Source: Eubacteriales bacterium | Lineage (GTDB): Bacteria > Bacillota > Clostridia > Oscillospirales > CAG-272 | Length of the DNA stretch: 64,000 nucleotides | NCBI GenBank assembly: GCA_045647805.1 | Contig: JAZRMT010000146.1 | Coordinates: 24 to 64,023 of the forward strand | Direction of reading: 5' to 3' | Part shown: one piece after another, positions 1-64,000 of the stretch | Numbering within the stretch: position 1 is the first letter of the stretch | Layout: each line of letters opens with the position of its first letter | Translations under genes and position numbers: made by a program | Notes under the pieces: model-generated | Told to the model about the DNA's origin: nothing | Database searches by the model: none | What the model saw: the letters and a program-made list of their open reading frames with translations, nothing else

Positions 1-435
1 ATCCTCGGTACCCTTCACGTCGGGAGCAGGGATCCAGGGTTCATCCCAGAAGATCTTTTTACCGCCTATTTTTTTGACCTCTTCTATCCAATCCTTACAG
101 AACTGACGGTATGCGGGAGAATTAAGACAAATTTGGAAGGGGTGCATTTGTCCGTCACCGTAGTAGGAATGCGCCTCTGGGTGAGCACCAAGGAAATGGC
201 ACTTATCTCCGGGAGATCCACCGATACCCCAGTTGTCTACCCAAACCTCAAGACCTACTGCCTCGGATGCCTTGAAGATGTCTGCCATTACCTGGTCGTG
301 TCTCTCCCAGTCGGTGTGCGAGAGCATGTGAACGACTACGTCCATATCCGCTTTTGCCATTTCTTCCATATCGGCAATAGCGTGAGAGAGCATTCTGTTG
401 CCGTGATAAGCGGCACCTGTTTTAAGCTTTTGCAT
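1..435 (-). CDS. Hypothetical protein, N-terminal 145 codons only (the gene runs off the left edge). Possibly a TIM-barrel glycosidase-like enzyme, but function is not established.
   Basis: Open minus-strand frame from ATG (complement of 433-435) to the window edge. GGAGG (complement of 444-448) lies 8 nt upstream. Translation MQKLKTGAAYHGNRMLSHAIADMEEMAKADMDVVVHMLSHTDWERH...FWDEPWIPAPDVKGTED has globular composition. The + strand ORF 133-459 in the track is its shadow. Confidence 0.6.
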   Translation of the reverse strand, partial: MQKLKTGAAYHGNRMLSHAIADMEEMAKADMDVVVHMLSHTDWERHDQVMADIFKASEAVGLEVWVDNWGIGGSPGDKCHFLGAHPEAHSYYGDGQMHPFQICLNSPAYRQFCKDWIEEVKKIGGKKIFWDEPWIPAPDVKGTED

Positions 436-684
436 TGGTTTTTCCTCCGTGATGACTAAGTTTTATACCAATATCACTTTATCAAAAATTCCGCGTGTTG
501 TCAAGCGGATTTTTATAGTTCTGAACGGAATGATAAATTTATTGGATAAAGTGAACAAAGTGAGAATTGCCCGAATCCCCATGTATTTTTTGCCTTTTGA
601 TTATAGTTGTGCATTTTGCACACCGATGTATGCAGGGAATTGTGCAGAATGCTTTTTTAATTTTTCTTTTTTTACTTACCGTAC

Positions 685-713
685 TTGAATTATAAAATAT
701 TTTGGTGTATGAT
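685..713 (+). promoter_or_regulatory. Putative sigma-70-type promoter of A1 (TTGAAT-17 nt-TATGAT)
   Basis: TTGAAT at 685-690 and TATGAT at 708-713 with 17-nt spacing, about 40 nt upstream of the A1 start. Confidence 0.4.
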
Positions 714-754
714 AAAATTACAATACACAGTAAATCCAAAGAGGAGATTTGTTT

Positions 755-3700
755 ATGAAGATGTCAAAATTACTTTTAATGCTTGTGGCTCTCTGCGTTT
801 CGCTGGCAATGCTTTTCTCGTGCCAATTTGTGAATACCGGAACGGGCAACAGCAACGATTCGTCGGACAATGACAAGGACGACGATAAAGATGATGACAA
901 GGACGACGGCAACACCGACGACAAAGACGACGGCAACACCGATGACAAGGACGACGGCAACACCGACGACAAGGACGACGGCAACACCGACGACAAGGAC
1001 GACGGCAACACCGATGACAAGGACGACGGCAACACCGACGACAAGGACGACGGCAACACCGATGACAAGGACGACGGCAATACCGATGACAAGGACGACG
1101 GCAATACTGAGGAGCCGGAAAACCTAATTTTTAATTTCGAATCTACCGCTCAAATTATTGTGGGCTCCGAAGTTGCATATGACGTAGGATTCACTCTGTT
1201 CGAGATGATGTATCCCATGATGCTCTATCCTCCTCAAATTAAAGATGACACTGTGGAAAAGATTACCCATGAGATAGTAATTGGCGAGTGTGATAGAGAT
1301 ATTTCCAAGCTTGCGTACAGATATCTTGAAAGACGTCTTGATGATGAGAAAGCAGAGTATGACGGATATCTTATCTATTCAGACGGCTCCTCGGTGGCAA
1401 TTGCTTTTACCGAGGATAAGTATGGGCTAAGCATGGCTGCATATATGGCGTTTGAGAAGATCGAGTCTTACATTGATGATTACGCCCTCTGCCTTGAGGA
1501 TGGATTCGTTGATTACTTCTCCTTTAATGCTTATGAATATCAGAAGCAGATCGATCAGCTTACCGTTGACAAGCAGTGGCAGGAGCTTGCAGAGGAACTG
1601 GGAGAGCACGGTGAGGCTATCGTCGGAGCCTTCAAGGATATGTACGGTATGTACTCGATAGATATGATCTATTGGTACGCAAACCTTTACGATCCTGCTA
1701 TCGGAGGATATTACTACTCTAATTCCGGACGCGATACCGAGGGCTATCTTCCCGATATTGAGTCTACTGCTCAGGCGCTCAATGCCATAACCACCTCGGG
1801 CATGGTGTCGAGCTTTGCTAAGAATTATGCCGGTGCAATTCCCGAATGGATGAAGGAGCAGATCATATGCTTTACAAAATCTCTCCAGCATCCCGGCGGT
1901 TATTTCTATCATCCGCAATGGGGAAAGGAATTCACCGATTCCAAGGTTTCCAGAAGAGCAAGAGATCTTGGTAATGCTACCAGCGTGCTTTACGCTCTAG
2001 GCTCTGCTCCTACTTATAACACTCCCAAGGGCGATATAGGTGACGGAATACTTCCCGACGGATCAAAGGTCTCTGCGACGAGCATCTCGCTTACCGAACG
2101 ATTCGGCTGCTCCGCGGTCACTGCAGTCTCCAAGGTTGTAGCTGTCAGCTCCTCGGCAGAGGTGCCCTACTTCCTGGTTGATGAGGCTGCTTTCCGAGCT
2201 TATCTTGATACTCTTGACATTGAAAATAATGCATATTCAATAGGTAACACAATGACTGCCCAGAAGGAACAGATATCAAACCGAGACAGTCAGATAGGAA
2301 CACCCGACAATCCCACGCCCTTGATGGACATACTTATTAATTGGTTCAACGAGCATCAGAATCCCGAGAGAGGATCCTGGGCTAACGAGGAGCAGCAGGG
2401 TACTTATAACGAGATCAACGCTATAATGAAGATCACCGGTGTTTACGGCGGTGCGGGCGTGCTTATGCCCAATTCAGACAAGGCTATCTGGATAGTCCTC
2501 GACGCTATCGGTTACCAGGAGACTCCCGGTGCGGTTGTTGACGTTTATAACACATGGTATGCGGCATCAAGACTTCTTCGCCACATGAGAGATTACGGTG
2601 ACGAGGAGGATAAGGCTCTTGCCGCTGAGGTTCTTGACGAGCTTCGTGCGAAGGCACCCGAGCTTATCAGAGATTCGGCAAAGAAGCTTTCTGTATTCAG
2701 AAAGACGGACGGTTCCTTCTCCTACACTCCCAACGCTTCGTCTGCCAATTCTCAGGGGTGTCCCGTAGCTGTGAAAGGAACAAATGAGGGCGACGTTAAC
2801 GCAACTGTAATATGCTCCTCGGACATTCTCGTTTATATTTACTCGGCTCTTAACGTTTCTGATCACAGTGTTCCGATATACACCTACGCAGATTGGCTCG
2901 AGTATAAGTATACTCTTGAAAACCTTAATCCTGTTATCAAGAATCCCGAGGTCACAATGGAAGAGCCCTACACATTTGACGAGGATGATGAGGGTGAATT
3001 CGATCACGATAGCATAACCGCATCACTCAAATCCGCAGAGAGCTACCTTGCGGTAGTGAAGGACACCGACCGTTCGGGCGAGGGCAATTATCTTGAGTTC
3101 TCTTCCTCGGTGGGAAAGGAATCGCTGCTCATCAGCTCGGGCGGCCTCGCATCCAGCAAGACCTGCTACGTTTTTGAGTCGGATATGTGCATCTACGAGG
3201 CAAGTGCAAACTATTCCATACAGATGTATATTACCGAGTGTTATATGATTTCGGTACGTGTGCAGAATGGAAAGCTGTCACTCATTGAGTCCACCTCTTC
3301 TTCTGCAAAGAAGTCCAGAGACACCGTTTTGGGACTTAATCCCGAATTCGGTGAGTGGTTCAATCTCAAAATAGAGTATTATGCAGGCTCTCAGGATACG
3401 ACTCGAATAAAGATTTATTATAATAATGAGCTTGTGGCTGTTACAGACGGCTTCTACGATGAGGAGTGCAATCGCTACACCACGGGTAACGCAACACCCG
3501 GAAGAATGTCTAACAGCTTCCAGATATACGTTCTCAACGGTGTCAAGGTTAAGATGGCTGTTGACAACGTAATATTCTATAAGAGCAACGATCCTTACGT
3601 TGCCGTGACAGATCCCGAGCTTTCTCCCAAGATCAATGTTGACCTTCCTCTTCCACTTGAAGGAATCGAGCTTTCGGGCGGTGAGTACTACAACAGCGAC

Positions 3701-5029
3701 AAGGAAGGTACAAGATACGACTTTACGGAAAAGCCCGACAAGGATCATCTTTACAACAAGAGCTACGATTCTAAAACCGGTAGCTCTACTGTCTCTGTTC
3801 CCATGATGAGCAAGGTGGCAAACGGAATTCTTTCACTGACCAACGCATCCAACTGGCAGGGTATCTGCTTTGGTGCTGATGAGCCGATAAAGGGTGAGCT
3901 TGGCGATCGTTACATCTTCGAGACCGACTTCGTATGGCTCGGCGGAATGCAGGATTCTGCAGATATAGGCGGCGGAGCGGCATTTATCGGCTTCCTCGGT
4001 GAGAACAGATCTACCGATAACACGCAGATGTATAGCTATGGCAATATGTCCTTCATCAAGAATAACACAGAGCAGATCAAGGTTTGCGGAGCAACTCTTG
4101 ATAAGGGGGTAAGCTATAACCTTAGATTTGTTTATCAGGTCGGCGGTTCTATAAAGCTTTACGTTAATGGTGAGCCTGCTAAGGTTGGTAAGATCTACGG
4201 AAGCAACCTTGTTTCCGGTGATGAGTATCAGGGATTCGGCTTCTATTTCAGAAAGTCCTTTATAGAAGAGATGTCCATTGTAATGGATAACATATACATC
4301 GGTTTTGAGAAGGGTGACGGTACGGTTGATCTTCCCGAGCCGGTTATAAAGCTTCCGGAAACTACCGTCAATCCCGACTCTTATTACAACACCGTATCCG
4401 ATGGAACTAAATATTCCTTCACGGATGGCAAGGATACTTACAGCATTTACGATAAGGATACAAACCCGAACGGATTCCTTTCCGGACCGCTTAACGAGGA
4501 GAGCCAGAAGAGCTATGACGAAGGCAAGGTAGTTTTCGATAACAAAGATATTCTTCTTGCTACCGCAGACAGCTGCTATGCGGGCATAAGCTTTGCTAAC
4601 AAAGGAAATACCGCAGGAACGAATAGCTCGGTTTACGTTTTTGAAACCGATTTCGCCTTTGTCGGCGGAACTCCTGGCTCGGATTGGAACGTAGCCTTTG
4701 TAGGCTTCTCAAGCGGCAATGAGACCAACCCCGATATGTTCGCTTACGGATATATGCAGTTTGCTGACGAAGAGGGAAGCGCTATCTACTTCTGGGGCAG
4801 CAGATTCGATAGGGGCGTCTGGTATAACCTCCGCTTCGAGTACGAGGTGTCCAGCGGTAAAGTTACACTTTTCGTTAACGGAGTAAATTCCGGTAATATG
4901 ACCACGAAGAGAGATTCGAACGGCAACTCCGATCCGCTTGTTTTTAACGGATTCGGCGTATATATCAGAAACAAGATGGCAGAGCCTCTTCAGCTGGCAT
5001 TCGACAATGTTTATATAGGTGTTAAATAA
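755..5029 (+). CDS. Giant lipoprotein A1 of the paralogous surface-protein family: lipobox signal peptide, acidic repeat stalk, conserved uncharacterised core, LamG-like C-terminal modules
   Basis: ATG at 755 lies 8 nt after GAGGAG (741-746). The track ORF starts at a TTG at 749. The N-terminus MKMSKLLLMLVALCVSLAMLFSC carries a lipobox Cys, followed by (DDKDDGNT)x9. Core motifs are LYDPAIGGYYYSNSGRDTEGYLPDIESTAQAL, LQHPGGYFYHPQWGKEF..SRRARD, DGSFSY..SQGCPVAV and NEGDVNAT. C-terminal modules resemble GEWFNLKIEYY...IKIYYNNELV...VDNVIFY. Confidence 0.93.
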   Translation: MKMSKLLLMLVALCVSLAMLFSCQFVNTGTGNSNDSSDNDKDDDKDDDKDDGNTDDKDDGNTDDKDDGNTDDKDDGNTDDKDDGNTDDKDDGNTDDKDDGNTDDKDDGNTDDKDDGNTEEPENLIFNFESTAQIIVGSEVAYDVGFTLFEMMYPMMLYPPQIKDDTVEKITHEIVIGECDRDISKLAYRYLERRLDDEKAEYDGYLIYSDGSSVAIAFTEDKYGLSMAAYMAFEKIESYIDDYALCLEDGFVDYFSFNAYEYQKQIDQLTVDKQWQELAEELGEHGEAIVGAFKDMYGMYSIDMIYWYANLYDPAIGGYYYSNSGRDTEGYLPDIESTAQALNAITTSGMVSSFAKNYAGAIPEWMKEQIICFTKSLQHPGGYFYHPQWGKEFTDSKVSRRARDLGNATSVLYALGSAPTYNTPKGDIGDGILPDGSKVSATSISLTERFGCSAVTAVSKVVAVSSSAEVPYFLVDEAAFRAYLDTLDIENNAYSIGNTMTAQKEQISNRDSQIGTPDNPTPLMDILINWFNEHQNPERGSWANEEQQGTYNEINAIMKITGVYGGAGVLMPNSDKAIWIVLDAIGYQETPGAVVDVYNTWYAASRLLRHMRDYGDEEDKALAAEVLDELRAKAPELIRDSAKKLSVFRKTDGSFSYTPNASSANSQGCPVAVKGTNEGDVNATVICSSDILVYIYSALNVSDHSVPIYTYADWLEYKYTLENLNPVIKNPEVTMEEPYTFDEDDEGEFDHDSITASLKSAESYLAVVKDTDRSGEGNYLEFSSSVGKESLLISSGGLASSKTCYVFESDMCIYEASANYSIQMYITECYMISVRVQNGKLSLIESTSSSAKKSRDTVLGLNPEFGEWFNLKIEYYAGSQDTTRIKIYYNNELVAVTDGFYDEECNRYTTGNATPGRMSNSFQIYVLNGVKVKMAVDNVIFYKSNDPYVAVTDPELSPKINVDLPLPLEGIELSGGEYYNSDKEGTRYDFTEKPDKDHLYNKSYDSKTGSSTVSVPMMSKVANGILSLTNASNWQGICFGADEPIKGELGDRYIFETDFVWLGGMQDSADIGGGAAFIGFLGENRSTDNTQMYSYGNMSFIKNNTEQIKVCGATLDKGVSYNLRFVYQVGGSIKLYVNGEPAKVGKIYGSNLVSGDEYQGFGFYFRKSFIEEMSIVMDNIYIGFEKGDGTVDLPEPVIKLPETTVNPDSYYNTVSDGTKYSFTDGKDTYSIYDKDTNPNGFLSGPLNEESQKSYDEGKVVFDNKDILLATADSCYAGISFANKGNTAGTNSSVYVFETDFAFVGGTPGSDWNVAFVGFSSGNETNPDMFAYGYMQFADEEGSAIYFWGSRFDRGVWYNLRFEYEVSSGKVTLFVNGVNSGNMTTKRDSNGNSDPLVFNGFGVYIRNKMAEPLQLAFDNVYIGVK
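893..1108 (+). repeat. Nine in-frame copies of a 24-bp tandem repeat (GAYGACAARGACGACGGCAAYACY) encoding DDKDDGNT
   Basis: Read directly from the sequence. Copies differ only at synonymous third positions. They create the antisense and out-of-frame shadow ORFs 718-1104 and 870-1127. Confidence 0.95.
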
Positions 5030-5037
5030 TTTCGAAA

Positions 5038-6426
5038 ATGAACGAACTGAACACATTAAGAGAAGAAAGATATAAGGCTATCGCCGACCGAGTCGGCGGT
5101 AGCACGGGTGAGAAAATAGTAGAGGCGTTAAGAGACCTTTATGAAATGTTTGACGAATCAATGATCGATTGGTTCGCAGGTCTTTACGATCCGAAGGTTG
5201 GCGGCTGGTATTATTCAAACGGAGCGAAGGATCTTGAGACGGTGACCTATCAAGGGGTGACCTATCCTCTTTTGCCGGATATTGAATCGACCGAGCAGTC
5301 ACTTCGCTTTATCAACAGCTCAGGTCTTACTTGCGGCAAGGGATATCAGGATGTTCTTCCCGATAGGATGAAGGCGGATATTGCAAGATATCTTAAGGGG
5401 CTTCAGGACGAGGGCGGCTTCTTCTATAATCCGCAGTGGGGGAAGGAATACACCGATAAAAAGCTCTCAAGAAGAGCGAGGGACCTCGGTGCATCGGTAA
5501 GTGTGCTTTGCGCACTCGGTTATGCTCCCACGTATGACACTCCCACGGGTGAGAAGGGCGATTATAAGCTCTTCGACGGTACTCCCGTGGAAAAAAGGGG
5601 CACAAAGATATCCGAGGGAGACAATGCTGACGTATCCTCCGCCGGAATAGAGATTCCGGAGAATATGCGTGATAAGCAGGCGTTCCTCGATTATCTCGAC
5701 ACGCTTAATATCAAAACGGGTGCCTACTCGGTGGGAAATACCCTCACGGCACAGAAGCGGCAGATAATCTTTCGTGACGAGCAGCTGAAGGCCGAGGGGG
5801 CCGATTACTCGCTCATGGAAATACTTATCAATTGGCTTAACGAGAATCAGAATCCCGAGAACGGACTCTGGAATCCCGAGGCGAATTATTACGGAATAAA
5901 CGGACTGATGAAGGTGTCCGGCGTATACGGTGCGGCAGGCGTTCTTCTTCCTAATGCACAGAAGGCTGCTTTGGCGGCAATTGATGCCATGAACACCGAT
6001 CAGGAGGCGGGAGCGGTCACCGACGTGTATAACACCTGGTTTGCCGCTGAGAGAGTTCTTCGCCATATCAGAACCTTTGGCGGTGAGGACGGAACCGTGC
6101 TTTCCGCAAAGCTTCTTGAGGGACTGCGTGAGAAGGCACCGGAGGGACTCAGAGCTACCAAGAAAAAGCTACTCGATTTTAAAAAGGAGTCCGGCTCCTT
6201 CTCCTATTGCCGTAACACCAGCTCGGCACGTTCTCAGGGCTGTCCTGTAACCCACGAGGGTATGGCAGAGGGGGATGTAAACGCCACTATCATCTGTTCT
6301 TCGGATATTCTTAATTACGTTTATGCATCTCTCGGCTTATCGGACATTAAGGTTCCGATATTCGGTGAGAGGGAAATGAAACGGTATATTGAGATAGTTG
6401 AGGATAATTACTCTAAGATGAAATAA
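5038..6426 (+). CDS. Leaderless stand-alone copy (S) of the family core domain, predicted cytoplasmic
   Basis: ATG lies 8 nt after the A1 stop and no terminator intervenes. There is no signal peptide (MNELNTLREERYKAIADRVGG...). It carries every core motif: LYDPKVGGWYYSNG...LLPDIESTEQSL, LQDEGGFFYNPQWGKEY..SRRARD, SGSFSY..SQGCPVT, AEGDVNAT. Confidence 0.9.
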   Translation: MNELNTLREERYKAIADRVGGSTGEKIVEALRDLYEMFDESMIDWFAGLYDPKVGGWYYSNGAKDLETVTYQGVTYPLLPDIESTEQSLRFINSSGLTCGKGYQDVLPDRMKADIARYLKGLQDEGGFFYNPQWGKEYTDKKLSRRARDLGASVSVLCALGYAPTYDTPTGEKGDYKLFDGTPVEKRGTKISEGDNADVSSAGIEIPENMRDKQAFLDYLDTLNIKTGAYSVGNTLTAQKRQIIFRDEQLKAEGADYSLMEILINWLNENQNPENGLWNPEANYYGINGLMKVSGVYGAAGVLLPNAQKAALAAIDAMNTDQEAGAVTDVYNTWFAAERVLRHIRTFGGEDGTVLSAKLLEGLREKAPEGLRATKKKLLDFKKESGSFSYCRNTSSARSQGCPVTHEGMAEGDVNATIICSSDILNYVYASLGLSDIKVPIFGEREMKRYIEIVEDNYSKMK

Positions 6427-6430
6427 AAAA

Positions 6431-6480
6431 GCCGGGGCAGTCTCAAATTTTGCATTTGAGACTGCCCCGCTTCTTTTTTT
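6431..6480. terminator. Bidirectional rho-independent terminator between S and the convergent gene
   Basis: GGGGCAGTCTCAAA (6434-6447) pairs with TTTGAGACTGCCCC (6455-6468). An A-run lies upstream and a T-run downstream. Confidence 0.85.
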
Positions 6481-6481
6481 A

Positions 6482-6910
6482 TTAAAGAAATTCTCGCATG
6501 CTTGCTTCCATATATTCCTCGGAGGCAATAAGCCGTTTTGCGATATCCTTCGCTTCTTTGTCGGCGTTTTTGTACTGATTGAGGTAACGGTTAAGCGATT
6601 TTATGCCCATATCACAGCCGTCGGTCATTACGTCTGCGATCTTGTCATCGCCACCCTCCATCAGCTTCATCCGTATTTTCATATCGCTCATAAATCTGGC
6701 AACGGGATGAGGAGGCTTGGTATCCGCCTTCAGGGAAAGAAGAATCCCGTGTGTTTTGTCGCCAAGCTCTGCGTGTGTGTTTTTGCATACCTCAAGGGTG
6801 CGTTTAAGCGTGTCGGATTCGGTACGTGGAAGAACCTTTTTTATAGCGTTCTCGCCCATCTTTATTCCGGCGTTGCACTCCCTGAGCAGCTTTACGGTAT
6901 CGTTATTCAA
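6482..6910 (-). CDS. Hypothetical small protein, probably all-helical; function unknown
   Basis: 142-codon ORF with a TTG start (complement of 6908-6910), about 9 nt after AGGAAG. Its composition is heptad-like and K/E/L/A-rich. I do not recognise a family with confidence. Confidence 0.6.
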   Translation of the reverse strand: MNNDTVKLLRECNAGIKMGENAIKKVLPRTESDTLKRTLEVCKNTHAELGDKTHGILLSLKADTKPPHPVARFMSDMKIRMKLMEGGDDKIADVMTDGCDMGIKSLNRYLNQYKNADKEAKDIAKRLIASEEYMEASMREFL

Positions 6911-6979
6911 ATCTAAAGCTTCCTTTTTGTATTAAGCCCCAATAGGGCTTTTTATTAGTATGGAGCCTTGAGTTGCCGT

Positions 6980-7147
6980 TTATACAGTCAATCTGAACTC
7001 GAAATTCTCGTATTCAAGATCGTCGCCAACGTCTGCTCCCATCGGAAGAAGCATCATTGCGATGAAAAGCTCTTCGCCGCTCGATTTGTCTTTCAGCGTG
7101 GCGTATTCGCCCTCGATTTTCTTGATAATGTAAAATTTTGTTTCCAT
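6980..7147 (-). CDS. Small protein resembling DUF3006 (55 aa)
   Basis: Absent from the ORF track because it is under 60 aa. Translation: METKFYIIKKIEGEYATLKDKSSGEELFIAMMLLPMGADVGDDLEYENFEFRLTV. The pattern (I.K IEGEYA.L .. G ... LP .. GD.L) matches my memory of DUF3006 proteins. Confidence 0.55.
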   Translation of the reverse strand: METKFYIIKKIEGEYATLKDKSSGEELFIAMMLLPMGADVGDDLEYENFEFRLTV

Positions 7148-7329
7148 TTTAGTGCAAAACCGTCCTTTTTTGATGTATACAGTATACTACGTTCGAAGGA
7201 AAAATGCAAGAGCTTTTTTGATTGACTCTCTGTAAATGTTACATTTTTTTGGTAGGTATTGACTTTTTATTTAAAAAAATGTATTATATATAGGTAAATA
7301 TTTTGTTTTCAAATATGGGAGAATTTTAG

Positions 7330-8241
7330 GTGAATTTATTGCACGCTCATACAGAGGGAGGCAGCCTTTTTGAGAATATTCTTACAGAGATATTCTGGCA
7401 TGGGCTTCTCGATACCTTGAAAATAATACCGTTCTTGTTTTTGACCTATCTGCTTATGGAGTTTATTGAGCATAAGGCCGAGGACAAGGCAGAACGCTTT
7501 ATGAAGAAGGCGGGGCCGCTTGCTCCTGCTGTTGGCGGTATCCTCGGTGCGGTGCCTCAGTGCGGATTTTCGGCTGCGGCGTCGGGGCTTTATGCCGGAA
7601 GGGTAATTTCCTTCGGTACGCTTCTTGCCGTTTTCCTTTCTACCTCGGATGAGATGCTTCCCGTGCTTCTCGGCGGTGACATTCCTCCACTTACGGTTGC
7701 TCTTATAATGCTTTATAAGGCGGGCGTCGGTATTTGCATCGGTCTTTTGGCAGATCTCTTTATCCGAATTTTCAGAAGGAAAGAGGAAAATATCAATATT
7801 GACGAGATATGCGACAAGGATAACTGCCACTGTGAAAAGGGAATTTTTTATTCGGCATTTCATCATACCATTACAATTACACTCTTTATTCTTGCAGTGA
7901 CATTGGCTATCAACGCTCTCGTTTTCTTTATCGGAGAGGAAAATCTCGGGGCTGTGATGTACGATAAGCCCTTTGTCGGTCATCTTATTGCGGCGGTCTT
8001 TGGTCTTATTCCGAACTGTGCCGCCTCGGTAGCTCTTGCAACCCTATGTGCGGAGGGGCTTATAACCGTCGGAACTATGATGGCAGGACTTTTCTCGGGT
8101 GCGGGCGTGGGACTTCTCGTTTTGTTCCGTGTAAACAGACATATTGGAGAAAATCTTGCTTTTGTGGCAGTGCTTGTGACCGTGGGAGTGGGCTTCGGTA
8201 TGCTTGGAGACCTTATTTTCCCTGTATCGATGATGTGCTGA
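7330..8241 (+). CDS. Multi-pass membrane protein of the putative 10-TM metal/arsenical permease type (ArsP_2-like)
   Basis: GTG start 8 nt after GGGAG. The protein is hydrophobic throughout and carries the motif GGILGAVPQCGFSAAASGLYAGRVISFGTLLAVFLSTSDEMLPVLL. A second half contains LIPNCAASVAL. Confidence 0.7.
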   Translation: MNLLHAHTEGGSLFENILTEIFWHGLLDTLKIIPFLFLTYLLMEFIEHKAEDKAERFMKKAGPLAPAVGGILGAVPQCGFSAAASGLYAGRVISFGTLLAVFLSTSDEMLPVLLGGDIPPLTVALIMLYKAGVGICIGLLADLFIRIFRRKEENINIDEICDKDNCHCEKGIFYSAFHHTITITLFILAVTLAINALVFFIGEENLGAVMYDKPFVGHLIAAVFGLIPNCAASVALATLCAEGLITVGTMMAGLFSGAGVGLLVLFRVNRHIGENLAFVAVLVTVGVGFGMLGDLIFPVSMMC

Positions 8242-8352
8242 GCAAAAGTCAATTTTATACAAGTATTAAACAAATTTAGTCTAGAAAAACATCTGCCTTT
8301 GATGTTAAAATAAAAGAAGAAACAGATAAAGCAGACCAAGGAGCTTTCGGTT

Positions 8353-9399
8353 ATGAAGAAAAAGGTTGCAGTTGTAGGCTATGGCGGTCAGGGTGCCTGG
8401 CATGCCGGTCACATAATAAAGAGTGACGTAGTTTCTCTCTCAGGAATATACGATATTGCCGAAAAAAGAGTCAATGCCGCACGTGAGAACGGCATTTATA
8501 CCTATTCCTCCCTTGAGGATATACTTTCGGACAAGGAGGTAGATATCGTCGTTTGTGCTACGCCCAATGACGTACATAAGGACATTGTGGTAAGGTCGCT
8601 TCTTGCGGGCAAGAACGTTATATGCGAGAAGCCTGTGGCTCTTTGCGTTTCTGATTTTGACGAAATGGTTTCGGCGGCGAAGGCCTCGGGCAAAGTGCTT
8701 TCGGTTCATCAGAACAGAAGGTGGGACGTTGACTATCTCGCCATTAAAAGCATTGTAGAGTCCGGAGAGATCGGCGAGACGATCAATATCGAGTCAAGGA
8801 TTCACGGCTCCAGAGGAATTCCCTCCGACTGGAGGTGTCATAAGCCTCAGGGCGGCGGAATGATACTCGACTGGGGCGTTCATCTTATCGACCAGATGCT
8901 TAAGCTTGTTCCCGAGAAGGTTAAGGGCGTATATTGCGAGATTGCCAATATTACCACCGACGAGGTTGACGACGGCTTTAATCTTCACCTGCTTTTCGAG
9001 GGCGGAAAGAGAGCTACGGTAGAGGTAGGAACCTATAACTTTATCGCTATGCCCAGGTTTTATATGCAGTGCAAGGGCGGCTCGGCACTTATTGAGGATT
9101 GGCAGAAGAAGTGCCGAATAAATAAGCTTCTTGCCTGGTGCGAGAAGGATGTACTGCCCGTGCAGACTGCTGCGGGAATTACAAAGACCATGGCACCGAG
9201 AGACGAGCTGACTATCAAGTCCTACGAAATAGAAAGACCTACGTCAGACGTTCATGATTTTTACCGTAATTACGTTCAGGCTGTGGACGGAGTATCCGAG
9301 CAGCTTATAAAGAACGAGGAGGTCAGAAGGGTGCTTCTCGTTATGGAGGCGGCGTTCAGATCCGGCGAGAGCGGTGAAGCTGTTAAGGTTGATATTTGA
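8353..9399 (+). CDS. Gfo/Idh/MocA family NAD(P)-dependent oxidoreductase
   Basis: AAGGAG RBS. N-terminal Rossmann motif MKKKVAVVGYGGQGAWH and the EKP motif (VICEKPVAL) typical of the family. Confidence 0.85.
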   Translation: MKKKVAVVGYGGQGAWHAGHIIKSDVVSLSGIYDIAEKRVNAARENGIYTYSSLEDILSDKEVDIVVCATPNDVHKDIVVRSLLAGKNVICEKPVALCVSDFDEMVSAAKASGKVLSVHQNRRWDVDYLAIKSIVESGEIGETINIESRIHGSRGIPSDWRCHKPQGGGMILDWGVHLIDQMLKLVPEKVKGVYCEIANITTDEVDDGFNLHLLFEGGKRATVEVGTYNFIAMPRFYMQCKGGSALIEDWQKKCRINKLLAWCEKDVLPVQTAAGITKTMAPRDELTIKSYEIERPTSDVHDFYRNYVQAVDGVSEQLIKNEEVRRVLLVMEAAFRSGESGEAVKVDI

Positions 9400-9504
9400 T
9401 AAATGAACCGAAGGAACGATGCGCGAGGCTGCATCCATTAGGATTTGTCCGTCATACAGAGTAATTTCGGTTAAGCCGTGATCCCGTATCATATTAATTC
9501 TTTT

Positions 9505-9547
9505 GAGGGGAGCTCAAGCGTTAAAGACTTGAGCTTCCCTCTTTTTT
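9505..9547 (+). terminator. Rho-independent terminator
   Basis: GAGGGGAGCTCAAG pairs with CTTGAGCTTCCCTC and is followed by TTTTTT. Confidence 0.7.
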
Positions 9548-9648
9548 CCCATAAATTACAGATGTAAAGATGAATTTTTCTCTTTCTGCGGGGTTGCAAT
9601 TATTTTGGCTTTATGGTATACTGAATAGGAAGATTTTTGGGCGACGAA

Positions 9649-11622
9649 ATGGAGATTGATATGGAAAAATGGAAAAAACGCTCGATAGACCTGTTGACGT
9701 CGTTGGCGTTCGGAAGTAAGGGGGATCCCTCGGTCGTGCCCTATTACCCTCAGAAGACCGAGATATCTTCGATTGAGACAAAGTATTTTAAGCGTGCGGT
9801 TCCCGAGAAGCACGGCATTTCATCTAAACGTATATATAATATGCTTGCAGAGCTTGAGGCGGAGCAGAGGGCTAATATACATAGCATTCTGATACTCAAG
9901 GACGGCGAGGTAATTGCAGAATCTGCAAGAGACGGATACGGTATTAACACCTGGCATCTGTCTCATTCTATGTCGAAGAGTATAACCGGAATAGCTATGG
10001 GATTTCTTTTCGATGACGGTGTTCTTAACCTTGGCAGTAAGGTTGCGGAGCTTTTCCCCGACGTGAAATATAAGGATAAGCGTTTTGCGGATATTACCGT
10101 GGAGATGCTTCTCTCTATGACCGCGGGAGTTTCCTTTAACGAGGCGGGAGCGGTTACCGAGACCGATTGGCTGGCTACTTTCTTTGAATCCTCGCTTAAG
10201 TTCGCTCCTGGAACCAAGTTTTTATACAACAGCATGAATTCCTACGTTCTTGCCAGGATAGTTGAAAAGCTTTCGGGTATGCGTTTTATTGATTATCTGG
10301 ATAAGCGTTTGTTTTCTCCCCTTGCGATACGCAATTATTTCTGGGAAAGAGGACCTGAGGGGGTAGAGAAGGGCGGCTGGGGCCTTTATATGTCTCCCGA
10401 GAGCTGGGCAAAGGTAGGTCTTATGATGCTTTCCGGTGGACTTTATCAAGGTCAGAGAGTGCTTTCCTCCGCGTGGGTGAAGCTTTCGACGGCGTTTCAC
10501 GCCGAATCTCCTATGTCAACGGGAGATTTCAATTACGGATACCAGCTTTGGGTTGGAAGAGAGACAAACGAGATACTGTTTAACGGAATGCTCGGACAGA
10601 ACGTCTGGATATGTCCTAAGAACAAGATCGTAGCAGTGGTATTTTCGGGTAATAACGAGCTGTTCCAGGATAGCCCGACGGTTGATATAATACGCAGGCA
10701 TCTCGGATGCCGTATAGACGACGTTACCGAAAAGGAAGACGTCAAGATGCTTACGGAGAAGGAAAGCACCTTCTTTAACAGCCGAAGATGGGTTGTTCCT
10801 CTTGAAAAGAAGAGGGGCCTTCTTCATTGGCTCGGAATAAAGCCTAAGGCTCCCTTTGACGAGCGATTCACCTCTTTGCTCGGTAGATACGTGTTTGGTG
10901 TTAATAATGTGGGAATACTTCCTCTTTTCGTCGGTGCGATGCAGAATAATCTCGATCAGAGAATCGAGGAGCTGATTTTCGAGCGTGATGCAGAGGAGCT
11001 TGTAATGAGAGTTCGGGAGAGCGGAAAGGAGTATGCTCTTCAGTGTGGATTCTACGAATACAAGGAGAACGTTATTGACGTAAGGGGCGAGAAATATATA
11101 GTTAAGATCATGGCATCGGCGCTCCTTAATACGAATAACGTTGGAGAATACAGAATAGAGTTTCTTCTGCCCGAGATGCCCAATACGAGATATCTTTGTA
11201 TAACAAGGGCGTCGGAGGGGACGATAAGGCTCGATTTTTCCGAGATGCCCAACAACAGAATAGTGGACAGCCTGCTTGCTAAGGCTATTGACGGTAACGG
11301 GGCGTTAGGGTTTGCTATCGACCTTGTGGAGCGTAAGTTTGGCGAGGGCGTTATCGAAAAGAAGCTTGAGAGAACCTTCTCCCCCTCACTCCTCGGAGCA
11401 AACGTTGACTACGAGGGATATGAGTCGATAATAGAGCAGGAGAACAGCAAGGCGGCTTATGAGTCCTTTGGCGTAAGGCTTTTACGCTCTATTGTGGATA
11501 AGTTCTTCAAGGAAGATAAGAGCGATTCCGAACAGACTGCGGCGGACGCGGATGGTACAAATGTGGCAGAAGCTGCTGCAAAAACCTTGGAGGAAACCGA
11601 AACAGCGGTCGAAACAGAATAA
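9649..11622 (+). CDS. Serine hydrolase of the beta-lactamase/transpeptidase fold with a roughly 300-aa C-terminal extension
   Basis: S-x-x-K motif (SHSMSKSITG) in an N-terminal domain typical of class C beta-lactamase-like esterases. The start is taken at the first ATG (9649), whereas the track begins at a TTG at 9637. Confidence 0.8.
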   Translation: MEIDMEKWKKRSIDLLTSLAFGSKGDPSVVPYYPQKTEISSIETKYFKRAVPEKHGISSKRIYNMLAELEAEQRANIHSILILKDGEVIAESARDGYGINTWHLSHSMSKSITGIAMGFLFDDGVLNLGSKVAELFPDVKYKDKRFADITVEMLLSMTAGVSFNEAGAVTETDWLATFFESSLKFAPGTKFLYNSMNSYVLARIVEKLSGMRFIDYLDKRLFSPLAIRNYFWERGPEGVEKGGWGLYMSPESWAKVGLMMLSGGLYQGQRVLSSAWVKLSTAFHAESPMSTGDFNYGYQLWVGRETNEILFNGMLGQNVWICPKNKIVAVVFSGNNELFQDSPTVDIIRRHLGCRIDDVTEKEDVKMLTEKESTFFNSRRWVVPLEKKRGLLHWLGIKPKAPFDERFTSLLGRYVFGVNNVGILPLFVGAMQNNLDQRIEELIFERDAEELVMRVRESGKEYALQCGFYEYKENVIDVRGEKYIVKIMASALLNTNNVGEYRIEFLLPEMPNTRYLCITRASEGTIRLDFSEMPNNRIVDSLLAKAIDGNGALGFAIDLVERKFGEGVIEKKLERTFSPSLLGANVDYEGYESIIEQENSKAAYESFGVRLLRSIVDKFFKEDKSDSEQTAADADGTNVAEAAAKTLEETETAVETE

Positions 11623-11629
11623 TAGATTT

Positions 11630-11671
11630 AGCCACAATATGCAAACTACTATTTGCATATTGTGGCTTTTA
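11630..11671 (+). terminator. Rho-independent terminator after the hydrolase gene
   Basis: AGCCACAATATGCAAA pairs with TTTGCATATTGTGGCT and is followed by a T-rich tail. Confidence 0.75.
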
Positions 11672-11696
11672 TCTCTGAAAATATAAAAAACAATAA

Positions 11697-11741
11697 AGAA
11701 AAAGTGCTTATGATGCTTGCTGCATCATAAGCACTTTTTGC
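11697..11741. terminator. Bidirectional terminator, serving the minus-strand PC4-like gene
   Basis: AAAGTGCTTATGATGC pairs with GCATCATAAGCACTTT. It is flanked by an A-run and a T-run. Confidence 0.75.
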
Positions 11742-11762
11742 ACCGATGTTTGCCAAACTCAA

Positions 11763-11987
11763 TTAGTCGAGGTTGAGCTTGTTAAGCATATCGCGAAGAA
11801 CCTTTGCCTCTTCGGCAGAGATGGTGATACCCTTACCCATCTTCTCATGATCAGGAGACCATGTGCGGATGTCATAAACGGGCTCTCTCTCGTTCCAGCT
11901 GATAAGGTTAAGCTCCTTGTTCCAGCCGTTGTTGCCTTCGCTTACGATGCCGATCTTGTCTACTACTTCATACTTGATCTCAGGCAT
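11763..11987 (-). CDS. YdbC/PC4-like single-stranded DNA-binding small protein
   Basis: AAGGAG RBS. The 74-aa product contains GWNKELNLISWNEREPVYDIRTWSPDHEKMGKGITIS, which matches my recollection of the bacterial PC4-like YdbC family. Confidence 0.75.
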   Translation of the reverse strand: MPEIKYEVVDKIGIVSEGNNGWNKELNLISWNEREPVYDIRTWSPDHEKMGKGITISAEEAKVLRDMLNKLNLD

Positions 11988-12445
11988 TTCTCTTCTCCTT
12001 ATTATATTTAAAAATAGTATTTTAGTTTATTTTACCATATATTATTTTAAATGTCAAGGAATATGTAGAAATAAGCCGAAAAAAATGTGAATAAATTGTA
12101 AATTTAATCATAATTTGGATTATTTTTTTCGTAGAGAGTTAAAGCTTCACTTTTGCATAGCAATCGTTGCCGTATTCGATTCTTTTTCGCTGCATTTGAA
12201 TTGCTCAAGGAATTTGAAGTATTCCTTGCGGCTACCGAAGGTAGGAGAATAGCTCTCGATTATCTTTTTTTATTATAGTTTAGCATACGTTGATAAAAAA
12301 ACAAGAGGGCGGTTTGAAAAAGCGATATGCTGTTTCAATTGTTGAGCAATCGGTGTCAGAATTTGTGTTTTTGAGCAATTCGGTATTTACAAAATCTTTT
12401 ATTTGTGTTAAAATTAAAAAAACAGACCGAAAGGAATTTATAGAT

Positions 12446-13309
12446 ATGAAAATCGGAGTTTCTTCTTATAGCTTTTCAAAGTACCTGACCGAAACAGGAT
12501 GCGGTTATCTCAAAATATGTGACATTGCCAAGGAAATCGGCTTCGACGGAATTGAATTCGTTGGGCTGAACAACAAGAGCTGGGGCATAGAGGGCGACGA
12601 GATAGAGATAGCTCGTGAGATACGCACCCATTGTGAGAAGATCGGGCTTGAAATTGCAGCGTATACGGTTGGTGCGAATCTTTTGGCTGATGATATTGAC
12701 GCTGAGGTTGCAAGGCTCAAAGGCTGCGTTGACGTTTGCGAGGCACTTGGTGCAACCGTTATGAGACACGACATTGCGTTTAAGCTTCGTGATATTCCGC
12801 TTTACTCCTACGAGGATGCTATTGAGGAAATGGCACCCCGCATCAGAGAGATAGCCGACTACGCTGCATTTAAGGGAATTCGTACATGCTCGGAGAACCA
12901 CGGCTTTGTTTTTCAGGCTCCAGAGAGGGTTGAGGAGCTTATTCTGACGGTAAATCATAAGAATTACGGCTGGCTTTGCGATATGGGCAATTTCCTCTGT
13001 GCTGATTGCGATCCTGCCGAGTCGGTTTATATTGCCGCTCCCTATACTGTTCATGCTCACGCAAAGGACTTTTTGTTCAAGCCTGCCGATATTGAGAAGC
13101 CCGAGGGGTATCAGATAACTACCGTTATGGGAAATCACATCAGAGGCACCGTAGTCGGTCACGGAGTAGTTCCGGTCAGGCAGTGCATTAATATACTGAA
13201 GAGAGCGGGATATGACGGATATCTCTCTCTTGAATTTGAGGGCCTTGAGGACAATATTGCTGCCATAAAAGCGGGATACTGTAACCTTAAGAAATATGTT
13301 AGCTGCTGA
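12446..13309 (+). CDS. Sugar phosphate isomerase/epimerase (xylose isomerase-like TIM barrel)
   Basis: The start is moved to ATG 12446 (MKIGVSSYSF...), which follows AAAGGAA. The track's upstream TTG extension has poor composition. The pattern of domain motifs (GFDGIEF, ENH, AHAKD, SLEFE) is typical of the AP endonuclease 2/xylose isomerase-like fold. Confidence 0.8.
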   Translation: MKIGVSSYSFSKYLTETGCGYLKICDIAKEIGFDGIEFVGLNNKSWGIEGDEIEIAREIRTHCEKIGLEIAAYTVGANLLADDIDAEVARLKGCVDVCEALGATVMRHDIAFKLRDIPLYSYEDAIEEMAPRIREIADYAAFKGIRTCSENHGFVFQAPERVEELILTVNHKNYGWLCDMGNFLCADCDPAESVYIAAPYTVHAHAKDFLFKPADIEKPEGYQITTVMGNHIRGTVVGHGVVPVRQCINILKRAGYDGYLSLEFEGLEDNIAAIKAGYCNLKKYVSC

Positions 13310-13337
13310 TCTGCCGCCTATATTAGAGTAAAAATAG

Positions 13338-13410
13338 AAAAGAGCGATTGATTTAAAATGCGTGCCAAAGCCGTCTTGCTTTGGTGGGTTTCATATCAAT
13401 CGCTCTTTTT
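13338..13410. terminator. Compound hairpin between convergent genes, probably a bidirectional terminator
   Basis: Outer stem AAAAGAGCGATTGAT pairs with ATCAATCGCTCTTTT. An inner hairpin pairs CCAAAGC with GCTTTGG. Confidence 0.5.
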
Positions 13411-13419
13411 ATTAATGAA

Positions 13420-14904
13420 TTATTTCTTTTTCCAAGCGGAAAGCTCACCCTGATACTCTGCAAGGAAGTCTTCACCGATCTTTTCGAACTGACCGCAGGC
13501 GTAATCGCCGTTAAAGCCGAATACCGCACTCATAAGTCCAAAGTAACGGTCGATGATCTGTACGGTAACGATGATCTTCTTTTCCTCGAGCCAGGTCGCG
13601 GAGACTGCATCCTTATACATAAATCCGTCCTCGGTTCGAATACCTCCGAAGTCGTTGGAATAACCGAGCTGGGGGAACCTGCCGAATACGTTGTGATTGA
13701 TGCCGAAGGGGATCTCCTTGTTGCCCTGGGCGTTGGTGTAGCAGAATACGCCATCCTTGCCGTCCTCGGAGAATTTGAAGTAGAATTCGGTGATGCCCAT
13801 ACGGTTTTGCGCACACTCGTATTTAACACCGTCAAGCTCCTTTCTGAAGGGGCTGTCCTCGGCTCCGGTTTCGGAGTAGAGAGTAAGGTTGGAGGTTCTG
13901 TCTAGGAGAAGCTTCTCTGCCGCCTTGTTCTCGGGGAGGGGATCGGCACTGATGTTATCTACGATGATGTCGAAGAATGCGTTTACAAGCCCGGTTCTGA
14001 TCCTGTTATCGGTACCCTGGTGGTCTGCGGTGCAGACAAACACGAGGTCGTGATCGGGAAGGCAGATGGTTATCTCATCGCCCATACCGAGGAATCCGAA
14101 GCCGTTCTGCTCGGTTCTCCATATCTGATAGCCGTAGCCGTGAGAATAGGGACCTTTTTTCCAGGAAGAGCGGTTATCAACCTGCTTGGAGGTTGCCTCC
14201 TTGATAAACTCCTCGTTCATAAGGCGTTTTCCTTCCCATACTCCGCCGTTCATAAGCAGCTGACCGAAGGATGCCATATCTCTGGTTGTGCAGAGAAGCG
14301 CAGAGTCGCCCCAGGACGCACCGTCTCTGGTCTTGAGAATCTCGGCGGTCTTGAAGGTACCCATGTGATTGAAGAGCTTCTTTCTGAGATACTCGAGCAA
14401 GGGCATTCCCGAGAGCTTTTCAACTATCTCGCAAAGAACCTGCGAGCCTGCGCTGTCGTATTCCCATACCGTGCCTGCGGGGTGGCATCTGGTACGCTCC
14501 TTAAAGTAAATATCAATTCTGGAGGGGTTCTTGGTTTCAAGAAACCAGTTGACGGGGTTGCCGACGGTATTCATGGTAAGAAGATTTTTAATAGTTTGAA
14601 GATCGAGATACTCGTGCGTACCCTTGTATTCGGGGAAGACGTCTATCAGCCTGTCGTCAAGTTTAAGCTTGCCTTCCTCAATGAGAAGTCCGATGGCGAT
14701 TGCCGTATAGCTCTTGGTCTGAGAATACATTCTGTGGCAGAAATCCTTGTCGAATGGTGCCCAATAATTCTCGGTGACGATCTTGCCATGTCTCATAATG
14801 AGAAGGCTGTGCATTATTGCGTCACGCTTTTCGATTCTGTCGATAAACTTCGCTATTTTTGCAGAGGATATGCCTGCTTCTTCGGGAGTAATCTTTTCAA
14901 ACAT
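13420..14904 (-). CDS. Serine hydrolase of the beta-lactamase/transpeptidase fold
   Basis: 494-aa ORF with the S-x-x-K motif (YSQTKSYTA). It is a paralogue in type of the 9649-11622 gene. Confidence 0.8.
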   Translation of the reverse strand: MFEKITPEEAGISSAKIAKFIDRIEKRDAIMHSLLIMRHGKIVTENYWAPFDKDFCHRMYSQTKSYTAIAIGLLIEEGKLKLDDRLIDVFPEYKGTHEYLDLQTIKNLLTMNTVGNPVNWFLETKNPSRIDIYFKERTRCHPAGTVWEYDSAGSQVLCEIVEKLSGMPLLEYLRKKLFNHMGTFKTAEILKTRDGASWGDSALLCTTRDMASFGQLLMNGGVWEGKRLMNEEFIKEATSKQVDNRSSWKKGPYSHGYGYQIWRTEQNGFGFLGMGDEITICLPDHDLVFVCTADHQGTDNRIRTGLVNAFFDIIVDNISADPLPENKAAEKLLLDRTSNLTLYSETGAEDSPFRKELDGVKYECAQNRMGITEFYFKFSEDGKDGVFCYTNAQGNKEIPFGINHNVFGRFPQLGYSNDFGGIRTEDGFMYKDAVSATWLEEKKIIVTVQIIDRYFGLMSAVFGFNGDYACGQFEKIGEDFLAEYQGELSAWKKK

Positions 14905-14931
14905 GGTTCCGTTCCTTTCAGGTAAATATGC

Positions 14932-16446
14932 CTATTTTTCTATAATATGCAAAGTTGGGTTTACAATTTGGTCGCAAGCGGCGACGCTGGTCTGCCTTAC
15001 CGCCATAAGACGCATTCCGATGTTCTCGATGATGTTTCTGGCAGGGAGGGGAAGCTCACGCATCTCCTTGGAGTTGATCTGCTTAGACTTCGACACGATG
15101 GATATGTATCTGTCGTAGATGGTTGAATTGAGAAGGGCAAACAGACCAAAGGCAAGCCTCGGGCAGATCTCACAGTTCTTATCCTTGGTGTCTATAAAGT
15201 TGATTTTGTTATGGGTGCTGATGTACTTATATGCGGGGAGCTGAGCCGCCATATATATGGAGGCGTTTACAAATCTGTCGTCGCTTTTTGCCGGAACTCT
15301 CTTGATTATAACCATATTTTTGTTCTTCTGAACTAGGCTGGGGTTTACGGGGGCGACGTACTGACGTTTTATCGGCTGGGGGAACTGTATCTGTCCCGAC
15401 TTCATATGTGAGGGGCGGATTACGGGAACCGAGGTCTTTATCGGCTCGGTAAAGAGAAGTCCCTCGCACTTGGAGTCGATTATCAGTCCGGTAGACATTT
15501 TAAGTCCGAGGCCCGACAGCGTTTCGGGGAAGCTCGAAATATACTTGACGATTTTGGTATCCTCGGCGTTCTTCGGGAGGGTGAGAACACCGTCCTCCTT
15601 ATCAACGACGAAATCGTAAGGAAGAGGGGGAAGCTCTGTGACGTCCTTTCCGGAGTCGGAGGAGGTGGAAATGGTCACCGTCTCGGGCTTTTCGCATTTA
15701 CCGTATGCGAGTATAACGGTTTTTTTAAGCGGAATGGCACGGCGTGCATTTTTCTGCTTGCCGATAAAGAGGTGTATTCTCTCAAGAGAGAGCTCTGCCG
15801 CCATTTCCTTACGGAAGGATGTAAGGGCGGATGCGCTTGCGACAAGTGTGGGAAGCATAATAACCAGCTGTCCCTTGTCCTCCAGATGTCTCTTTGCAAG
15901 CTTTGCGAAAAGGAAGGCGGTGCTGATTTTAAGCTGGGTTACTCCACCGACAGTTTCACACTCGGGAGTGCTCTTGCCGATAAGATCCATAGGGGGATTG
16001 CATATAATTATATCGAACTTATCCTCCACCACGTCGTCAAAGAAGCTGACGGTGTAGTGGTTCTTGGAGTCGGTGAGATAGTTCTCCTCGTATACGGTGA
16101 TATAAAGCTTTACGTTATAGTCGTGACGGCATTTTTTTCGTATTCTCTCCAGGTTGTCCTTAAGCATAGGTATGAACACCGGATCGTTTTCATAGCAGGT
16201 CACAAATATCTGCTTGCAAGAGGAATACTTCTTGCATATTTCCTCGATAGCTGCCGCAGTAAGAATACCGGTTCCCGCTCCGGGATCGAGCACTGTGTAT
16301 ACCGTTTTGCCCTCGTCCAGACGTAGCATTCCCGCCATAAGGCGTGCCGTATCCTTTTTTGTGAAAAGTCTGCCGAGACGGATGTTCTCGCTTTTTGATT
16401 TTTCTCTTATTAGCTTTCCTGTGTTTCTTACTGCAAGGGCAAGCAT
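14932..16446 (-). CDS. Gamma-class N6-adenine DNA methyltransferase-like protein with a TaqI_C/Eco57I-type C-terminal recognition domain. The catalytic motif reads NPPM.
   Basis: The start is moved to the ATG 5 nt after GGAGG (MLALAVRN...). AdoMet motif I is LDPGAGTGILT and precedes motif IV, IIICNPPMD. The C-terminal LFALLNSTIYDRYISIVSKS...MRELPLP resembles target-recognition domains of type II gamma methyltransferases. Confidence 0.75.
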   Translation of the reverse strand: MLALAVRNTGKLIREKSKSENIRLGRLFTKKDTARLMAGMLRLDEGKTVYTVLDPGAGTGILTAAAIEEICKKYSSCKQIFVTCYENDPVFIPMLKDNLERIRKKCRHDYNVKLYITVYEENYLTDSKNHYTVSFFDDVVEDKFDIIICNPPMDLIGKSTPECETVGGVTQLKISTAFLFAKLAKRHLEDKGQLVIMLPTLVASASALTSFRKEMAAELSLERIHLFIGKQKNARRAIPLKKTVILAYGKCEKPETVTISTSSDSGKDVTELPPLPYDFVVDKEDGVLTLPKNAEDTKIVKYISSFPETLSGLGLKMSTGLIIDSKCEGLLFTEPIKTSVPVIRPSHMKSGQIQFPQPIKRQYVAPVNPSLVQKNKNMVIIKRVPAKSDDRFVNASIYMAAQLPAYKYISTHNKINFIDTKDKNCEICPRLAFGLFALLNSTIYDRYISIVSKSKQINSKEMRELPLPARNIIENIGMRLMAVRQTSVAACDQIVNPTLHIIEK

Positions 16447-16672
16447 GGGTACCTCCAAAATAGTATAAAAAAATTCCCTTCCGGGGGGAGACATTTCTGC
16501 CTTAAAATATTTGATATTATTTTATCATATATTTTTAAATTTGGCAAGACATTTTTAAAGTTTTTTTAATAAAAATATTGCAAAAAAAGAGAAAAGATGT
16601 TATACTAAAATAAATAAGTATATTTTTGCGGCGAAAGCCGATGAGATCTTCAAGAAAAGGCAGGTCAGGTTT

Positions 16673-17824
16673 ATGAGTGATACGAAGCAGTCCTCGGGAC
16701 TTAAATTTCTTCATTGCGCGGATATCCATCTGGATACCCCCTTTACGGGACTTTCTCCCGAGAAGAGTGATGAGCGCAGAAGAGGGCTTCGCGCTACCTT
16801 CATGAGAATGATGGAATACGTACGTAACGGCGGTATAGATTACGTATTTATAAGCGGAGACCTTTTTGATACAGATTATGCCACCAACGGCACGGCGGAG
16901 CTTCTGATAAGGGAATTCCGTAACTGCCCCGAAACAATATTTATTATTGCTCCCGGTAAGCACGATGCGTACGAGAACAACCCCATATATTCCACCGAAA
17001 GACTGCCCGATAACTGCTTTGTTTTTGATTCCGACAGGCTTTCACGCTTTGATTTCGGTGAGGATAAGCTCACTGTTTACGGCTGGGGCTTTGTTGGCGA
17101 AAGAATAACCGAAAATCCGCTTTACGATAAGCAGGTTGACGATATTTCCAAGATCAACATCGTTTGCGGATATGCGGACCTTGATGCGGATCTCGAGTCT
17201 TCACTTTGCCCGATATCCACCGAGGATCTTAAGCGTTTTGGTGCCGATTACTATGCTCTCGGCTCAAGGCACGAGGGCGGCGAGTTTGTAAATCTCGATG
17301 ATTCGCTGTACGGCTATCCCGGAGCTCTCGAGTCTACCGGCTTTGACGAGCCTGGTATGGGAGGCGCAAAGCTTATTGCGGTAAGGTATAACAATGGCGA
17401 GCTTTCTATTGATGCTAAAAACATGAGCTTCGGTCAGATCGCCTTCAGAAAGGATTCCATTGATATTACCGGTGTGGATGCCAACAACGAGATCATCAAC
17501 CGTGTCAGCCGTCTTGTAAGCGAAAAGAAATACGGTGCGGAGACGGCGCTTAAGCTGGAGCTTGTCGGATACATAGAACCCAGATTCATAGTACCGAGAA
17601 ATCTCGGAAGCGATGCATTCGGGCTTTATTCGCTTGAAATAATCGATAAGACGATGCCGCTTTACGGTACCGAGAAGCTCGGACGAGATATGACTGTTAA
17701 GGGCGAGGTTTACAGAAGGCTTCTTCCTCTTCTCGAAAGTGAGGATGAGGAGGAAAGACTTGTTGCAGCGAGGGCATTCAGAGAAGCACTTGCGGCTCTT
17801 GAGAACAGAGAAATAGATACTTAA
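16673..17824 (+). CDS. Metallophosphoesterase, SbcD/YhaO-like DNA repair exonuclease
   Basis: Calcineurin-like phosphoesterase motifs LKFLHCADIHLDTPF and DYVFISGDLFD. Confidence 0.75.
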   Translation: MSDTKQSSGLKFLHCADIHLDTPFTGLSPEKSDERRRGLRATFMRMMEYVRNGGIDYVFISGDLFDTDYATNGTAELLIREFRNCPETIFIIAPGKHDAYENNPIYSTERLPDNCFVFDSDRLSRFDFGEDKLTVYGWGFVGERITENPLYDKQVDDISKINIVCGYADLDADLESSLCPISTEDLKRFGADYYALGSRHEGGEFVNLDDSLYGYPGALESTGFDEPGMGGAKLIAVRYNNGELSIDAKNMSFGQIAFRKDSIDITGVDANNEIINRVSRLVSEKKYGAETALKLELVGYIEPRFIVPRNLGSDAFGLYSLEIIDKTMPLYGTEKLGRDMTVKGEVYRRLLPLLESEDEEERLVAARAFREALAALENREIDT

Positions 17825-17830
17825 AGAAAG

Positions 17831-17866
17831 AAACCGGCTTCGGAGTAGAAATCCGAAGCCGGTTTT
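17831..17866 (+). terminator. Rho-independent terminator
   Basis: AAACCGGCTTCGGA pairs with TCCGAAGCCGGTTT and is followed by a T-tail. Confidence 0.8.
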
Positions 17867-18123
17867 GCATAAAAAAAAGGAGCTGTAAAGCCCCGACCAC
17901 TTATTATTTTATCATAAAAGTCTGCCTCTTGTCAATATACTTGTAGCAAGATTTAGAAAATATTAACGTTTGGATAAAATATTCAAAAAAATCAAAGAAA
18001 TTTTGTAAAAACTGTTTATTTTTCACAAAAAGTATGTTATAATAAAGATGCGAAGGAAACTTCGCAACATTAGGAAAGGATGCCCTCGGGTGAGGGTGCT
18101 CCCTATGGGGAGTGGATTATGGA

Positions 18124-18648
18124 ATGAAGATCACGATTTACGGAAAGCAGATGACGGTACGCGAGAGCCTTAAGGCGGCGGTTGAAAAGAAGCTTGCAAA
18201 ATTCAACAAGTTCTTCGGTGAGGATACGGAGGCCTTCGTAACCTGCAAGGTTCGCAAGGAGGTAAAGATCATCGAAATTACCGTGAATTATCTTGGCACT
18301 ACGTTCAGGAGTGAGGATGAGAGCGAGACCTTCATTACTGCACTGGACAGAGCGATCGAGGGGCTCGAAAGGCAAATAAGGAAGAACAAGACACGTGTTG
18401 AAAAGATGATGAAGAAGGGTGCCTTTGTTATCGAGGAGGATGATGACGACGAATACGTCGAGGAGGACGAATTCGAGATCAGAGTCAAGACCTTCCCCTT
18501 TAAGCCGATGACGCCTGAGGAGGCTATACTTCAGATGAATCTTATCGGTCATGAGTTCTTTGCTTTTACCGATTCGGAAAGCGGAGACGTTTGTGTTGTA
18601 TATAAGCGTAAGGCAGGAAGCTACGGTCTTATCGTGCCTGAAAAATAG
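18124..18648 (+). CDS. hpf: Ribosome hibernation promoting factor, long form
   Basis: The N-terminal domain is MKITIYGKQMTVRESLKAAVEKKLAKFNKFF. An acidic linker follows. The C-terminal dimerisation domain is KTFPFKPMTPEEAILQMNLIGHEFFAFTDSESGDVCVVYKRKAGSYGLIVPE. The start is taken at ATG 18124. Confidence 0.9.
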   Translation: MKITIYGKQMTVRESLKAAVEKKLAKFNKFFGEDTEAFVTCKVRKEVKIIEITVNYLGTTFRSEDESETFITALDRAIEGLERQIRKNKTRVEKMMKKGAFVIEEDDDDEYVEEDEFEIRVKTFPFKPMTPEEAILQMNLIGHEFFAFTDSESGDVCVVYKRKAGSYGLIVPEK

Positions 18649-18745
18649 TATGAATTATGAGGAGTAATAATGGGATGGATTTTCAAGAAAAATACAATAA
18701 AATCTATGCAAATTTAATAATCGATCTTTGAATTTTACTATTTTT

Positions 18746-18781
18746 GCCTCGGCTCTGAGAAATCTTGCCGAGGCTTTTTTA
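18746..18781 (+). terminator. Rho-independent terminator of hpf
   Basis: GCCTCGGC pairs with GCCGAGGC and is followed by TTTTTT. Confidence 0.8.
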
Positions 18782-19037
18782 TTGTATAACGAAAACCATA
18801 CGAAAGTTGCGTGGTTCGGTAGAGGTTGACCGATGATAAAAAACCAAACAAGGGATAGAGACAGTATGTATTATGTGAAAGGCTCCCTTCGGGATGGAGC
18901 TGGATTTTGCAAAGCAAAAGACTGAGGGAGAGTGCGGATGAGCAATCGAGGCTTAATTTGTGGGAACATACGTAGACTCCTTCCGTCTTGCTCCGCAAGC
19001 CACCTTCTCGCTGTGGCTCGGTCACTTCTCGGGGCAA

Positions 19038-19092
19038 CCTCATCCACCACTTCGTGGTCCCCCTTCCCCAACAGGGAAGGCTAACGAAGCCG
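19038..19092 (-). repeat. Copy of a structured intergenic repeat (core CCCTGTTGGGGAAGGGGGACC...GGTGGATGAGG) shared with 61918-61957 and 62139-62178
   Basis: CCTCATCCACCACTTCGTGGTCCCCCTTCCCCAACAGGGAAGGCTAA is nearly the reverse complement of the two copies near rbr. It contains the hairpin CCTTCCC-CAACA-GGGAAGG. Confidence 0.7.
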
Positions 19093-19304
19093 CAATGCTA
19101 GCTCTCTGAGGGAGGCTTATGGGAAATCCGTTTGCAGGTAGCAAGTATCAATTGCATGGCCGGCAGGCAAATCTAAAACGCACTTGTGCGTTTCTTTTTG
19201 ACTTTTTGTTTTGAAAGGTTCATGCACTTCTTTTGAAGGGCGTTTTGCAGCTTCGAAAGGATGAGAGACGAATAAGGTATGGTAGTGTGACGGACAGAAA
19301 ACTA

Positions 19305-19333
19305 TTGACAAATACCCCTATGGGGTATATAAT
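19305..19333 (+). promoter_or_regulatory. Consensus promoter (TTGACA-17 nt-TATAAT) with an embedded CsoR-type operator palindrome ATACCCCTATGGGGTAT
   Basis: TTGACA lies at 19305-19310 and TATAAT at 19328-19333. The 17-bp perfect palindrome at 19312-19328 is of the TACCC-N-GGGTA type bound by CsoR repressors. It sits upstream of csoR-copA. Confidence 0.75.
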
Positions 19334-19338
19334 TAGGT

Positions 19339-19380
19339 AGTGAATAGTGAATAGTGAATAGTGAATAGTGAATAGTGAAT
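19339..19380 (+). repeat. Six perfect tandem copies of the heptamer AGTGAAT in the csoR leader
   Basis: Read directly from the sequence. It lies immediately downstream of the predicted -10 element. Confidence 0.95.
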
Positions 19381-19513
19381 GAAGATTTATTGGGGCTTTG
19401 GGCGAATTGTCGGTGGTTGGGAATTGATTTGACATAAAACTCGAATAATTATAACGAGTAATTAGAAATAGAAAGAAAACAGTGGAAGACAATCCACTTG
19501 CGGAGGAATGTAA

Positions 19514-19807
19514 ATGGCGGAGTGTTGTAGGAGAACGAAAAAAAGAGGCGCGGAAGAATACAAGAAGCTTGTAAATCGCTTAAGTAGGATCGAGGGGCAG
19601 ATCAGAGGGATCACACGAATGGTCGAAACGGATACTTATTGCAATGATATTCTCATTCAGGTGTCGGCTGTGCAGTCGGCTTTGTCTGCGTTTGCACGGG
19701 AGCTGCTTGAATCGCACGTGAGGACCTGCGTGGTAAACGATATTAAGGAAGGAAAGAGGGAGACGGTCGATGAGCTTATCGCAACTGTTTCCAAGCTTAT
19801 CAAGTGA
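19514..19807 (+). CDS. csoR: Copper-sensing transcriptional repressor CsoR
   Basis: 97-aa protein with the family pattern L.R..RIEGQIRGI.RM......YC.DIL.Q..AV..AL......LL..H...C, including the Cys/His/Cys ligands. Confidence 0.9.
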   Translation: MAECCRRTKKRGAEEYKKLVNRLSRIEGQIRGITRMVETDTYCNDILIQVSAVQSALSAFARELLESHVRTCVVNDIKEGKRETVDELIATVSKLIK

Positions 19808-19808
19808 C

Positions 19809-22319
19809 ATGAAGCATTTCAAGGTAACAGGAATGAGCTGTGCTGCTTGCAGCTCGAGAGTGGAAAAGGCTGTTAGTAAATTGAATGGCGTTCGATTTTG
19901 CTCGGTTAATTTATTATCGGGGAGTATGAGCGTTGATACCGATCTTTCGAATTCGGTTATCATAGATGCCGTAAAACGTGCAGGGTACGGTGCGTCCTCT
20001 AAGAATGATGAGGACGAGGTGAAAGAAGGTTCGGGACAGTTTGAAAAGCCGCAAAGAGGTGGAATTCTTCCAAGACTTATCGCTTCTTTGGTTCTTCTTA
20101 TTCCGCTTATGTATATTTCTATGGGATACGTTATGTTTTCGGCACCCGTTCCGCGAATTTTGGCAGAATATCCGATTGCGACCGCTCTTATTGAAATGAT
20201 ACTCTCCGCAGGCGTTCTGGTGATTAATCAGAGCTTCTTTATTAACGGTTTTAAGGGGGTAATTTCTCGAGCTCCGAATATGGATACACTTGTCTCAATG
20301 GGCGCGGGAGTGTCATTTTTGTATAGTATGGTTGTCATATTCGGCATGATTTGCACTTCTGAGGGGCGAGATGTATCTCATGGATTGCATGAACTTTACT
20401 TCGAATCTGCGGCTATGATACTTACTCTGATAACCGTCGGAAAGATGCTCGAGGCACGTGCTAAGGGGAAAACCACCGATGCTGTAAAGGCACTTATGGA
20501 TCTGTCACCAAAAACCGCGAGAATTGAGCGAGACGGTGTGGAGGAAACTGTGCCGACCTCAGAGGTCAAGGTAGGGAACATATTTATACTAAAGGCAGGT
20601 GACTGTGTTCCTGTTGACGGAGTTGTTATTGACGGCGAATGCAGTGTTATGGAGGCGGCCCTTACCGGTGAATCGGTGCCTCTTGATAAGACTGTCGGTG
20701 ATTCTATTTTTGCCGCTACTTTTAATTCTTCGGGTTACGTTAAGTGCAGGGCAACGTCGGTTGGGGAGAATACGAAAATCTCGGGTGTCGTGAGGCTTGT
20801 TGAGGAAGCATCGGCAACCAAGGCGCCTATTGCTAAGATCGCTGATAAGGTTTCGGGAATTTTTGTTCCTGCAATATTGCTCATATCTCTCCTTACCTTT
20901 GGTATATGGTGGCTCGCTTTCGGCAGTGTGAGCGATGCGGTGGTGCATAGTATTGCAGTTCTTGTTATTTCCTGCCCCTGCGCTCTGGGACTTGCTACAC
21001 CGGTTGCGATAATGGTAGGAAGCGGAGTTGGCGCAAGGCTCGGAATTCTCTACAAAACGGCAGAGGCGATAGAGCTTACCGGAAGGGCTGATACAGTTGT
21101 GCTTGACAAGACCGGGACCGTCACCGAGGGAATGCCGGAGGTCGCAGAGGTCATAACCGCAGAGGGGATAAGCGATGAAAAACTACTCTCCGTTGCCTAT
21201 TCGCTTGAAGATAAGAGCGAGCATCCGCAAGGAAGGGCGATAGTCAGATTTTGTGAGGGGCGTATTCCGAAAAACGAGGTTGAGAATTTTGAAAACTTGT
21301 CCGGAAACGGCGTAAAAGGTAGTATAATGCAAACAATTGTTTACGGAGGTAGTCAACGGTTTATTAATCGGGTAGCCAACGTGGACGAGCAGCTTGAGAA
21401 GACGGCTGCCAGGCTGTCCTGTGAGGGAAAGACTCCGCTCTTATTTGCCGAGGGTGGGGTGGCGATAGGTATAATCGCTACCGCTGATAAGGTTAGAGAG
21501 GATAGTGCGGCGGCTGTTGCCGAAATGAAAAAAATGGGACTTTCGGTGGTGATGCTCACGGGCGATAATAGCCGCGTTGCGGAAACGGTGGGCGGATCTC
21601 TTGGCTTTGATGAAATTATTTCCGACGTTCTGCCCGAGGGAAAGGCAGATGCAATAGAGCGGCTTAAGCAGAACGGAAGGGTAATCATGATCGGTGACGG
21701 AATCAACGATGCACCCGCTCTCGCCCTTGCCGACGTAGGTATGGCAATCGGCGGCGGAACGGATATAGCAATCGAATCGGCGGACGTGGTTCTGGTCAAA
21801 AATTCACTTTCGGATGCCGTGAAGGCAATTAAGCTCGGTAGAAGAGTGCTGAATAATATTCATCAGAATTTGTTCTTTGCGTTTCTTTACAACTGCATTG
21901 GAATTCCTATGGCAGCGGGATTATTCGGATTCATTTTACCTCCTATGTTCGGAGCTTTGGCAATGAGCCTTTCCAGCTTTTCTGTTGTTTCCAATGCTCT
22001 CAGAATCAACGGATTCTCGGGAAAAAACGCATTACGTACCCATAAAAACGACAAAATCCGCGATCTTTCACAAACGGATGATCGCAGTGTGGCTGAGTTG
22101 GGAGGCGAGGACGGTGAGCTCCTGCTCCTTGTGGACGGGATGATGTGTCCTCATTGCGAAGCACGTGTGAGCGATGCATTGCGTGGAGTTCCCGGCATCG
22201 TAAGTGTTACCGCAGACCATAAGAACGGTACTGCCGTTGTTCAGGGTAATATCAAGGACGAATCGGCGCTTGTTTCTGCCGTCGAAAATGCGGGATATAA
22301 GGCAGCCGTCAAGAAATGA
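19809..22319 (+). CDS. copA: Copper-translocating P1B-type ATPase with N-terminal and C-terminal heavy-metal-associated domains
   Basis: The start ATG at 19809 immediately follows the csoR stop. The N-terminal HMA domain has GMSCAACSSRVE. Also present are the TGES motif, CPC (SCPCALGLATP), DKTGT and GDGINDAP. An extra C-terminal HMA-like domain has GMMCPHCEARV. Confidence 0.93.
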   Translation: MKHFKVTGMSCAACSSRVEKAVSKLNGVRFCSVNLLSGSMSVDTDLSNSVIIDAVKRAGYGASSKNDEDEVKEGSGQFEKPQRGGILPRLIASLVLLIPLMYISMGYVMFSAPVPRILAEYPIATALIEMILSAGVLVINQSFFINGFKGVISRAPNMDTLVSMGAGVSFLYSMVVIFGMICTSEGRDVSHGLHELYFESAAMILTLITVGKMLEARAKGKTTDAVKALMDLSPKTARIERDGVEETVPTSEVKVGNIFILKAGDCVPVDGVVIDGECSVMEAALTGESVPLDKTVGDSIFAATFNSSGYVKCRATSVGENTKISGVVRLVEEASATKAPIAKIADKVSGIFVPAILLISLLTFGIWWLAFGSVSDAVVHSIAVLVISCPCALGLATPVAIMVGSGVGARLGILYKTAEAIELTGRADTVVLDKTGTVTEGMPEVAEVITAEGISDEKLLSVAYSLEDKSEHPQGRAIVRFCEGRIPKNEVENFENLSGNGVKGSIMQTIVYGGSQRFINRVANVDEQLEKTAARLSCEGKTPLLFAEGGVAIGIIATADKVREDSAAAVAEMKKMGLSVVMLTGDNSRVAETVGGSLGFDEIISDVLPEGKADAIERLKQNGRVIMIGDGINDAPALALADVGMAIGGGTDIAIESADVVLVKNSLSDAVKAIKLGRRVLNNIHQNLFFAFLYNCIGIPMAAGLFGFILPPMFGALAMSLSSFSVVSNALRINGFSGKNALRTHKNDKIRDLSQTDDRSVAELGGEDGELLLLVDGMMCPHCEARVSDALRGVPGIVSVTADHKNGTAVVQGNIKDESALVSAVENAGYKAAVKK

Positions 22320-22396
22320 AAGGCGTATAAATGTCCCCATGAAATGCTTGCGACAGCCATTGCAATTGTAAATTTCGTTTTTTGTTAATTTTTGTA

Positions 22397-22425
22397 TTGA
22401 CTTTTTTTGTGGTTTGATATAAAAT
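22397..22425 (+). promoter_or_regulatory. Putative promoter of B1 (TTGACT-17 nt-TAAAAT)
   Basis: Hexamers at 22397-22402 and 22420-22425, about 50 nt upstream of the B1 start. Confidence 0.4.
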
Positions 22426-22476
22426 AATATAGTAATTTATTACAAAAATTTCTTTTTTTTGGAAGGAAGGCTACAC

Positions 22477-25400
22477 ATGGTTACGCAAAAAATCAAAACC
22501 GGCCTCATTGGACGTGCGAAGATCATAACGGCATCAATTGCGCTTATAGCGACGGTTATGCTGGTCTTTTCCATGTTCCTTTGGAGCGACACGCAAGCAG
22601 AGAACGGCTCGGACGTTCCCGTTACTTCTGCCGATCTTAATGCAGACGGGGTTCCGTACCTGCAGGTCATTGCTTGCAACCTTAACTACAAGGATTATCT
22701 TCACGTTGCTTACGGCGTGGACACTAACCTTGTCGGCGGTATGGACTTCGCTGAGATCAAAATGCTCTTCTGGAGCGAGCCTCAGAGCGAATATCTTCTC
22801 GGTACGCAGAAGTACGTTGGGGAGGTCAATGATCCCGAAGGAACTGCCATTATGGTTGGTGACGTTACATATGATGATTGCGCAGTATTCTTCTCGAGAG
22901 GAATTGCGGCAAAGGAGATAGGCGATACGCTCTATGCCAGAGCCTACGTTACAGACTCCGACGGTAATATCTATTATAGTAACGTGGTTAAGCACGGTGT
23001 TCTTGATTACGTTTATTCGAGATACCGTGATGCGGAGCTCGGTGGCAAAGTAACCGACGATCAGCTTTATCTCTATGATAATATACTTAGATACGGTGCG
23101 AGCGCACAGATCATGTTCGATTATAAGACCGATAGGCTTGTAACCTCTCACGGCGTCAGAATCGACGTTGTTGACGGTTATATGACCGACGGCTTTAACA
23201 GCGGAGCATACATTGTCGGTGACACTGTTACCTTCGTCGCCAATATGGAGAACGAGTACGGTCCGTTCCTCTATTGGAAGGATTCAAAGGGTAATACTGT
23301 ATCTCTGAATCAGTCATTCTCCGTTACGATTGATCAGAATTCTACTTCCGAGATCTACACTGCGGTTTATACCGGTGTTACCAAGGTTACGGTTGTTGGC
23401 GGAACTCTTGAGGGCGGTGAGACTTTCGGCTCCTTCCTTGTTGGCGATAACTTTACTCTTGTCGCAGAGGACAGAAGCAGTGAAAAGTTCGTGTTCAGCC
23501 ATTGGGAGGACGAAAAGGGTAATAACGTCGGCTCTTCCATGACGCTTACTCTTTCTGCAACCGAGAGTGATTCTAAGGTTTATACTTCGGTTTATTACGC
23601 TCCTTCTACCGTTACCGTTTCCGGCGGTACTCTTGATAACGGAAAGATCAGCTCTTCCTATGCATACGGTTCGGACTTCACTGTTACCGCTTCTGATAAG
23701 AGTGCGGAGCAGCTTGTATTCAAGCATTGGAGAGACGAGGCGGGCAACGTTCTCGGCACGGGTAATACCTATACCGCTACCGTTACCGAGTCGGGTGCGG
23801 ATATAACTGTGATCGCGGTTTACTACGCTCCCACTACCGTTAGTGTTACGGACGGTACCGTCAACGGCTCTGCATCTGTCAGCGTAGCATACGGCGATAG
23901 CTATACCCTTACCGCTAATGACAGAAGCGGCGAGAAGTACGTATTCAGCCATTGGGAGAACGGAAACGGCGACGTCGTTTCCTATGACGAGAGCCTTACT
24001 CTGACAAATGATAACGACGGTGCAAGCCTTTCTTATACTGCAGTTTATCACGCTCCCGCTACCGTCAGTGTTACGGGCGGTACCGTTAACGGCTCTGCAT
24101 CCTGTATCGTAGCATACGGTGAGAGCTACACGGTTGTTGCAGACGTTCCCGGCGGATATCTCTTCGACTATTGGACCAAGAACGGCGAGAAGGTTGATAA
24201 TGAAGAAACCTTTACTGCTGTCGCACAAGCCGGTGAGACGGTTTCCTACGTTGCTGTATTCAGAAACAACAGCGGAGCAGGCTTCGATTCTCTTTCCGGC
24301 GGAGCACTTACTGCGGGTACTCCCGTTGTATCCGACGGATATAACGTTACTCTTAGCGGCTCCTCGGATAACTTCGGTGCAGAGATAACTGCTAACCCCT
24401 CTGATTCTACCGACAACGTTTTAAGACTGAATGATGCTGATACCGCATTGGGAGGCGGCATAGCTGTTAACGTCCTTGGAGACGGTTCATTCTTAGTCTT
24501 CAAGACCGATATTTACTTCGATAGCTTCAGCACCAATACTGTGCTTCAGTTCCTCTTGGGAAGTGAGTATAAGATAAACTTTACTGCAGCTGAGTCTGCG
24601 GCTCTTAAGCTATACGACGAAAGCAAACAATCCGGATATCTCGACGTTTACTTACGTCCTGATACATGGTATGAAATAAAGATTGTTATTACCACCGAGA
24701 ACGGTGTTAACGGCAAGGCTCCCAGAGCGTTCGTTTACATTGATGACGTATGCGTTGCCGAGTCTTACAACGTAACCGAGACCGCTCTTTACGACTCGGT
24801 GACTATCTATGTGCTTGAGGGAACCACTGTTGATGTATATCTTGATGATATTGCGGCTTACAGAATGGATATGAGCGAAGAAGACGAGGACCAGATCATC
24901 GTTTCCAAGGTTATAGAGACTCCTAGCAGCTCGTCCTCCGACCGCTTCCAGAATGCGGAGATCCTTCTTGACGCAGAGGCTGTTGCGGCTCTCAAGGAAA
25001 TGGATGAGGCACTCTTCTCCGACAACGTTTATATGTGGGTTGCCAGACTTTACGATCCCGATTCCGGTGCCTTCTACTTCTCTGTCAGCGGTAGTGAGAA
25101 TTACGGCTACCTCGCTGATATTGAGACGACCTCTCAAGCATCCGGTGTTCTCAACAGCCTTGGTATAGGAACCCTTACCTCTCTTCTCAATGCAGAGCAG
25201 AAGGCTAAGCTTCTCTCCTGGGTACAGACTCTCCAGTCCAACCGTGACGGATATTACTATCATCCTCAGTGGGGAATTTCGATAGGCGACGCAAGACGTT
25301 CCAGAGACTATTCCTATTCAAGCGCTTCCTTCTCTGCCTCCGAATCTCTTGCTTTCAGACTATACAATGAGGCTAACTACCGACTTTCCGGCGGTTCCTC

Positions 25401-28400
25401 GGGAACCAAGGGCGTAACGATTTCTACCGCTTACGATAATTCCAAGACGGTAACTCTTACGGCTGCGGATTATAGACTTACCTCTCCTCTCGGTATTTCT
25501 GCTGCAGGTGCGGTGTCCAAGGTAATTCTTGCTTCCTCTACCTCCGGTGACTCTAACGTTCCCGTACATATGACAAGCGAGGAGGCATTCGTTGGATACA
25601 TAAACGGCAAGTGGAATTCCGGCTGTAAGGTTGCGGGTGTTCACGAAAGACACCTTTGCGACAACGAATGTATTCACGTTGCAGACGAAAACGATTCTTA
25701 CATGAAACTCGAAAACGGAAAGGTTAAGTTCATAAGAGGCCAGAGATGTACCTCCTGCCACGTTTGTAAGCATTCTCTCGGTCACTCCTACGGATTTGCT
25801 TCTGTCATCGGAACTCAGAACTCTCAGATCAAATCCCTCGGACTTGGCGACCTTCTCGTAATGTATTACTATGACGTTCAGGAGAACGTTCAGGCAAGTC
25901 TTCGCCATAAGGTTGAGCTTGCTTATACCGGTAACGACGGTGAGTACGCTTGGGGTGCTCTTTCCAACGTATCTCAGAAGGCAAAGGCTGATGCGGTTAC
26001 TACTATCACCGAAGAAGCTAAGGCTCTTGCAAAGTCGGATTACAATGCTGACAACTGTGCAGCGGGTTCGGACGTATTCTCCGATCTTGACGATGCAAAG
26101 AAGAACGAGCTTTACAGGATGGCACAGGCAAAGCTTACCTTTGTTGCGGATATAAATGCTAACGGAAGCACTATCTGGGCCGCTCTTTCTTCAGAGGAGA
26201 GGGCTGACCTCAAGAAGCAGAACCAGAACGGTATCTGGGAGGAAGAGGTAACCTACGGTACTATCTCCGGTCTTCTTAAGGCTTGCGGAACTCCCGGTGC
26301 TCACGGCTACGAATTCCTTTACGCCGAGGATGCTATTCAGTCTGCTATCGACTGTGCTTTGTTCTCGGTATATGACTTCACCGTTAAGAATGCTCAGGCG
26401 GTCGTATCTATCTACAACCCCTTCAACGCTATCAACGGTGTTATGGGTAATATCAGAAATTACGGCTCGGATAAGACTCTTGTAGACAAGTGCATGGTTC
26501 TTATCAGATCTCAGGCGGCAGAGCTTATCGAGAACACTACCGGTAAGCTTCGTGGTTACCTTCAGCCCGACGGCGGATTTTCTTACAACTACAACGGCTA
26601 TTGCGTGACCTCTCAGGGCCAGCCCGTTGCGATTTCCGGTTGGAACAACGGTATCGGTGAGGGTGACGTTAACGGTACTGCTCTTGCATTCGGTACAAGA
26701 TCCGCACTCCTTTCGGTAATGGGTGTTTCGGTTTCGGCTCCCTTCTCCGGCAATAACAATTATATTGTAGGCGGCTTCGACCTTAACGATGACGGCGACA
26801 AGACCGATGAGTACGACCTTGACGGTGACGGCATCTCCGAGACCTTCGAGGCAACCTGTACTCACAGCCAGCGCTTCCAGTACACGATCACTACCAAGGC
26901 CGAGATCGAGAAGGTTGACATTTTCGATTCCGCTTCAGCAGACGGAACTATCACCTTCGATAACGTGGATAGCTTCACCGGCGGCACGGTAGTTACCGAG
27001 ACCGGCTCTACCAACAAGGTCCTTGAGGTGGTTGACTCCTCCTCTTCGAGCGGTAAGAGCGTATACATAGACAGCTCTGCTGCAGAATCCAGTGATAAAA
27101 ACACATGCGAAGTATCCTTCAGAATGAAGGTGATTGCGTCCAATGCTACGACCAGCCATCAGATATTCCTTGACGGTTCCTCATCCACCACCCTCAGGAT
27201 AGATTTGATATACAGCAACAGTGGCAAGTTTACCTTCAAAAACGTTGCAGCTTCCGGTTCGGCTATGCTCATGGATAAGGACTCCACGAGTACCGAGCTC
27301 AGCGTTAATGCTACCGAGTGGTTCGAGGTTGATATAGTTGTTGACTACGCGGGATTTGACGTAGGCGGTACTACCTACTACGGAACCTTCGAGGTTACTC
27401 AGGGCGGCGTTACCAAGACTGCTTATCTCCACGACCTCTCCTCTACGAGCACTGTTACCGAAATGCGTCTTTACTCCTTGAACGGCGCTGTTAACACGGT
27501 ATGGTACGATGATATCAAGGTAGTAAGCAACGTCATGGCGAATGTTTCCGACGGTGAATATCACTTTGATACCACATCTCAGCAGATGGCAGGCGATGAT
27601 GTTCTCATACAGAACCCCACGACCGGCTCTTATGACAAGGTTTACCTGCTTAACGGAGGTAATACCGCCTTTGCGGCATATAACTATTCGGTTGACGATT
27701 ACGCAACGAACAACGTAAGATACAACTTCAACTCCGTTCAGCTTGGTCTCCTTCTCAAGGATGCCAAGGCGGGCGATAGGATCGACCTTGCAATGCTTGA
27801 TGCAAGTGGCAAGAAGATCACCGGAATTTATCTCGTTGTAAGTGAGTACAATGGCAACAAGCTCGTTACCTTCCACGCTCCCAACGGTGAGATTCTTGAG
27901 GAGTCTATCCCGAGAACGATTACCGCCGCTGACGGTACTGTATCTACTACGGCTCAGCTTCGTGAGATGATCCTCGATGTAAACATGGCTAAGTGGATGA
28001 CTATCAAGCTTGAGTATCACTACGATATGGCTGATCCTCAGTTCGATATTGTTGTAAGATACGGCGATGATACGAAGGACGGCTACTATACCGCTACCGC
28101 TGCCTGCCTTACCGGTGTTGACATTTGCGATACCGGTGCAGATGCCTTCAACTTTGCTAACCTTTCCATAAAGGCATCCGGAAAGATCTATATTGACGAT
28201 CTTTACATCAGAAACGTATACGATGCCTGCGACGGTGAGCACGTATACATCAAGAAGGCAACTAAGGCATTCCTTACCGGTGATACCGAGAACGGTCACG
28301 ACGTATACTACTACTCCTGCCAGAAGTGCGGAGCAAAGAGCGAACAGACCTTCGTTGTTCACCAATTCGAAAGAGTTGTTGCGGATGAATACAAGGTATC

Positions 28401-30126
28401 CGACGCATCCATTTACAGTGCGGCTATTTATAAGGAGTCATGCTCTGTATGTAAAGCAATTTCCGAATCTACCTTCACATACGGTTATCCTCTCGACGAT
28501 CCCTCGAAGCATAACTTCAGCAATAAGGACGAAGAGGGTAACATAACCAAGGACGAGATTATCCCGGACTATCTCACCTATAGCACAGGCGCAGGCAAAT
28601 GGGCTACGGTTCTTGAGGAGAAAGTAGGCGATGTTGTTAACTACTACCTGAATGTTGGTAAGGAAAACGCATCCGGAACCAACGCACTTACCTTCGGATA
28701 CGTTCCCGAAAGCGGCGAGGAGATCGCGGATAAGTACATCTACGAGTTTGACTTCAGATGGCAGAGCGCTGATCATCACGTTAGCGAAATACTCTACGTC
28801 AAGGCGGGTGTATATAACCCCAAGAAGACTGAAAAATCCACTTCCGGTACCTTCACCGCAAGCAAGGCGGGCGATTACGTATCCTATAACGGAGTTATTT
28901 TCTACACCGACGAATGGCACGCGATGAAGTATCTCTATTCGAGAAATTCCACCGATGACGGTTGGAATGCTACCGTATTTATCGACGGCAGACAGGTTCA
29001 GACATTCTCGATTATTGGCGATGGAATACCTTACGTTGACTACGAGACCAGATGGCCGAGAACGCAAAATAATACTTCTTATCCCAATAACGTTAACTTC
29101 GACATTGACAGACTTAAGGCTACCGCGGTTGCCACCAAGGGACACGAGCTTATCGAGCTTGTTGATTCGAGGTATCTTGCCTCCGGTGCGACCTGCGAAA
29201 AACCCACTACCTACTACAAGTCGTGTAAGTGGTGCGGTGAGGCTTCCGAAGAGACCTTCACAAGGGGAAACGTTTCCGGTCACAGCTTTGCAAACGTGCT
29301 TGAAGATAAGTATCTTGAGAGTGTAGCCGACTGTACAAATGCTGCGGTTTATTACAAGTCCTGTCAGATCTGCGGTGAAGCCTCCGATGAGACCTTTGTA
29401 TTCGGTGAAGCGCTCGGACATTCCGACGTAAAGACCGTTGTGACTGCGGCAACCAAGGAAACGGCAGAGGTATGCTACTTCACCTGTACCGTGTGCGGAC
29501 GTAAGACCGATAATCAGATCAACGGTGATCCTCTTTCCTGGACCTTTGATACCGATGCTATGCCTAGTGAGGGTATTTCCATCGGAGGATTTAAGGCGGG
29601 TGAGGATGTTCCGGAGACCGGTCTTTGGGCAAGAGTTCTCGAGGAAGAGGTTAGTGGCGTGACTAACTATTACCTTAACATCGGTAAGAAGGACAGCGGA
29701 GGTACTCACAACTTAACCTTCACTCCGGAGCTTGCTGATGGAGTAACGAAGGTTACGTATGAGATGAAGGTAAGATGGAACAGTGCAGATACGAAAAACG
29801 ACTCCGCAGTGCTCATCAAATTCATAAATCCCGATTATAATGGTTCCGAGGGATATATGCGCTGTGATATGATGAAAACCGGTTCGTCAAATACGAATAG
29901 GGCAACGCTCTATGGTGATACTTATTCTGCCGGTGTATGGAATACGCTCAGATATGAATTTACCATTAACGCTGACGGTTCGGTAACCTGCAATGCGTAT
30001 TTCAATGATAAAACAACCGAAACGTTTACGCTCACTCATATGTTCACAAAGCTTGTATTTGAGACCAGATATACCTTCAAGCAGCTAAATCTTGACGTAG
30101 ATAATATTTATATCGCTTACGAATAA
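22477..30126 (+). CDS. Giant secreted or signal-anchored protein B1 of the paralogous family. It has tandem beta-repeats, LamG-like modules, the conserved core with a Cys/His-rich insertion, DxDxDG loops and Cys3His repeat modules.
   Basis: ATG at 22477 follows GGAAGG. The N-terminal hydrophobic segment is IITASIALIATVMLVFSMFLW..TQA. Core motifs are LYDPDSGAFYFSVSGSENYGYLADIETTSQ, LQSNRDGYYYHPQWG..RRSRD, DGGFSY..SQGQPVA and GEGDVNGT. There is no LPXTG motif at the C-terminus. Confidence 0.93.
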   Translation: MVTQKIKTGLIGRAKIITASIALIATVMLVFSMFLWSDTQAENGSDVPVTSADLNADGVPYLQVIACNLNYKDYLHVAYGVDTNLVGGMDFAEIKMLFWSEPQSEYLLGTQKYVGEVNDPEGTAIMVGDVTYDDCAVFFSRGIAAKEIGDTLYARAYVTDSDGNIYYSNVVKHGVLDYVYSRYRDAELGGKVTDDQLYLYDNILRYGASAQIMFDYKTDRLVTSHGVRIDVVDGYMTDGFNSGAYIVGDTVTFVANMENEYGPFLYWKDSKGNTVSLNQSFSVTIDQNSTSEIYTAVYTGVTKVTVVGGTLEGGETFGSFLVGDNFTLVAEDRSSEKFVFSHWEDEKGNNVGSSMTLTLSATESDSKVYTSVYYAPSTVTVSGGTLDNGKISSSYAYGSDFTVTASDKSAEQLVFKHWRDEAGNVLGTGNTYTATVTESGADITVIAVYYAPTTVSVTDGTVNGSASVSVAYGDSYTLTANDRSGEKYVFSHWENGNGDVVSYDESLTLTNDNDGASLSYTAVYHAPATVSVTGGTVNGSASCIVAYGESYTVVADVPGGYLFDYWTKNGEKVDNEETFTAVAQAGETVSYVAVFRNNSGAGFDSLSGGALTAGTPVVSDGYNVTLSGSSDNFGAEITANPSDSTDNVLRLNDADTALGGGIAVNVLGDGSFLVFKTDIYFDSFSTNTVLQFLLGSEYKINFTAAESAALKLYDESKQSGYLDVYLRPDTWYEIKIVITTENGVNGKAPRAFVYIDDVCVAESYNVTETALYDSVTIYVLEGTTVDVYLDDIAAYRMDMSEEDEDQIIVSKVIETPSSSSSDRFQNAEILLDAEAVAALKEMDEALFSDNVYMWVARLYDPDSGAFYFSVSGSENYGYLADIETTSQASGVLNSLGIGTLTSLLNAEQKAKLLSWVQTLQSNRDGYYYHPQWGISIGDARRSRDYSYSSASFSASESLAFRLYNEANYRLSGGSSGTKGVTISTAYDNSKTVTLTAADYRLTSPLGISAAGAVSKVILASSTSGDSNVPVHMTSEEAFVGYINGKWNSGCKVAGVHERHLCDNECIHVADENDSYMKLENGKVKFIRGQRCTSCHVCKHSLGHSYGFASVIGTQNSQIKSLGLGDLLVMYYYDVQENVQASLRHKVELAYTGNDGEYAWGALSNVSQKAKADAVTTITEEAKALAKSDYNADNCAAGSDVFSDLDDAKKNELYRMAQAKLTFVADINANGSTIWAALSSEERADLKKQNQNGIWEEEVTYGTISGLLKACGTPGAHGYEFLYAEDAIQSAIDCALFSVYDFTVKNAQAVVSIYNPFNAINGVMGNIRNYGSDKTLVDKCMVLIRSQAAELIENTTGKLRGYLQPDGGFSYNYNGYCVTSQGQPVAISGWNNGIGEGDVNGTALAFGTRSALLSVMGVSVSAPFSGNNNYIVGGFDLNDDGDKTDEYDLDGDGISETFEATCTHSQRFQYTITTKAEIEKVDIFDSASADGTITFDNVDSFTGGTVVTETGSTNKVLEVVDSSSSSGKSVYIDSSAAESSDKNTCEVSFRMKVIASNATTSHQIFLDGSSSTTLRIDLIYSNSGKFTFKNVAASGSAMLMDKDSTSTELSVNATEWFEVDIVVDYAGFDVGGTTYYGTFEVTQGGVTKTAYLHDLSSTSTVTEMRLYSLNGAVNTVWYDDIKVVSNVMANVSDGEYHFDTTSQQMAGDDVLIQNPTTGSYDKVYLLNGGNTAFAAYNYSVDDYATNNVRYNFNSVQLGLLLKDAKAGDRIDLAMLDASGKKITGIYLVVSEYNGNKLVTFHAPNGEILEESIPRTITAADGTVSTTAQLREMILDVNMAKWMTIKLEYHYDMADPQFDIVVRYGDDTKDGYYTATAACLTGVDICDTGADAFNFANLSIKASGKIYIDDLYIRNVYDACDGEHVYIKKATKAFLTGDTENGHDVYYYSCQKCGAKSEQTFVVHQFERVVADEYKVSDASIYSAAIYKESCSVCKAISESTFTYGYPLDDPSKHNFSNKDEEGNITKDEIIPDYLTYSTGAGKWATVLEEKVGDVVNYYLNVGKENASGTNALTFGYVPESGEEIADKYIYEFDFRWQSADHHVSEILYVKAGVYNPKKTEKSTSGTFTASKAGDYVSYNGVIFYTDEWHAMKYLYSRNSTDDGWNATVFIDGRQVQTFSIIGDGIPYVDYETRWPRTQNNTSYPNNVNFDIDRLKATAVATKGHELIELVDSRYLASGATCEKPTTYYKSCKWCGEASEETFTRGNVSGHSFANVLEDKYLESVADCTNAAVYYKSCQICGEASDETFVFGEALGHSDVKTVVTAATKETAEVCYFTCTVCGRKTDNQINGDPLSWTFDTDAMPSEGISIGGFKAGEDVPETGLWARVLEEEVSGVTNYYLNIGKKDSGGTHNLTFTPELADGVTKVTYEMKVRWNSADTKNDSAVLIKFINPDYNGSEGYMRCDMMKTGSSNTNRATLYGDTYSAGVWNTLRYEFTINADGSVTCNAYFNDKTTETFTLTHMFTKLVFETRYTFKQLNLDVDNIYIAYE
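23149..24261 (+). repeat. About five to six tandem protein repeats of roughly 75 aa inside B1, resembling Listeria-Bacteroides (Flg_new-type) beta repeats
   Basis: The recurring pattern is V.V.GG..NG......YG...T..A.......F.HW....GN.V......T......D....AVY. B2 has only about one such unit. Confidence 0.7.
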
Positions 30127-30166
30127 GAATTTGGCTGATAAGAATTTTGCAAAATATCTTTTTCAC

Positions 30167-30197
30167 GGCTCGGGCGAGAAATCGCCCGAGCTTTTTG
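30167..30197 (+). terminator. Rho-independent terminator of B1
   Basis: GGCTCGGGCGA pairs with TCGCCCGAGC and is followed by TTTTT. Confidence 0.85.
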
Positions 30198-30290
30198 TAT
30201 ATTTTTTATAAAAATTAACTTTTTCTATTGCAAAATAATGGTATATATATTAAAATAAAGATACTAAACAGTAAAAAGGGGCAAATACCT

Positions 30291-33200
30291 ATGGTTATAT
30301 CGACTTTGAATTGGAAAGGGCGATGCCGAACGCTGATTACTGCTATTACAGTACTTATGTTGGCGGTAATTATGGTGTTTATGCTTTCGGTGAACGCTAA
30401 GGCGGAGTCTTCCGAGGATTTGGACGGTTCGAAGTCTGAATCGACATCCTTGGAGGAGGCAGTTCTTGATATTTTCGCCTCTAATTTAAGCTACGACGCA
30501 TCGGTTCATATTATTTTTGCGGTCGATGCACAGCTTCCCGAGGGAGTGGCTCTTTCTGATGTAAAAATGCTCTTTTCTGCAACCGAGGGGGCAGATCTTA
30601 ACGTAGACAATGCCGATTATTCGGTAGGAGTCTGTTCTGCCTTTGGCTCGTCCTTGACGGTGGGCGGAGTTCTTTACGATAATGCGGTGATTTTCAGAAG
30701 CAATGGGATTTCTCCCGAAAAATACGGTGACACCGTTTTTTCCAGAGCGGCTGTCAGTGATGCCGAGGGGAACGTTTTTTACAGTGAGACCGTAAAATTC
30801 GGCGTTCTTGATTACGTTTATTCGAGATACCGTGATAAGGATATCGGTACGGGAGTTACCGACGAGCAGATGGAGCTTTACAAGGCTCTTCTTGAATACG
30901 GTGCAGATGCTCAGCTTGCCAATGAGTACAGAGAGGACAGACTTGTGACCTCTCACGGAATAAGGGTAGAGACCGAGAACGGAATTCTTGAGGACGGATT
31001 CAGCTACGGTACCTTCCTTCTCGGAGACACCGTCGCCCTAACTCCCCACCTTTCGTCTTATAAGGCGGGATTTGGTTCCTGGAATAATTCTTCGGGCGTT
31101 GCTTCTACCGAGCGTAATTTCAGCTTTACCGTCACGGAGAGCAGCGTGAGCGATACCTATTATGCTTCTTATCTTAAGGCAAGTTTTGACGGACTTAGTG
31201 TCGGGGCGGTACCCGTAGGCTCGGAAAATCCCTTATCCGACGGTGGTTTTTCGATGTCCGTGGACGGTGTGACCGAGCTGTTCGGCGCAGAGATAGTAGA
31301 ATATACTGACGGAAACAAGGTTCTTAAGCTTTGCGATAACGATTCGAATTACGGAGATGGCGTAAGGATCGAGGTTCAGGGAAGCGGTGATTATCTTGTT
31401 CTCGGTCTTGACGTTTACCTTGAGGAGTTTTCGACCGGAACGCCACTTCAGCTAAAGCTCGGCGGATATATGCTTCAATTTGGTGCTATTGAGGATGAGG
31501 CACTCAAAATATATGACGTTGGCTCGGCTACGGGATATCTTGATAAATATCTAAGAGCCGGAAAATGGTATAATCTCAGGCTCGTTATTGCGGATGTCTC
31601 CTCCGAGGAAGGAAGGAGAGCATATCTCTTCATTGACGGAGAGTGCGTGGCTAAGAGCTTGAATATTTCCGAATCGGAGATATCTGACAGCCTTCTTATA
31701 TACGGACTTAAATCCTCTACGGTTAATGCTTACTTTGATAATATTGAGCTTTACAGAACCGGTATTCCTGAGGAGATAGAGACCGCCTTCGCTCCCGAAA
31801 GGGTGTTCGAGGTAACTCAATCTGCTTCAAACGACCGTTTCCAGAATGCCGAGATACTTCTTGATGAAGACGCACTGCTGGCACTTAAGGAAATGGATGC
31901 TCAGCTCTTCTCAGAGGATATTTATCTCTGGATAGCCAATCTGTACGATCCCGAGACCTCGGCACTCTACTTCTCAATAAGCGGAAGGGATGCCTACGGA
32001 TATTTACCCGATATTGAGACGGTTTCACAGGGCTACGGAATTCTTTCCACCCTCGGACTAGGAGGTAATACCGCGGTTCTTAATGATGAGCAGAAGGCAA
32101 ATCTGACTGCATGGATACAAACTCTTCAGTCTAACCGTGACGGCTACTATTATCATCCACATTGGGGCGTTTCTATCGGTAATTCCAGACTTTCGAGAGA
32201 CCTTGGCAACTCCTCCAGCTCATATTCGGCATCGGGAAGCCTTGCATACCGACTTTTTGACGATGCTAACTACCGACTTTCGGGTGGAAGCTCGGGATAC
32301 AAGGGTACAACCACCCCTTCTACTTATGACAACAGTCTGACAAGTAGGCTGAGAAGGTCGGCTGTCGTTGCGGTTTCCAAGGTGCTTCTCACCTCGGAAA
32401 ATAATAATTCCTCAATGCCCGTTCATCTTCGCAGTGAGGAAAACCTTATCAGGTACCTTAACGAATATTGGAACAGTACTTGTGCGGTTGAGGGTACTCA
32501 CGAAAGACACTTTTGCACGGACGACTGCGTTATTTTTGAGGATCCCTCGGATTCATATATGAAGATAGAGGATGGCGAGCTTGTGATATTCCGCGGTTAT
32601 CGCTGTACCTCCTGCCACGTTTGCAGTCATACCTTGGGACACTCCTACTCCTTTGGACATCACTTTACCAGTATGGGCGCTCAGGTAAGATCGGCAGGGC
32701 TCGGTACACCTCTTGTTATGTACTTCCGTGATATTCAGGAGAACGTTCAGGCATCGCTTAGAGATAAGGCACAGGCGGCTTATATAGAAGAATACGGCAA
32801 GGATGCGTGGGATGCGCTTTGCACAGAGGAGCAGACGGCGATCCGCAAGGCTGCGGAGAACGGCATCTGGGAGGAAGAGGTCACATATGGCACTATCTCG
32901 GGACTTCTTAAGATCTCGGGAATTCCCGGTGCTCACGGCTATGAGTTCCTTTATGCTGAGGCGGCAATAGGCAGTGCTCTCAAGTGTGCTCTTTTCACCG
33001 TTGAAAACTTTGTAAGCACCGGTCAGGCAATCGTTTCAATTTATAATCCATTCAATGCCATGAACGGTATTATGAATAACGTAAATAATTACGGCACCGA
33101 TAAGGAAGTGCAAACCAGAGCGAGAGCTCTTATCCGCAGTCATGCAGAGGAGCTTATCGTAAATACTATGGGTAAGCTTGAGGGATATCTTATGCCCGAC

Positions 33201-36200
33201 GGAGGGTATTCCTACAATTACTCGGGTTACTGTGCTAATTCTCAGGGACAGCCTGTTGCTATTGAAGGCTCGAGGGAGGGCGACGTTAACGGAACTGCTC
33301 TTGCGCTGGGAACGAGAAGCGCGCTTCTGTCCTGTCTCGGCGTATCGGTATCTGCACCCTTCGGAAGTGTTGATGCTGAGATCGAGGGTGGCTTCGACCT
33401 TAACGGTGACGGAGATACAGAGGATGAATTTGACCTTAACGGTGACGGTGTTGCAGATGCTTTTGAGACAGGCTGTACTCATAATATGCGTTTTCGCTAC
33501 ATCATTACTAATAAGGGCGAGATAGAGAAGCTCGACCACACTGCGCAAAAATACGTTTACTCATTCGATGAGGGAACGCTTATTCCTAATGGCGGTGAGG
33601 TGATCGAAGAGGACGGCAACAAGGTATTCAAGGTGGTTGACAACTCGGGAGACGGTGGACATTCTGTTACCTTCAACTCGAACAGTATTATTGACGAGGA
33701 CAGAAATATCAGAATGACACTTGATATGAAGGTCATCTCCAGTAACAATACTATCTCTCATCAGATATTCGTTGATTCCGGCGTGCTCAGGATAGATATG
33801 AATTATAAAAACGGCAAGTTTACATTTAAAAATGTAACTCAAACCTATAACGATCTTGTTGATGAGTCGGGAGCTGCATTGTCGATAAATGCAAACCAGT
33901 GGTTTACAATTGATGTAGATGTTCGTCCTGAAGGAATAGAAGTCAATGGGGAAACCGTGTACGGATATTTTACGGTGAAGCAGGGGGATGCAGCTCAGAC
34001 GGCAATTCTTACCGAGCTTGCGGGTTACAACAAGAATGCGATGGCTTTCCGTATGTATTCGCTTATAAGTGCGAAGAACGTGGTCTACTACGATAACGTT
34101 TCGATATCTAACGGGGTTAAGCCCGGTGTGCATGACGGCGAATATCATTTCGATACGGTTGAACAGAAGATAGCCGACGAAAACACTCTTGTTAAGTCTC
34201 CTACCTTTGATCACGATACCGTATATCTTCTCAACTCGGGCAGTGTCGATTTTGCCGCCTACGATTACAATACGTCTGCGGTAATTTACAACTTTGACAG
34301 TGTTCAGGCAAATCTTTTGCTTTCGGATGCCAACATGGGAGATAGAGTTGATCTCATTCTCCTTGACGGAGAGGGAAGAGCGATCACGGGTGCTTATCTT
34401 ATCGTGACGGATGAAGGCGAGCTCAGCTTCTTTGCACCTAACGGTCAGCTGCTTACAGAGCGTATTCCGAGAGAAGAGATCTACGCGGGCGGTAGCTCTG
34501 CAAGGGTGACGAAAGAACGAGATATGGTTCTTTCTGTCGATCTTTCTGATTGGATACTTGTCAAGCTTGAGTATCATCACGATATGGAATCTCCCCAGCT
34601 TGATATAGTTATTAAATATGCCGATAATCTTAAGAAAGGCTACAAGACGACTACTGCGGCGACACTTACCGGTGTTGACGTGTTGGATATAGGAGCGGAT
34701 CCTTACGATTTCTCGACGCTTAATGTGAATTCTGTCGGAAGGATTTATCTTGACGACCTATATATAAGAAACGTGTTCGACGGTTGCAGCGGAGAGCATG
34801 AATTTATAGAGAAGATCGCCTCAAGCAATCTTAAGGGGATTGATTCCTTCGGACACAAGGAGTATTACCTTTCCTGCCGTAATTGCGGTCACAAGAGTAC
34901 GGAGATCTTTGTCATTCACTCTTACGAGAGAATTGTTAAGGATAGCTTCAAGCTTTCCGATGCAAGTATCAGCAGTGCGGCTGTTTACGGTGAATCCTGC
35001 AGTATGTGCGGTGAGTTCTCAGGTAAGACCTTCCTTTACGGTCTGCCTCTTGAGGATCCCACCAAATACAACTTTACCGATGCCGACGGAGCAGAGTCGG
35101 AAATACCCAATTATCTCAGCATCGTTACCGGTAAGGGAAAGACTGCAACGGTGATGAGCGAGACGATTGATGGCGTTGTAAATTACTACTTAAGATTGGC
35201 AAAGAAAAAAGGCGAGTCATCCCATTCTGCGACCTTCCGTTATCAGCGAGAATCCGGGGAAGCTCTTGCGGATAAGTATGTTTACGAATTCGATTTCAGA
35301 TGGATCGGTGCATCCGATATGATGAATAACCGTCAGGTAATTCTCGTTAAGATGGCCGCGGGCGGAAGTTCGGTTTGCCCTAATTCCTATATTGCCGATT
35401 CGACAGGTACAACGGTCTCCTACGCAGGAGTAAACATGCATTCGGGCGAGTGGCACGCAATGAAGTATCTATTTGTGAGAAATGAGACGAACAACGGCTG
35501 GAACGGTACCGCCTTCTGCGACGGCAAGAAGCTCTACACCTTCAATGTATCAGGCAACGACGTTCCATACGTTGATTACGAGACAAGATGGACTCTTAAG
35601 GAGAACGGAGTTACCAAGCATTCCGACCTCGAGCTTGATATGGATAGGCTTAAGGTTACTGCCGTAGCCGAGAAGGGACACGTCTTCGCTGAGACTGTTA
35701 CCGAAAGCAATCTTATCTCTGAGGCTAACTGCCTATCTCCTGCGGTATACGGTAAGATCTGTACCTTATGCGGAGAGATATCCGATACCGAGACCTTCAC
35801 GGTAGGGGAGAAGGGAGCTCACGACTTCGGTAACGTTATTGCGGATAAGTTTAAGGTATGCGATGCCGATTGCGATACGGCGGTGACCTATTACCGATCT
35901 TGCAAGGTTTGTAACGAGACGACCGATCAGCTCTTCACTGTCGGAGAGCCTCTCGGACACAGCCTGACAAAGTATACCGTTTCCGAGGCGACGAAATACG
36001 CAGCGGAGATTTGCTACTTTGAGTGCGATAGCTGCGATTATGCTACCGAGCCCGCCTCCTATGGAGACCCTCTTGGCTGTATATTCGGAGCGGATAAGGC
36101 TCTTCCGGCAACGGTGAGTGTTGAAGGCTTCACAAGTGAGCCTCTCACCGAGGGAATCTGGGCTTCGGTGCTTTCTGAACAGGTCGGTGAGGTGACGAAT

Positions 36201-36710
36201 TATTATCTGAACGTTCAGAAAAAATCGAATACGTCTACACATGATCTGACCTTTGCTTCAACCGAGGCGGGTGGACAAAGCTATGTTTACGAATTCGATT
36301 TCAGGTGGCATTACTCAGATAGAATGAGGGGATCTGTTCCGATTATTGTGAAGCTGAAGCAGGGGGCAAGTGAGAGAAAGTCCATAAGCCTTACTGCAAA
36401 GGCTGACGGAAGCGAGCTTTATCACAACGGAGTAACCTTTAAGTCGGGCGAGTGGCACACCGTAAGATACGAGTTTACAAAGAAAGCCGACGGTACGGGG
36501 TGGGATTGCGTGCTCAGCATCGACGGCACCCGTGTCTTGAGCGAGGGCTTTACGGGTACAGAAGCGGTACCTAAGGTGGTCTATGAGACCAGATACGGCC
36601 AGTATCAGGAAGTAGATACCGACGGAGACGGTGTAAATGACTCCAAGGAGATCAAGAACTGCACCGATATAAGTTTCGATATTGATAACGTATATATAAA
36701 GAAAGACTGA
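30291..36710 (+). CDS. Giant secreted protein B2, paralogue of B1
   Basis: ATG at 30291 follows AAAAGGGG. The signal peptide is TLITAITVLMLAVIMVFMLSVNAKA-ES. It is collinear with B1 but has fewer beta repeats. Core motifs are LYDPETSALYFSISGRDAYGYLPDIETVSQ, LQSNRDGYYYHPHWG..RLSRD, DGGYSY..SQGQPVA and REGDVNGT. Confidence 0.93.
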   Translation: MVISTLNWKGRCRTLITAITVLMLAVIMVFMLSVNAKAESSEDLDGSKSESTSLEEAVLDIFASNLSYDASVHIIFAVDAQLPEGVALSDVKMLFSATEGADLNVDNADYSVGVCSAFGSSLTVGGVLYDNAVIFRSNGISPEKYGDTVFSRAAVSDAEGNVFYSETVKFGVLDYVYSRYRDKDIGTGVTDEQMELYKALLEYGADAQLANEYREDRLVTSHGIRVETENGILEDGFSYGTFLLGDTVALTPHLSSYKAGFGSWNNSSGVASTERNFSFTVTESSVSDTYYASYLKASFDGLSVGAVPVGSENPLSDGGFSMSVDGVTELFGAEIVEYTDGNKVLKLCDNDSNYGDGVRIEVQGSGDYLVLGLDVYLEEFSTGTPLQLKLGGYMLQFGAIEDEALKIYDVGSATGYLDKYLRAGKWYNLRLVIADVSSEEGRRAYLFIDGECVAKSLNISESEISDSLLIYGLKSSTVNAYFDNIELYRTGIPEEIETAFAPERVFEVTQSASNDRFQNAEILLDEDALLALKEMDAQLFSEDIYLWIANLYDPETSALYFSISGRDAYGYLPDIETVSQGYGILSTLGLGGNTAVLNDEQKANLTAWIQTLQSNRDGYYYHPHWGVSIGNSRLSRDLGNSSSSYSASGSLAYRLFDDANYRLSGGSSGYKGTTTPSTYDNSLTSRLRRSAVVAVSKVLLTSENNNSSMPVHLRSEENLIRYLNEYWNSTCAVEGTHERHFCTDDCVIFEDPSDSYMKIEDGELVIFRGYRCTSCHVCSHTLGHSYSFGHHFTSMGAQVRSAGLGTPLVMYFRDIQENVQASLRDKAQAAYIEEYGKDAWDALCTEEQTAIRKAAENGIWEEEVTYGTISGLLKISGIPGAHGYEFLYAEAAIGSALKCALFTVENFVSTGQAIVSIYNPFNAMNGIMNNVNNYGTDKEVQTRARALIRSHAEELIVNTMGKLEGYLMPDGGYSYNYSGYCANSQGQPVAIEGSREGDVNGTALALGTRSALLSCLGVSVSAPFGSVDAEIEGGFDLNGDGDTEDEFDLNGDGVADAFETGCTHNMRFRYIITNKGEIEKLDHTAQKYVYSFDEGTLIPNGGEVIEEDGNKVFKVVDNSGDGGHSVTFNSNSIIDEDRNIRMTLDMKVISSNNTISHQIFVDSGVLRIDMNYKNGKFTFKNVTQTYNDLVDESGAALSINANQWFTIDVDVRPEGIEVNGETVYGYFTVKQGDAAQTAILTELAGYNKNAMAFRMYSLISAKNVVYYDNVSISNGVKPGVHDGEYHFDTVEQKIADENTLVKSPTFDHDTVYLLNSGSVDFAAYDYNTSAVIYNFDSVQANLLLSDANMGDRVDLILLDGEGRAITGAYLIVTDEGELSFFAPNGQLLTERIPREEIYAGGSSARVTKERDMVLSVDLSDWILVKLEYHHDMESPQLDIVIKYADNLKKGYKTTTAATLTGVDVLDIGADPYDFSTLNVNSVGRIYLDDLYIRNVFDGCSGEHEFIEKIASSNLKGIDSFGHKEYYLSCRNCGHKSTEIFVIHSYERIVKDSFKLSDASISSAAVYGESCSMCGEFSGKTFLYGLPLEDPTKYNFTDADGAESEIPNYLSIVTGKGKTATVMSETIDGVVNYYLRLAKKKGESSHSATFRYQRESGEALADKYVYEFDFRWIGASDMMNNRQVILVKMAAGGSSVCPNSYIADSTGTTVSYAGVNMHSGEWHAMKYLFVRNETNNGWNGTAFCDGKKLYTFNVSGNDVPYVDYETRWTLKENGVTKHSDLELDMDRLKVTAVAEKGHVFAETVTESNLISEANCLSPAVYGKICTLCGEISDTETFTVGEKGAHDFGNVIADKFKVCDADCDTAVTYYRSCKVCNETTDQLFTVGEPLGHSLTKYTVSEATKYAAEICYFECDSCDYATEPASYGDPLGCIFGADKALPATVSVEGFTSEPLTEGIWASVLSEQVGEVTNYYLNVQKKSNTSTHDLTFASTEAGGQSYVYEFDFRWHYSDRMRGSVPIIVKLKQGASERKSISLTAKADGSELYHNGVTFKSGEWHTVRYEFTKKADGTGWDCVLSIDGTRVLSEGFTGTEAVPKVVYETRYGQYQEVDTDGDGVNDSKEIKNCTDISFDIDNVYIKKD

Positions 36711-36719
36711 TTTTGGCTA

Positions 36720-36756
36720 AATGCGGCTTGGATTTTACCGAGCCGCATTTTTTTCT
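36720..36756 (+). terminator. Rho-independent terminator of B2
   Basis: ATGCGGCT pairs with AGCCGCAT and is followed by TTTTTTT. Confidence 0.8.
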
Positions 36757-36792
36757 TGCTTTGTTCCTATTATTAAAAAAATAAAAAATATC

Positions 36793-36821
36793 TTGACAAA
36801 ATCCACGCCGTATGATACAAT
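36793..36821 (+). promoter_or_regulatory. Promoter of the met leader (TTGACA-17 nt-TACAAT)
   Basis: TTGACA at 36793-36798 and TACAAT at 36816-36821. Confidence 0.6.
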
Positions 36822-36827
36822 TTATTC

Positions 36828-37090
36828 AAAGCAATGACGAAGAGGGAACCGAAGGAATACTCAAAGAGAGCCGCGGCAGGTGAGAGGCGGCAGTAGGGTG
36901 TCGGATTCTTATGGCTTCCGAGCAGGTCGGGCGAACGCTTTTGCGATAGGTCGGCACGCAGGCGCAGCGTTATCGGCGCAGGGCTTAGTATGAGCCTCGG
37001 AGTGGCACATTGTTTGTGCAAATTGAGTGGTACCGCGGATGTGTTTTGTCATTCGTCTCATTTCTTGGGACGGGTGGCTTTTTTTGTTTT
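36828..37090 (+). promoter_or_regulatory. T-box leader (tRNA-sensing riboswitch), probably methionine-specific, with a terminator
   Basis: Stem I elements are AGAGAG (36865-36870), GGTGAGA (36879-36885) and CAGTA. A candidate AUG specifier lies at 36911-36913 (UUCUUAUGGC). The conserved T-box sequence AAATTGAGTGGTACCGCGG is at 37020-37038. A terminator hairpin, GTCATTCGTC pairing with GACGGGTGGC by GU-containing pairs, is followed by TTTTTTT. The element sits upstream of metY-metA. Confidence 0.75.
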
Positions 37091-37218
37091 TGCAAAGAAT
37101 GCAAAATATGCAATTAGGTTCGCAATACCCTTGAATATGTAAATAATTGTTAGAAATAACGAACAAAATAACACCAAAACAAATAGCAAATCATCTTTCG
37201 AAAAGGAGTTTAATAAAA

Positions 37219-38499
37219 ATGAGCAAGACAAGAATTGAGACTAAATGCGTCCAGGGCGGCTATACCCCCGGCAACGGTGAGCCAAGACAGATCCCGATTA
37301 TACAGTCCACCACATTCAAATACGGAACAAGCGAGGATATGGGTAAGCTCTTCGATCTTGAGGCATCGGGATACTTCTATTCCAGACTTCAGAATCCTAC
37401 CTGCGACACCGTTGCGGCAAGAATTTGCGAGCTTGAGGGCGGTACTGCGGCAATGCTTACATCTTCGGGCCAGGCGGCAAACTTCTTTGCGGTATTCAAT
37501 ATTGCCTCTAACGGTGATCACGTTGTTTCCTCCAGTGCTATTTACGGCGGAACCTATAATCTCTTTGCTGTTACTATGAAGAGAATGGGCGTTGAGTTTA
37601 CCTTTGTTTCTCCCGACGCTACCGAGGAGGAAATAAGAGCGGCAATAAGACCTAACACCAAGGCTGTTTTCGGTGAGACTATTGCAAACCCTGCACTTAC
37701 CGTTCTTGATATCGAGAGATTTGCCAAGGTTGCTCACGAGGCGGGTGTTCCTCTTATCATCGACAACACCTTTGCTACTCCCATTAACTGCCGTCCCTTC
37801 GAGTGGGGTGCGGATATCGTTACCCATTCAACCACCAAGTATATGGACGGTCACGGAAGTGCGGTTGGCGGATGTATCGTTGATTCCGGTAAATTCGATT
37901 GGAAGGCTTCGGGCAAGTTCGATTGCCTTTGCACACCGGACGAGAGCTATCACGGAGTAAATTATTACGAGAGATTCGGTCTTGCAGGTGCCTTTATCAC
38001 CAAGGCTACCGCTCAGCTTATGCGTGATTTCGGCTGTACTCAGTCTCCCCAGTCTGCATTCCTTCTCGGACTAGGTCTTGAGTCGCTTCACGTTCGTATG
38101 GAACGCCATTGCGAGAACGGTCTTGCAGTTGCCAAGTTCCTTAAGTCTCATCCCGCTGTCACCTGGGTAAAGTATCCCTCTCTTGAAGGTGACAAGTACT
38201 ATGATCTTACACAGAAGTATATGCCTAAGGGCAGCTGCGGCGTTGTTTCCTTCGGAGTTAAGGGTGGTCGTGCTGCTGCCGAGAAGTTCATGAAGAATAT
38301 GAAGCTCGGTGCTATCGAAACTCACGTTGCCGATGCAAGAACCTGTTGTCTGCACCCTGCAAGTGCAACTCACCGTCAGATGAATGATGAGGAGCTTCTT
38401 GCGGCAGGTGTTTCTCCCGATCTTATCCGTTATTCCTGCGGAATTGAGTCTGCCGAGGATCTTATAGAGGATCTTAAGCAGGCGCTTGAATCGATCTGA
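37219..38499 (+). CDS. metY: O-acetylhomoserine sulfhydrylase (aminocarboxypropyltransferase), PLP-dependent
   Basis: ATG at 37219 follows AAGGAG. Cys/Met-metabolism PLP enzyme pattern, with the lysine in [16 protein letters not shown]. Confidence 0.9.
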
Positions 38500-38545
38500 T
38501 CGATTCTGCTTATTGAATGATAAAATAAATCAGCGAGGTAATATC

Positions 38546-39472
38546 ATGCCCATTAAAATACCAAACGAGCTTCCCGCCGTAAAAACTCTTGAAAACGAAA
38601 ATATATTCGTAATGACGGAGAGTAGGGCTATTAAGCAGGATATTCGTCCACTAAAAATTCTTATCCTCAATCTTATGCCCACTAAGGTGGATACCGAGAC
38701 TCAGCTTTCGAGGCTTCTCGGTAATACACCCTTGCAGGTGGAGATAGAGCTTATACACACCAAGACACATCAGTCCAAGAACACCTCCGAGGAGCATCTT
38801 CTTGCATTTTACAAGGTATTCGACGACGTAAAGGAGAACTACTACGACGGTATGATAATTACCGGCGCTCCCGTCGAGAAAATGGAGTTTGAGGAGGTGG
38901 ACTACTGGAATGAGCTATGCGAGATAATGGAATGGTCTAAGTCTCACGTTCAGAGTACTCTTCATATCTGTTGGGGAGCTCAGGCGGGACTCTACTATCA
39001 CTTCGGAATACAAAAATATCTTATGGATGAAAAGCTTTCGGGCGTTTATGCTCATAAGGTGGATTACAAAAAATCTATTCTGTTCAGAGGCTTTGACGAC
39101 GTGTTTTACGTTCCTCACTCCAGATATACTACCGTTAAGAGAGAGGAAATCGAGGCTGTAAAGGGCTTGAAGGTGCTTTCATCCTCCGAAAAGGCGGGTG
39201 TCTATACGGTATCTACCAAGGGCGGAAGACAAATCTTTGTTACCGGTCACTCGGAGTATGATGCCGATACTCTTAACAAGGAATACACCCGCGATAAGCT
39301 TGCGGGAATAAATCCTAAGATTCCCGAGCATTATTTCCCGAATGATGACGACACCAAGTCACCCGTGATCACCTGGAGAGGTCACGCAACTCTTCTGTTT
39401 ACCAACTGGCTTAACTACTTCGTATATCAAACCACTCCTTACGATATAATGAAAATTAAAGCTACTCAATAA
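38546..39472 (+). CDS. metA: Homoserine O-acyltransferase (MetA/HTS family)
   Basis: Starts [23 protein letters not shown]..., and ILNLMP, GAPVE and HICWGAQA are typical MetA motifs. The start is moved to ATG 38546. Confidence 0.9.
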
Positions 39473-39595
39473 CACGAAAAGTAAATAAAACATTACAAAA
39501 AACGGCAGATATTACCTAAAAACAGAGCTTTAAGAGTTCTCTGTATCTCGGTTATATTTGCTGTTTTTTTAAGTGCTATTAAGGCGAAACGGCTT

Positions 39596-39955
39596 TTGTC
39601 AGTAAAATGTGCTTGGCATGTCGGTCAAGTTCGTTTTGTATTATGCGGTGTGCCTTTAATCTTATATAGTGCTGTGAGCAGCACGCTCATACCCGCTTAC
39701 CTGACCTTCAGCGGAGCAAGCACGACCTCGACAGTGGACGGAGTTCTTGAATCAAGACTTAAGGTGTTTGTTGATGACGAGCTTTTGTACGTTACCGACC
39801 TTCGTCTTGAGGATAAGGTGTTCAGCGAGATAAGAATGGTCACGCTTAACGCACTTATTGCTACGGTTGGCGTAATATACGTGGATAACCTCAGCTTTGT
39901 GCAGTCTATTGCAGAGTATGACGGATTACCTGTTACTCACACGATTGTTGAATAA
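39596..39955 (+). pseudogene. 5'-truncated remnant of a family paralogue (last LamG-like module only)
   Basis: The ending LKVFVDDELLYVTD...VIYVDNLSFVQSIAEYDGLPVTHTIVE* aligns with the A3 C-terminus TKVFINDELLFVSD...TMYIDNLSFKESTVEYDGSELTYNLD*. It has no signal peptide, no ATG with an RBS, and no upstream domains. Confidence 0.55.
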
Positions 39956-39985
39956 ATGTCGAAAATGACAAAATAAGTTTACAAA

Positions 39986-40030
39986 AGAGCGTCTTTTTTG
40001 CCTATGTGCATCAAGACGCTCGTCTTTTTT
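39986..40030 (+). terminator. Rho-independent terminator after the remnant
   Basis: AGAGCGTCTT pairs with AAGACGCTC and is followed by a T-run. Confidence 0.7.
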
Positions 40031-40123
40031 ACGCTTTGAAAAACATTAAAGATCCTCCGATCGGGCAAGATGCGGTTGTGCAATATGTTTAAAACTTATA
40101 AATATTATTGTTGAAATCGCCAA

Positions 40124-40153
40124 TTTACTTTTTTAGTTGCAAAATGATATAAT
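40124..40153 (+). promoter_or_regulatory. Putative promoter of A2 with an extended -10 element (TTTACT-18 nt-TGATATAAT)
   Basis: TGATATAAT is at 40145-40153. The same AATTTACTTTT...TGATATAAT arrangement recurs upstream of A3, and the TGATATAAT box recurs upstream of A4. Confidence 0.5.
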
Positions 40154-40200
40154 TATTATAATTATAAAGTAAAAAAGATCAAATCGAAAGGATAAGACAA

Positions 40201-43200
40201 ATGAAAAAACTATCATTACTGGTTCTTCTTCTTTTCCTGATCGGAGTATGCTTTACTGCTTGTGCTCTTCCCATGACAGACACGACAGGTAATAACGGCA
40301 GCTCGAATAAGGATGACAAGGACGACAAGGACGATAAGGACGACAAAGACGATAAGGATGACGGTGACGATTCCGGAAACGGCGGCAACACCGACGACGA
40401 TGACAACACCGGAAACGGCGGCAACACCGACGATGATGATAACACCGGAAACGGCGGCAACACCGACGATGATGACAACACCGGAAACGGCGGTAACGAG
40501 GAGCCGGAGAATTTAATTTATAATTACGGCTCAGAGATCTATTTGGTATACGATCCCGAGCAGGTATCTGACGATCAGTTAAATGATATAATATTTGCAC
40601 TTATAAATGAGGAAATTTACTTGAGGGCTTACGACAAGAATGCGGAGCCGATGCCTCATGAGATCGTTATAGGTGATATAGGAAGATCTGTGTCGAATAT
40701 GGCATATACATATCTTGACAGAATTGAAGCTGGAAGCGACGCCGAGCTGCGTTTCGGATTCTACTCAAACGGTTCGTCTTTAGCAATTGCTTTCGACGAT
40801 GATCCGGAGGGATATTGTCTTGCGGCGGCACTGGAAAAGTTCTTGGAGCTATATATAAAGCCCGAGCTGATACTTCCCAAGGGCTTCTATCACGGACAGT
40901 CCTTCAACCTTTACGACTACCTTGAGGAGGTGGACAACGAGTATTACAAGGAGCGTTGGACCGGAATTTCCAATCTTGCAGGCGAGCATGGCACAAGTCT
41001 TGTTAATGCGCTTAAATCGCTCTATACGCTTTACGACGGTGAGAAGCTGACCAGCTGGATAGCAAACCTTTACGACACAAATATCTGTGTATGCAAGGGA
41101 CTTTACGCCGAGGAGGAGTGCCAGCAAACTCCTTGGTGCGGTACCGGTGGATTCTATTATTCCAACTCCGCAAGAGATAATTACGGATTTCTTCCCGATG
41201 CCGAGTCCACCGTGCAGGCACTTGGATTCATAACCGATTCCGGTATCGGAGCCGGTATCGGAAACTATACTGCCGTTCTTCCTGATTGGATGGATGAGCA
41301 GATCATTAATTTCATCTACAATCTTCAGGATCCGGACGGATTCTTCTATCACCCTCAGTGGGGTAAGGCTATCGGAGATTCCAGACGTTCCAGAGACTAC
41401 AACTGGTGTCTAAATATACTTAAATCGTACGGTGTAAGCACTAGGTACCCGACGATGGGAGACATCCCTGTTGATGGTGCATCTCACACCCTTCTTCCCG
41501 GCAGACTTGGTAGCTCCTCTGTGTCTGCGGTATCCAAGGTCATAGCCGTAGAGGGCGAGACCTACATTCCACCGCAGCTTCAGACGCTTGACAATTTCAA
41601 GGCTTACGTTATCGGACAGGACGTTTATAATAAATCTTACTCTGCAGGTAACAATTTCTCCTCTCAGCTCTCGCAGATCAGGACAAGACCTGCCGAGTAC
41701 GGAGAATTTTTGATCTCGCATCTTAACGAGGTTTACAATTACTATAACAACGGTACATGGCACCACACCGTTAATTATTATGGAGTCAACGGTGTTATGA
41801 AGATATCCGGTGTTTATTCTGGCTTGAAGGCGGCTATTCCAAATGCTTCTCTTGCTTGCAGGGCGGCGTTCGAGGCGGTATCCTCTGACCAAGAAACGGG
41901 CGGAATCGTTGATATCTGGAATACCTGGGCGGCGGTAGAACGTGTTCTGGGCAATATTCAGACCTATTCCGATGATGGAGCAGCGACTGTTGCAGAGCTT
42001 CGTGAGGAGATACTTGCTTCGGCTCCCTCTGCGATCATTGCATCCAGAGATAAGCTCAGTGCTTACGTTAAGCTGGACGGTTCATTCTCTTATCAAAAAA
42101 ATAACAGCTCGCCAACCTCGCAGGGAGTTCCCGTAGCCGTTTCCGGAACTAACGAGGGCGACGTAAACGCAACGGTAATCGGTACCAACTATATGATAAG
42201 TTCGATCTTCTCGTGTCTCTATATGAGCTCCTACAAGGTGACTATTTGCCGAACGAGAGAAAGAGCGATATTCTATGATATTATTGAAAATCTTTCTCCC
42301 GTAATCAAGGGCGGCTCTGCCGAGATTTCGGTAGATTATATTGATTTCGATTACGATGAGGTCGGCGATGAGCCCTCCGACGTTACCGTGGGCTCCGGCT
42401 CTGTCGGTACCGTTGTAGATGATCCCAGAAACGAGGGAGAAGGTAATGTGTTACACTACGTTTCCGCAGTTAATCCCGGCGTCGATGACAAGTATAACGA
42501 AAACTATGTCAAGATCGCCAATGCGGGTGCGGGCAGCAAAGCACAGATATTTGAGGGCGAATTCTGCTTCGAGGAGGATATTCCTTCCAGTGAATGCTTC
42601 AGACTTGAGCTCGGTCGAGAGGGTGATGTTTACAACGCCTACCGTATCGTCTTCCGTAAGGGCACGGACGGTATAGAGCTTTGGGAAAGCTCCTCGAATA
42701 CTAAGGCAAATTCGATTTATAATTATCTTGGTGTAAGCGTTAAGCCGGGCGAGTGGTTCAAGCTTAGAATAGAGTATTATAAGGGTGATCATTCCGGCGT
42801 AAGAATAAAGGTCTACTTCAACGACAAGCTCTGCGCGATAAGTGACAACTACTACAATTCCAACGGAGCGAAGCTTAACGGTACGGCAACGCCATCGTCC
42901 GACTTCAGGCATACTAGATTCTATGCTTTGAACGGCGTCAGAGTATCCGTTCTTATGGATAACCTTGTTTCATACGTTTCAAACGATATCTACGTTGCCT
43001 CCGAGCTTGACGAGCCGTATTCATCAAATCCTTATGCAATAGCGGTGGATAAGGTTTACGAGGAGTCGTTGGTGTACGATTTCGAGGACGTCGATGCAGG
43101 TAATGAGTATCCCGACAGAATTACAGTTAATAAGGTAGGTGCAGCCGAGGTTCGTGCCGACGGCGAAAACAATCAGCTCGTACTTTCGGGTGGCTCAAGC

Positions 43201-44946
43201 GTATACGTTCCCGTAATGAAGCTCACCAGAGATGCAAACTGCTCGATCTTCTCTATGAAGGTTGATGCAAGAGCTGCGGCGGTAGGCGATCTTGCCAAGA
43301 TATCATTGGCGGAGGCTAATGCTACAAATAATGCTATCATCGTTCTTTCTCTTAAGGTTGTTGAGGAGGACGGAGCCAAATACGTTCGTATGCTTGATGA
43401 AAAGGGCAAGGAGATCACAGGATTCGGCTTCTCTGCCGAGAAGATCGCAGACGTAAGGATCGACTTCTATGAAAACGAGAAGATTACTCTCATGTATGTT
43501 GACGGTTCGGTTTGCGGACTTTCCTCGCTTCTCAGTGCTGAGGCTAAGAGGGTAAGATATGCAAAGGCTATCGTTACCTCGCTCGGTACGGGTGAGCTTA
43601 TTATTGACGACCTTTGCGGTGAGCGTACTACCAAGGATTACGAGGCTGCTACTGCTCCCAAATATGACGGTAAGGTTTACGACTTCAATAGCGGACTTGA
43701 CGGAGCGGAGATAAGCGGCTCTGTAACTCTCGGCGGAACTGCTACCGACGGTTCGCTGACTATCAATTCCTCGAAGAACGGCTTTGTAAAGATCCCTGCG
43801 ACAAACAGAGATGACGTTGTGAGCATGTCTACCTTCGCCTTCGATATCAAGTTCACCTCTATGACCAAGAACGGTGCAACTCACGAGATTTCTATTACCG
43901 ATTCGGACGGAAACAACATCATTTTGTTCGTGTTGGTTGCAAATGACGGTATCGTCGAGCTTTATGAAAAGACCGCACTCGGCACTCATGCAAAGCCCGT
44001 AATGACCTTTGCAAGCTCTGTTAAGACAAGTCTTAAATTCGAGTTCTACGAGGTTAACGGCATTTGTAAGATCTACGTAGACGGTGTTTATTCCACCGAG
44101 ACCTCTCTCGTTTACAATGCGGAGAATGCCAAGCTGACTCCCGCGTACGCAGCTATAACCAATGCGGGAACTCTCAGCACGGCCGTTGTAGATAATATGT
44201 CGCTTGACAGAGTGAATAAGCTTTACTCTGCCTCGGCGGCTACGAAGCCTGAGGGGGATGCTCCTGTGATCAGCTTCGATTACGCCTCCGGAGAAAACTA
44301 TTCCGACAAGGTGAGTGTTTCTATAAACTGTGCCGTTCCCAATCCTACCGTTGTTGAGGTAGAGAAGAACGGTAAGCCCGATAAGGCTCTCAGATATGAA
44401 ACTGCTGCGGGTGGCACAGGAATGGATTCTGTCGGCATTAGTAAGACCAAAACCGTAAGCGGTGCGGTCTCTTACGTATTCGAAACCGATTTTATGATTG
44501 AGAGCGTTGGATACAATGCTCCCTTCCAGATCTGGTTCAGCAGCGGAAGCACCACGGCAATGCAGATCAATATTACGGTTGACAAAGATAATAAAATATA
44601 CCTTCATAACGGAAACACCGGACACACAAAATATGACACGGGTGTTAAGATCGGCGAGTGGATGAATCTAAGAGTTGAGAACTACTTCGCTGACGGCAGG
44701 ATCAAGGCTAAGATATTCATTAACAATGAGCTTGCCTACACCGTTGAGTATTATGAGGCTGACGGAAATGTTATGGCGGATATGTACGTTGACGGCGAGC
44801 TTTACGGCTCGGCTATATGCACCAATGGTGAGAAGGTTGTCTCCGGCGTATCCAAGGTAGAGATAAAGGCTCTTAAATCCTCGATTGCCGTGTCCTATAT
44901 TGACAACATTGGTCTCTCCGAATCCACCGAAACTTATCAGCCTTAA
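40201..44946 (+). CDS. Giant lipoprotein A2 of the paralogous family
   Basis: The N-terminus MKKLSLLVLLLFLIGVCFTAC has a lipobox, followed by an acidic repeat stalk and the junction EEPENLIYNYG. Motifs are HEIVIGDIGRSVS, LYDTNICVCKGLYAEEECQQTPWCGTGGFYYSNSARDNYGFLPDAESTVQAL, LQDPDGFFYHPQWGK..SRRSRD, DGSFSY..SQGVPVAV and NEGDVNAT. Multiple LamG-like modules follow. Confidence 0.93.
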   Translation: MKKLSLLVLLLFLIGVCFTACALPMTDTTGNNGSSNKDDKDDKDDKDDKDDKDDGDDSGNGGNTDDDDNTGNGGNTDDDDNTGNGGNTDDDDNTGNGGNEEPENLIYNYGSEIYLVYDPEQVSDDQLNDIIFALINEEIYLRAYDKNAEPMPHEIVIGDIGRSVSNMAYTYLDRIEAGSDAELRFGFYSNGSSLAIAFDDDPEGYCLAAALEKFLELYIKPELILPKGFYHGQSFNLYDYLEEVDNEYYKERWTGISNLAGEHGTSLVNALKSLYTLYDGEKLTSWIANLYDTNICVCKGLYAEEECQQTPWCGTGGFYYSNSARDNYGFLPDAESTVQALGFITDSGIGAGIGNYTAVLPDWMDEQIINFIYNLQDPDGFFYHPQWGKAIGDSRRSRDYNWCLNILKSYGVSTRYPTMGDIPVDGASHTLLPGRLGSSSVSAVSKVIAVEGETYIPPQLQTLDNFKAYVIGQDVYNKSYSAGNNFSSQLSQIRTRPAEYGEFLISHLNEVYNYYNNGTWHHTVNYYGVNGVMKISGVYSGLKAAIPNASLACRAAFEAVSSDQETGGIVDIWNTWAAVERVLGNIQTYSDDGAATVAELREEILASAPSAIIASRDKLSAYVKLDGSFSYQKNNSSPTSQGVPVAVSGTNEGDVNATVIGTNYMISSIFSCLYMSSYKVTICRTRERAIFYDIIENLSPVIKGGSAEISVDYIDFDYDEVGDEPSDVTVGSGSVGTVVDDPRNEGEGNVLHYVSAVNPGVDDKYNENYVKIANAGAGSKAQIFEGEFCFEEDIPSSECFRLELGREGDVYNAYRIVFRKGTDGIELWESSSNTKANSIYNYLGVSVKPGEWFKLRIEYYKGDHSGVRIKVYFNDKLCAISDNYYNSNGAKLNGTATPSSDFRHTRFYALNGVRVSVLMDNLVSYVSNDIYVASELDEPYSSNPYAIAVDKVYEESLVYDFEDVDAGNEYPDRITVNKVGAAEVRADGENNQLVLSGGSSVYVPVMKLTRDANCSIFSMKVDARAAAVGDLAKISLAEANATNNAIIVLSLKVVEEDGAKYVRMLDEKGKEITGFGFSAEKIADVRIDFYENEKITLMYVDGSVCGLSSLLSAEAKRVRYAKAIVTSLGTGELIIDDLCGERTTKDYEAATAPKYDGKVYDFNSGLDGAEISGSVTLGGTATDGSLTINSSKNGFVKIPATNRDDVVSMSTFAFDIKFTSMTKNGATHEISITDSDGNNIILFVLVANDGIVELYEKTALGTHAKPVMTFASSVKTSLKFEFYEVNGICKIYVDGVYSTETSLVYNAENAKLTPAYAAITNAGTLSTAVVDNMSLDRVNKLYSASAATKPEGDAPVISFDYASGENYSDKVSVSINCAVPNPTVVEVEKNGKPDKALRYETAAGGTGMDSVGISKTKTVSGAVSYVFETDFMIESVGYNAPFQIWFSSGSTTAMQINITVDKDNKIYLHNGNTGHTKYDTGVKIGEWMNLRVENYFADGRIKAKIFINNELAYTVEYYEADGNVMADMYVDGELYGSAICTNGEKVVSGVSKVEIKALKSSIAVSYIDNIGLSESTETYQP
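40312..40497 (+). repeat. In-frame tandem repeats: 9-bp (DDK) units followed by three copies of a 36-bp unit (plus a partial fourth) encoding GNGGNTDDDDNT
   Basis: Read directly from the sequence. The 36-bp unit GGAAACGGCGGCAACACCGACGAYGATGAYAACACC starts at 40375. Confidence 0.9.
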
Positions 44947-45008
44947 TGGCAATTTTGTAACGAATAGTTTGCAAAAAAGCGGATTTAAATAATTTAATAA
45001 CAAATTCG

Positions 45009-45056
45009 GCAACGAAAAAGGAAGGAAAAAACCGACCTTTTTCGTTGCTTTTTTTG
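45009..45056 (+). terminator. Rho-independent terminator of A2
   Basis: GCAACGAAAAAGG pairs with CCTTTTTCGTTGC and is followed by TTTTTTT. Confidence 0.85.
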
Positions 45057-45147
45057 ACCGTTTCTTAGTGAAAAAACGGCTCTGTGTCTGATTTCTTTTT
45101 TGTGCATACTGCCGATTTTACGTTCGAAGTTTTGGTAATATAATCAA

Positions 45148-45176
45148 TTTACTTTTAATTTTATATATGATATAAT
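45148..45176 (+). promoter_or_regulatory. Putative promoter of A3 (TTTACT-17 nt-TATAAT with a TG extension)
   Basis: TTTACT at 45148-45153 and TGATATAAT at 45168-45176. Confidence 0.5.
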
Positions 45177-45240
45177 AAAAATGAAATATTATTTTAAATA
45201 CGGACGTGATTATATATGCTCGAAAAGGATAGGTGCATTT

Positions 45241-48200
45241 ATGAAGAGATTAGTTCTACTACTTGTTATTATATTTGTTATGGCGCTTTGCTTGCCCTCT
45301 TGCACAGTTTACTCCGGTTCGGACGAGGATAGCTCCGATAAGGACAAGGATAACGGCTCGGAGGATGGAGACTCCGACAAGAATGATGATGAAGACGATA
45401 AGAATGACAATAGCGGTGTTGACGATGATGACGACGGTAGTACTGATGACGACGGTAGTACCGATGACGACGGTAGTACCGATGACGACGGTAGTACCGA
45501 TGACGATGGCAGTACCGATGACGATGGCAGTACCGATGACGACGGCAGTACCGATGACGACGGCAGTACCGATGACGACGGCAGTACCGACGGTGGGGAA
45601 GAGGATGATGATAAACCCACGGGTGGCAAGGATAAGCCTGAAAATTACATATACGGTGCTGACGAGGTCTTTTATATCGTTTACAATCCCCTCGATATAT
45701 CCGACTATAACGTTAACCGCCTGGCTGATGCCTTTTTTGACAAGGGCATTATGGTAGAGCTTTGCAGTTACACTTCCGCTCCTCATGATCACGAGCTGGT
45801 TATAGGTGACGTGGGAAGAACGGTATCGGATGATGCGTATATGCATCTTGGAAGAGTGGATAAAAACAGCGACAGTGATATGAGATTCTGTATTTATTCC
45901 TCGGGCTCCTCTATTGCTATCGCTTACGAAAAGGATGAAGAGGGCCTTTGCTCGGATGCGGCTGTTGATAATTTTATAGAAAATTACGTCAGAGAAAGCC
46001 TTGCGGTTGGCAAGGGAAGTCTTGTTGCCGAATCCTTTGACCTATACGTTTATCTTGAAGAGAGGGATCTTGCCTCCTATCAGGAGAGATGGGCGAAGGT
46101 TGCCGCTTATGCAGGTGCGAGCGGTGCAGAGATCGTTTCCGCTCTTCAGTCTCTCTATACCATCTATGACGGAGAGGGGCTGGTTTCCTGGATGGCAAAC
46201 CTTTACGATCCCGATATATGCGTGTGTAAAAATCTCTACGGTGAAGCGGAGTGCAGCAACACTCAATGGTGCCATACGGGCGGATTTTATTTTTCCAACA
46301 GTGCCCGCGATACTATCGGCTTCCTTCCCGACGTGGAGTCGACGAATCAGATATTGAAGTTTATCGATAGCTCGGGAATTCTGACGGGTATCGGTGACAG
46401 TTACGATGACCTTCTTCCCGGTGATGTCAACGAGGCAATAAAGAACTTTGCTTACAATCTTCAGAGCCCTGACGGATATTTCTATCATCCACAGTGGGGA
46501 ACGGCTATCGGAACCTCCCGAAGAGCCCGTGACTATAACTGGAGCATAAGCATACTGAATAATTACGGAGTTACTCCGAAATACAAGACGATTAACGACG
46601 TGCCCTCGGAGAATCAGGTTTCCTTTGAGTTCCTGCCTGCAAGGCTCGGAACATCTACCGTGTCTATGGTTTCCAAGGTCATCGCCGCCGAGAGCGAGAC
46701 TCTGATTCCCGATCACCTTAAGACTGTTGAAGCCTTTAGGCAATATCTTATTGATCTTGATATTCCGAACAATTCATATTCGGCGGGTAATACACTCTCC
46801 GCTCAGTCCTCTCAGATCAATTCGAGGGGAAGTGAATACAAAACTGTTCTTATGGAGCATCTTAACGCCTGCCAGAATGAAAATGGAACATGGAGAGACG
46901 TTTTGGACTACGACGCCATAAACGGCGTTATGAAGATTTCCGGAGTATATTCGGCCTTCAAAACTCCTATTCCCAATGCTGAGAAGGCTTGCCGTGCTGC
47001 TTTTGCGGCGGTCAGCTCGGATGAATCCTGCGGAAGTATTGTTGATATCTGGAACGCATGGGAGGCGCTTGACCGTGTGTTAATTAACATAAGAACTCAC
47101 GGAGAAATAGGCCTTGATGCACAGATCGTCAACGACATTCTCCCGGATGCGGCACAGGCGATCCGTGATACGAGAGATAAGCTTGTTACATTCCGTAAGA
47201 ATGACGGCTCCTTCGTATATCAGGCGAGCGGCAAGACCTCCGGTATTTCTATGGGCGCTCAGGTTTCTGTTGCAGGCACCGACGAGGGCGACGTTAACGC
47301 TACGATTATCGGCAGCTCCTCTATGGTAAAGTCTATTTTCCATTGCCTCAAACTTGGTACTGCGGTTCCTATCGCACTGACCAAGGAAAGGACGGTGTTC
47401 CGAGATATAATCGGTAACATAAGCCCGGTAATCAAAACCGGTTCGTTAGATGAGGCGACCGCGCCTATCACCTTTGATTATTACGATGAGGGCGATATAC
47501 CCTCCGAGGTTCGAATTTTCAGCAAAGGAAACAGTCAAATAGTTGCGGACGAGAGGGACGAGGAGAGCAAGGTTCTTCTCTTCAACAGTATTGTCGGAGG
47601 CGGTGATTACTTCAAGCTTAATACGGCGGGCTATAAGGCGAGTGCTACCGGTCTTGTATTCGAGAGCGAGTTCTGTTTTGATGCCTCGTCCTCTAATCAT
47701 AAATCTCTTGTGAGGTTTGAGATGGGAGCCGACGGTGACGTTGATAATATTTACCGTCTTGCATTCGGTACGAGCGACGAGGGCGTTGAGATATGGGAGC
47801 ATTCCTCCTCTGCCTCCTCAAAGGACGTGTCAAATTATCTCGCTTCGGTAAAATACGGTCAGTGGTTCAAGCTGAAGGTGATTTACTACAAGGGCGATCA
47901 CAATACGGTAAGGATCAAGGTCTATCTTGACGATAAGCTCATTGCTATCAGTGACAACTACTACGACAAGGAGGGCGTAAAGCTTAACGGAGAGGGAACA
48001 CCCAATACAGGTCTTGATGAATGCCGCTTCTTCGTTTTGAAGGATTACGTACTTAACCTTTACATCGATAATATAAGATCTTACTACACGAAGAAAAACT
48101 ATGCCTACGAGCCTCTTCATGAGGATTACCGCTATCTTCCTACGTCTATTAACGTGGACGAGATTTCAAAAGACGGCGTGATCTACGATATGGAGGAGCT

Positions 48201-50043
48201 TGAAGCCGGAGAAAATTATCCCGATGCCTTTGCGGTAAATGCGAACGGCGGCACTGCCGAGGTTATCCTTGAGGGAGAGGGAAAAATGCTTCGTCTTTCT
48301 GACGGATCTGCGGTGGTTATTCCTACGGTGAAGCGTTCTGCCGCAGTCAATTGCGATTCGGTAGGAATAGACGTTCTGGTCAAGAATGCTGCCGAGGGAG
48401 AAATCGGAAATATATCTCTCTTAGAAAGAAATAGGACGGACGAATGCATTTTAGGCTTTACTCTTAATGTAGTGACCGATGGCGAGGACAGCTATATTAT
48501 TCTGGTTGACGGCTCGGGAGAGACCGTCGAGGGCGTGCGGCTCCCTGTAGGGAAGAGAAGCAGCCTTCGCATTGATTATTATCCCTCCGAGGGAGTTGCG
48601 ATCATTTATGTAAACGGCGAAAGACGGGGCTTGTGCCTTTCTCAGAACGGTTCAAAGCTTACCTTTGGTAAGGCTGTGATATCCTCCGATGCCTCCTGCG
48701 AATTGCTTATAGACGATATCTTCGTTGAGCGTTATGCAGGCGACTATGAAAAGGCAATGGCACCGAAATACGACGGTGTGGTATATGATTTCACCGACGG
48801 TATTCACGAGAGCATTACTGTTACCGGCAGCGGCATTTCTGTTGACTCGGTATCGGGTGAGAGCGTCCTTAAGCTGTCGGGATCAAAGGCATCCTATTCT
48901 GAGGCGAAGATACCCGTAAATCCCAGAGACGATGCTATGAGCTGTACGGAGCTTGGCTTCGATATAAGCTATCTTAATACCAAAAATAACGGTGTTGCTC
49001 AAAGAATCATATTTGCCGATGAAGAGGGCAGAAGAATAATATCCTTTGCTCTGACAGTGAAGGACGGTGTTGTCGGAATATCCGAAGAGACCTCCTTTGG
49101 CATTCACTCACCTATGGCAGAGTTCTCATCCTCGGAAAAGGTCAACATCAGATTCGAGTTCTATGAGAACAGGGGCATATGCAAGGTGTTCGTTAACTCG
49201 GAATACGCCTTCGTAAGCTCACTTACGTACTCCGAGAAAAACAAGGAGCTTACCCCTGCGTATGCTATCCTTTCTTCGGGTGAGGTCGGTTCTACCGCTT
49301 TTATAGACAATATTATCTTTGACAGATACGATAAGCTCTATATTGCCGAGCCCTCGATTGGTAACAAGGAGGACGGTGCCCCGGAGTTCAGCTTTAATTA
49401 CAGCGGAGGCACAAATTATCCGAGTGGAATAAAGCATGATATCAACTCGGGCGCTCCCGTTCCGTCGGTCGTTGAGATATCGAAGGACGGAAAGGCAGAC
49501 AAGGTGCTGAAATTCCAAAGCTATAAGAATTCCTCTAATATGGATGATCTTATTTTGCAGACCACCGAATCGGTTGAGAACTGTAAATCCTACGTGCTTT
49601 GTGCCGATCTTATGCTCAATAATTGCTCGGGCGGCACAGCGTTCTATCAGCTGCATCTCAGAAACGGTACGGCGGGAGTAGTAGAGCTCACCCTGGCTAA
49701 GGAGAACGATGCTTTGGTAATCTACCAGAAGGACTATATAAACAACGTAAACGGTAAAAAAATTGTTATCGGATCATTTGGAGAATGGTTTAATCTCCGT
49801 GTTGAGTATTATCCCACAGAGGTGGGAGGAGTCGCTTCTGTCAGAACCAAGGTGTTCATTAACGACGAGCTGCTTTTCGTTTCGGATTATGTTTGTAAGA
49901 ACGTGAGCGGTGCTCCCGAAATCACATCGGCGTGCTTCAAGGCTCTTAAGGCTCCCGAAAGCACGATGTATATTGATAACCTTAGCTTTAAGGAATCGAC
50001 AGTAGAATACGACGGCTCTGAGCTGACCTATAACTTAGATTAA
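45241..50043 (+). CDS. Giant lipoprotein A3 of the paralogous family
   Basis: The start is moved to ATG 45241 (MKRLVLLLVIIFVMALCLPSC, lipobox), which follows AAAGGA. The track start at 45181 would lie at the predicted transcription start. The architecture and motifs match A2: LYDPDICVCKNLYGEAECSNTQWCHTGGFYFSNSARDTIGFLPDVESTNQ, LQSPDGYFYHPQWG..SRRARD and DEGDVNAT. Confidence 0.92.
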   Translation: MKRLVLLLVIIFVMALCLPSCTVYSGSDEDSSDKDKDNGSEDGDSDKNDDEDDKNDNSGVDDDDDGSTDDDGSTDDDGSTDDDGSTDDDGSTDDDGSTDDDGSTDDDGSTDDDGSTDGGEEDDDKPTGGKDKPENYIYGADEVFYIVYNPLDISDYNVNRLADAFFDKGIMVELCSYTSAPHDHELVIGDVGRTVSDDAYMHLGRVDKNSDSDMRFCIYSSGSSIAIAYEKDEEGLCSDAAVDNFIENYVRESLAVGKGSLVAESFDLYVYLEERDLASYQERWAKVAAYAGASGAEIVSALQSLYTIYDGEGLVSWMANLYDPDICVCKNLYGEAECSNTQWCHTGGFYFSNSARDTIGFLPDVESTNQILKFIDSSGILTGIGDSYDDLLPGDVNEAIKNFAYNLQSPDGYFYHPQWGTAIGTSRRARDYNWSISILNNYGVTPKYKTINDVPSENQVSFEFLPARLGTSTVSMVSKVIAAESETLIPDHLKTVEAFRQYLIDLDIPNNSYSAGNTLSAQSSQINSRGSEYKTVLMEHLNACQNENGTWRDVLDYDAINGVMKISGVYSAFKTPIPNAEKACRAAFAAVSSDESCGSIVDIWNAWEALDRVLINIRTHGEIGLDAQIVNDILPDAAQAIRDTRDKLVTFRKNDGSFVYQASGKTSGISMGAQVSVAGTDEGDVNATIIGSSSMVKSIFHCLKLGTAVPIALTKERTVFRDIIGNISPVIKTGSLDEATAPITFDYYDEGDIPSEVRIFSKGNSQIVADERDEESKVLLFNSIVGGGDYFKLNTAGYKASATGLVFESEFCFDASSSNHKSLVRFEMGADGDVDNIYRLAFGTSDEGVEIWEHSSSASSKDVSNYLASVKYGQWFKLKVIYYKGDHNTVRIKVYLDDKLIAISDNYYDKEGVKLNGEGTPNTGLDECRFFVLKDYVLNLYIDNIRSYYTKKNYAYEPLHEDYRYLPTSINVDEISKDGVIYDMEELEAGENYPDAFAVNANGGTAEVILEGEGKMLRLSDGSAVVIPTVKRSAAVNCDSVGIDVLVKNAAEGEIGNISLLERNRTDECILGFTLNVVTDGEDSYIILVDGSGETVEGVRLPVGKRSSLRIDYYPSEGVAIIYVNGERRGLCLSQNGSKLTFGKAVISSDASCELLIDDIFVERYAGDYEKAMAPKYDGVVYDFTDGIHESITVTGSGISVDSVSGESVLKLSGSKASYSEAKIPVNPRDDAMSCTELGFDISYLNTKNNGVAQRIIFADEEGRRIISFALTVKDGVVGISEETSFGIHSPMAEFSSSEKVNIRFEFYENRGICKVFVNSEYAFVSSLTYSEKNKELTPAYAILSSGEVGSTAFIDNIIFDRYDKLYIAEPSIGNKEDGAPEFSFNYSGGTNYPSGIKHDINSGAPVPSVVEISKDGKADKVLKFQSYKNSSNMDDLILQTTESVENCKSYVLCADLMLNNCSGGTAFYQLHLRNGTAGVVELTLAKENDALVIYQKDYINNVNGKKIVIGSFGEWFNLRVEYYPTEVGGVASVRTKVFINDELLFVSDYVCKNVSGAPEITSACFKALKAPESTMYIDNLSFKESTVEYDGSELTYNLD
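45427..45588 (+). repeat. Nine in-frame copies of an 18-bp tandem repeat (GATGACGAYGGYAGTACY) encoding DDDGST
   Basis: Read directly from the sequence. It generates the shadow ORFs 45259-45846, 45263-45757 and 45309-45629. Confidence 0.95.
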
Positions 50044-50077
50044 AAGATTTAAAATTATTAATTCACTTTTTGCTTCA

Positions 50078-50086
50078 TGATATAAT
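50078..50086 (+). promoter_or_regulatory. Extended -10 element TGATATAAT upstream of A4 (no clear -35 at canonical spacing)
   Basis: The box is identical to those upstream of A2 and A3. No terminator is visible between A3 and A4. Confidence 0.4.
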
Positions 50087-50154
50087 AAATTTGGATTCGT
50101 AAACCGGAGAACTTTGAAATAATTTACGGTAGGTGTTAAGAAAGGGGAAGAACA

Positions 50155-53100
50155 ATGAAAAAACTAGCACTGCTGCTGGTCCTTCTCTTCCTTATTGGAG
50201 CTTGCTTTACCGCTTGCGGTCTGCCTATGGTGGGAACCGACAACAATAACGGAAGCTCGGACAAGGACGACAAGGACGACAAGGACGACAAAGACGACAA
50301 AGACGACAAGGACGACAAGGACGACAAAGACGACAAGGACGACAAGGACGACAAGGATGACAGCGGCGACGATCCCGATGGCGGTGATGATCCTGCTGAC
50401 GGTGACGATCCCGATGGCGGCGATGATCCCGATGGCGGCGATGATCCCGATGGCGGCAACGATCCCGATGGCGGCAACGATCCCGATGGCGGTGATGATC
50501 CCGATGGCGGCGATGATCCCGATGGCGGTGATGATCCCGATGGCGGCGATGATCCTGATGGCGGTGAAGATCCCGATGGCGGCGATGATCCCGATGGTGG
50601 TGACGATCCCGATAGCGGTGACAATCCCGATAGCGGTGACGATCCCGAAAATCTCATATATAATATTAGCTCGGAGCTTTATTATGTTTATCCCGACGAT
50701 CTTGTGGATACATATGTGAACGCAATTCCTAACGAGCTTCTGAATAACGGAATTTATATCAGAACAGATCCGGAAAGCGATGATCCTCATACTCATGAGA
50801 TAGTTATAGGAAAATGCAACCGTCAGGTGTCGAAGACCGCATACGACCGTCTTGACAGAATCGATGTTTCCAAGGATGGGGATATCAGAGTGTTGATCTA
50901 TTCCGACGGATCTTCGATATGCATTGCTTACGACGAGGATATTATTAACTTCGGTCTGGAAACGGTTTTGAATTACTTCATGGAGAACTATTGCTCCGAG
51001 GAGCTGGTTGCCGCACCCGGTGTGCTTTACAGCGAGAAGGTCAATCTGTACGACCGTCTTGCAGAGATAGATTTGGAAAAGTACAGCACCCAGTGGCAGA
51101 AGCTTGCAAAGGATTACAGTCCTGAGGTAGTTGCGGCTCTGCGCTCTTACTATTCGATATACGACGGTGAGAAGCTTATGACCTGGCTGGTCAACCTCTA
51201 CGATCCCTCTATTTGCGTTTGTAAGGGACTTTACGGAGAGGCTGAGTGCTCTGAAACTCAGTGGTGCGGTACCGGAGGCTTCTATTTCTCAAATTCCGCG
51301 AGAGACACGGTGGGCTATCTTCCCGACGTTGAGTCCACGCTCCAGGCACTCGGACTTCTTGCCGCACTTGGAATGGGAGGCTCCTACGTCAGCCTTCTTC
51401 CCGAATGGGTAGGCGAGGGAATTGCAAACTTTACATATAACCTCCAGGATCCCGACGGCTTCTTCTATCATCCTCAGTGGGGGAAGAGTATCGCGGTTTC
51501 CAGAAGAGCGCGTGATTTTAACTGGTCAAGAAACATTTTGGATGCCTACGGCATAAAGAGCAAATATCCTATGATGGATGACGTGGAGGCGGTTTCCGCA
51601 TCATCGTTGCCCACTATGATGGGAAATTCGACGGTGAGCGCGGTTTCCAAGGTTATCGCAGCCGACGGTGAGCTTCTTATTCCCGATCATCTTAAGACAC
51701 TCGACGCCTTTAAGGATTATCTTGAGAACACCCTCAACTTCTACACCAATGCTTACAGTGCGGGTAACACGCTCGGTTCACAGTCCGTACAGATAAAATC
51801 CAGGGGTCAGGAATACGTAGACGCTATGTTTGAGCATCTGAACAAGACCCAGAGAGATAACGGCTTGTGGCATGCCACACCCGGTTATTACGCTATCAAC
51901 GGACTTATGAAGATATCCGGCATATACAAGTCCTTCGAGGTAGAGATACCCAACGCGGAGGCTGCCTGCCTTGCCTGCTTTGACGCTATTATGTCCGACG
52001 AGAATCCCTCGGGTATCGTTGATATCTGGAACGCTTGGGTTGCTATAACCTACGTTTTCGAAAACGTAAGGCTCTACGCCGATAACGGCGTTGAGAAGGA
52101 GGCGGAACTCAAAGCTAACCTGGTCGCGAACTCCGTTGGCGCGATAAACGCCACCCGTGACAAGACTGTCAAGTTCGTAAGAGATGACGGTTCTTATTCC
52201 TACGTACAGACCGGCAACTGTACTGCTTCTCAGGGGGCTCCCGTTGCGGTTCCCGGTTATTCCGAGGGTGACGTTAACGGATGTATGATAGCTACTACTC
52301 AGATGATAGGCTTCGTATTCTCAGGTCTTGGCATGAATGGCTATAAGGTGGATCTTTGCGGAGAACGAGAACGGGTTATTATGCTCGAGATGTTTGAAAA
52401 TCTCTCGCCTGTTGAGAAGATCAGCGGCGACGGCTCCGTCGTTGGCGAGCCGATTGATTTCGATTACGATGACCTGGGCGACATTCCCGAGGAGGTCACA
52501 TACTCCTTCCCGAATGCCGAGGCGTCAAGCAGTGTCATGGTAATAGAGGATCCCAGAGAGGGAAGCGATGGCAACGTTCTCTCCTTTAAGACCGACGCTA
52601 AGAGCTTTGACAGCATAAGCTTCAAGAACAACGGTGGCTCGGCAGGAGCTCTCTGCTCGGTATTTGAGGCTGAGATGTGTCTTGCTTCCGCTTCCGCCGC
52701 CACCGATTTCCTCCGTATAGAAATGGGACAGAGCAGTGACACCTCCGGTGTGTACCGAATTACCTTTAGGCCCAGCGACGGAAAAATATATCTGTACGAT
52801 AATTCCTCCTCCCAGGGCACTGTGAGCATGGTTAACAATCTCGGAGTTGCCGTTGAGGAGGGCGAGTGGTTCAAGATCCGCATAGAGTTCTATCCCGGCG
52901 AGGGCACAGAGGACACGGTAAGAGCTAAGGTCTACTTCAATGATAAGCTTATTTCGATAAGCGATAATTACTACGACTATTACGGAAAGAAGATCAATGG
53001 TATAGGTAAGCCCAATACTACCGCTAGCCTTACCAAGATTCAGTTCCTTACCGATCCCACCGCAGAGGTACTGCTTGATAACGTTCACGCATTCTATGAT

Positions 53101-54999
53101 AAGAAGGCTTATGCCTTCGAGGAGCTTCACGAGGATTACGCAAGCGATCCTTATGCGGTAAACGTTGATAAGCTGCATGAGATGGCTCCCGTTTACGGCT
53201 TCGAGGAGCTTGAGCTTGGCGAGAATTATCCCGATATCTTTACCGTTACGGGCGGTTCAGGTTCCGCCTTGATCACTGCACTCGGCGAGGGCAAGGGGCT
53301 CACACTTTCCGGCGGAGCTAAGGTCAACGTTCCCGCTGCGAGAACCGAGAGCTTTACCAATTGTGCTATAATAGCAATGGATATTCTCGTTGACGAGAGT
53401 GCAAGCGGTACGGTAGGCTCGATAGCTCTTCTTCAGCATAACAAGCCCTCGAGCACTATAAACACCTTCACCCTTAAGGTGAACAATATCAACGGCGAGA
53501 AGGTTATAAATATTACCGAAGCCGCAAAGGGCTCTACTATTGCGGGAGTTGCGCTGCCTCTCGGTGAGGTAGTTAATCTCAAAATCGAATATTATTACAG
53601 AGACAGTATTATTCTCTTCTACGTTGACGGAGAGCTTATAGGCATGAGTGCCGAGTTTACTGCTGCCTCGAGACTGCAGGTGTTTGATGACGTACTTATT
53701 ACCGGTACGGGAACGATTACCGTCGATAACGTAACGGTTGACCACGGAAATAAAGATTATACAACGACGATGACACCGAAGTATGACAGCGTTGTTCACG
53801 ACTTCGAGAGCGGACTTGGCAGTATTGTCACAAAGGGCAACGGTGTCAGCGTGAAGGCGGACGGCTCGGGCTCTTGCTTGGAGATAACTCCCACCACAAC
53901 CTCCACCGTTACCGTACCTCTCAATCCCAGAGATGATCTGATGAGCGTGAGTGTTATTGAGCTTGACGTAAAGTTTACCAACGTAACCAAGATGGGAAGT
54001 CATATTATCTCGATCACGGACGCAGACGGAAATAAGATATTCGCTCTTTCTTTAACTCAGTCCAAGGGTGTTGCTTATTTGTACGAGCGTACCGCACTCG
54101 GAACTCACGCGGCGGCGATAACGGAGTTTAAGGCTGTGGATGGCGCTAAGCTATCTCTTGAGCTTTATGAAACTCTTGGAGTGTGCAAGGTATTCCTTAA
54201 CGGTGAGTACGTCTTCTCGAGCGCTCTTATGTATAGTGCGGTGAATGCCGCTCTTACACCTGATTCTTTGGTTATTGAGTCGGTTTCCGCCGCACCGGGC
54301 ATCAGGATAGACAACGTTGTCTTTGACCGTTACAGAAAGGCATACCTTAAGGATGGTGCGATAGGCAACAAGGAGGATGGCGCGGAGGAGATCACCTTCG
54401 GATACAGCGGAGGAAACGATTATCCCTCCGGCATCGTCGCTGATATCAAGACAGCCGCTCCTCTTCCCGCTGTAAATGAGATGATTAAGGACGGAGTCCT
54501 TGATAAGGTGCTTAGATACGACACTGTTCCCGGTGGCGGAGACGAGCTTAAGATCACTCAGACCGCGTCTGTAACCGGTGAGGTATCCTACGTTTTCAAG
54601 TCGGAGATCATGTTCCCCGAGGGAAGCAACGCTCCCTTCCAGATCTACGTTTGCGACGCCGGAGGAACCGGAATGATCACTATATATTACCTTGAGGTAT
54701 CCGGTGGTAAGATCTATATGTATACCAGAGATACCAACCACAAGGATAGCGAGAGGGTAGAGATAGGAAATCTCGGAGAGTGGATCGACTTGCGAATCGA
54801 GTATTACCTTGTCGATGGCACACCTAAGCTTAAGGCATTCGTTTCCGACGAATTTATTCTTGAAAGCGGAGCAGAGTATCCGAGAAGCAATATGTCTAAG
54901 ATCGGAGCGGTTAAGTTCTATGGTCTTTCCGGCGGAAACGGCACCATGTATATTGATAACGTTAGCCTTAAGGGCAGTACCGCTACCTATACTCCGTAA
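50155..54999 (+). CDS. Giant lipoprotein A4 of the paralogous family
   Basis: The N-terminus MKKLALLLVLLFLIGACFTAC is nearly identical to the A2 signal peptide. A long acidic repeat stalk and the junction DDPENLIYNIS follow. Motifs are LYDPSICVCKGLYGEAECSETQWCGTGGFYFSNSARDTVGYLPDVESTLQAL, LQDPDGFFYHPQWGK..SRRARD, DGSYSY..SQGAPVAV and SEGDVNGC. Confidence 0.93.
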   Translation: MKKLALLLVLLFLIGACFTACGLPMVGTDNNNGSSDKDDKDDKDDKDDKDDKDDKDDKDDKDDKDDKDDSGDDPDGGDDPADGDDPDGGDDPDGGDDPDGGNDPDGGNDPDGGDDPDGGDDPDGGDDPDGGDDPDGGEDPDGGDDPDGGDDPDSGDNPDSGDDPENLIYNISSELYYVYPDDLVDTYVNAIPNELLNNGIYIRTDPESDDPHTHEIVIGKCNRQVSKTAYDRLDRIDVSKDGDIRVLIYSDGSSICIAYDEDIINFGLETVLNYFMENYCSEELVAAPGVLYSEKVNLYDRLAEIDLEKYSTQWQKLAKDYSPEVVAALRSYYSIYDGEKLMTWLVNLYDPSICVCKGLYGEAECSETQWCGTGGFYFSNSARDTVGYLPDVESTLQALGLLAALGMGGSYVSLLPEWVGEGIANFTYNLQDPDGFFYHPQWGKSIAVSRRARDFNWSRNILDAYGIKSKYPMMDDVEAVSASSLPTMMGNSTVSAVSKVIAADGELLIPDHLKTLDAFKDYLENTLNFYTNAYSAGNTLGSQSVQIKSRGQEYVDAMFEHLNKTQRDNGLWHATPGYYAINGLMKISGIYKSFEVEIPNAEAACLACFDAIMSDENPSGIVDIWNAWVAITYVFENVRLYADNGVEKEAELKANLVANSVGAINATRDKTVKFVRDDGSYSYVQTGNCTASQGAPVAVPGYSEGDVNGCMIATTQMIGFVFSGLGMNGYKVDLCGERERVIMLEMFENLSPVEKISGDGSVVGEPIDFDYDDLGDIPEEVTYSFPNAEASSSVMVIEDPREGSDGNVLSFKTDAKSFDSISFKNNGGSAGALCSVFEAEMCLASASAATDFLRIEMGQSSDTSGVYRITFRPSDGKIYLYDNSSSQGTVSMVNNLGVAVEEGEWFKIRIEFYPGEGTEDTVRAKVYFNDKLISISDNYYDYYGKKINGIGKPNTTASLTKIQFLTDPTAEVLLDNVHAFYDKKAYAFEELHEDYASDPYAVNVDKLHEMAPVYGFEELELGENYPDIFTVTGGSGSALITALGEGKGLTLSGGAKVNVPAARTESFTNCAIIAMDILVDESASGTVGSIALLQHNKPSSTINTFTLKVNNINGEKVINITEAAKGSTIAGVALPLGEVVNLKIEYYYRDSIILFYVDGELIGMSAEFTAASRLQVFDDVLITGTGTITVDNVTVDHGNKDYTTTMTPKYDSVVHDFESGLGSIVTKGNGVSVKADGSGSCLEITPTTTSTVTVPLNPRDDLMSVSVIELDVKFTNVTKMGSHIISITDADGNKIFALSLTQSKGVAYLYERTALGTHAAAITEFKAVDGAKLSLELYETLGVCKVFLNGEYVFSSALMYSAVNAALTPDSLVIESVSAAPGIRIDNVVFDRYRKAYLKDGAIGNKEDGAEEITFGYSGGNDYPSGIVADIKTAAPLPAVNEMIKDGVLDKVLRYDTVPGGGDELKITQTASVTGEVSYVFKSEIMFPEGSNAPFQIYVCDAGGTGMITIYYLEVSGGKIYMYTRDTNHKDSERVEIGNLGEWIDLRIEYYLVDGTPKLKAFVSDEFILESGAEYPRSNMSKIGAVKFYGLSGGNGTMYIDNVSLKGSTATYTP
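50260..50646 (+). repeat. In-frame tandem repeats: about eleven 9-bp (DKD) units, then about sixteen 18-bp units encoding DDPDGG and variants
   Basis: Read directly from the sequence. It generates the shadow ORFs 50136-50657, 50164-50796 and 50195-50719. Confidence 0.95.
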
Positions 55000-55014
55000 A
55001 AGTAAATACAAGCA

Positions 55015-55057
55015 AAGAGAGAACAAATCGGAATAACCGAAATGTCCTCTCTTTTTT
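55015..55057 (+). terminator. Rho-independent terminator of A4
   Basis: AAGAGAGAAC pairs with GTCCTCTCTT (one mismatch) and is followed by TTTT. Confidence 0.6.
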
Positions 55058-55083
55058 ATTGCCTTTTTTATGATTGATTATAT

Positions 55084-56880
55084 TCAGCCGACTTCTATAC
55101 TGTACTTTTCCTTGTATTCCGCATACTTTTCCTCAAATGCCTCGCTGCCCTGCTTGATAGAAGCAAGGTATTTGTGCATATCGAGTGCATCGTAGGTGGA
55201 AATTTCTATTACGCAGCCTGCAATGTTGGAGCAGTGGTCGGATACACGTTCGAAGTCGTTGAGAAGGTCGGCAAGGATGAAGCCGTGCTCGATGGTACAT
55301 TCGCTCTTCTGGAGTCTTATGATGTGGTTGAGCTTGATGTTGTCTCTGAGGTCGTCAACTACCTGCTCAAGGGGCTCAACGTCGGAGGCAAGCTTTACGT
55401 CATTCTTTGTGAATGATACCTTTGTTATATCAAGAATCTCTTTGACAGCGGCTCTGAGCACTGCCATTTCTCTCTTTGCTTCCGCAGAGAATTCGATCTT
55501 CTTATCACGAAGCTCCTCGGCCGATTTGAGAATACTTACTGCGTGGTCGGAAATACGCTCGAAGTCGCCTATGATGTGAAGAAGCTTGGTCACCTGCTTC
55601 GCATCTCTTTCACTAAGGTCGTGTTCTGAAAGCTTAACGAGGTAGGTGCCGAGTGCGTCCTCGTATTTATCACCCTTGTCCTCAAAGTCACGTATTCTGT
55701 CAGCAACCTTAACGTCGTAGCCGGTGAAGAGGGTGAGCGAGTCGTTAAGCGCGGTGCAGGCGATATCTGCCATATTGTAAGTGACCTCGGTCGCTCTCTC
55801 AACTGCGATTGCGGGAGTCGCAAAGAGACGCTCATCAAGGAGGTTGACTGTTTCTGCCTCGCCTTTATCCTTGATAGATATTCTGGCAAGCAGCTCGAGC
55901 TGACGGTAGAAGGGACCTATAAGAATTACGGATATGATCTTGAAGAGGGTATGGATAAGTGCAACGTCCCACATGTCTACGAAGTTGCCCGTGAGGAAAT
56001 CCTGACCGTTCATCCGGAAGTCGAAGATTCCGTTGATAAGATAGAAGAGCGAAAGAACAACAGCAACTCCGATGATATTGAAGTAAAGGTGAATAAGAGC
56101 TGCGCGCTTACCGTTCTTGTTAGCACTTATAGAGGATATCATTGCGGTAACACAAGTACCGATGTTCTGTCCCATGATGATGGGAATGGCTGCTCCGAAT
56201 GAGATATGACCGGTTACTGTGAGTGCCTGGAGAATACCAACCGAGGCGGAGGAGGACTGAACTACTGCTGTGAGAACAAGGCCTGCAAGAACACCTAGGA
56301 GGGGATTCTCAAACTTCGTGAGAATGGAGGTGAAGGCTTCGTTTTCCTTAAGCCCGCTGACCGCACCGCTCATCAAATCCATTCCTACCATAAGAATAGC
56401 AAAGCCGAGAAGAATGAGTCCAACGTCTTTCTTTTTGCCTCGTTTTGCAAACATAAGTAGGCAAATGCCGATAACCGCGACTATTGGAACCCAAGTATCG
56501 GGCTTTAGAAGCTCGATGAAGTTGAGTGCGCCTTCGACACTCTCACCCGATTCAATTCCCGAAAGACCTGTGATCCAAGCGGTTACTGCGGTTCCTACGT
56601 TTGCACCCATAATAACTCCGACAGCCTGAATGAGTGTCATAGTTCCCGAGTTAACGAAGCCGACGACCATTACTGTTGTGGCGGAGGAGGACTGAATTAT
56701 CGCTGTAACCACAAGTCCGAGAAGAAATCCCTTGAACGGGTTGGAGGTTATTTTGCCCAGTGTAGTCTTGAGACTTGAACCTGCACTCTTTTTCAGCGAA
56801 TCACCCATAAGATCCATTCCGTAAAGGAATAGGGCGAGTCCGCAAAGCAGGGGCAATACCATTGATGTGATAATTTCCAT
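55084..56880 (-). CDS. Na+/phosphate cotransporter family protein with C-terminal PhoU-like repeats
   Basis: N-terminal membrane domain with duplicated QSSSATT/QSSSASV motifs (Na_Pi_cotrans type). The C-terminal soluble part has two PhoU-like segments (FERISDHAV / FERVSDHCS). Confidence 0.85.
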   Translation of the reverse strand: MEIITSMVLPLLCGLALFLYGMDLMGDSLKKSAGSSLKTTLGKITSNPFKGFLLGLVVTAIIQSSSATTVMVVGFVNSGTMTLIQAVGVIMGANVGTAVTAWITGLSGIESGESVEGALNFIELLKPDTWVPIVAVIGICLLMFAKRGKKKDVGLILLGFAILMVGMDLMSGAVSGLKENEAFTSILTKFENPLLGVLAGLVLTAVVQSSSASVGILQALTVTGHISFGAAIPIIMGQNIGTCVTAMISSISANKNGKRAALIHLYFNIIGVAVVLSLFYLINGIFDFRMNGQDFLTGNFVDMWDVALIHTLFKIISVILIGPFYRQLELLARISIKDKGEAETVNLLDERLFATPAIAVERATEVTYNMADIACTALNDSLTLFTGYDVKVADRIRDFEDKGDKYEDALGTYLVKLSEHDLSERDAKQVTKLLHIIGDFERISDHAVSILKSAEELRDKKIEFSAEAKREMAVLRAAVKEILDITKVSFTKNDVKLASDVEPLEQVVDDLRDNIKLNHIIRLQKSECTIEHGFILADLLNDFERVSDHCSNIAGCVIEISTYDALDMHKYLASIKQGSEAFEEKYAEYKEKYSIEVG

Positions 56881-56968
56881 TTTTTTTGCCTTTCTGTATG
56901 ATGTAAAATACTTTACCGTTTCTTAACTTAGTACCTATTATAACTTATTTTTCCCGTTTTGACAAGTA

Positions 56969-57943
56969 CTATCGGCATAAAAATTCATTTTTTGCCGTTT
57001 TTCTTATATTTAAAGGGGTGGAGTGGCATCTTCTCTTGAATTCTCTGTGGAAGTAGGACTCGTTTTCGTAGCCAACGCTTCTTATTACGGCACTTATTGG
57101 CATATCGCTGTTTTCGAAGAGGTCTATTGCTCTCTTTATCCGCTCCTCGACGAGCAATTCCTTGAAGGTTTTGCCGAAATAGTCTGAAATGAGCTTTGAG
57201 AGATGCGGAGTGGAGAGAAATACTAATTTTGATAGCTCTTTTAACGTTGCGGTGGGGTAATTATCCCTAATATATGCAATAATTTCGCTTTTTCTGTTCT
57301 CAATTTTGCTTCTCGGGGAGCTTCCCTCTACCAAAAGCTCTTCCTGATGCAATGAAAGATGCTCCAGCAGCAAAGAAAGGGTTTTTTCGGTTATACTGCG
57401 AGAGCTTTTTTGTTCGGTAAGGCAAAAGAGCAGGTTTTCTGTCAGATTCTCGATTTCCTTTATACCTTCTGTTTTGAAATGCAGAAATGCGGGTTCTCCG
57501 GACGCTTTGGCGTTTTCCTTGACGAACTCGGAGAACACCGTATCGCTGAGATTGGGAGAGAGAGCACTGAGAAAGGACTCGGAGGCAATGATATTGATAC
57601 CGATGTCCTCTCGTTCTGCACGCTCGACAGAGTGGGAGACGTGCTTGTTCATCAGCAAAATGTCTCCTTTGGAAAGTTTTATGCGTTTTTTGCTTATAAA
57701 GTGGGTAATACTACCTGAAATTACCGTCATTATTTCCATATAATTGTGGGAGTGTGTGGGGAATGGTGCAAATCTCGTATGTATCCTCATTGCAATGTCG
57801 GCTTTTCCGCCGGTCATTTTTTTATCACTTATAATAAAACTCTCTCCAATGGCATACTGACGTATATCAAGCGGTTCTCCGCTGAGTATTTTTTGTTCCT
57901 CCTTGCTGATTTGTGCAAGTTTTTGAAGTAATGCTTTCTCCAT
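56969..57943 (-). CDS. AraC-family transcriptional regulator (cupin sensor plus HTH), probably the rhamnose regulator
   Basis: N-terminal cupin (HSHNYMEIMTVISG) and C-terminal AraC-type HTH (SVGYENESYFHREFKR). It is divergent from rhaBAD. Confidence 0.8.
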   Translation of the reverse strand: MEKALLQKLAQISKEEQKILSGEPLDIRQYAIGESFIISDKKMTGGKADIAMRIHTRFAPFPTHSHNYMEIMTVISGSITHFISKKRIKLSKGDILLMNKHVSHSVERAEREDIGINIIASESFLSALSPNLSDTVFSEFVKENAKASGEPAFLHFKTEGIKEIENLTENLLFCLTEQKSSRSITEKTLSLLLEHLSLHQEELLVEGSSPRSKIENRKSEIIAYIRDNYPTATLKELSKLVFLSTPHLSKLISDYFGKTFKELLVEERIKRAIDLFENSDMPISAVIRSVGYENESYFHREFKRRCHSTPLNIRKTAKNEFLCR

Positions 57944-58111
57944 GTTTGACCTCTTTTGCTAGAATTTATACTTATTTTAACATATTCTAAGCTGTAAATC
58001 AACAAAAATCTTAAATAAAGACTTTTTTTGCAATAATTTTATGCCTTGTATGCTGTGAGATAATATGTTAATATATAGAAGGAAATATTTATTTTAGGAA
58101 AGGGTTCAACC

Positions 58112-59425
58112 ATGAAAGCTTATCTTGCAATTGATATAGGTGCTTCCAGCGGTAGACATATTGTCGGATATATGCAGGACGGTAGTCTTGTTACTGAGGA
58201 AATATACCGCTTTTATAACGGTATGGACAGCCTTGAAGGTCACCTGGTATGGGATACCGACAGACTTCTTACTGAGGTCAAGGAGGGAATTAAGAGAACG
58301 CTCGTTAAATATCCCGAGACGGTCAGCCTTTCCATTGACACGTGGGGCGTTGACTACGTTCTTATGAAGGGAGATAAGGAAGTAAAGCCTACCTATGCTT
58401 ACCGTGATTCCAGAGTGGAGGAGCCGATCAAGGAGGTTCATTCGATCATTCCCTTCGAGAAGCTTTATTCGAGAACAGGAACTCAGTTTAATAAGTTCAA
58501 CACAATTTATCAGCTTTATGCCGACAAGAAGGCGGGCAGGCTCGAGGGGGTTACCGATTTTCTTATGATTCCCGAGTACCTTATGTATAAGCTGACAGGA
58601 GTTAAGAAAAAGGAGTTTACCGAGGCATCTACCACCGGCCTTGTGAATGCCGAAACGCTCGAGTATGACGAATGGATATTTGATACTCTCGGACTTCCCC
58701 GTGCGCTTATCAAGAAAATAGATAAGCCAACAGATGCAGTAGGCAGAATTTCTGACGAGGTGGCAAAGGAGGTTGGCGGAAGTCCTCTTGTTGTTCTTTG
58801 TGCAACTCACGACACGGGAAGTGCCGTTGAGGCGATAGACATGGAAAACGATTCGCCTTACATATCCTCCGGTACTTGGTCGCTTCTCGGAGTTAAGACC
58901 GAGCGTCCCATCACCGATATGAAGAGCTGTAATTCCGGCTATTCCAACGAGGGCGGCGTAGGATATAACCGCTATCAGAAGAATATCACCGGAATGTGGA
59001 TAATTCAGAGTCTTAGGAAGGAGCTTTGCCCCGAAACCTCCTATTCGGATATTGCCGATATGGCGGCAAGAAGCGAATATACCGAGGTGTTCGACGTAAA
59101 CGACGATACCTTCATGGCTCCCGACTCTATGAAGGAGGCTATCAGGAGCTATCTTGTGGGTGAGGGCAAGCCTGCACCCGTATCCGATGCCGATTATTTC
59201 AATTCGGCATATCACAGCCTCGGATACTGCTATGACATCGCTATTAAGGATTTGGAGAACAACACCGGTAAGAGCTATCCCGATATATATATCGTGGGAG
59301 GCGGTGCAAAGAACGACTATCTTAACGGCTTGACCGAAAAATATACCGGAAAGAGAGTTGTGGCTCTTCCCATAGAGGCAACGGCTATCGGAAACCTAAA
59401 AATACAGATTACAAGGGATAAATAA
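58112..59425 (+). CDS. rhaB: Rhamnulokinase (FGGY kinase)
   Basis: N-terminal motif AIDIGASSGR, FGGY-family length, and operon context with rhaA and rhaD. Confidence 0.85.
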   Translation: MKAYLAIDIGASSGRHIVGYMQDGSLVTEEIYRFYNGMDSLEGHLVWDTDRLLTEVKEGIKRTLVKYPETVSLSIDTWGVDYVLMKGDKEVKPTYAYRDSRVEEPIKEVHSIIPFEKLYSRTGTQFNKFNTIYQLYADKKAGRLEGVTDFLMIPEYLMYKLTGVKKKEFTEASTTGLVNAETLEYDEWIFDTLGLPRALIKKIDKPTDAVGRISDEVAKEVGGSPLVVLCATHDTGSAVEAIDMENDSPYISSGTWSLLGVKTERPITDMKSCNSGYSNEGGVGYNRYQKNITGMWIIQSLRKELCPETSYSDIADMAARSEYTEVFDVNDDTFMAPDSMKEAIRSYLVGEGKPAPVSDADYFNSAYHSLGYCYDIAIKDLENNTGKSYPDIYIVGGGAKNDYLNGLTEKYTGKRVVALPIEATAIGNLKIQITRDK

Positions 59426-60670
59426 ATGGACAATTACGAATACGCTAAGAAAAAATACGCTGAGTTCGGTATTGATACCGATCTCGCAATAGAGAAGCTC
59501 TCCTCTGTTACCGTGTCGATGCATTGCTGGCAGGGTGATGACGTTACCGGCTTTGATTCGGCAGAGGAACTTTCGGGAGGAATACAGACAACCGGAAATT
59601 ATCCCGGCAGAGCAAGAACCCCGGACGAGCTTATGGCGGATATTGATAAGGCACTTTCGCTTATCCCCGGCAAGAAAAAGCTTAATCTTCACGCCTGCTA
59701 TGCAATATTCGAGGACGGTGAGGTAGTAGGACGTGATAAATTTGAGCCTAAGCATTTTGCAAAGTGGTTACAATTCGCTCAGCAGAGAGGTATGGGCATT
59801 GATTTTAATCCTACCTTCTTCGCTCATCCTATGGTTAAGGACAACCTCACTCTTTCGTCTCCCGACAAGTCCGTAAGAGACTATTGGATTGCTCACGGAA
59901 AGGCGTGCATAAGAATAGCCGAGTATTTTGCCACCGAGACCGGTGTTCCCTCTGTTATTAACTTCTGGATCCCCGACGGATATAAGGAGATACCCGCTGA
60001 CAGATATTCTCCCAGAGCAAGATTCAAGGCATCGCTTGACGAAATACTTGACACCCCTTACGATAAGTCGAAGGTTTACGTTACTCTTGAATCTAAGGTG
60101 TTTGGAATCGGACTTGAATCCTACACCGTAGGCTCTGCCGAATTCTGCCTTTCCTATTCAACTCAGAAGGGAATTACTCCCCTTATGGATAACGGTCATT
60201 ATCATCCCACGGAGATGGTATCGGATAAGATACCTTCGCTTTTGCTCTTCAATGATAAGATCGCACTTCACGTAACAAGAGCGGTACGCTGGGATTCAGA
60301 CCACGTTGTTATCCTTGATGACGAAACTAAGGAGATCGCTAAGGAGATCGTAAGATGCGATGCTCTTGACAGAGTGTTTATAGCACTTGATTATTTCGAT
60401 GCATCTATTAACCGTGTTGCGGCGTGGGTTATCGGTATGAGGAATTTCCAGAAGGCACTTCTTTCTGCTCTTCTGTTTCCTAATGAAGAACTGAAGGCGG
60501 CACAGGACGATGCAAATTATACTAAAATGCTCGCCCTCAGCGAGGAGTTCAAGACCATGCCGTTTGACGCCGTTTGGAATGAGTATTGCCAGAGATGCGG
60601 TGCTCCCGTGGGTATGAAATGGTATGACTTGATTATGGAATACGAGAGGGAAGAACTCTCGAAAAGATGA
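59426..60670 (+). CDS. rhaA: L-rhamnose isomerase
   Basis: The start abuts the rhaB stop. The motif SMHCWQGDDVTGF and a length of about 414 aa are typical of RhaA. Confidence 0.9.
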   Translation: MDNYEYAKKKYAEFGIDTDLAIEKLSSVTVSMHCWQGDDVTGFDSAEELSGGIQTTGNYPGRARTPDELMADIDKALSLIPGKKKLNLHACYAIFEDGEVVGRDKFEPKHFAKWLQFAQQRGMGIDFNPTFFAHPMVKDNLTLSSPDKSVRDYWIAHGKACIRIAEYFATETGVPSVINFWIPDGYKEIPADRYSPRARFKASLDEILDTPYDKSKVYVTLESKVFGIGLESYTVGSAEFCLSYSTQKGITPLMDNGHYHPTEMVSDKIPSLLLFNDKIALHVTRAVRWDSDHVVILDDETKEIAKEIVRCDALDRVFIALDYFDASINRVAAWVIGMRNFQKALLSALLFPNEELKAAQDDANYTKMLALSEEFKTMPFDAVWNEYCQRCGAPVGMKWYDLIMEYEREELSKR

Positions 60671-60722
60671 CTGAATTTTTTTAAAAAAAGTAAATAATTA
60701 ATTACATATTAGGAGAAAAACA

Positions 60723-61532
60723 ATGAAAAACATCCTTGAAGCACCCTTTGTAAAAGAAATGTGCGAAGCAACCGCCAATATGTACCGTCTTGGCTGGGAC
60801 GAGAGAAACGGCGGTAACATCAGCTACCTTCTTGATGAAAAAGAGGTAGGCGAGTATCTTGATCTCACTAACGTTATTCGTACCATTCCCACCGGCTTCG
60901 ATGCTTCTGCTCTTATTGGCAGAATCTTTATCGTTACCGGTACCGGTAAGTATTTCAAAAACGTAGAGAAGGATCCCGAGTATAACCTCGGTATCGTTCG
61001 TATTGCTAAAGACGGAACCACCGCAGAGCTTCTTTGGGGTTGGTCGGACGGCGGTAAGTTTACCTCCGAGTTCCCCGCACACATGATGAGCCACATCTCC
61101 AGACTCTCTGTTGATCCCACCCACAGAATAGTAATGCACTCCCACCCCACTTATACTATCGCGATGAATGCCGTGTGCCCCATTGACGAGAAGGACTTCA
61201 CTCACAGACTTTGGCAGTCCAATACCGAGGCAGTTGTCGTATTCCCTGACGGTGTAGGAGTTCTTCCTTGCATGGTATGCGGAACTAATGAGATCGGCAT
61301 TGCTACCGCAGAGAAGATGAAGAGCTTCAGACTTGTTGTCTGGACCAACCACGGTATCTACGGTACCGGTAAAACTATGGATGAGGCGTTCGGACTTATC
61401 GAGACCGTGGAGAAGACCGCACAGATCTATATGCTCGCGCTCGGTCACACCGTAAACGTTATTCCCGATCAGATCATAAAGGAGCTTGCGGCACTCTGGA
61501 ATCTTACCCCCCTTGAAGGTATTCTCGACTAA
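60723..61532 (+). CDS. rhaD: Rhamnulose-1-phosphate aldolase (class II aldolase)
   Basis: AGGAG RBS. The motif GWDERNGGNIS and the histidine pattern HMMSH...HSHP are typical of RhaD. Confidence 0.88.
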   Translation: MKNILEAPFVKEMCEATANMYRLGWDERNGGNISYLLDEKEVGEYLDLTNVIRTIPTGFDASALIGRIFIVTGTGKYFKNVEKDPEYNLGIVRIAKDGTTAELLWGWSDGGKFTSEFPAHMMSHISRLSVDPTHRIVMHSHPTYTIAMNAVCPIDEKDFTHRLWQSNTEAVVVFPDGVGVLPCMVCGTNEIGIATAEKMKSFRLVVWTNHGIYGTGKTMDEAFGLIETVEKTAQIYMLALGHTVNVIPDQIIKELAALWNLTPLEGILD

Positions 61533-61540
61533 GAGCCGAC

Positions 61541-61607
61541 ATATTTGGTGATAACCGCCGTTTTTCGACAAGCTCGCAATAGGTAACTATTGCTTCGGTC
61601 GGAAGAA
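61541..61607 (+). repeat. Copy 1 of a 67-bp direct repeat containing an extended hairpin
   Basis: ATATTTGGTGATAACCGCCGTTTTTCGACAAGCTCGCAATAGGTAACTATTGCTTCGGTCGGAAGAA. The inner perfect stem pairs GCAATAG with CTATTGC, and the outer stem pairs CGAC with GTCG. Confidence 0.9.
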
Positions 61608-61653
61608 CGACGCTTCTCAAACAAATCTGTCTGTCTCTTAGAAGAACTATTGG

Positions 61654-61720
61654 ATATTTGGTGATAACCGCCGTTTTCCGACAAGCTCGCAATAGGTAAC
61701 TATTGCTTCGGTCGGAAGAA
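61654..61720 (+). repeat. Copy 2 of the 67-bp direct repeat (one mismatch)
   Basis: Identical to 61541-61607 except T to C in the TTTTTCG/TTTTCCG segment. The period is 113 bp. Confidence 0.9.
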
Positions 61721-61770
61721 TGATGCTCCCAAAAAAACAGCTCGCAACAATCGACTATTAATTTAAATCA

Positions 61771-61817
61771 AAAAAGCTGAAAACCCAAGATTTTTGCAAA
61801 GGTTTTCAGTTTTTTTA
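61771..61817. terminator. Bidirectional rho-independent terminator
   Basis: CTGAAAACC pairs with GGTTTTCAG. AAAAAA lies upstream and TTTTTTT downstream. Confidence 0.75.
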
Positions 61818-61827
61818 TAAACGGATA

Positions 61828-61908
61828 TTACTTGAAATATCTCTCGAGAAGACCTGCGAATGCCTTGCCATGACGAGCCTCGTCACGAGCCATTTCGTGT
61901 ACGGTGTC
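61828..61908 (-). pseudogene. Detached copy of the last 26 codons plus stop of rubrerythrin (fragment 1)
   Basis: The minus strand encodes [26 protein letters not shown]. The intact rbr gene ends ...[27 protein letters not shown]. The differences are mostly synonymous. Confidence 0.8.
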
Positions 61909-61917
61909 TTTAGAATT

Positions 61918-61977
61918 CCCTGTTGGGGAAGGGGGACCGTGTAAGCGGTGGATGAGGAGCTACCACGACTTAGTTAT
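61918..61977 (+). repeat. Structured repeat, copy adjacent to rbr fragment 1
   Basis: CCCTGTTGGGGAAGGGGGACCGTGTAAGCGGTGGATGAGGAGCTACCACGACTTAGTTAT. It is nearly identical to 62139-62198 and its core matches 19038-19080 in inverted orientation. Confidence 0.85.
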
Positions 61978-62045
61978 TTGCTGAAAAAAAGGGAGCGAAT
62001 GAAAAAAGGGAGCGAATCAATTTCACTCCCTTTAATTGTATTGAA

Positions 62046-62129
62046 TCACTTACCGAAATATCTCTCAAGAAGTCCTGCGAAAGCCTTGCCATGACGAGCC
62101 TCGTCACGAGCCATTTCGTGTACGGTATC
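62046..62129 (-). pseudogene. Detached copy of the last 27 codons plus stop of rubrerythrin (fragment 2)
   Basis: The minus strand encodes [27 protein letters not shown] using different terminal codons (GGT AAG TGA) from the intact gene (GGC AAA TAA). Confidence 0.8.
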
Positions 62130-62138
62130 TTTAGCCTT

Positions 62139-62198
62139 CCCTGTTGGGGAAGGGGGACCGTGTAAGCGGTGGATGAGGAGCTACCACGACTTAGTTAT
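62139..62198 (+). repeat. Structured repeat, copy adjacent to rbr fragment 2
   Basis: Same sequence as 61918-61977 apart from one or two substitutions. Confidence 0.85.
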
Positions 62199-62221
62199 CT
62201 GCTGAAAAAAAGGGAGCGAAT

Positions 62222-62252
62222 GAAAAAGGGAGTGAACTGAAATTCACTCCCT
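62222..62252 (-). terminator. Rho-independent terminator of rbr
   Basis: On the minus strand, GGGAGTGAA pairs with TTCACTCCC and is followed by TTTTT. A similar hairpin follows fragment 2. Confidence 0.75.
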
Positions 62253-62266
62253 CAGTTTGCATCAAC

Positions 62267-62815
62267 TTATTTGCCGAAATATCTCTCAAGAAGTCCTGCG
62301 AATGCCTTGCCGTGGCGAGCCTCGTCACGAGCCATTTCGTGTACGGTGTCGTGGATAGCATCGAGGTTAAGAGCCTTTGCTCTCTTAGCAAGGTCGAACT
62401 TGCCCTCGGTTGCACCGTTCTCAGCGGCAACTCTCATCTCGAGGTTCTTCTTGGTAGAGTCGGTAACTACCTCACCGAGAAGCTCGGCGAACTTAGCTGC
62501 GTGCTCTGCTTCCTCGTAAGCAGCCTTCTCCCAGTAGAGACCGATCTCGGGATAGCCCTCTCTGTGAGCAACTCTTGCCATTGCAAGGTACATACCAACC
62601 TCGGTGCACTCACCCATATAGTTAGCTCTGAGATCAGCGATGATATCCTCGGGAGAACCCTGAGCTACACCTACTACGTGCTCTGCTGCCCAAGTAAGGG
62701 TGTTCTCCTCCTGCTTATTGAACTTTTCGGCGGGAACCTTGCACTGGGGGCATCTCTCGGGAGCAGCATCTCCCTCGTGAACGTAACCGCATACGGAACA
62801 TACAAACTTTGCCAT
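62267..62815 (-). CDS. rbr: Reverse rubrerythrin (N-terminal rubredoxin-like CxxC...CxxC, C-terminal ferritin-like diiron domain)
   Basis: The start is moved to the ATG at complement 62813-62815 ([28 protein letters not shown]...), which follows GGAG. Diiron motifs EE.EHA and EARH are present. Confidence 0.9.
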
Positions 62816-62864
62816 AATGAAAAATCTCCTTTTGTTAAGTGTTTTTTTGTTTTTGATTTGGGAT

Positions 62865-63257
62865 TTATCCCTGTTTTTTTCGACAGTTTTCGCACAGTCC
62901 GAAGAACTCAACGTGACATTCTTCCACTGAAAAACCTTCGTGCGGGGCAGCTTTGCTTACTAACGAGCAGTTATTAAGCTCGATTGTGACATCGGCAACG
63001 TGGCCACAATTCTTACAGGTGATGTGATGATGCTCTCGAAGAGTAAAATCAAACCTGTCGTTTGCATCCCTAAGCTTCAAGCGTCTGATAGAGCCTTCCT
63101 CTGCTGCCTCGGCAAGTATTCTGTAAACTGTTGCTCGGCTTATACCAGGGTACTTTTCGTGTACCGCATCGTAAACCATACCTGCGGAAGGGTGGTTTGT
63201 CATACTGTCAAAGACCTCGGAAACAATGCTTTTCTGTAAAGTGTTTCTCTTTGTCAT
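62865..63257 (-). CDS. Fur-family transcriptional regulator, probably a PerR-type peroxide sensor
   Basis: 130 aa with a winged-helix N-terminus ([10 protein letters not shown]). It has the HHH motif and two CxxC pairs (CKNCGH, CENC). It lies immediately upstream of rubrerythrin on the same strand. Confidence 0.85.
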
Positions 63258-63296
63258 TGTGATAAATCGTCCTTACTAGGACTCTGTCCTGATAAT

Positions 63297-63325
63297 ATTA
63301 TAGCAAAACGAAAACCGCTTGTCAA
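63297..63325 (-). promoter_or_regulatory. Consensus promoter (TTGACA-17 nt-TATAAT) for the Fur-family gene and rbr, with an ATAATATTAT palindrome overlapping the -10
   Basis: The minus strand reads TTGACAAGCGGTTTTCGTTTTGCTATAATATTATCAGG. The Fur/PerR-box-like ATAAT/ATTAT half-sites overlap the -10 hexamer. Confidence 0.65.
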
Positions 63326-63740
63326 TAGGTTTTTCGAAAAAAGTTGAATTTTTTTAAAAATGCGAAAATCGAAACGAAATGGTTGAGAATTCGTCTTTTC
63401 GGAAAGTCGCTGACTTCTCCTTAATATATATTTGTTGACTTTCGCATTCTTCGGTGTTATATTGGCTTTGCGGTATTAAATATTTAGAAAAATATTTACT
63501 ACTTTTGTATGCATTGAGAGGATGCTGCTGAAACGCCCGACAACGGTGAAACAATAGTTTACCAAACGAAGGGGTTGACGCATTTTGAAGTAACCCCAAA
63601 ATGCTCCCAATCCTCCTTCCGAGGCACGCTTCGCCGGGGAAGGCCACTTTGCCTCTCTGCGGTGGGGGGCATGTTTTCCGGGCATTGTACTGCGGCTCTG
63701 CCGCTCCGCTTGTTTCTACGATAGTTCTTTATTCTGTACG

Positions 63741-63777
63741 CAAAACGGCAGAGGCGTTCATTTTGAAGCCTCTGCCG
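63741..63777 (-). terminator. Rho-independent terminator after the small peptide ORF
   Basis: On the minus strand, GGCAGAGGC pairs with GCCTCTGCC and is followed by GTTTTG. Confidence 0.65.
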
Positions 63778-63798
63778 CGGTTATTTTTGATAATAGGC

Positions 63799-63924
63799 TT
63801 ACCAGGAGCCGTCTACCTCTCCGTCAAAGCCGTTTTCACTACCTACGCTGGATGTGATAACGTCTGTGTCATCGAAGGTGATAACGGTGATCTCGGGTAT
63901 TTCGTATTCTATTTTATTCTTCAT
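63799..63924 (-). CDS. Small acidic peptide (41 aa), function unknown
   Basis: Absent from the track because it is under 60 aa. The ATG lies 8 nt after GAGG. Translation: MKNKIEYEIPEITVITFDDTDVITSSVGSENGFDGEVDGSW. A terminator follows it. Confidence 0.5.
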   Translation of the reverse strand: MKNKIEYEIPEITVITFDDTDVITSSVGSENGFDGEVDGSW

Positions 63925-63938
63925 TGAAATTACCTCGC

Positions 63939-64000
63939 TTACACGGTTATTGGCGGCAGCTCTATGGGGGTGTCGCTGTTTTCGTTTTCGTTATCGCCGG
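63939..64000 (-). CDS. Possible 3' end of another small acidic ORF (only 19 codons visible)
   Basis: The open minus-strand frame ...GDNENENSDTPIELPPITV* ends 14 nt before the next ORF. Too little is visible to be sure it is coding. Confidence 0.3.
   Translation of the reverse strand, partial: GDNENENSDTPIELPPITV

Follow-up and report, generated by a model that had tools for sequence, protein, structure and literature searches.

Seven paralogous genes of an uncultured gut clostridium encode an undescribed toroid family with a possible role in glycan cleavage

Seven genes on the + strand (A1, S, B1, B2, A2, A3 and A4) share a core of ~450 aa and sum to 34,128 nt, or 53% of the window (the whole 64,000-nt stretch of DNA that was analysed). 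The locus raises the question of what this core is and what it does. An earlier sequence-only reading had described one family that fills about half of the window, and open reading frames, BLASTP and a profile of the core all agree with it: the seven frames are open where that reading had placed them (Table 1), and the profile matches exactly seven of all window ORFs.

The cores are related at graded distances. S aligns with A1 at 49% identity over 462 aa (BLASTP E 7e-138), with A2, A3 and A4 at 33-37% identity (E 1e-73 to 7e-82), and with B1 and B2 in two pieces each (E 1e-12 to 2e-17), where an insertion (~200 aa in B1, ~50 aa or more in B2) breaks the core at a loop that is variable in S. 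The ordered motifs reported for the core recur in all seven proteins with small deviations: PQWG/PHWG, SRR[AS]RD or R[RL]SRD, and EGDVN[AG][TC] are present in every window core, A2 lacks the exact LYDP, and S and A3 differ in DG[SG][FY]SY. GG-aromatic hairpins build up the core, and after each of them comes a helix with polar residues at its start. In a 52-sequence family alignment, 24 columns are invariant, and these are retained in every alignable window copy. Ten polar residues are conserved in at least 95% of 174 cores (D81, E83, R145, R148, D149, K292, N332, E411, D413 and N415, S numbering) and retained in all window copies; they are accompanied by many invariant Tyr and Trp residues.

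A1 and S form a two-gene unit, in which the A1 start codon (ATG at 755) is preceded by an AGAGGAG ribosome-binding site, S starts after a gap of 8 nt from the A1 stop codon, and a strong hairpin closes the 3' end. The hairpin between B1 and B2 suggests that these two genes are separate transcription units. Outside the seven genes, tblastn of the window finds one additional copy, a 74-aa fragment upstream of A2 that, to judge from its likeness to A3, is a decayed paralogue. Rfam and tRNA scans of the window found nothing.

Table 1. Features of the seven genes and their surroundings (positions in the 64,000-nt window)
Feature	Position (nt)	Strand	Basis or remark
A1, lipoprotein, 1424 aa	755-5029	+	ORF and translation
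A1 24-nt tandem repeat, 9.8 copies, encoding acidic DDKDDGNT spacer	870-1104	+	Tandem Repeats Finder
A1 N-terminal alpha/beta domain, aa 125-257, motif HEIVIGxxxR...YSDGSS	1127-1525	+	AF2
A1 toroid core, aa 272-723	1568-2923	+	BLASTP to S, E 7e-138; invariant columns retained
A1 first ConA-like jelly roll, aa ~744-944	2984-3586	+	AF2 strands, Foldseek
A1 C-terminal Laminin_G_3 match, aa 1312-1396	4688-4942	+	Pfam PF13385
S, core alone, 462 aa, no signal peptide	5038-6426	+	AF2 pLDDT 95.4
Bidirectional terminator-like hairpin, strong, 16-bp stem, 3' end of A1-S unit	6433-6469	.	
B1, 2549 aa	22477-30126	+	ORF, Pfam, BLASTP
B1 N-terminal module, aa ~2-260	22480-23256	+	BLASTP
B1 Flg_new_2 (InlB B-repeat-like) repeats, 5 stretches	23764-24276	+	Pfam PF18998, E 1.7e-11
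B1 toroid core, aa 836-1415, split by insertion bearing CTSCHVCKHSLGHSY	24982-26721	+	
Terminator-like hairpin between B1 and B2	30167-30192	+	
B2, 2139 aa, architecture as B1	30291-36710	+	47-48% identity to B1 over most of length
B2 toroid core, aa ~526-1025	31866-33365	+	
Second terminator-like hairpin, after B2	36719-36750		
Relic, 74 aa, upstream of A2	39728-39946	+	tblastn E 1e-9, 40% identity to A3 C-terminal jelly roll
A2, lipoprotein, 1581 aa	40201-44946	+	
A2 spacer array, analogous to that of A1	40307-40497		Tandem Repeats Finder
A2 core, aa 246-697	40936-42291	+	
A3, lipoprotein, 1600 aa	45241-50043	+	
A3 spacer array, analogous to that of A1	45427-45590		Tandem Repeats Finder
A3 core, aa 281-724	46081-47412	+	
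A4, lipoprotein, 1614 aa	50155-54999	+	
A4 spacer array, analogous to that of A1	50260-50648		Tandem Repeats Finder
A4 core, aa 300-749	51052-52401	+	

No database model claims the core. Pfam and NCBIfam give no core match at E < 0.01 in the seven proteins, PDB sequences searched with S and with the 52-sequence profile hold no relative, a literature search found no description of the family, and every homologue is annotated 'hypothetical protein'; the core thus remains without a characterised family, as had been proposed. A tblastn search of S against 72,556 plasmids has no match. Below threshold, Prenyltrans (PF00432) is detected in 9 of 52 family members (best E 0.0026) and SQHop_cyclase_C (PF13243) in one (E 0.0084, below cut-off); none of the window proteins matches Prenyltrans or SQHop_cyclase (PF13243, PF13249) at E < 0.01. 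Likewise, no Pfam GH model, including those of toroid CAZymes (GH15, GH88, GH105, GH8, GH9 and others), matches the core.

Structure prediction is more informative. The AF2 model of S (pLDDT 95.4, pTM 0.92) is all-helical, with ~15 helices and short hairpins, and its top Foldseek matches are exclusively toroids: class II terpene cyclases, RabGGTase beta, GH15, GH105, GH88, C3d and transcobalamin. All of these matches are weak (best E 1.8e-3, probability 0.99, TM only 0.30-0.37). Together with the sub-threshold Prenyltrans matches, the model bears out the earlier guess of an alpha/alpha toroid, and the core is confidently predicted to be an (alpha/alpha) toroid that is distant kin of the six-hairpin superfamily of terpenoid cyclases and prenyltransferases. 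These toroids (PF00432, PF13243; 8pak, 6sbb, 7xqz, 1dce_B) are the best structural matches of the core and share with it the repeated GG-aromatic hairpin and the following helix that starts with D/E-x-x-T/S-like residues. Unlike them, the core stays below every curated cut-off, has neither DxDD(T) nor an Asp/Cys/His Zn site and aligns with a TM of ~0.3, and lectin-like modules are fused to it in most family members, which are secreted or located at the surface.

Four known toroid classes were considered for the core and rejected on their motifs. A class II terpene cyclase is not indicated, as D.DD occurs in 9 of 174 cores (chance) and D.D[DE]T in none, the equivalent position being a conserved PD-x-ES-T motif. 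For a protein prenyltransferase beta subunit or LanC-like cyclase the Zn ligands are missing: all Cys columns are at most 53% conserved in the 174 cores, and the sole frequent His (89%) is part of the YHPQW hairpin, with Asn in its place in S. The thioester domains of alpha-2-macroglobulin and C3d are toroids of the same superfamily in secreted proteins, with weak Foldseek matches (8cem, 4rtd and 4m76); by contrast, their CGEQ motif is absent from all 174 cores.

The regions around the core point to the cell surface for most of the proteins. A lipobox Cys is read from the sequences of A1 (LFSC), A2 (FTAC), A3 (LPSC) and A4 (FTAC), with a low-complexity spacer after every one of these lipoboxes, and B1 and B2 carry Sec-type signals without a Cys. 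Lacking any signal peptide, S is presumably a cytoplasmic protein; thus, the family is not purely surface-displayed, and the surface location earlier assigned to it would stand for A1-A4 and B1/B2 and not for S. A1 consists of a signal peptide with lipobox, a D/K/G/N/T-rich spacer, an N-terminal alpha/beta domain conserved among the A-type members, the core, and three ConA-like regions (AF2 model of aa 125-1000, pLDDT 88). B1 consists of a Sec signal, an N-terminal module, Flg_new_2 repeats, the toroid core with its insertion, and an unassigned C-terminal region of ~1100 aa. Except for Laminin_G_3 and Flg_new_2, Pfam and NCBIfam find nothing in the A-type N-terminal domains and the B-type flanks.

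ConA-like jelly rolls come after the core in six of the seven proteins. The first of those in A1 has Foldseek matches of probability 1.00 to X122 (8q2a), CBM40 (2w68), PL20 (2zzj) and PL7 (1vav); X122 is described in the literature as a domain of redox proteins. In a Foldseek search with the multi-domain A1 model, this jelly roll dominated the results. Laminin_G_3 (PF13385) scores 29.5 bits in whole A1 and 33.2 bits in its C-terminal piece, against a cut-off of 27.6, and stays below the cut-off in A2-A4, B1 and B2, the modules of which are linked to those of A1 by BLASTP. The modules after the core therefore have the fold of ConA-like lectin/glucanase domains; unlike the Pfam set, all window modules save one are too diverged to pass the cut-off. 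The C-terminal LamG/ConA-like modules that had been proposed are confirmed by these matches, whereas the beta-sandwich signature offered with them holds in part, its strict pattern being found once in each of A1-A4 and absent in B1/B2. A relaxed form is found in the A1 C-terminus, B1 and B2. The N-terminal module of B1 is homologous to the N-termini of 11 cassette third ('T') proteins of relatives (BLASTP E 1e-9 to 1e-17), and also to those of LRR_5 and cohesin proteins of related organisms. A 'Rosetta-stone' fusion of B1/B2 with the cassette protein was rejected on this ground; because LRR_5 and cohesin proteins carry the same module, secreted proteins more probably use it generically at their N-termini.

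Clustered at 50% identity, the family falls into 1,370 clusters. Its host range is a narrow clade of uncultured gut Clostridia, in a few of which it is hugely multiplied: one MAG holds at least 37 copies (36 kaa, at least 109 kb). About 40% of the members lack a signal and are cytoplasmic. A cassette recurs that includes an AraC regulator, a large surface member, a small cytoplasmic member and a secreted jelly-roll protein. An AraC-family regulator (mostly of the cupin-type AraC_binding kind, with a few of the PocR type by sub-clustering) lies at most three genes from 29 of 52 large members, and a small member adjoins 39 of the 52. The large members of the cassettes bear lipoboxes or Sec signals and the small members bear none. 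When each small member was compared with its large neighbour to see whether the two are closest kin, about half of the pairs ranked 10th or better of 87, with the rest at background, and a crude NJ tree shows the two forms interleaved; co-divergence is not claimed.

Carbohydrate-related partners are found in some of these cassettes. Genes for GH4, GH92, GH1, GH43 and GH39, and for ROK kinase, KDPG aldolase and 2-keto-3-deoxygalactonokinase, lie inside or beside them, the GH neighbours in a minority of cassettes only; since the MAGs are related, part of this association may be conserved synteny and not functional linkage. A choloylglycine hydrolase gene adjoins one cassette. Of 28 large members surveyed, 7 have an MHDDG...HSxTH domain, which is CE4 deacetylase-like, and the CE4 HMM Polysacc_deac_1 (PF01522) matches five of these seven, three above cut-off; the domain is absent from all seven window proteins. 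Some homologues contain PF14099, PF08787 or 3keto-disac_hyd modules. The earlier statement that neither glycosidase nor regulator is linked to the genes is thus accurate for the window and does not extend to the relatives.

On this evidence, the core most likely acts on complex sugars. The suggestion of a CAZyme-like or binding family is backed by the CE4 fusions and glycoside-hydrolase neighbours of relatives and is unproven; at best reading, the family is a new carbohydrate-active one and probably catalytic. The preferred reading, with a rough probability of 0.45, is that the seven genes represent a previously undescribed carbohydrate-active family in which the toroid cleaves glycans. Because the DxDD and Zn ligands of the toroid fold lie in the central funnel, the ten polar residues, which probably sit at the inner-helix starts, are placed there by analogy and may form a hydrolase or lyase active site. 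A1-A4 would be tethered to the surface by a lipid anchor and long acidic spacer, and B1 and B2 by a Sec signal and the N-terminal module common to other secreted proteins. The ConA-like jelly rolls would hold the polysaccharide against the toroid, while S, co-transcribed with A1, would perform the same chemistry as the large proteins on imported fragments in the cytoplasm. Expansion of the paralogues would provide varied substrate specificities around one fixed catalytic centre. Several observations count against a glycan-cleaving role: no GH, CE or regulator gene is attached to the seven genes within the window, the nearest Foldseek folds of the core are terpene cyclases rather than glycosidases, and the matches to GH/PL families are poor (E 0.08-1.3, TM ~0.3). 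The cytoplasmic-paralogue model, moreover, needs a sugar transporter, and none was found as a conserved neighbour.

Non-catalytic roles would account for part of the same evidence. The toroid may be a glycan-binding or adhesion module, with the large proteins as surface capture proteins or adhesins (functional analogues of SusD/SGBPs) and catalysis left to CAZymes (e.g., CE4, GH4 and GH92) that are fused to them or encoded nearby. Toroids of this superfamily are often binders (e.g., C3d and transcobalamin among the Foldseek matches), the recognised catalytic domains come separately, in CE4 fusions and GH neighbours, and the many lectin-like jelly rolls and Flg_new/InlB-type repeats are typical of surface binders. 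Such a role is nonetheless judged unlikely, as ten charged or polar residues conserved to this degree among paralogues of 30-35% identity are unusual for binders diversified in specificity, and the signal-less paralogue in most cassettes has no obvious capture role. Variable cell-surface proteins, expanded through host, phage or immune interactions (adhesion, antigenic diversity) and devoid of a metabolic substrate, would be in line with the extreme copy number, the repetitive acidic spacers, the gene decay seen in the relic and the surface-protein repeats. This reading is very improbable in view of the large signal-less, cytoplasmic fraction of members and a polar centre that is invariant instead of diversifying; in addition, AraC-type regulators and CAZyme partners point to nutrient-responsive metabolism.

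A third possibility follows the fold: like its nearest structural relatives, the toroid would bind or transform a molecule of isoprenoid, triterpenoid or steroid type. Candidates include plant saponin aglycones, bile acids and polyprenyl-linked intermediates, with an Arg/Lys cluster holding the phosphate or carboxylate. The best Foldseek matches (class II terpene cyclases and RabGGTase beta) and the weak Prenyltrans and SQHop_cyclase_C matches agree with this, as does the choloylglycine hydrolase gene beside one cassette, and the GH neighbours could deglycosylate saponins. The conserved R145, R146, R148 and K292 with the aromatics presumably resemble the diphosphate sites of prenyltransferases, which is counted in its favour. 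The 174 cores, however, have no conserved DxDD(T) and no conserved Cys/His for Zn, their conserved positions are mainly charged or polar and not hydrophobic, the fusion partners are carbohydrate-type modules, and dozens of extracellular copies per genome are ill-suited to terpenoid chemistry in strict anaerobes. Such a substrate is considered quite improbable.

The glycan-cleaving reading has its closest parallels in the (alpha/alpha)6 GHs (e.g., GH15 2vn4, GH105 4ce7, GH88 4q88 and GH9 1ks8), which similarly combine a toroid with beta-sandwich modules, occur as extracellular and intracellular paralogues, have conserved carboxylates at helix starts and reside in a CAZyme genomic context. The core shows no sequence-level relation to them, its Foldseek E values with them are 0.08-1.9, and catalytic residues cannot be equated. 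In gene order alone, the cassettes resemble the PULs of Bacteroidota and Gram-positive bacteria, with many regulator-linked cassettes per genome, surface lipoproteins and sometimes different accessory GHs. By contrast, the cassettes lack a SusC/SusD pair and a conserved ABC transporter, and what stays constant in them is two paralogous toroid proteins, one surface and one cytoplasmic, with a secreted jelly-roll protein. A bolder proposal, put forward tentatively, is that the toroid core may found a new CAZy GH/PL family and be the fixed component of a PUL-like system that is specific to a lineage of uncultured gut Clostridia. Each genome would then have dozens of cassettes under AraC control, in which a giant surface enzyme is paired with its cytoplasmic paralogue and with a lectin-like protein that is secreted, and polysaccharides would be harvested in an organisation unlike that of Sus-like systems and cellulosomes.

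The surface/cytoplasmic paralogue pair and its regulator-linked cassette provide a concrete, testable unit, and S, being small, soluble and folded with confidence, is suited to direct expression and screening. Should ligand binding be the toroid's only role, the family would still account for a large share of 'dark' surface proteome and have a centre that is conserved and mutable. If the toroid is catalytic, it would represent a new CAZyme family of ~1,400 sequence clusters that is currently invisible to every annotation pipeline, and abundant uncultured Clostridia of the ruminant and animal gut would invest several per cent of their genome (at least the 109 kb of the one MAG) in glycan foraging.

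The sequence-only reading had described seven paralogous genes on the + strand, and all seven ORFs are found at its coordinates (table). Together they occupy 34,128 nt (53% of the window), in line with its estimate of just over half. With S, the 462-aa protein consisting of the core alone, as BLASTP query, A1 is 49% identical across 462 aa (E 7e-138) and A2-A4 are 33-37% identical (E 1e-73 to 7e-82). B1 and B2 each align in two collinear pieces (E 1e-12 to 2e-17); an insertion splits their cores at a position where S has a variable, low-confidence loop. The ordered motifs proposed for the family occur in 7/7 proteins with minor deviations, and a core profile built from 52 homologues picks out the seven and no other ORF of the window. 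tblastn adds one match, a 74-aa frame just upstream of A2 that shares 40% identity with the C-terminal jelly roll of A3; it seems to be what is left of a decayed paralogue, suggesting that the array undergoes gene turnover.

Coordinates of features in the window and, where L076 is named, in the DNA of the closest relative
Feature	Position	Strand	Remark
A1	755-5029	+	core ORF
S	5038-6426	+	core ORF
B1	22477-30126	+	core ORF
B2	30291-36710	+	core ORF
A2	40201-44946	+	core ORF
A3	45241-50043	+	core ORF
A4	50155-54999	+	core ORF
74-aa frame	39728-39946	+	apparent remnant
Head module, B1	22480-23256		~260 aa
Head module, B2	30396-31331		~260 aa
LRR_5 protein with head module, L076	1-2835	-
CTSCHVCxHxLGHSY, B1	~25744-25810		aa ~1090-1110
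CTSCHVCxHxLGHSY, B2	~32604-32670		aa ~772-792
Gfo/Idh/MocA oxidoreductase	8353-9399
Beta-lactamase fold	9637-11622	+
Xylose-isomerase-like TIM barrel	12290-13309
Beta-lactamase fold	13420-14904	-
TAGTGAA repeat	19338-19380		7 nt, 6.1 copies
AraC regulator	56969-57943	-	cupin type
FGGY kinase	58112-59425	+	rhamnose-type operon
RhaA	59426-60670	+	rhamnose-type operon
Class II aldolase	60723-61532	+	rhamnose-type operon
84-nt repeats	61541-61737		two, 113 nt apart
221-nt direct repeat	61834-62350		2.3 copies, 88-95% identical
Core-less gene, L076	11464-16698	-	1744 aa, after S

The A, B and S proteins differ in anatomy. In A1-A4 the N-terminal signal peptide closes with a lipobox Cys, and after it come a long acidic low-complexity spacer (coded by DNA tandem repeats), a conserved ~130-aa alpha/beta domain with no match in Pfam, and the core, which has a long helix before it and beta-rich modules after it. 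B1 and B2 carry Sec-type signals without the Cys, a ~260-aa N-terminal module and Flg_new_2 (InlB B-repeat-like) repeats (E 1.7e-11). Their head module, also without a Pfam match, is common to the N-termini of T (the third, secreted protein of the cassette in relatives), an LRR_5 protein of the closest relative and Flg_new/cohesin proteins; since it occurs on LRR_5 and cohesin proteins and not on T alone, secreted proteins of this lineage probably carry it generically as a head or anchoring module. The insertion in the B-type core includes a Cys/His-rich segment, CTSCHVCxHxLGHSY, which is not present in A-type proteins or S and may be a metal site. The ~1,100 residues downstream of the B1 and B2 cores have no Pfam matches. 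S has no signal peptide, and upstream extension of its ORF is impossible. Only 8 nt separate the A1 stop from the S start, and a bidirectional terminator with a 16-bp stem lies directly after S; thus, A1-S is a two-gene unit. Terminator-like hairpins also follow B1 and B2.

The core had been described as not assignable to a characterised family, and this holds: it has no match in Pfam or NCBIfam at E<0.01 and nothing meaningful among all PDB chains (phmmer and family profile). The 396 and 578 homologues found in a 5.8-billion-protein collection are all unnamed or 'hypothetical protein', with essentially no precomputed Pfam domain across the core. The AlphaFold2 model of S (52-sequence alignment; pLDDT 95.4, pTM 0.92) has ~15 helices linked by short hairpins, and its top Foldseek matches in the PDB are all alpha/alpha toroids, as had been guessed. 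All are weak, with TM-scores of 0.26-0.37 that place the resemblance at superfamily level, no closer. They include class II terpene cyclases (best 8pak, E 1.8e-3, probability 0.99; also 6sbb, 7xqz and 6vpt), RabGGTase beta (1dce_B), GH15 (2vn4), GH105 (4ce7), GH88 (4q88), C3/C3d and transcobalamin. Sub-threshold matches to PF00432 Prenyltrans in 9/52 members, and to SQHop_cyclase_C in 1/52, agree with the toroid. The family motifs GG[FWY]YYS...PDxESTxQAL, [DN]G[FY]FYHPQWG...SRRARD, ETGLW...NGLxK and DGSFSY...EGDVNAT are presumably the repeat of the terpenoid-cyclase/prenyltransferase superfamily, a GGF hairpin and then a D-x-x-T helix start. Across 174 cores from 76 sources, a conserved DxDD(T) is absent, as are a conserved Cys or His set and CGEQ; the class II cyclase, prenyltransferase beta or LanC-like, and thioester-domain readings, respectively, are rejected on these grounds.

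Conservation in the same 174 cores centres on ten polar residues retained at ≥95% (D81, E83, R145, R148, D149, K292, N332, E411, D413 and N415, S numbering), alongside many Tyr and Trp; the 52-sequence alignment has 24 invariant columns. All alignable window copies retain these residues. In the S model, the ten lie at the starts of post-hairpin helices. In prenyltransferases and cyclases, the catalytic residues lining the cavity are located at the starts of helices after hairpins; by analogy, the ten would make up a single central site.

The beta-sandwich modules were rightly recognized as LamG/ConA-like, whereas the strict signature proposed for them occurs just once per A protein. A1 scores 29.5 and 33.2 bits for Laminin_G_3 (cut-off 27.6), and a model of its residues 125-1000 (AlphaFold2, pLDDT 88) places a jelly roll downstream of the toroid that matches X122 (8q2a), sialic-acid CBM40 (2w68), PL20 glucuronan lyase (2zzj), PL7 alginate lyases and the lectin-like BoNT Hc-N domain, each at Foldseek probability 1.00. 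Among 28 diverse large members (core plus extra modules), fused domains include Laminin_G_3 (6/28), 3keto-disac_hyd (3/28) and Alginate_lyase2 (1/28). Seven (P0247, P0248, P0249, P0262, P0309, P0310 and P0322, all from relatives) have an MHDDG...HSxTH domain after the core and jelly rolls, and 5/7 of these domains match CE4 Polysacc_deac_1, three above cut-off; no window copy has it. The fused domains point to carbohydrates.

The family has sharp limits: 1.84 billion representatives, searched exhaustively with a profile, contain 1,370 clusters at E≤1e-3, and 1,222 of these reach E≤1e-10. Member lengths are bimodal, with one group of ~405-506 aa that has no signal peptide and another of 680-2,750 aa that has one of lipoprotein or Sec type. 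Of the 304 matching stretches in 185,579 species genomes, the best 80 are confined to 12 MAGs, which carry the labels Eubacteriales, Clostridia, Oscillospiraceae or 'Ruminococcus' and, judging by record titles, derive mostly from the gut of deer. Three MAGs have at least 37, 27 and 22 distinct members; in the MAG with 37, family protein adds up to at least 36,200 aa.

ORF calling and clustering across 76 sources reveal a recurrent cassette of an AraC-family regulator (mostly cupin-type, few PocR-type), a large member, a small member and T, which is 450-700 aa, lacks the core and has jelly-roll modules in common with the family. Of 52 distinct large members with sufficient flank, 39 adjoin a small member, 41 have T and 29 an AraC regulator within three genes; small member and T are both present in 34, and all three in 25. 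Some cassettes have GH4 between the small member and T, GH92 immediately upstream of the large member, or GH1, GH43, GH39-like, ROK kinase, KDPG aldolase and 2-keto-3-deoxygalactonokinase-BNR fusion genes within or abutting them. Among the conserved neighbours in the 76 sources there is no sugar transporter.

At the seven window genes there is no regulator-linked cassette, carbohydrate-gene partner or CAZyme fusion, and A1-S stands without a T gene; the B1-B2 and A2-A3-A4 genes form tandem arrays amid housekeeping genes. L076, DNA of the closest relative, retains the A1-S pair (orthologues ~70% identical for A1, over the aligned length, and 81% for S) and, downstream, the synteny of ArsP_2/Gfo; its extra core-less gene has zero Pfam matches. 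The sole AraC gene in the window is divergent from the rhaBAD-like operon, and its sensor domain groups with cassette-flanking regulators of other genomes. Between A1-S and B1 lie two beta-lactamase-fold genes and the Gfo/Idh/MocA and xylose-isomerase-like genes; in relatives, members of the latter two families are also found near cassettes (clusters 21 and 16). The 84-nt and 221-nt repeats, downstream of the aldolase gene, overlap only unannotated ORFs; the perfect TAGTGAA tandem repeat is intergenic, upstream of a P-type ATPase gene. No tRNA or Rfam family reaches threshold across the 64 kb; this covers the stretch upstream of metY/metA-like genes (37147-39472), a plausible place for a riboswitch or T-box.

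The fold class is already known, and so are multimodular surface CAZyme-like proteins in general. No description was found in searchable libraries or literature of this family and its invariant centre, or of surface/cytoplasmic paralogue pairing in a regulator-linked cassette with extreme lineage-specific expansion. That the toroid is a non-catalytic binding module seems unlikely. Isoprenoid or steroid chemistry, of the kind found in its nearest folds, is improbable for the core, and slightly more so is the view that these expanded, cassette-linked genes encode variable surface proteins with no metabolic role.

The reading of the seven genes with most support, at a probability of about 0.45, is a new carbohydrate-active family. 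The analysis shows the fold, conservation, topology signals, cassette, and CAZyme fusions and neighbours, while pocket geometry, catalysis, substrate class and what S does are inferred. Surface-tethered multimodular proteins would display a toroid alongside lectin-like jelly rolls, its fixed acidic, basic and aromatic centre probably serving as the site of a hydrolase or lyase. A cytoplasmic paralogue would complete the breakdown of imported fragments, and paralogue expansion would have diversified specificity.

Follow-up and report, generated by a model that had tools for sequence, protein, structure and literature searches.

Two adjacent genes of the analysed stretch, here called B1 and B2, encode giant, modular paralogues built around an all-helical family core. 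We give roughly even odds (about 0.5) to the proposal that both products are extracellular glycan-processing enzymes of an undescribed, probably enzymatic, family, and hold with the same confidence that the core of about 500 residues is their working part. All coordinates refer to the window, i.e. the whole 64,000-nt stretch of contig JAZRMT010000146.1 (GCA_045647805.1), with position 1 as its first letter.

The B1/B2 locus and its integrity

The genes and the candidate regulatory sites next to them are:

22477..30126, + strand: B1 gene, ORF of 2549 aa, ATG start
30291..36710, + strand: B2 gene, ORF of 2139 aa, ATG start
22397..22425, + strand: promoter-like site 5' of B1 (TTGACT-17-TAAAAT; 10 of 12 matches in a consensus scan)
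30228..30256, + strand: promoter-like site 5' of B2 (TTGCAA-17-TAAAAT; consensus scan, 9 of 12 matches)
30167..30192, + strand: terminator hairpin 3' of B1 (11-pair stem with 8 GC pairs, then a T run)
36719..36750, + strand: terminator hairpin 3' of B2 (13-pair stem, then a T run)

The longest ORFs extend from 22459 to 30126 (B1) and from 30228 to 36710 (B2); the ATG codons at 22477 and 30291 are preceded by the ribosome-binding sites GGAAGGAAGG and AAAGGGG, respectively. A preliminary description had assigned each gene its own promoter-like region and terminator. The hairpins were recovered, whereas the promoter-like sites are consensus matches only, not enriched relative to shuffles of the region. 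The locus is flanked by a csoR-copA operon and a met operon. No AraC gene, glycosidase or transporter adjoins B1 or B2, and the window contains no small core homologue as their neighbour.

Long repetitive genes in metagenome assemblies call for general caution, and the giant ORFs might on that account be chimeric misassembly fusions or decaying pseudogenes. Nothing else speaks for this reading, and we consider it next to impossible. The two adjacent ORFs are intact at their described lengths, their frames running without interruption for 7.6 kb (B1) and 6.4 kb (B2). B2 orthologues from four other independent sources (P0002-P0005) are full-length, with 60-66% identity across 99% of the length, and a B1 orthologue (P0007) has 2557 aa. 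The same B1-like/B2-like tandem is found at a syntenic locus (L001) of GCA_965336555.1, between copA and genes for a Cys/Met PLP-enzyme and HTS (metY/metA-like). Since orthologues of the same architecture lie on independent assemblies, B1 and B2 are not assembly fusions, the error that the preliminary description had named as fatal to its finding. No DNA repeats liable to mislead an assembler were found in either gene. Conservation by domain, with B2 orthologues 81-91% identical in the core vs 41-67% in peripheral modules, is consistent with purifying selection.

Modular architecture

B1 and B2 are collinear paralogues, as proposed, with three BLASTP blocks at 38-48% identity; identity between the two genes at the DNA level does not exceed about 70%, except for one 70-base stretch at 83%. 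Both start with a type-I signal peptide, an N-domain, B-repeats and a ConA/LamG-like module, followed by the core with its insert. Two DxDxDG loops, two beta-sandwiches and a duplicated cassette of Cys/His modules plus a LamG-like module come behind it. The core is flanked in all by five ConA/LamG-like beta-sandwiches, one to five B-repeats and five small Cys/His hairpin modules, which supports the earlier picture of modular paralogues carrying the family core within a more elaborate architecture.

22477..22599, + strand: B1 signal peptide (aa 1-41; predicted cleavage TQA/EN, read from the sequence by eye)
30291..30404, + strand: B2 signal peptide (aa 1-38; predicted cleavage AKA/ES, also read by eye)
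22660..23154, + strand: B1 N-domain (aa 62-226; 230.7 bits with an HMM of B-type N-domains)
30465..30959, + strand: B2 N-domain (aa 59-223; 208.8 bits with the N-domain HMM)
23152..24264, + strand: five InlB-type B-repeats of B1 (aa 226-596; Pfam PF18998 Flg_new_2 and repeat HMM)
30960..31172, + strand: single B-repeat of B2 (aa 224-294; B1-repeat HMM, 27.4 bits)
24286..24867, + strand: B1 pre-core ConA/LamG-like module (aa 604-797; hhalign)
31188..31760, + strand: B2 pre-core ConA/LamG-like module (aa 300-490; hhalign)
26779..26850, + strand: two DxDxDG loops of B1 (regex; aa 1435 and 1447)
33396..33467, + strand: two DxDxDG loops of B2 (regex; aa 1036 and 1048)
26980..28224, + strand: B1 beta-sandwiches m1 and m2 (aa 1502-1916; mapped from the B2 model)
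33588..34781, + strand: B2 beta-sandwiches m1 and m2 (aa 1100-1497; AlphaFold2 model; LNS/LG and lectin folds by Foldseek)
28225..29136, + strand: B1 cassette 1, two Cys/His modules and LamG-like m3 (mapped from B2)
34782..35672, + strand: B2 cassette 1, two Cys/His modules (aa 1498-1604) and LamG-like m3 (aa 1605-1794)
29137..30123, + strand: B1 cassette 2, three Cys3His modules and terminal LamG-like m4 (mapped from B2)
35673..36707, + strand: B2 cassette 2, three Cys3His modules (aa 1795-1940) and terminal LamG-like m4

Both proteins are predicted to be secreted, as had been claimed, since a Sec-type signal peptide with an AxA-type signal peptidase I site, followed by E or A, is present in B1, B2 and every orthologue. 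The N-domain motifs quoted before were located at aa 69-82 and 175-185 of B1 and at the equivalent positions of B2; the B1 N-domain matched nothing in Pfam, NCBIfam or PDB. This domain always lies directly behind a type-I signal peptide, and the examined family proteins without it have lipoprotein signals, for which reason it may serve as a cell-surface retention module. Motif and Pfam searches agree with the preliminary description that both proteins are devoid of an LPXTG or other C-terminal anchor and of SLH and dockerin domains.

The B-repeats had been estimated at about six in B1 and about one in B2. An HMM of the B1 repeats counts five copies in B1, where PF18998 scores 31.5 bits (cut-off 23.6), and confirms the single one in B2, which Pfam does not report. 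The inference of recent module expansion or contraction found no support: the B1 copies are only 25-52% identical to each other, no tandem repeat is detectable among them at the DNA level, and P0007 likewise has five. Repeat number differs among lineages (5, 3, 2 and 1), and by this sequence divergence the changes are old.

The LamG-like assignments are borne out by fold and profile comparisons. An AlphaFold2 model of B2 aa 1090-2139 (mean pLDDT 79.2) matched neurexin LNS, laminin LG, legume lectins and lectin-like modules of glycosidases in Foldseek searches (E 1e-11 to 1e-4), and the two beta-sandwiches expected after the DxDxDG loop pair are its m1 and m2. The hhalign comparison of m3 with m4 gave an E-value of 4e-49, and the pre-core module aligned to m1, m3 and m4 with 77-91% probability. 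A third DxDxDG loop is borne by m4 of B2 (aa 2109). The Cys/His modules exist, but not as the single string of Cys3His modules described: they form groups of two and three, each followed by a LamG-like module, and just three of the five are canonical Cys3His.

The core and its family

24955..26763, + strand: B1 family core (aa 827-1429; common to A-type proteins and X1)
31848..33380, + strand: B2 family core (aa 520-1030; AlphaFold2 model of aa 480-1100)
25612..25785, + strand: 6-Cys/5-His insert of B1 (aa 1046-1103; alignment)
32469..32642, + strand: 6-Cys/5-His insert of B2 (aa 727-784; modelled beta-hairpin of low confidence, pLDDT 47-65)

That B1 and B2 share their core with the A-type proteins and X1 was verified by BLASTP and alignment; besides B1 and B2, four large proteins of the window contain it (749..5029, 40201..44946, 45181..50043 and 50155..54999). 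Among 59 diverse family members, 20 columns are invariant and 33 nearly so, most of them polar or aromatic. The 20 invariant residues, mostly polar, are likewise invariant in 24 other long members, and the alignment shows that the B1 and B2 cores keep every one of them (20/20 in B1). No Cys is among them, and the core contains neither a DxDD nor a CGEQ thioester motif. A longer Cys/His-bearing segment had been placed behind an HPQWG motif. The segment is indeed specific to the B subfamily, its 6-Cys/5-His motif occurring in just 17 of 263 family proteins, all of this subfamily; the HPQWG motif is not shared, B2 reading HPHWG. Further B-subfamily insertions in the core are a predicted-disordered linker and extra helices.

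The B2 core model (mean pLDDT 75.7, pTM 0.76) is all-alpha, with about 13 long helices; pLDDT exceeds 90 in most helical blocks. Searches of Pfam, NCBIfam and PDB sequences gave no match to the core, and Foldseek against the PDB did no better than E 0.29, an E-value level that a control library of viral structures also gave; TM stayed at or below 0.35 and rmsd exceeded 14 angstroms. Alpha/alpha toroid enzymes make up about 20 of the 50 highest-ranking sub-significant matches (squalene-hopene cyclase, cellobiose 2-epimerase, GH105, GH76, GH127 and a polysaccharide lyase among them), a share that hints at the fold of the modelled core. The alternative named beforehand, that all modules belong to an already described family, does not apply: the core, the N-domain and the Cys/His modules map to none.

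At 50% identity the core family falls into about 1300 clusters. Every one of the examined best-matching genomic loci comes from uncultured Clostridia MAGs, most visibly of ruminant guts, and uncultured herbivore-gut Clostridia genomes carry dozens of copies each; judged from these sequences, the family is massively expanded within one gut Clostridia group. Its forms range from signal-less members of about 420 aa through tandem doubles and lipoproteins to giant secreted proteins, and in related genomes small forms adjoin giant ones in tandem. The small signal-less forms and the expansion were not part of the preliminary description. Domains fused to the core in other members are CE4 polysaccharide deacetylase (2), Polysacc_lyase (1), Alginate_lyase2 (1), 3-keto-disaccharide hydrolase-like (3) and Laminin_G_3 (3). 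Some of the fused "lyase" Pfam matches have a ConA-like fold themselves; LamG similarity may be all that they reflect. A divergent AraC-type regulator occurs at 33 of 73 related loci, and GH20, GH2-like, ceramidase-like, GFO/IDH/MocA-like and GH1-like genes (the last assigned by sequence motifs only) recur at 3-7 loci each. Family genes mostly have housekeeping genes as neighbours, and no polysaccharide-utilisation-type clusters with transporters were found around them.

Functional readings and comparison with known systems

The core stands out as the functional centre because of its identity among orthologues, well above that of the periphery, and its invariant, mostly polar or aromatic columns. 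Fusions to CE4, lyase-like and LamG domains, together with AraC and GH neighbours, provide the link to carbohydrates, and the spread from small signal-less proteins through tandem doubles and lipoproteins to giants is an enzyme-like one. According to our proposal, the lectin-like sandwiches would hold a carbohydrate polymer, with the B-repeats and the Cys/His modules (probably stabilised by zinc) as rigid spacers, and the DxDxDG loops would bind calcium. The core would cleave or modify the glycan via a conserved Glu/Asp/His/Arg/Lys/Tyr cluster (putatively E576, H622, R633, R636, D637, K874, N919, K962, E996 and D998 in B2). Signal-less members of about 420 aa encoded beside giants could perform the same chemistry inside the cell on imported fragments, and the AraC regulators flanking relatives suggest that expression is probably substrate-induced. 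The housekeeping neighbours, the lack of an AraC, glycosidase or transporter gene next to B1/B2, the missing significant enzyme match by sequence or fold and the absence of a detectable internal hairpin repeat in the core count against this proposal.

Five ConA/LamG-like modules, B-repeats typical of Gram-positive surface proteins, large exported products with many family paralogues per genome and the lack of a detected catalytic family would suit non-catalytic surface lectins or adhesins, whose LamG-like modules bind host, plant or microbial surfaces and whose core is a binding or scaffold domain. We regard this as distinctly less probable than a glycan-processing enzyme: the core and not the periphery is most conserved, the opposite of usual adhesin tips; it also occurs in small proteins that cannot be adhesins because they have no signal peptide; LPXTG, SLH or other wall anchors are missing; and CE4 and lyase-like domains occur as fusion partners in relatives. 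The fold hint itself leaves room for a terpenoid-cyclase, prenyltransferase or thioester-domain-like alpha/alpha toroid acting on or capturing a non-carbohydrate substrate such as a lipid, isoprenoid or protein, for example as a protease trap of the kind formed by the thioester domain in bacterial alpha-2-macroglobulins. Squalene-hopene cyclase is the top sub-significant Foldseek match, followed by several terpene synthases; faint Pfam matches are Prenyltrans in 2 members (E 0.12) and TED_complement in 1 (E 0.066); and motifs such as LQSNRDGYYYHP and YLMPDGGYSY seem to resemble the Q-x-x-DGG-aromatic loops of the toroid superfamily. None of these Foldseek or Pfam matches is significant, however, DxDD, CGEQ and an invariant Cys are lacking, and fusions and neighbours indicate carbohydrates, so that such a non-carbohydrate substrate appears rather improbable. 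Very improbable, in our view, are secreted toxins or effectors of inter-bacterial competition with nearby small homologues as immunity or accessory proteins. The giant size, secretion and small related genes in tandem beside giants in related genomes would fit; on the other hand, neither toxin, Rhs, RTX or secretion-system domains nor a PADLOC match were found, the small proteins are core homologues rather than unrelated binders, and B1/B2 have no such neighbour in the window.

Among known systems, the GH101 endo-alpha-N-acetylgalactosaminidases SpGH101/EngBF (3ecq, 5a55, 6qfo) are likewise very large, secreted, multi-modular Gram-positive proteins with a conserved central domain flanked by several lectin-like beta-sandwiches, and a Foldseek search with the C-terminal half of B2 matched all three structures (E 2e-8 to 7e-6). 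The central domain of B1/B2 is instead all-helical and without GH, PL or CE match by sequence or fold. The pneumococcal GH101 enzyme bears an LPXTG anchor, which B1/B2 do not have. With the six-hairpin (alpha/alpha)6 toroids (AGE-type epimerases, GH105/GH88, GH76, GH127, alpha/alpha-toroid polysaccharide lyases, class II terpene cyclases), which dominate the top of its Foldseek list, the core shares an all-alpha build of roughly 12-13 long helices and conserved polar residues at loop-helix junctions. It differs from them in having no significant fold, Pfam or PDB profile match, and in the B subfamily by the Cys/His insert, the linker and the extra helices. The pre-core and four C-terminal modules have the fold or profile of the ConA-like lectin/glucanase group (LamG/LNS); they stay below Pfam thresholds, whereas the paralogue X1 and other family members match Laminin_G_3 directly. 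Compared with dockerin and EF-hand-type calcium sites, the 12-residue DxDxDG/DxNxDG loops of B1/B2 abut in mid-protein, lack dockerin-repeat helices and give no Pfam dockerin match, but they too form an adjacent pair. Finally, B1 copies of the InlB B-repeat (Flg_new_2) are highly diverged and the single B2 copy is seen by the B1-derived HMM only; the B1 repeats nevertheless exceed the Pfam gathering score and form a tandem array near the N-terminus, similar to the spacers of Firmicutes surface proteins.

B1 and B2 as genes and their genomic setting

The (+) strand of the window carries two long tandem ORFs (22459..30126 and 30228..36710), whose first in-frame ATG codons, at 22477 for B1 and at 30291 for B2, yield two giant paralogues of 2549 and 2139 residues. 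The motifs GGAAGGAAGG and AAAGGGG are located 7-9 bases upstream of the B1 and B2 start codons, respectively. The following signals surround the two genes:

22397-22425, sigma-70-like site, 5' of B1
30167-30192, strong hairpin followed by a T run, 3' of B1
30228-30256, sigma-70-like site, 5' of B2
36719-36750, strong hairpin followed by a T run, 3' of B2

Since sigma-70-like sites are as frequent in shuffled sequence as in this region, the two sites can be taken only as compatible with promoters.

B1 and B2 are collinear (three BLASTP blocks, 38-48% identity), and their difference in length stems from four more repeats in B1, a helical stretch of about 75 residues within the B1 core, and small indels. 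At the DNA level they share at most about 70% identity, except for a single 70-base stretch at 83%, and no DNA tandem repeats were found in either gene. The homologue search with B2 returned four full-length B2 orthologues (P0002-P0005; 60-66% identity, 99% coverage) from Logan, ENA and NCBI assemblies, as well as a B1 orthologue of 2557 aa (P0007). Taken together, the DNA divergence, the lack of DNA repeats and the orthologues on other assemblies argue for an old duplication and for ORFs under selection; that the two ORFs are an assembly artefact is hardly conceivable. A check of B1 and B2 for phase variation or recombination revealed no inverted repeats around either promoter region and no high-identity tracts among B1, B2 and the other paralogues.

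The pair is placed between metal-homeostasis and methionine genes. Immediately 5' of B1, at 19514-22319 (+), lie a csoR-like gene for a metal-sensing repressor and a copA-like gene for a heavy-metal P-type ATPase that has two HMA domains. This arrangement recurs in the NCBI assembly GCA_965336555.1, where a B1-like (1833 aa) and a B2-like (2058 aa) gene, in the same order as in the window, are likewise flanked by csoR-copA and by Cys/Met PLP-enzyme and HTS (metY/metA-like) genes. A T-box leader at 36825-37063 (+) (Rfam RF00230, 84.1 bits, E 7.6e-19), which narrowly missed the gathering score of 93, lies 3' of the B2 terminator and ahead of the metY-like (37147..38499) and metA-like (38486..39472) genes of the window; at the gathering threshold, Rfam gave zero matches in the whole window. 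The leader region includes a strong promoter-like site (36793-36821) and a terminator-like hairpin (37048-37078).

Two further features of the window were recorded. A rhamnose catabolism set (56969-60670) comprises an AraC regulator, an FGGY kinase and the L-rhamnose isomerase RhaA; its regulator gene (56969-57943 (-)) is the only AraC gene of the window and lies two genes downstream of the third A-type copy, with only a Na/Pi cotransporter gene between the set and this last A-type gene. An Eco57I/N6-type DNA methyltransferase-like gene (520 aa, 14932-16494 (-)) is flanked by beta-lactamase-fold and metallophosphoesterase genes, and no obvious partner for restriction stands out among the genes called around it.

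Peripheral modules and possible surface retention

The preliminary description of B1 and B2 turned out to be accurate, small corrections aside. The modules are as follows.

Module order of B1 and B2 (residues, module, basis)
B2 1-38: signal peptide, ending AKA/ES (TQA/EN in B1); AxA site in every orthologue
B2 59-223: N-domain; no match in any library
B2 224-294: one InlB-type B-repeat; B1-derived repeat HMM
B1 226-596: five InlB-type B-repeats; Pfam PF18998 and repeat HMM
B2 300-490: module akin to the C-terminal sandwiches; hhalign, 77-91% probability
B2 520-1030: family core; alignment and model
B2 1036-1059: two abutting DxDxDG loops; motif match
B2 1100-2139: four beta-sandwiches and five small hairpin modules; AlphaFold2 model and Foldseek

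About six repeats had been counted in B1, where the repeat HMM finds five copies; the Pfam model PF18998 (Flg_new_2) matches three stretches with 31.5 bits against a gathering score of 23.6. The B2 repeat was detected by the repeat HMM alone (27.4 bits). A recent expansion or contraction of the repeats, as proposed earlier, finds no support: their mutual identity is only 25-52%, five copies are also present in P0007, and the DNA shows no detectable repeat. Among lineages the repeat number does differ (5, 3, 2 and 1). The core motif initially given as HPQWG reads HPHWG in B2.

An AlphaFold2 model of B2 residues 1090-2139 (mean pLDDT 79.2) matched in Foldseek neurexin LNS2-6 (E 1.1e-11), laminin LG (E 1.8e-9) and legume lectins (~1e-4), and furthermore galectin and the lectin-like modules of GH101, sialidase and botulinum toxin. 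According to this model, the C-terminal half of B2 is predicted to have the ConA-like lectin/glucanase (LamG/LNS) fold; hhalign ties the pre-core module to the same LamG-like set. No match of B1 or B2 to Laminin_G_3 or a related Pfam model was obtained at E up to 0.1, and Laminin_G_3 scored above the gathering score in the paralogue X1 (29.5 bits versus 27.6) and in three of 24 other family members. Two of the C-terminal sandwiches, m3 and m4, clearly duplicate each other (hhalign E 4e-49). The C-terminus thus comprises one cassette present twice, in which Cys/His modules (two in copy 1, three in copy 2) precede a LamG-like module. Instead of the single string described previously, the Cys/His modules form two groups, and a LamG-like module belongs to each group. 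The canonical H...C-x(3 or 9)-C-x2-C pattern is confined to the final three Cys/His modules; modules 1 and 2 have a His or Ser in place of the first Cys. According to a second homologue search, the B-type C-terminus is modular, with lipoprotein relatives ending at B2 residue ~1496 and others at ~1837.

An HMM of the N-domain matches solely proteins with a type-I signal peptide, and always about 5-25 residues from the cleavage site. Among the matches are some 16 secreted proteins of 410-690 aa without a core, which adjoin family genes in related MAGs and combine the B-type N-domain with sandwich-like regions (e.g. L019:9906-12041 and L014:105-1763); by clustering, such core-less proteins amount to 29 ORFs in 25 loci. 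With AxA sites and without a lipobox (L-x-x-C) Cys, B1 and B2 do not qualify as bacterial lipoproteins. The examined members without an N-domain (X1, A1-A3 and the short B-type relatives P0255-P0260) carry lipoboxes; in the four window paralogues the lipoprotein signals (LFSC, FTAC, LPSC) precede a stretch of about 100 residues that is built of acidic repeats of low complexity, for example DDKDDGNT or DDPDGG. Near the C-termini of B1 and B2, both of which end in a LamG-like module, there is no LPXTG-type sorting signal, so that they do not belong to the sortase-anchored (MSCRAMM-like) adhesins, and SLH, Dockerin_1 and CW_binding Pfam domains were not found in them at E up to 0.1. The complementary occurrence of N-domain and lipobox points, without proving it, to the N-domain as another means of retaining the protein at the cell surface; if so, this would account for the missing C-terminal anchor.

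The helical core and its family

B1 and B2 share the core with four further large proteins encoded on the (+) strand of the window (749-5029, 40201-44946, 45181-50043 and 50155-54999). A word-indexed homologue search with full-length B2 found only eight proteins, and it was the exhaustive profile search of 1.84 billion representative proteins that revealed the size of the family: 1321 clusters (at 50% identity) at E up to 1e-3, 907 of them at 1e-30. Members fall into size classes: many proteins of ~420 aa without signal peptide, tandem doubles of ~810 aa, lipoproteins of ~900-1100 aa, and giants. None of the family proteins examined, cluster look-up included, has a name beyond "hypothetical protein". 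In a scan of one genome per GTDB species, relatives were found at 302 loci; the best 73 all belong to uncultured Clostridia, Eubacteriales, Oscillospiraceae or "Ruminococcus" MAGs, with deer gut as the source wherever the title gives one, and each MAG contributes many loci. The family accounts for 141 of the 528 ORFs at these 73 loci, and its genes often stand in tandem.

Across 59 diverse core sequences 20 columns never vary; in B2 numbering these are W547, E576, G589, Q613, G618, Y621, H622, W625, R633, R636, D637, Y786, G858, Y866, K874, N919, K962, Y975, E996 and D998; 14 of them are likewise invariant across the 24 other long members. Among B2 orthologues the two halves of the core are 82-91% identical, compared with 41-67% for the N-domain, B-repeat and sandwiches. 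Within the core lies a B-specific insert (W-N-S-x-C...T-H-E-R-H-x-C-x3-C...R-C-T-S-C-H-x-C-x-H-x3-H) whose six Cys and five His residues look like a putative module with two metal sites. It was present in 17 of the 263 family proteins examined, every one of B type. In the first core loop, the three A-type copies carry a 4-Cys insert (ICVCKGLY...C...WC) that is particular to them and absent from B1, B2 and X1. A Redoxin/AhpC-TSA thioredoxin-like domain is fused to the lipoprotein family members P0164, P0016 and P0166; this may be connected with the extracellular Cys clusters of the A and B subfamilies.

The core has no Pfam match, and its fusions to Redoxin/AhpC-TSA or Flg_new are isolated. Pfam and NCBIfam scans of B1, B2, A1 and X1 gave only Flg_new_2 (B1) and Laminin_G_3 (X1), and the anti-phage defence models of PADLOC had zero matches in B1, B2 and A1. 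Scanning all 59 core sequences with Pfam at E up to 1 remained at noise level, with faint Prenyltrans and TED signals at E ~0.1. Searches of PDB sequences yielded nothing meaningful with B1 alone and nothing relevant with the 59-sequence profile at E up to 10, and in the literature on the motifs, giant Clostridial proteins and the InlB B-repeat/Flg_new module we found nothing relevant.

The core model (B2 residues 480-1100, from 59 sequences; pLDDT 75.7, pTM 0.76) is all-alpha with ~13 long helices, mostly at pLDDT >90, interrupted by a disordered stretch (residues 649-706) and a low-confidence hairpin in the Cys/His insert. Foldseek returned nothing significant from the PDB (best E 0.29, TM <= 0.35), and the control library of viral structures (BFVD) gave the same noise level, with no match below E 0.28 in either. 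With this best PDB score the core is not assigned structurally to the six-hairpin (alpha/alpha)6 toroid enzymes, and neither Pfam nor PDB sequences place it there by profile. Nevertheless, alpha/alpha-toroid enzymes make up about 20 of the top 50 non-significant PDB rows (squalene-hopene cyclases and other terpene synthases, cellobiose 2-epimerases, GH105, GH76, GH127, and one polysaccharide lyase). We read this enrichment as hinting at a toroid-like fold, and not as placing the core in any of those families. Profile self-comparison detected no internal hairpin repeats, the sole apparent match being an overlap of the compared segments.

Possible role of the family

As best-supported reading, with a probability of about 0.5, we infer an exported, lectin-decorated enzyme that would attack a polymeric glycan outside the cell, the small paralogues without signal peptide finishing the processing inside. 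In its favour are the far stronger conservation of the core than of the periphery, the invariant polar cluster and the occurrence of forms that lack a signal peptide. Such forms, consisting of the core only and ~415-425 aa long, stand in tandem sets of two or three, in related MAGs directly downstream of giant family genes (L004:5478-9251; L002:8001-10685). Carbohydrate-type fusions point in the same direction; the 24 other long members include fusions to CE4 polysaccharide deacetylase (2), Polysacc_lyase (1), Alginate_lyase2 (1), 3-keto-disaccharide-hydrolase-like (3) and Laminin_G_3 (3) domains, apart from Flg_new_2 (2). So do the AraC-type regulators (cupin plus HTH_18), which are the sole strongly recurrent neighbour (33 of the 73 loci); the examples looked at, e.g. 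L006:4339-5070 (-), have a divergent orientation. GH20, GH2-like, ceramidase-like, GFO/IDH/MocA-like and GH1-like neighbours (the last by sequence motifs only) were seen at 3-7 loci each, the remainder being mostly housekeeping genes; in this census 145 of the 340 non-family ORFs, the first ones, were classified by Pfam and the others by BLAST clustering only.

Against a glycan enzyme speak the lack of a match to any known catalytic family and the metal-homeostasis and methionine genes flanking B1 and B2. The same lack, together with the lectin-like sandwiches, would suit a non-catalytic lectin or adhesin, which we consider rather unlikely given that the core, and not the periphery, is conserved best. 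That the core is a toroid domain working on a non-carbohydrate substrate appears improbable; the terpene synthases among the toroid rows would agree with it, the carbohydrate-type fusions less so. A toxin or competition effector is very improbable. The rest of the probability is assigned to possibilities not listed here.

In the most far-reaching reading, the core could represent a new catalytic fold family (a new GH, lyase or isomerase family, or a non-carbohydrate enzyme class) whose paralogues, dozens in each genome and variously secreted, lipid-anchored or cytoplasmic, would form the main substrate-processing machinery of an uncultured herbivore-gut Clostridia lineage. In the B subfamily, the Cys/His insert would bind metal next to the active site, and the N-domain would be a new surface-retention module taking the place of the lipid anchor. 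We put this forward tentatively, as a possibility well short of even odds. An enzymatic core would make this a sizeable, wholly unannotated family (~1300 clusters, unnamed in the sources checked and without Pfam, NCBIfam or PDB match) and the most expanded secreted protein family in this group. The identity of the substrate would tell what these Clostridia feed on, and could reveal a new family of enzymes that degrade plant or host glycans; for experiments, the small forms lacking a signal peptide are easy to approach, unlike the giants. With a non-catalytic core, B1 and B2 would just be additional large surface proteins, most of whose modules are of a common lectin-like type.

No family in the libraries searched matches the core, the N-domain or the Cys/His modules. 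The modules surrounding the core are of ordinary kinds, and large, secreted, multi-modular proteins that act on glycans or bind them are familiar from gut Firmicutes.

Follow-up and report, generated by a model that had tools for sequence, protein, structure and literature searches.

C-terminal displacement arrays were reportedly described at the Rhs, CDI and T6SS effector loci by Jackson and colleagues in 2009, and insertion with long target duplication is said to have been described by Nobusato and colleagues in 2000. The Rhs, CDI and T6SS arrays resemble the locus studied here in that orphan 3' ends line up behind a gene body that stays constant, each displaced downstream when another strain supplied a new end (Kirchberger and colleagues 2017, PMC5361080). 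In those arrays, by contrast, the tips that arrive are distinct toxins accompanied by immunity genes, are selected for diversity, and come in kilobase units with no repeat at the joint. Integrative elements (phages, ICEs, IMEs and CIMEs) are alike in that a new end restores the target gene, leaving the old one beyond the insert as a direct repeat, and in that tandem accretion is possible. Insertion with long target duplication shares with our locus direct repeats of tens to hundreds of bp that vary in length and come with no recognisable mobility gene, and several of its repeats overlap gene 3' ends; there, the inserts are whole restriction-modification complexes and the repeats are near-identical (Furuta and colleagues 2010, PMC2853133). 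Finally, the REP/REPIN/BIME families, the IS200/IS605-derived PATE and the RPE are, like the repeat described below, short dispersed non-coding hairpins that lie mostly just after genes and have covarying stems in modular or nested arrangements. RPE copies also lie in frame inside ORFs, as do some copies of the repeat, a likeness of layout. To our knowledge, none of the REP, REPIN, BIME, PATE or RPE families has been described as carrying replacement gene ends, and a literature search of limited extent found no description of hairpin repeats with such ends.

The array lies behind rbr on the minus strand of the window, by which we mean the whole 64-kb stretch of DNA that was analysed. The working gene (62267-62815) is an ORF for a reverse rubrerythrin of 182 amino acids, with an N-terminal rubredoxin-like domain and a ferritin-like domain; its homologues, at most 97% identical, carry PF21349 and PF02915. 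Its last 84 nt (X1, 62267-62350) form the current gene end. The original prediction held that a unit of about 220 bp occurs twice behind the stop codon, and both direct reading and repeat finding confirmed this, giving two units of 221 nt (unit 1, 62046-62266; unit 2, 61825-62045) with 88% identity overall. Each unit opens with a terminator hairpin, which a spacer separates from a two-hairpin element of 48 nt, and closes with a copy of the final 26-27 rbr codons.

In unit 1, the intrinsic-terminator-like hairpin T1 (62226-62253), which a terminator scan reported as a 12-pair stem followed by a T run, sits directly 3' of the working rbr stop codon. It is followed by a spacer that sequence comparison identified as locus-specific (CATTCGCTCCCTTTTTTTCAGCAGATAACTAAGTCGTGGTAGCTC, 62178-62222); its first 17 nt duplicate the terminator's 3' arm and T run. 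Then comes copy 1 of the 48-nt repeat (CTCATCCACC-hairpin 1-GGTCCCCCTTCCCCAACAGGGAAGGCTAAA, 62130-62177), whose hairpin 1 is partly degraded, and, beginning directly at the 3' edge of this repeat, the displaced rbr end X2 (62046-62129), which comprises 28 codons including the stop and encodes a tail of RYFGK before its TGA. Unit 2 opens with T2 (62005-62033), a terminator-like hairpin that is homologous to T1 and passes the terminator scan, and continues with a spacer (61957-62001) that differs from that of unit 1 by 1 nt. Copy 2 of the repeat (61909-61956) has a broken 3' arm in hairpin 2, with GGGAATTC in place of GGGAAGGC. The last displaced end, X3 (61828-61908), encodes a tail of RYFK before its TAA, has unrelated DNA downstream, and is most likely the original rbr end of the locus. 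After X3 lies T3 (61770-61816), a 16-nt inverted repeat with T runs that is unrelated to T1 and T2; it has a loop of 15 nt and fails the terminator scan, and is probably the original rbr terminator.

The final 75-84 nt of rbr are present three times, as X1, X2 and X3, with 95% mutual identity, and all three encode the same C-terminal peptide with an optional G before the final K; tails of both kinds, RYFGK and RYFK, are found among natural rbr orthologues. As had been claimed, the two displaced copies spell this peptide with other codons, and the similarity to rbr starts abruptly at the same nucleotide in both, directly after ...GGGAAGGCTAAA. We found 9 substitutions among the three ends, all of them synonymous or stop-to-stop, and a single indel of 3 nt, which is in frame. 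X1 and X2 differ at 7 codons, all synonymous; synonymous and non-synonymous codon differences between working and displaced rbr ends stand at 12:0; and the X2 and X3 branches carry 5:0 together with the in-frame indel. Because the ends differ only synonymously and by an in-frame indel, we conclude that each of them was working until recently. The rest of the unit has diverged unevenly: about 13 of 39 positions distinguish T1 from T2, far more than in the remainder of the unit, whereas spacer and core differ at only 3 of 94 positions, a likeness that, set against the divergence of the terminators, needs either gene conversion or a young element. The purely synonymous divergence and the differences between T1 and T2 agree with the earlier view that the copies are not a recent simple duplication. 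Moreover, since the two units differ from each other, an artefact of collapse or duplication is unlikely at rbr.

Neither an empty site nor an rbr allele of the same species was found, with nothing closer than about 84% nucleotide identity among the sources searched, namely 60 relatives, an exact-protein look-up, metagenomes scanned for a 23-mer from the rbr end, the contigs of the closest rbr proteins, and 213 genomes of the genus queried with terminator and spacer. We therefore infer the order of events at rbr. The FUR-rbr gene order is also present in the syntenic locus L104, where rbr is followed by its own terminator and an extra phosphoesterase gene, without the repeat.

What had been taken as a repeated element behind rbr proved to be so only in its last 48 nt. 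The preceding 45 nt (CATTCGCTCCC...GTAGCTC) are unique to the rbr locus, and this spacer has no second locus in its own genome or in the 213 genus genomes searched. The 48-nt element itself begins with (A)CCTCATCCACC and finishes with GGGAAGGCT(T/A/G)..., and its termini are not inverted repeats. It occurs in about 14-18 copies in its own genome, a MAG of 192 contigs that is 78% complete with 5.3% contamination, and several of these copies lie at contig ends; the search with the 48-nt core gave 18 hits there. It is also present in MAGs of other ruminant and animal-gut Clostridia, where we found 31 exact-core stretches; in all, we counted 87 distinct copies in 11 genomes. Hairpin 1 covaries, with 42 different stem-loops among 100 copies, 94 of which are perfect. 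A further copy in the window (19038-19084, plus strand) belongs to an intergenic cluster of hairpin modules and has no flank duplication. At L110, L115, L137 and L138, the repeat, read on its reverse strand, forms an insert of 48 nt (16 codons) in frame within ORFs of 644-1278 amino acids. An Rfam scan of 61300-62900, with E values up to 10, returned chance-level matches only, and no ribozyme, intron or known sRNA.

As a short dispersed palindromic repeat, the element is comparable to REP and REPIN sequences, but it has neither a GTAG nor a CGTC tag, and no linked RAYT was found in the genome, which is 78% complete. Unlike a MITE, it lacks inverted termini, and its flanking repeats are either absent (about two-thirds of copies) or 18-140 nt long, not short and fixed. 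Hairpins near both ends and the lack of inverted termini fit the IS200/IS605-derived PATE; the long duplications in one-third of copies do not, nor is there a conserved tetra- or pentanucleotide 5' of the insertion. The RYYYAAC...GTTRRRY boxes of integron attC sites are absent from the 48-nt core, and the cassettes described below lie inside their own targets and not in one array.

The layout seen at rbr, in which a gene is followed by its replacement end, 0-95 nt, the element, and the displaced original end, recurs at about one-third of the 87 copies in the 11 genomes; at 31 of the 87, the left flank recurs no more than 14 nt from the repeat's 3' edge. Three of about 12 loci in the own genome show it: besides rbr, these are a sugar kinase gene (C141, 39 nt) and a galM-like gene (C145/C53, 88-100 nt, period 146). 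The predicted tie between genome-wide copies of the element and duplicated target sequence is thus borne out. In an exact-word test, a word taken from the left flank reappeared no more than 14 nt past the element for 22 of 74 copies, compared with 46 of 20000 random sites (0.23%); chance recurrence of flanks beside the element is excluded. Target genes include lysS, asnS, ftsK, atpG, glyA, udk and galM, and strings of orphan 3' ends stand behind an intact gene at rbr, galM (C145/C53 and L184), atpG (L170), L116 and L185. The flanking repeat varies between 18 and 140 nt, and the similarity of working and orphan ends stops at the stop codon or, in L109 and L164, at the start codon. The same layout appears in independent assemblies from other studies and hosts, including single-unit cases inside long contigs.

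The arrangement is polar. Between the element's 3' edge and the start of the displaced end there are always 0-14 nt, and the working gene lies on the element's 5' side in every case. In 28 cases it is the right copy that abuts the 3' edge; the left copy alone abuts the element in 2, and both copies abut it (X-core-X) in about 10. Inspection of the left boundaries, which read CAC, CGC, ACC, CTG, AAA, ATG and others, showed no conserved target motif before them. About two-thirds of the repeat copies, among them most of the intergenic ones, have no duplication, indicating that duplication is not an obligatory product of insertion.

In comparison with the Rhs, CDI and T6SS arrays, the cassettes built on the 48-nt repeat encode the same peptide, carry no extra genes, come in units of 110-220 nt, and have housekeeping genes as targets, with all joints located at the 3' edge of a single 48-nt hairpin repeat. 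Unlike integrative elements, they lack both an integrase and an element body, share a single repeat family across many genes, also occupy gene 5' ends, and have repeats that vary from 18 to 140 nt. In contrast to the restriction-modification inserts, they contain little beyond the hairpin repeat, and their flanks are often synonymously diverged.

We found 79 synonymous and 28 non-synonymous codon differences between working and displaced ends, with nucleotide differences distributed over the three codon positions as 24/22/91. Individual genes show the same pattern in synonymous to non-synonymous counts: 14:0 in asnS, 6:0 in udk, and 5:0 in ftsK, including a CGT/AGA pair. Divergence of this purifying-selection type indicates that working and orphan ends have different alleles or species as their sources. 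Some pairs are 100% identical (C141, L109, L116 and the internal units of L170), and these are explained equally well by simple duplication of the target in situ. At galM, comparison of G145 and G147 revealed a gene body with 517 of 610 positions identical (85%), followed by a last stretch of 173 nt, composed of the replacement end and the core, with 168 of 173 identical (97%), and then by orphans that differ. Judged by this jump in identity, galM appears to be the only clear case of one cassette common to two species; in the SYENSIKNNG gene (L116 versus L172) and a spoIVA-like gene (L185 versus L162), identity runs on with no jump at the cassette.

We propose, with a probability of roughly 0.55, that the array consists of stacked displaced gene ends left by small non-autonomous cassettes that spread by homology and successive displacement, with no integrase. 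Each cassette combines a replacement for the end of the target gene, 18-140 nt that run as far as the stop or start codon, with 0-95 nt of flanking sequence from the donor (at rbr, the terminator and spacer) and with the 48-nt two-hairpin repeat. A cassette placed between the gene body and the former end would leave the protein unchanged and turn the former end into an untranslated orphan. This agrees with the earlier proposal that the unit acts as an insert with its own rbr 3' end that shifts the previous end downstream, and that this happened more than once. Spread would occur through homologous recombination by the host into orthologous genes, with the carried end and an orphan of the donor array serving as homology arms. 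Stacking would arise by out-of-register recombination or by repeated arrival, yielding at rbr the order X1-T1-E, X2-T2-E and the original X3-T3, and the middle of the repeats would later have been homogenised by gene conversion. The founding joint, which links the repeat's 3' edge with a position further upstream in the gene, is element-specific and polar. Its most likely origin is replication slippage that depends on the hairpins, or else illegitimate, one-sided joining of a DNA end that a hairpin protects. We count the anatomy, the polarity, the recurrence at many genes and genomes, the purifying-selection type of divergence between working and orphan ends, and one cross-species cassette as demonstrated. 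There is precedent for stacked orphan 3' ends arising through one-sided homology in Rhs and T6SS arrays (PMC5361080), and for inserts flanked by long target duplications (PMC2853133).

More tentatively, the cassette might be a minimal mobile element of a new kind, 110-220 nt long, a 'gene-end parasite' that finds the orthologous gene in a new host by means of the coding end it carries, crosses species, and has its joint made by a candidate single-strand DNA or RNA-templated activity. It would swap the ends of essential genes (lysS, asnS, ftsK, atpG, glyA and rbr) while leaving the protein unchanged, and for that reason would be hard to select against.

It is possible, though unlikely, that the element homes with the help of a dedicated enzyme supplied in trans, which would cut at the 3' edge of the repeat and mobilise the repeat together with a variable 5' flank, the carried end guiding insertion; candidate enzymes would be an HUH/Y1-type single-strand nuclease, a hairpin-primed reverse transcriptase, or another recombinase. 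The fixed and polar 3' joint with its variable 5' extent speaks for such an enzyme, as do the high frequency (about one-third of copies), the at least 15 independent founding events at different genes, and the hairpins kept by covariation. The clean in-frame insertions inside ORFs further indicate that the repeat moves on its own. The own genome, which is 78% complete, does contain one PF01797 gene (C144:139-495), a typical IS200 tnpA of the Y1 type, but this lone gene has no cores around it, and no enzyme is linked to any copy of the repeat. Nor did inspection reveal a conserved target tetranucleotide at the left boundaries, terminal inverted repeats are lacking, and Rfam gave no ribozyme or intron match.

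We consider it rather improbable that a MITE- or REP-like insertion created a long, variable target-site duplication in situ, with the copies diverging afterwards. The roughly ten cases in which both copies abut the element and the several pairs with 100% identity (C141, L109, L116 and L170 internal units) are what such an event would leave, and the phenomenon has been described for restriction-modification genes (PMC2853133). A dead copy, however, would be expected to diverge mostly at non-synonymous sites, whereas the orphans have diverged almost purely synonymously (asnS 14:0; X2 and X3 branches 5:0). The similarity also halts exactly at stop or start codons, which would be invisible to a DNA-cutting mechanism; the galM cassette occurs in two species with different orphans; and most intergenic copies lack a duplication.

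The original prediction read the units as remnants of about 140 bp left by integrative elements that had inserted into the rbr 3' end; they would be CIME-like relics, trimmed by deletion, of integrase-mobilised elements with that end as their attachment site. Elements that attach at gene 3' ends and supply a replacement end are well known, and at L096, in another gut Firmicute, an orphan 72-nt rbr 3' end with a terminator lies about 130 nt from the gene for a 415-amino-acid tyrosine integrase. The idea was reasonable, given L096, but is not what we see here: integrase elements that use the rbr 3' end exist elsewhere, and the rbr array does not display one. What recurs is the 48-nt dispersed hairpin repeat. 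An equally small arrangement, lacking an element body, is found at no fewer than 15 other, unrelated genes in 9 genomes and at gene 5' ends (L109 and L164), always on that repeat. No integrase lies near any core in the own genome, where tblastn with the L096 integrase gave only weak tyrosine-recombinase matches on other contigs, none near a core; as predicted, the ORFs of the 64-kb window include none near rbr. Large elements would have left a distant duplicate of the right flank at cores without a duplication; none was found, and the search turned up only an IS end beside C11. Two independent deletions to identical end points would also be needed, and we regard such an origin as highly improbable.

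Only a very slight chance attaches to an assembly artefact in which a metagenome assembler strung together strain variants of the rbr end, since, although the MAG is fragmented, several core copies lie at contig ends and the assembly does not fix the unit number of arrays such as C145/C53, the joint between core and gene end must exist in the reads, the same architecture occurs in independent assemblies, including single-unit cases inside long contigs, and the rbr units differ in a pattern unlike random strain noise. Two further candidates were ruled out: a diversity-generating retroelement, because the substitutions show no adenine specificity and encode identical peptides, and group I or group II intron 3' ends or an IStron, because no model matched and the size does not fit.

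What is new here is the 48-nt element, a dispersed repeat that on the sequence evidence appears to produce gene-end displacement at many housekeeping genes in animal-gut Clostridia. If our reading of the array as stacked displaced ends holds, then hairpin repeats of the REP/MITE type would be more than passive intergenic passengers, and the mechanistic question would become how the joint at the hairpin's 3' edge is made. The same reading would account for many of the small 'pseudogene fragments' and tandem repeats found after genes in MAGs, and in annotation orphan ends should be called neither genes nor assembly errors. In gut Clostridia, the ends of housekeeping genes would be swapped frequently, and in a polar manner, for imported and synonymously recoded copies, and the stacks of former ends would form a natural record of recombination between strains and species at single-gene resolution. 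A mobile sequence of about 100-200 nt would then be able to enter essential genes harmlessly.

The layout and coordinates that the original prediction gave for the rbr locus were correct on direct reading. Read along the minus strand, the region begins with a FUR/PerR-type regulator gene (62865-63257), followed by rbr (62267-62815). The latter encodes a reverse rubrerythrin of 182 aa; PF21349 and PF02915 are present in its relatives. Direct reading and repeat finding placed two 221-nt units after rbr (62046-62266 and 61825-62045). Each comprises, in order, a terminator-like hairpin (T1, 62226-62253; T2, 62005-62033; both from a terminator scan), a 45-nt spacer, a 48-nt two-hairpin element and a copy of the last 26-27 rbr codons, identified by comparison with rbr (X2, 62046-62129; X3, 61828-61908; the current end is X1). 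The element copies here are slightly decayed: only 3-4 pairs of hairpin 1 remain, and unit 2 has a broken hairpin 2. A hairpin with T runs, unrelated to T1 and T2, lies 3' of X3 (61770-61816), and a converging aldolase gene comes next.

The stretch directly following the aldolase gene (61541-61737) contains two tandem copies, with a period of 113, of another hairpin-bearing sequence of 84 nt. A related pair of hairpin repeats lies on contig C144 of the same genome (~730-930), downstream of an IS200 tnpA, and these sequences may constitute a second small repeat family. A locus of a related species (L104) is syntenic with window positions 59400-63300 (FUR-rbr-aldolase-RhaA, ~79% nt identity) and carries, between rbr and the aldolase gene, a 340-aa metallophosphoesterase gene missing from the window, where its place is occupied by the rbr units and the 113-nt repeats. 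Other rbr arrangements include two tandem paralogues ~1.3 kb apart in the same genus (L020, G012:C94) and a short rbr ahead of genes for a 401-aa flavin-reductase-rubrerythrin fusion and a rubredoxin (L103).

We found that X1, X2 and X3 differ by 9 substitutions in all, each synonymous or stop-to-stop, and by one in-frame 3-nt indel (GK-stop versus K-stop); both tails are present in natural rbr orthologues. The X2 and X3 branches carry five or six of the changes. In copies that had lost their function at a local duplication, roughly three quarters of the changes would be expected to alter the peptide. The copies were once working ends of the gene. Between the units, ~13 positions differ in the 39 nt after the stop (spacer and terminator loop), whereas the spacer plus the 48-nt element differs at only 3/94 positions. 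The units are therefore mosaics, in which the gene end and terminator derive from diverged alleles and the element is young or homogenised.

Within the source genome, a 192-contig MAG, the part that recurs elsewhere is confined to the 48 nt immediately preceding each rbr copy, with 18 matches, several at contig ends. This element consists of (A)CCTCATCCACC, hairpin 1, GGTCCCCCTTCCCC, a loop, GGGGAAGGCT and a few A/T-rich bases. The base of hairpin 1, ACC...GGT, is conserved, and its extension varies freely yet stays self-complementary: among 100 copies we counted 42 different sequences, with a perfect stem in 94. Hairpin 2 is a G+C-rich stem of 7 bp. The element had no match in Rfam, and inspection for inverted termini and a GTAG or CGTC tag revealed none. 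Other hairpin modules are often nested within either loop (L109, L139, L172, C164/C64), and inverted doublets occur in some relatives. At four loci of other MAGs (L110, L115, L137, L138) the element lies in frame inside Glu/Pro-rich ORFs of 644-1278 aa, with at most 3 copies per gene; it spans 16 codons there, and its reverse-strand reading gives a 15-residue peptide. These in-frame copies, which resemble Rickettsia palindromic elements, indicate that the element can insert on its own.

A search of species-representative genomes for the exact core GGTCCCCCTTCCCCAACAGGGAAGGC gave 31 stretches, all in gut MAGs of ruminants or other animals (uncultured Ruminococcus sp., Eubacteriales, Clostridia RGIG6173 and RGIG8750, Oscillospiraceae SIG708). 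Ten of these genomes carry 1-34 copies at up to 3 mismatches, and the distribution is patchy inside the window's own genus (7/121 genomes). Several other repeats were encountered. An intergenic cluster of different hairpin modules (e.g. ...CTCGCTGTGGCTCGGTCAC...) at 18880-19110 closes with a copy of the 48-nt repeat, and its modules are also nested in the repeat's loops at C164/C64, C28 and C3/C79. In an uncultured Ruminococcus sp. MAG (L111:3506-3743), three tandem repeat copies with a 95-nt period accompany another hairpin module, with no gene end between them. Finally, GCCAAGTCGGAGGCCAAGCGGTCTTAGGAAGACAAAATA is repeated at least 20 times in the source genome (G000; contig C11:12324-12363 and ~20 other contigs, often at contig ends) and probably marks the end of an insertion sequence whose many copies break up the assembly.

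The original prediction had proposed a search of the genome and its relatives. That search found the element dispersed, with a left-flank segment repeated within 14 nt after its 3' edge at 31/87 distinct copies with enough flank. By a stricter exact-word test, 22/74 element copies scored, versus 46/20000 random sites of the source genome. Two further loci of that genome share the rbr layout, with the second copy beginning 1-3 nt past the element's 3' edge: a sugar-kinase gene end (C141; 39 nt, copies identical) and a galM-like gene end (C145/C53; 88-100 nt, tandem period 146), whose last copy has a homologous but different tail (IEKL-stop versus IMKI-stop). The layout is polar. The right copy abuts the element's 3' edge in 28 cases, in ~10 of which the left copy also abuts its 5' end; only the left copy abuts in 2 cases, and low-complexity or array effects explain both. 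Wherever the layout could be interpreted, the intact gene is on the element's 5' side. The 3' ends used, across MAGs, belong to rbr, kdgK-like, galM-like (three species), udk, glyA, atpG, lysS, ftsK, asnS, spoIVA-like (two species), rbfA and other genes, names in other genomes being read from C-terminal peptides rather than profile searches. Gene 5' ends are used at L109 (low-molecular-weight phosphatase) and L164, where the gene points away from the element. Similarity between working and orphan (displaced) ends stops at the stop codon (0-4 nt beyond) or, in the 5'-end cases, exactly at the start codon. Arrays of at least two units occur at L116, L170, L180, L184, L185 and C145.

Across 17 pairs, working and orphan ends show 79 synonymous versus 28 non-synonymous codon differences (24/22/91 nucleotide differences by codon position), or 58:9 once two very diverged galM pairs are left out. 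By gene, the ratios are 14:0 for asnS, 6:0 for udk, 3:0 for lysS and atpG, and 5:0 for ftsK, including CGT versus AGA. Several pairs are mosaic, with an identical middle and synonymous differences at one edge, either the tail (L119, L170, C145) or the left edge (L134, L185); such a pattern would be expected if diverged alleles had recombined and then undergone gene conversion, and not from in-place target duplication. The galM-like genes of genomes G145 and G147 are 85% identical in the gene body (610 aligned nt) and 97% identical (168/173) over the last 173 nt, comprising the replacement end and element, while their orphans differ from each other and from the working ends. Replacement end and element have thus moved, or been converted, between species after the genes diverged, a single example of such sharing.

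With the cassette anatomy (replacement end, 0-95 nt, element), polarity, recurrence, allele-type divergence and one inter-species transfer established, we propose that a locus of the form gene-X'-spacer-element-X would be carried into the orthologous gene of another strain or species by ordinary homologous recombination. The left crossover would fall within the gene or X', and the right one between the orphan of the donor and the end native to the recipient, leaving the latter and its native downstream DNA as a new orphan. Out-of-register recombination with an allele already bearing a unit would add another. At rbr, the stacking would be X1-T1-element, X2-T2-element, X3-T3, with X3-T3 (T3, the hairpin at 61770-61816) the putative original end of a presumed empty site. 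For Rhs and T6SS loci, the same displacement logic has been put forward to account for orphan 3' ends (PMC5361080); here the scale is much smaller and the protein is unchanged.

At least 15 genes must each have acquired the founding joint independently, and in every one it sits at the element's 3' edge. An active enzyme cutting at that edge is a serious alternative to enzyme-free origins, of which two can be envisaged: a nascent strand could stall just past stable hairpin 2 and re-anneal upstream, yielding a tandem duplication ending at the element, or an incoming strand, its heterologous tail already trimmed back to the hairpin, could be attached by one-sided (homology-facilitated) illegitimate joining. 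In-situ long target duplication (PMC2853133) is consistent with the identical pairs, but is at odds with the synonymous divergence, the codon-exact boundaries and the shared galM cassette. The original prediction read the units as remnants of integrative elements. An rbr 3' end does appear to serve an integrase element in another gut Firmicute, yet no integrase lies near any element copy in the source genome, and a single repeat family is associated with many genes, at 5' as well as 3' ends, which speaks against that reading. In the other Firmicute (L096:1730-3169, metagenome contig ERZ507062 NODE-45), a 415-aa tyrosine integrase gene in divergent orientation lies ~130 nt from an orphan rbr 3' end of 72 nt that has its terminator; this looks like the att site of an integrative element targeting the rbr 3' end. 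An assembly artefact is unlikely, as the layout recurs in independent assemblies, though the count of two units at rbr is that of one MAG assembly.

A limited literature search found no description of gene-end replacement linked to a hairpin repeat; the cassettes combine known kinds, namely hairpin repeats, gene-end-restoring insertions and C-terminal displacement. The rbr finding is more general than was visible from that locus: rbr is one site of a real, family-wide and polar process of gene-end replacement tied to a 48-nt hairpin repeat.
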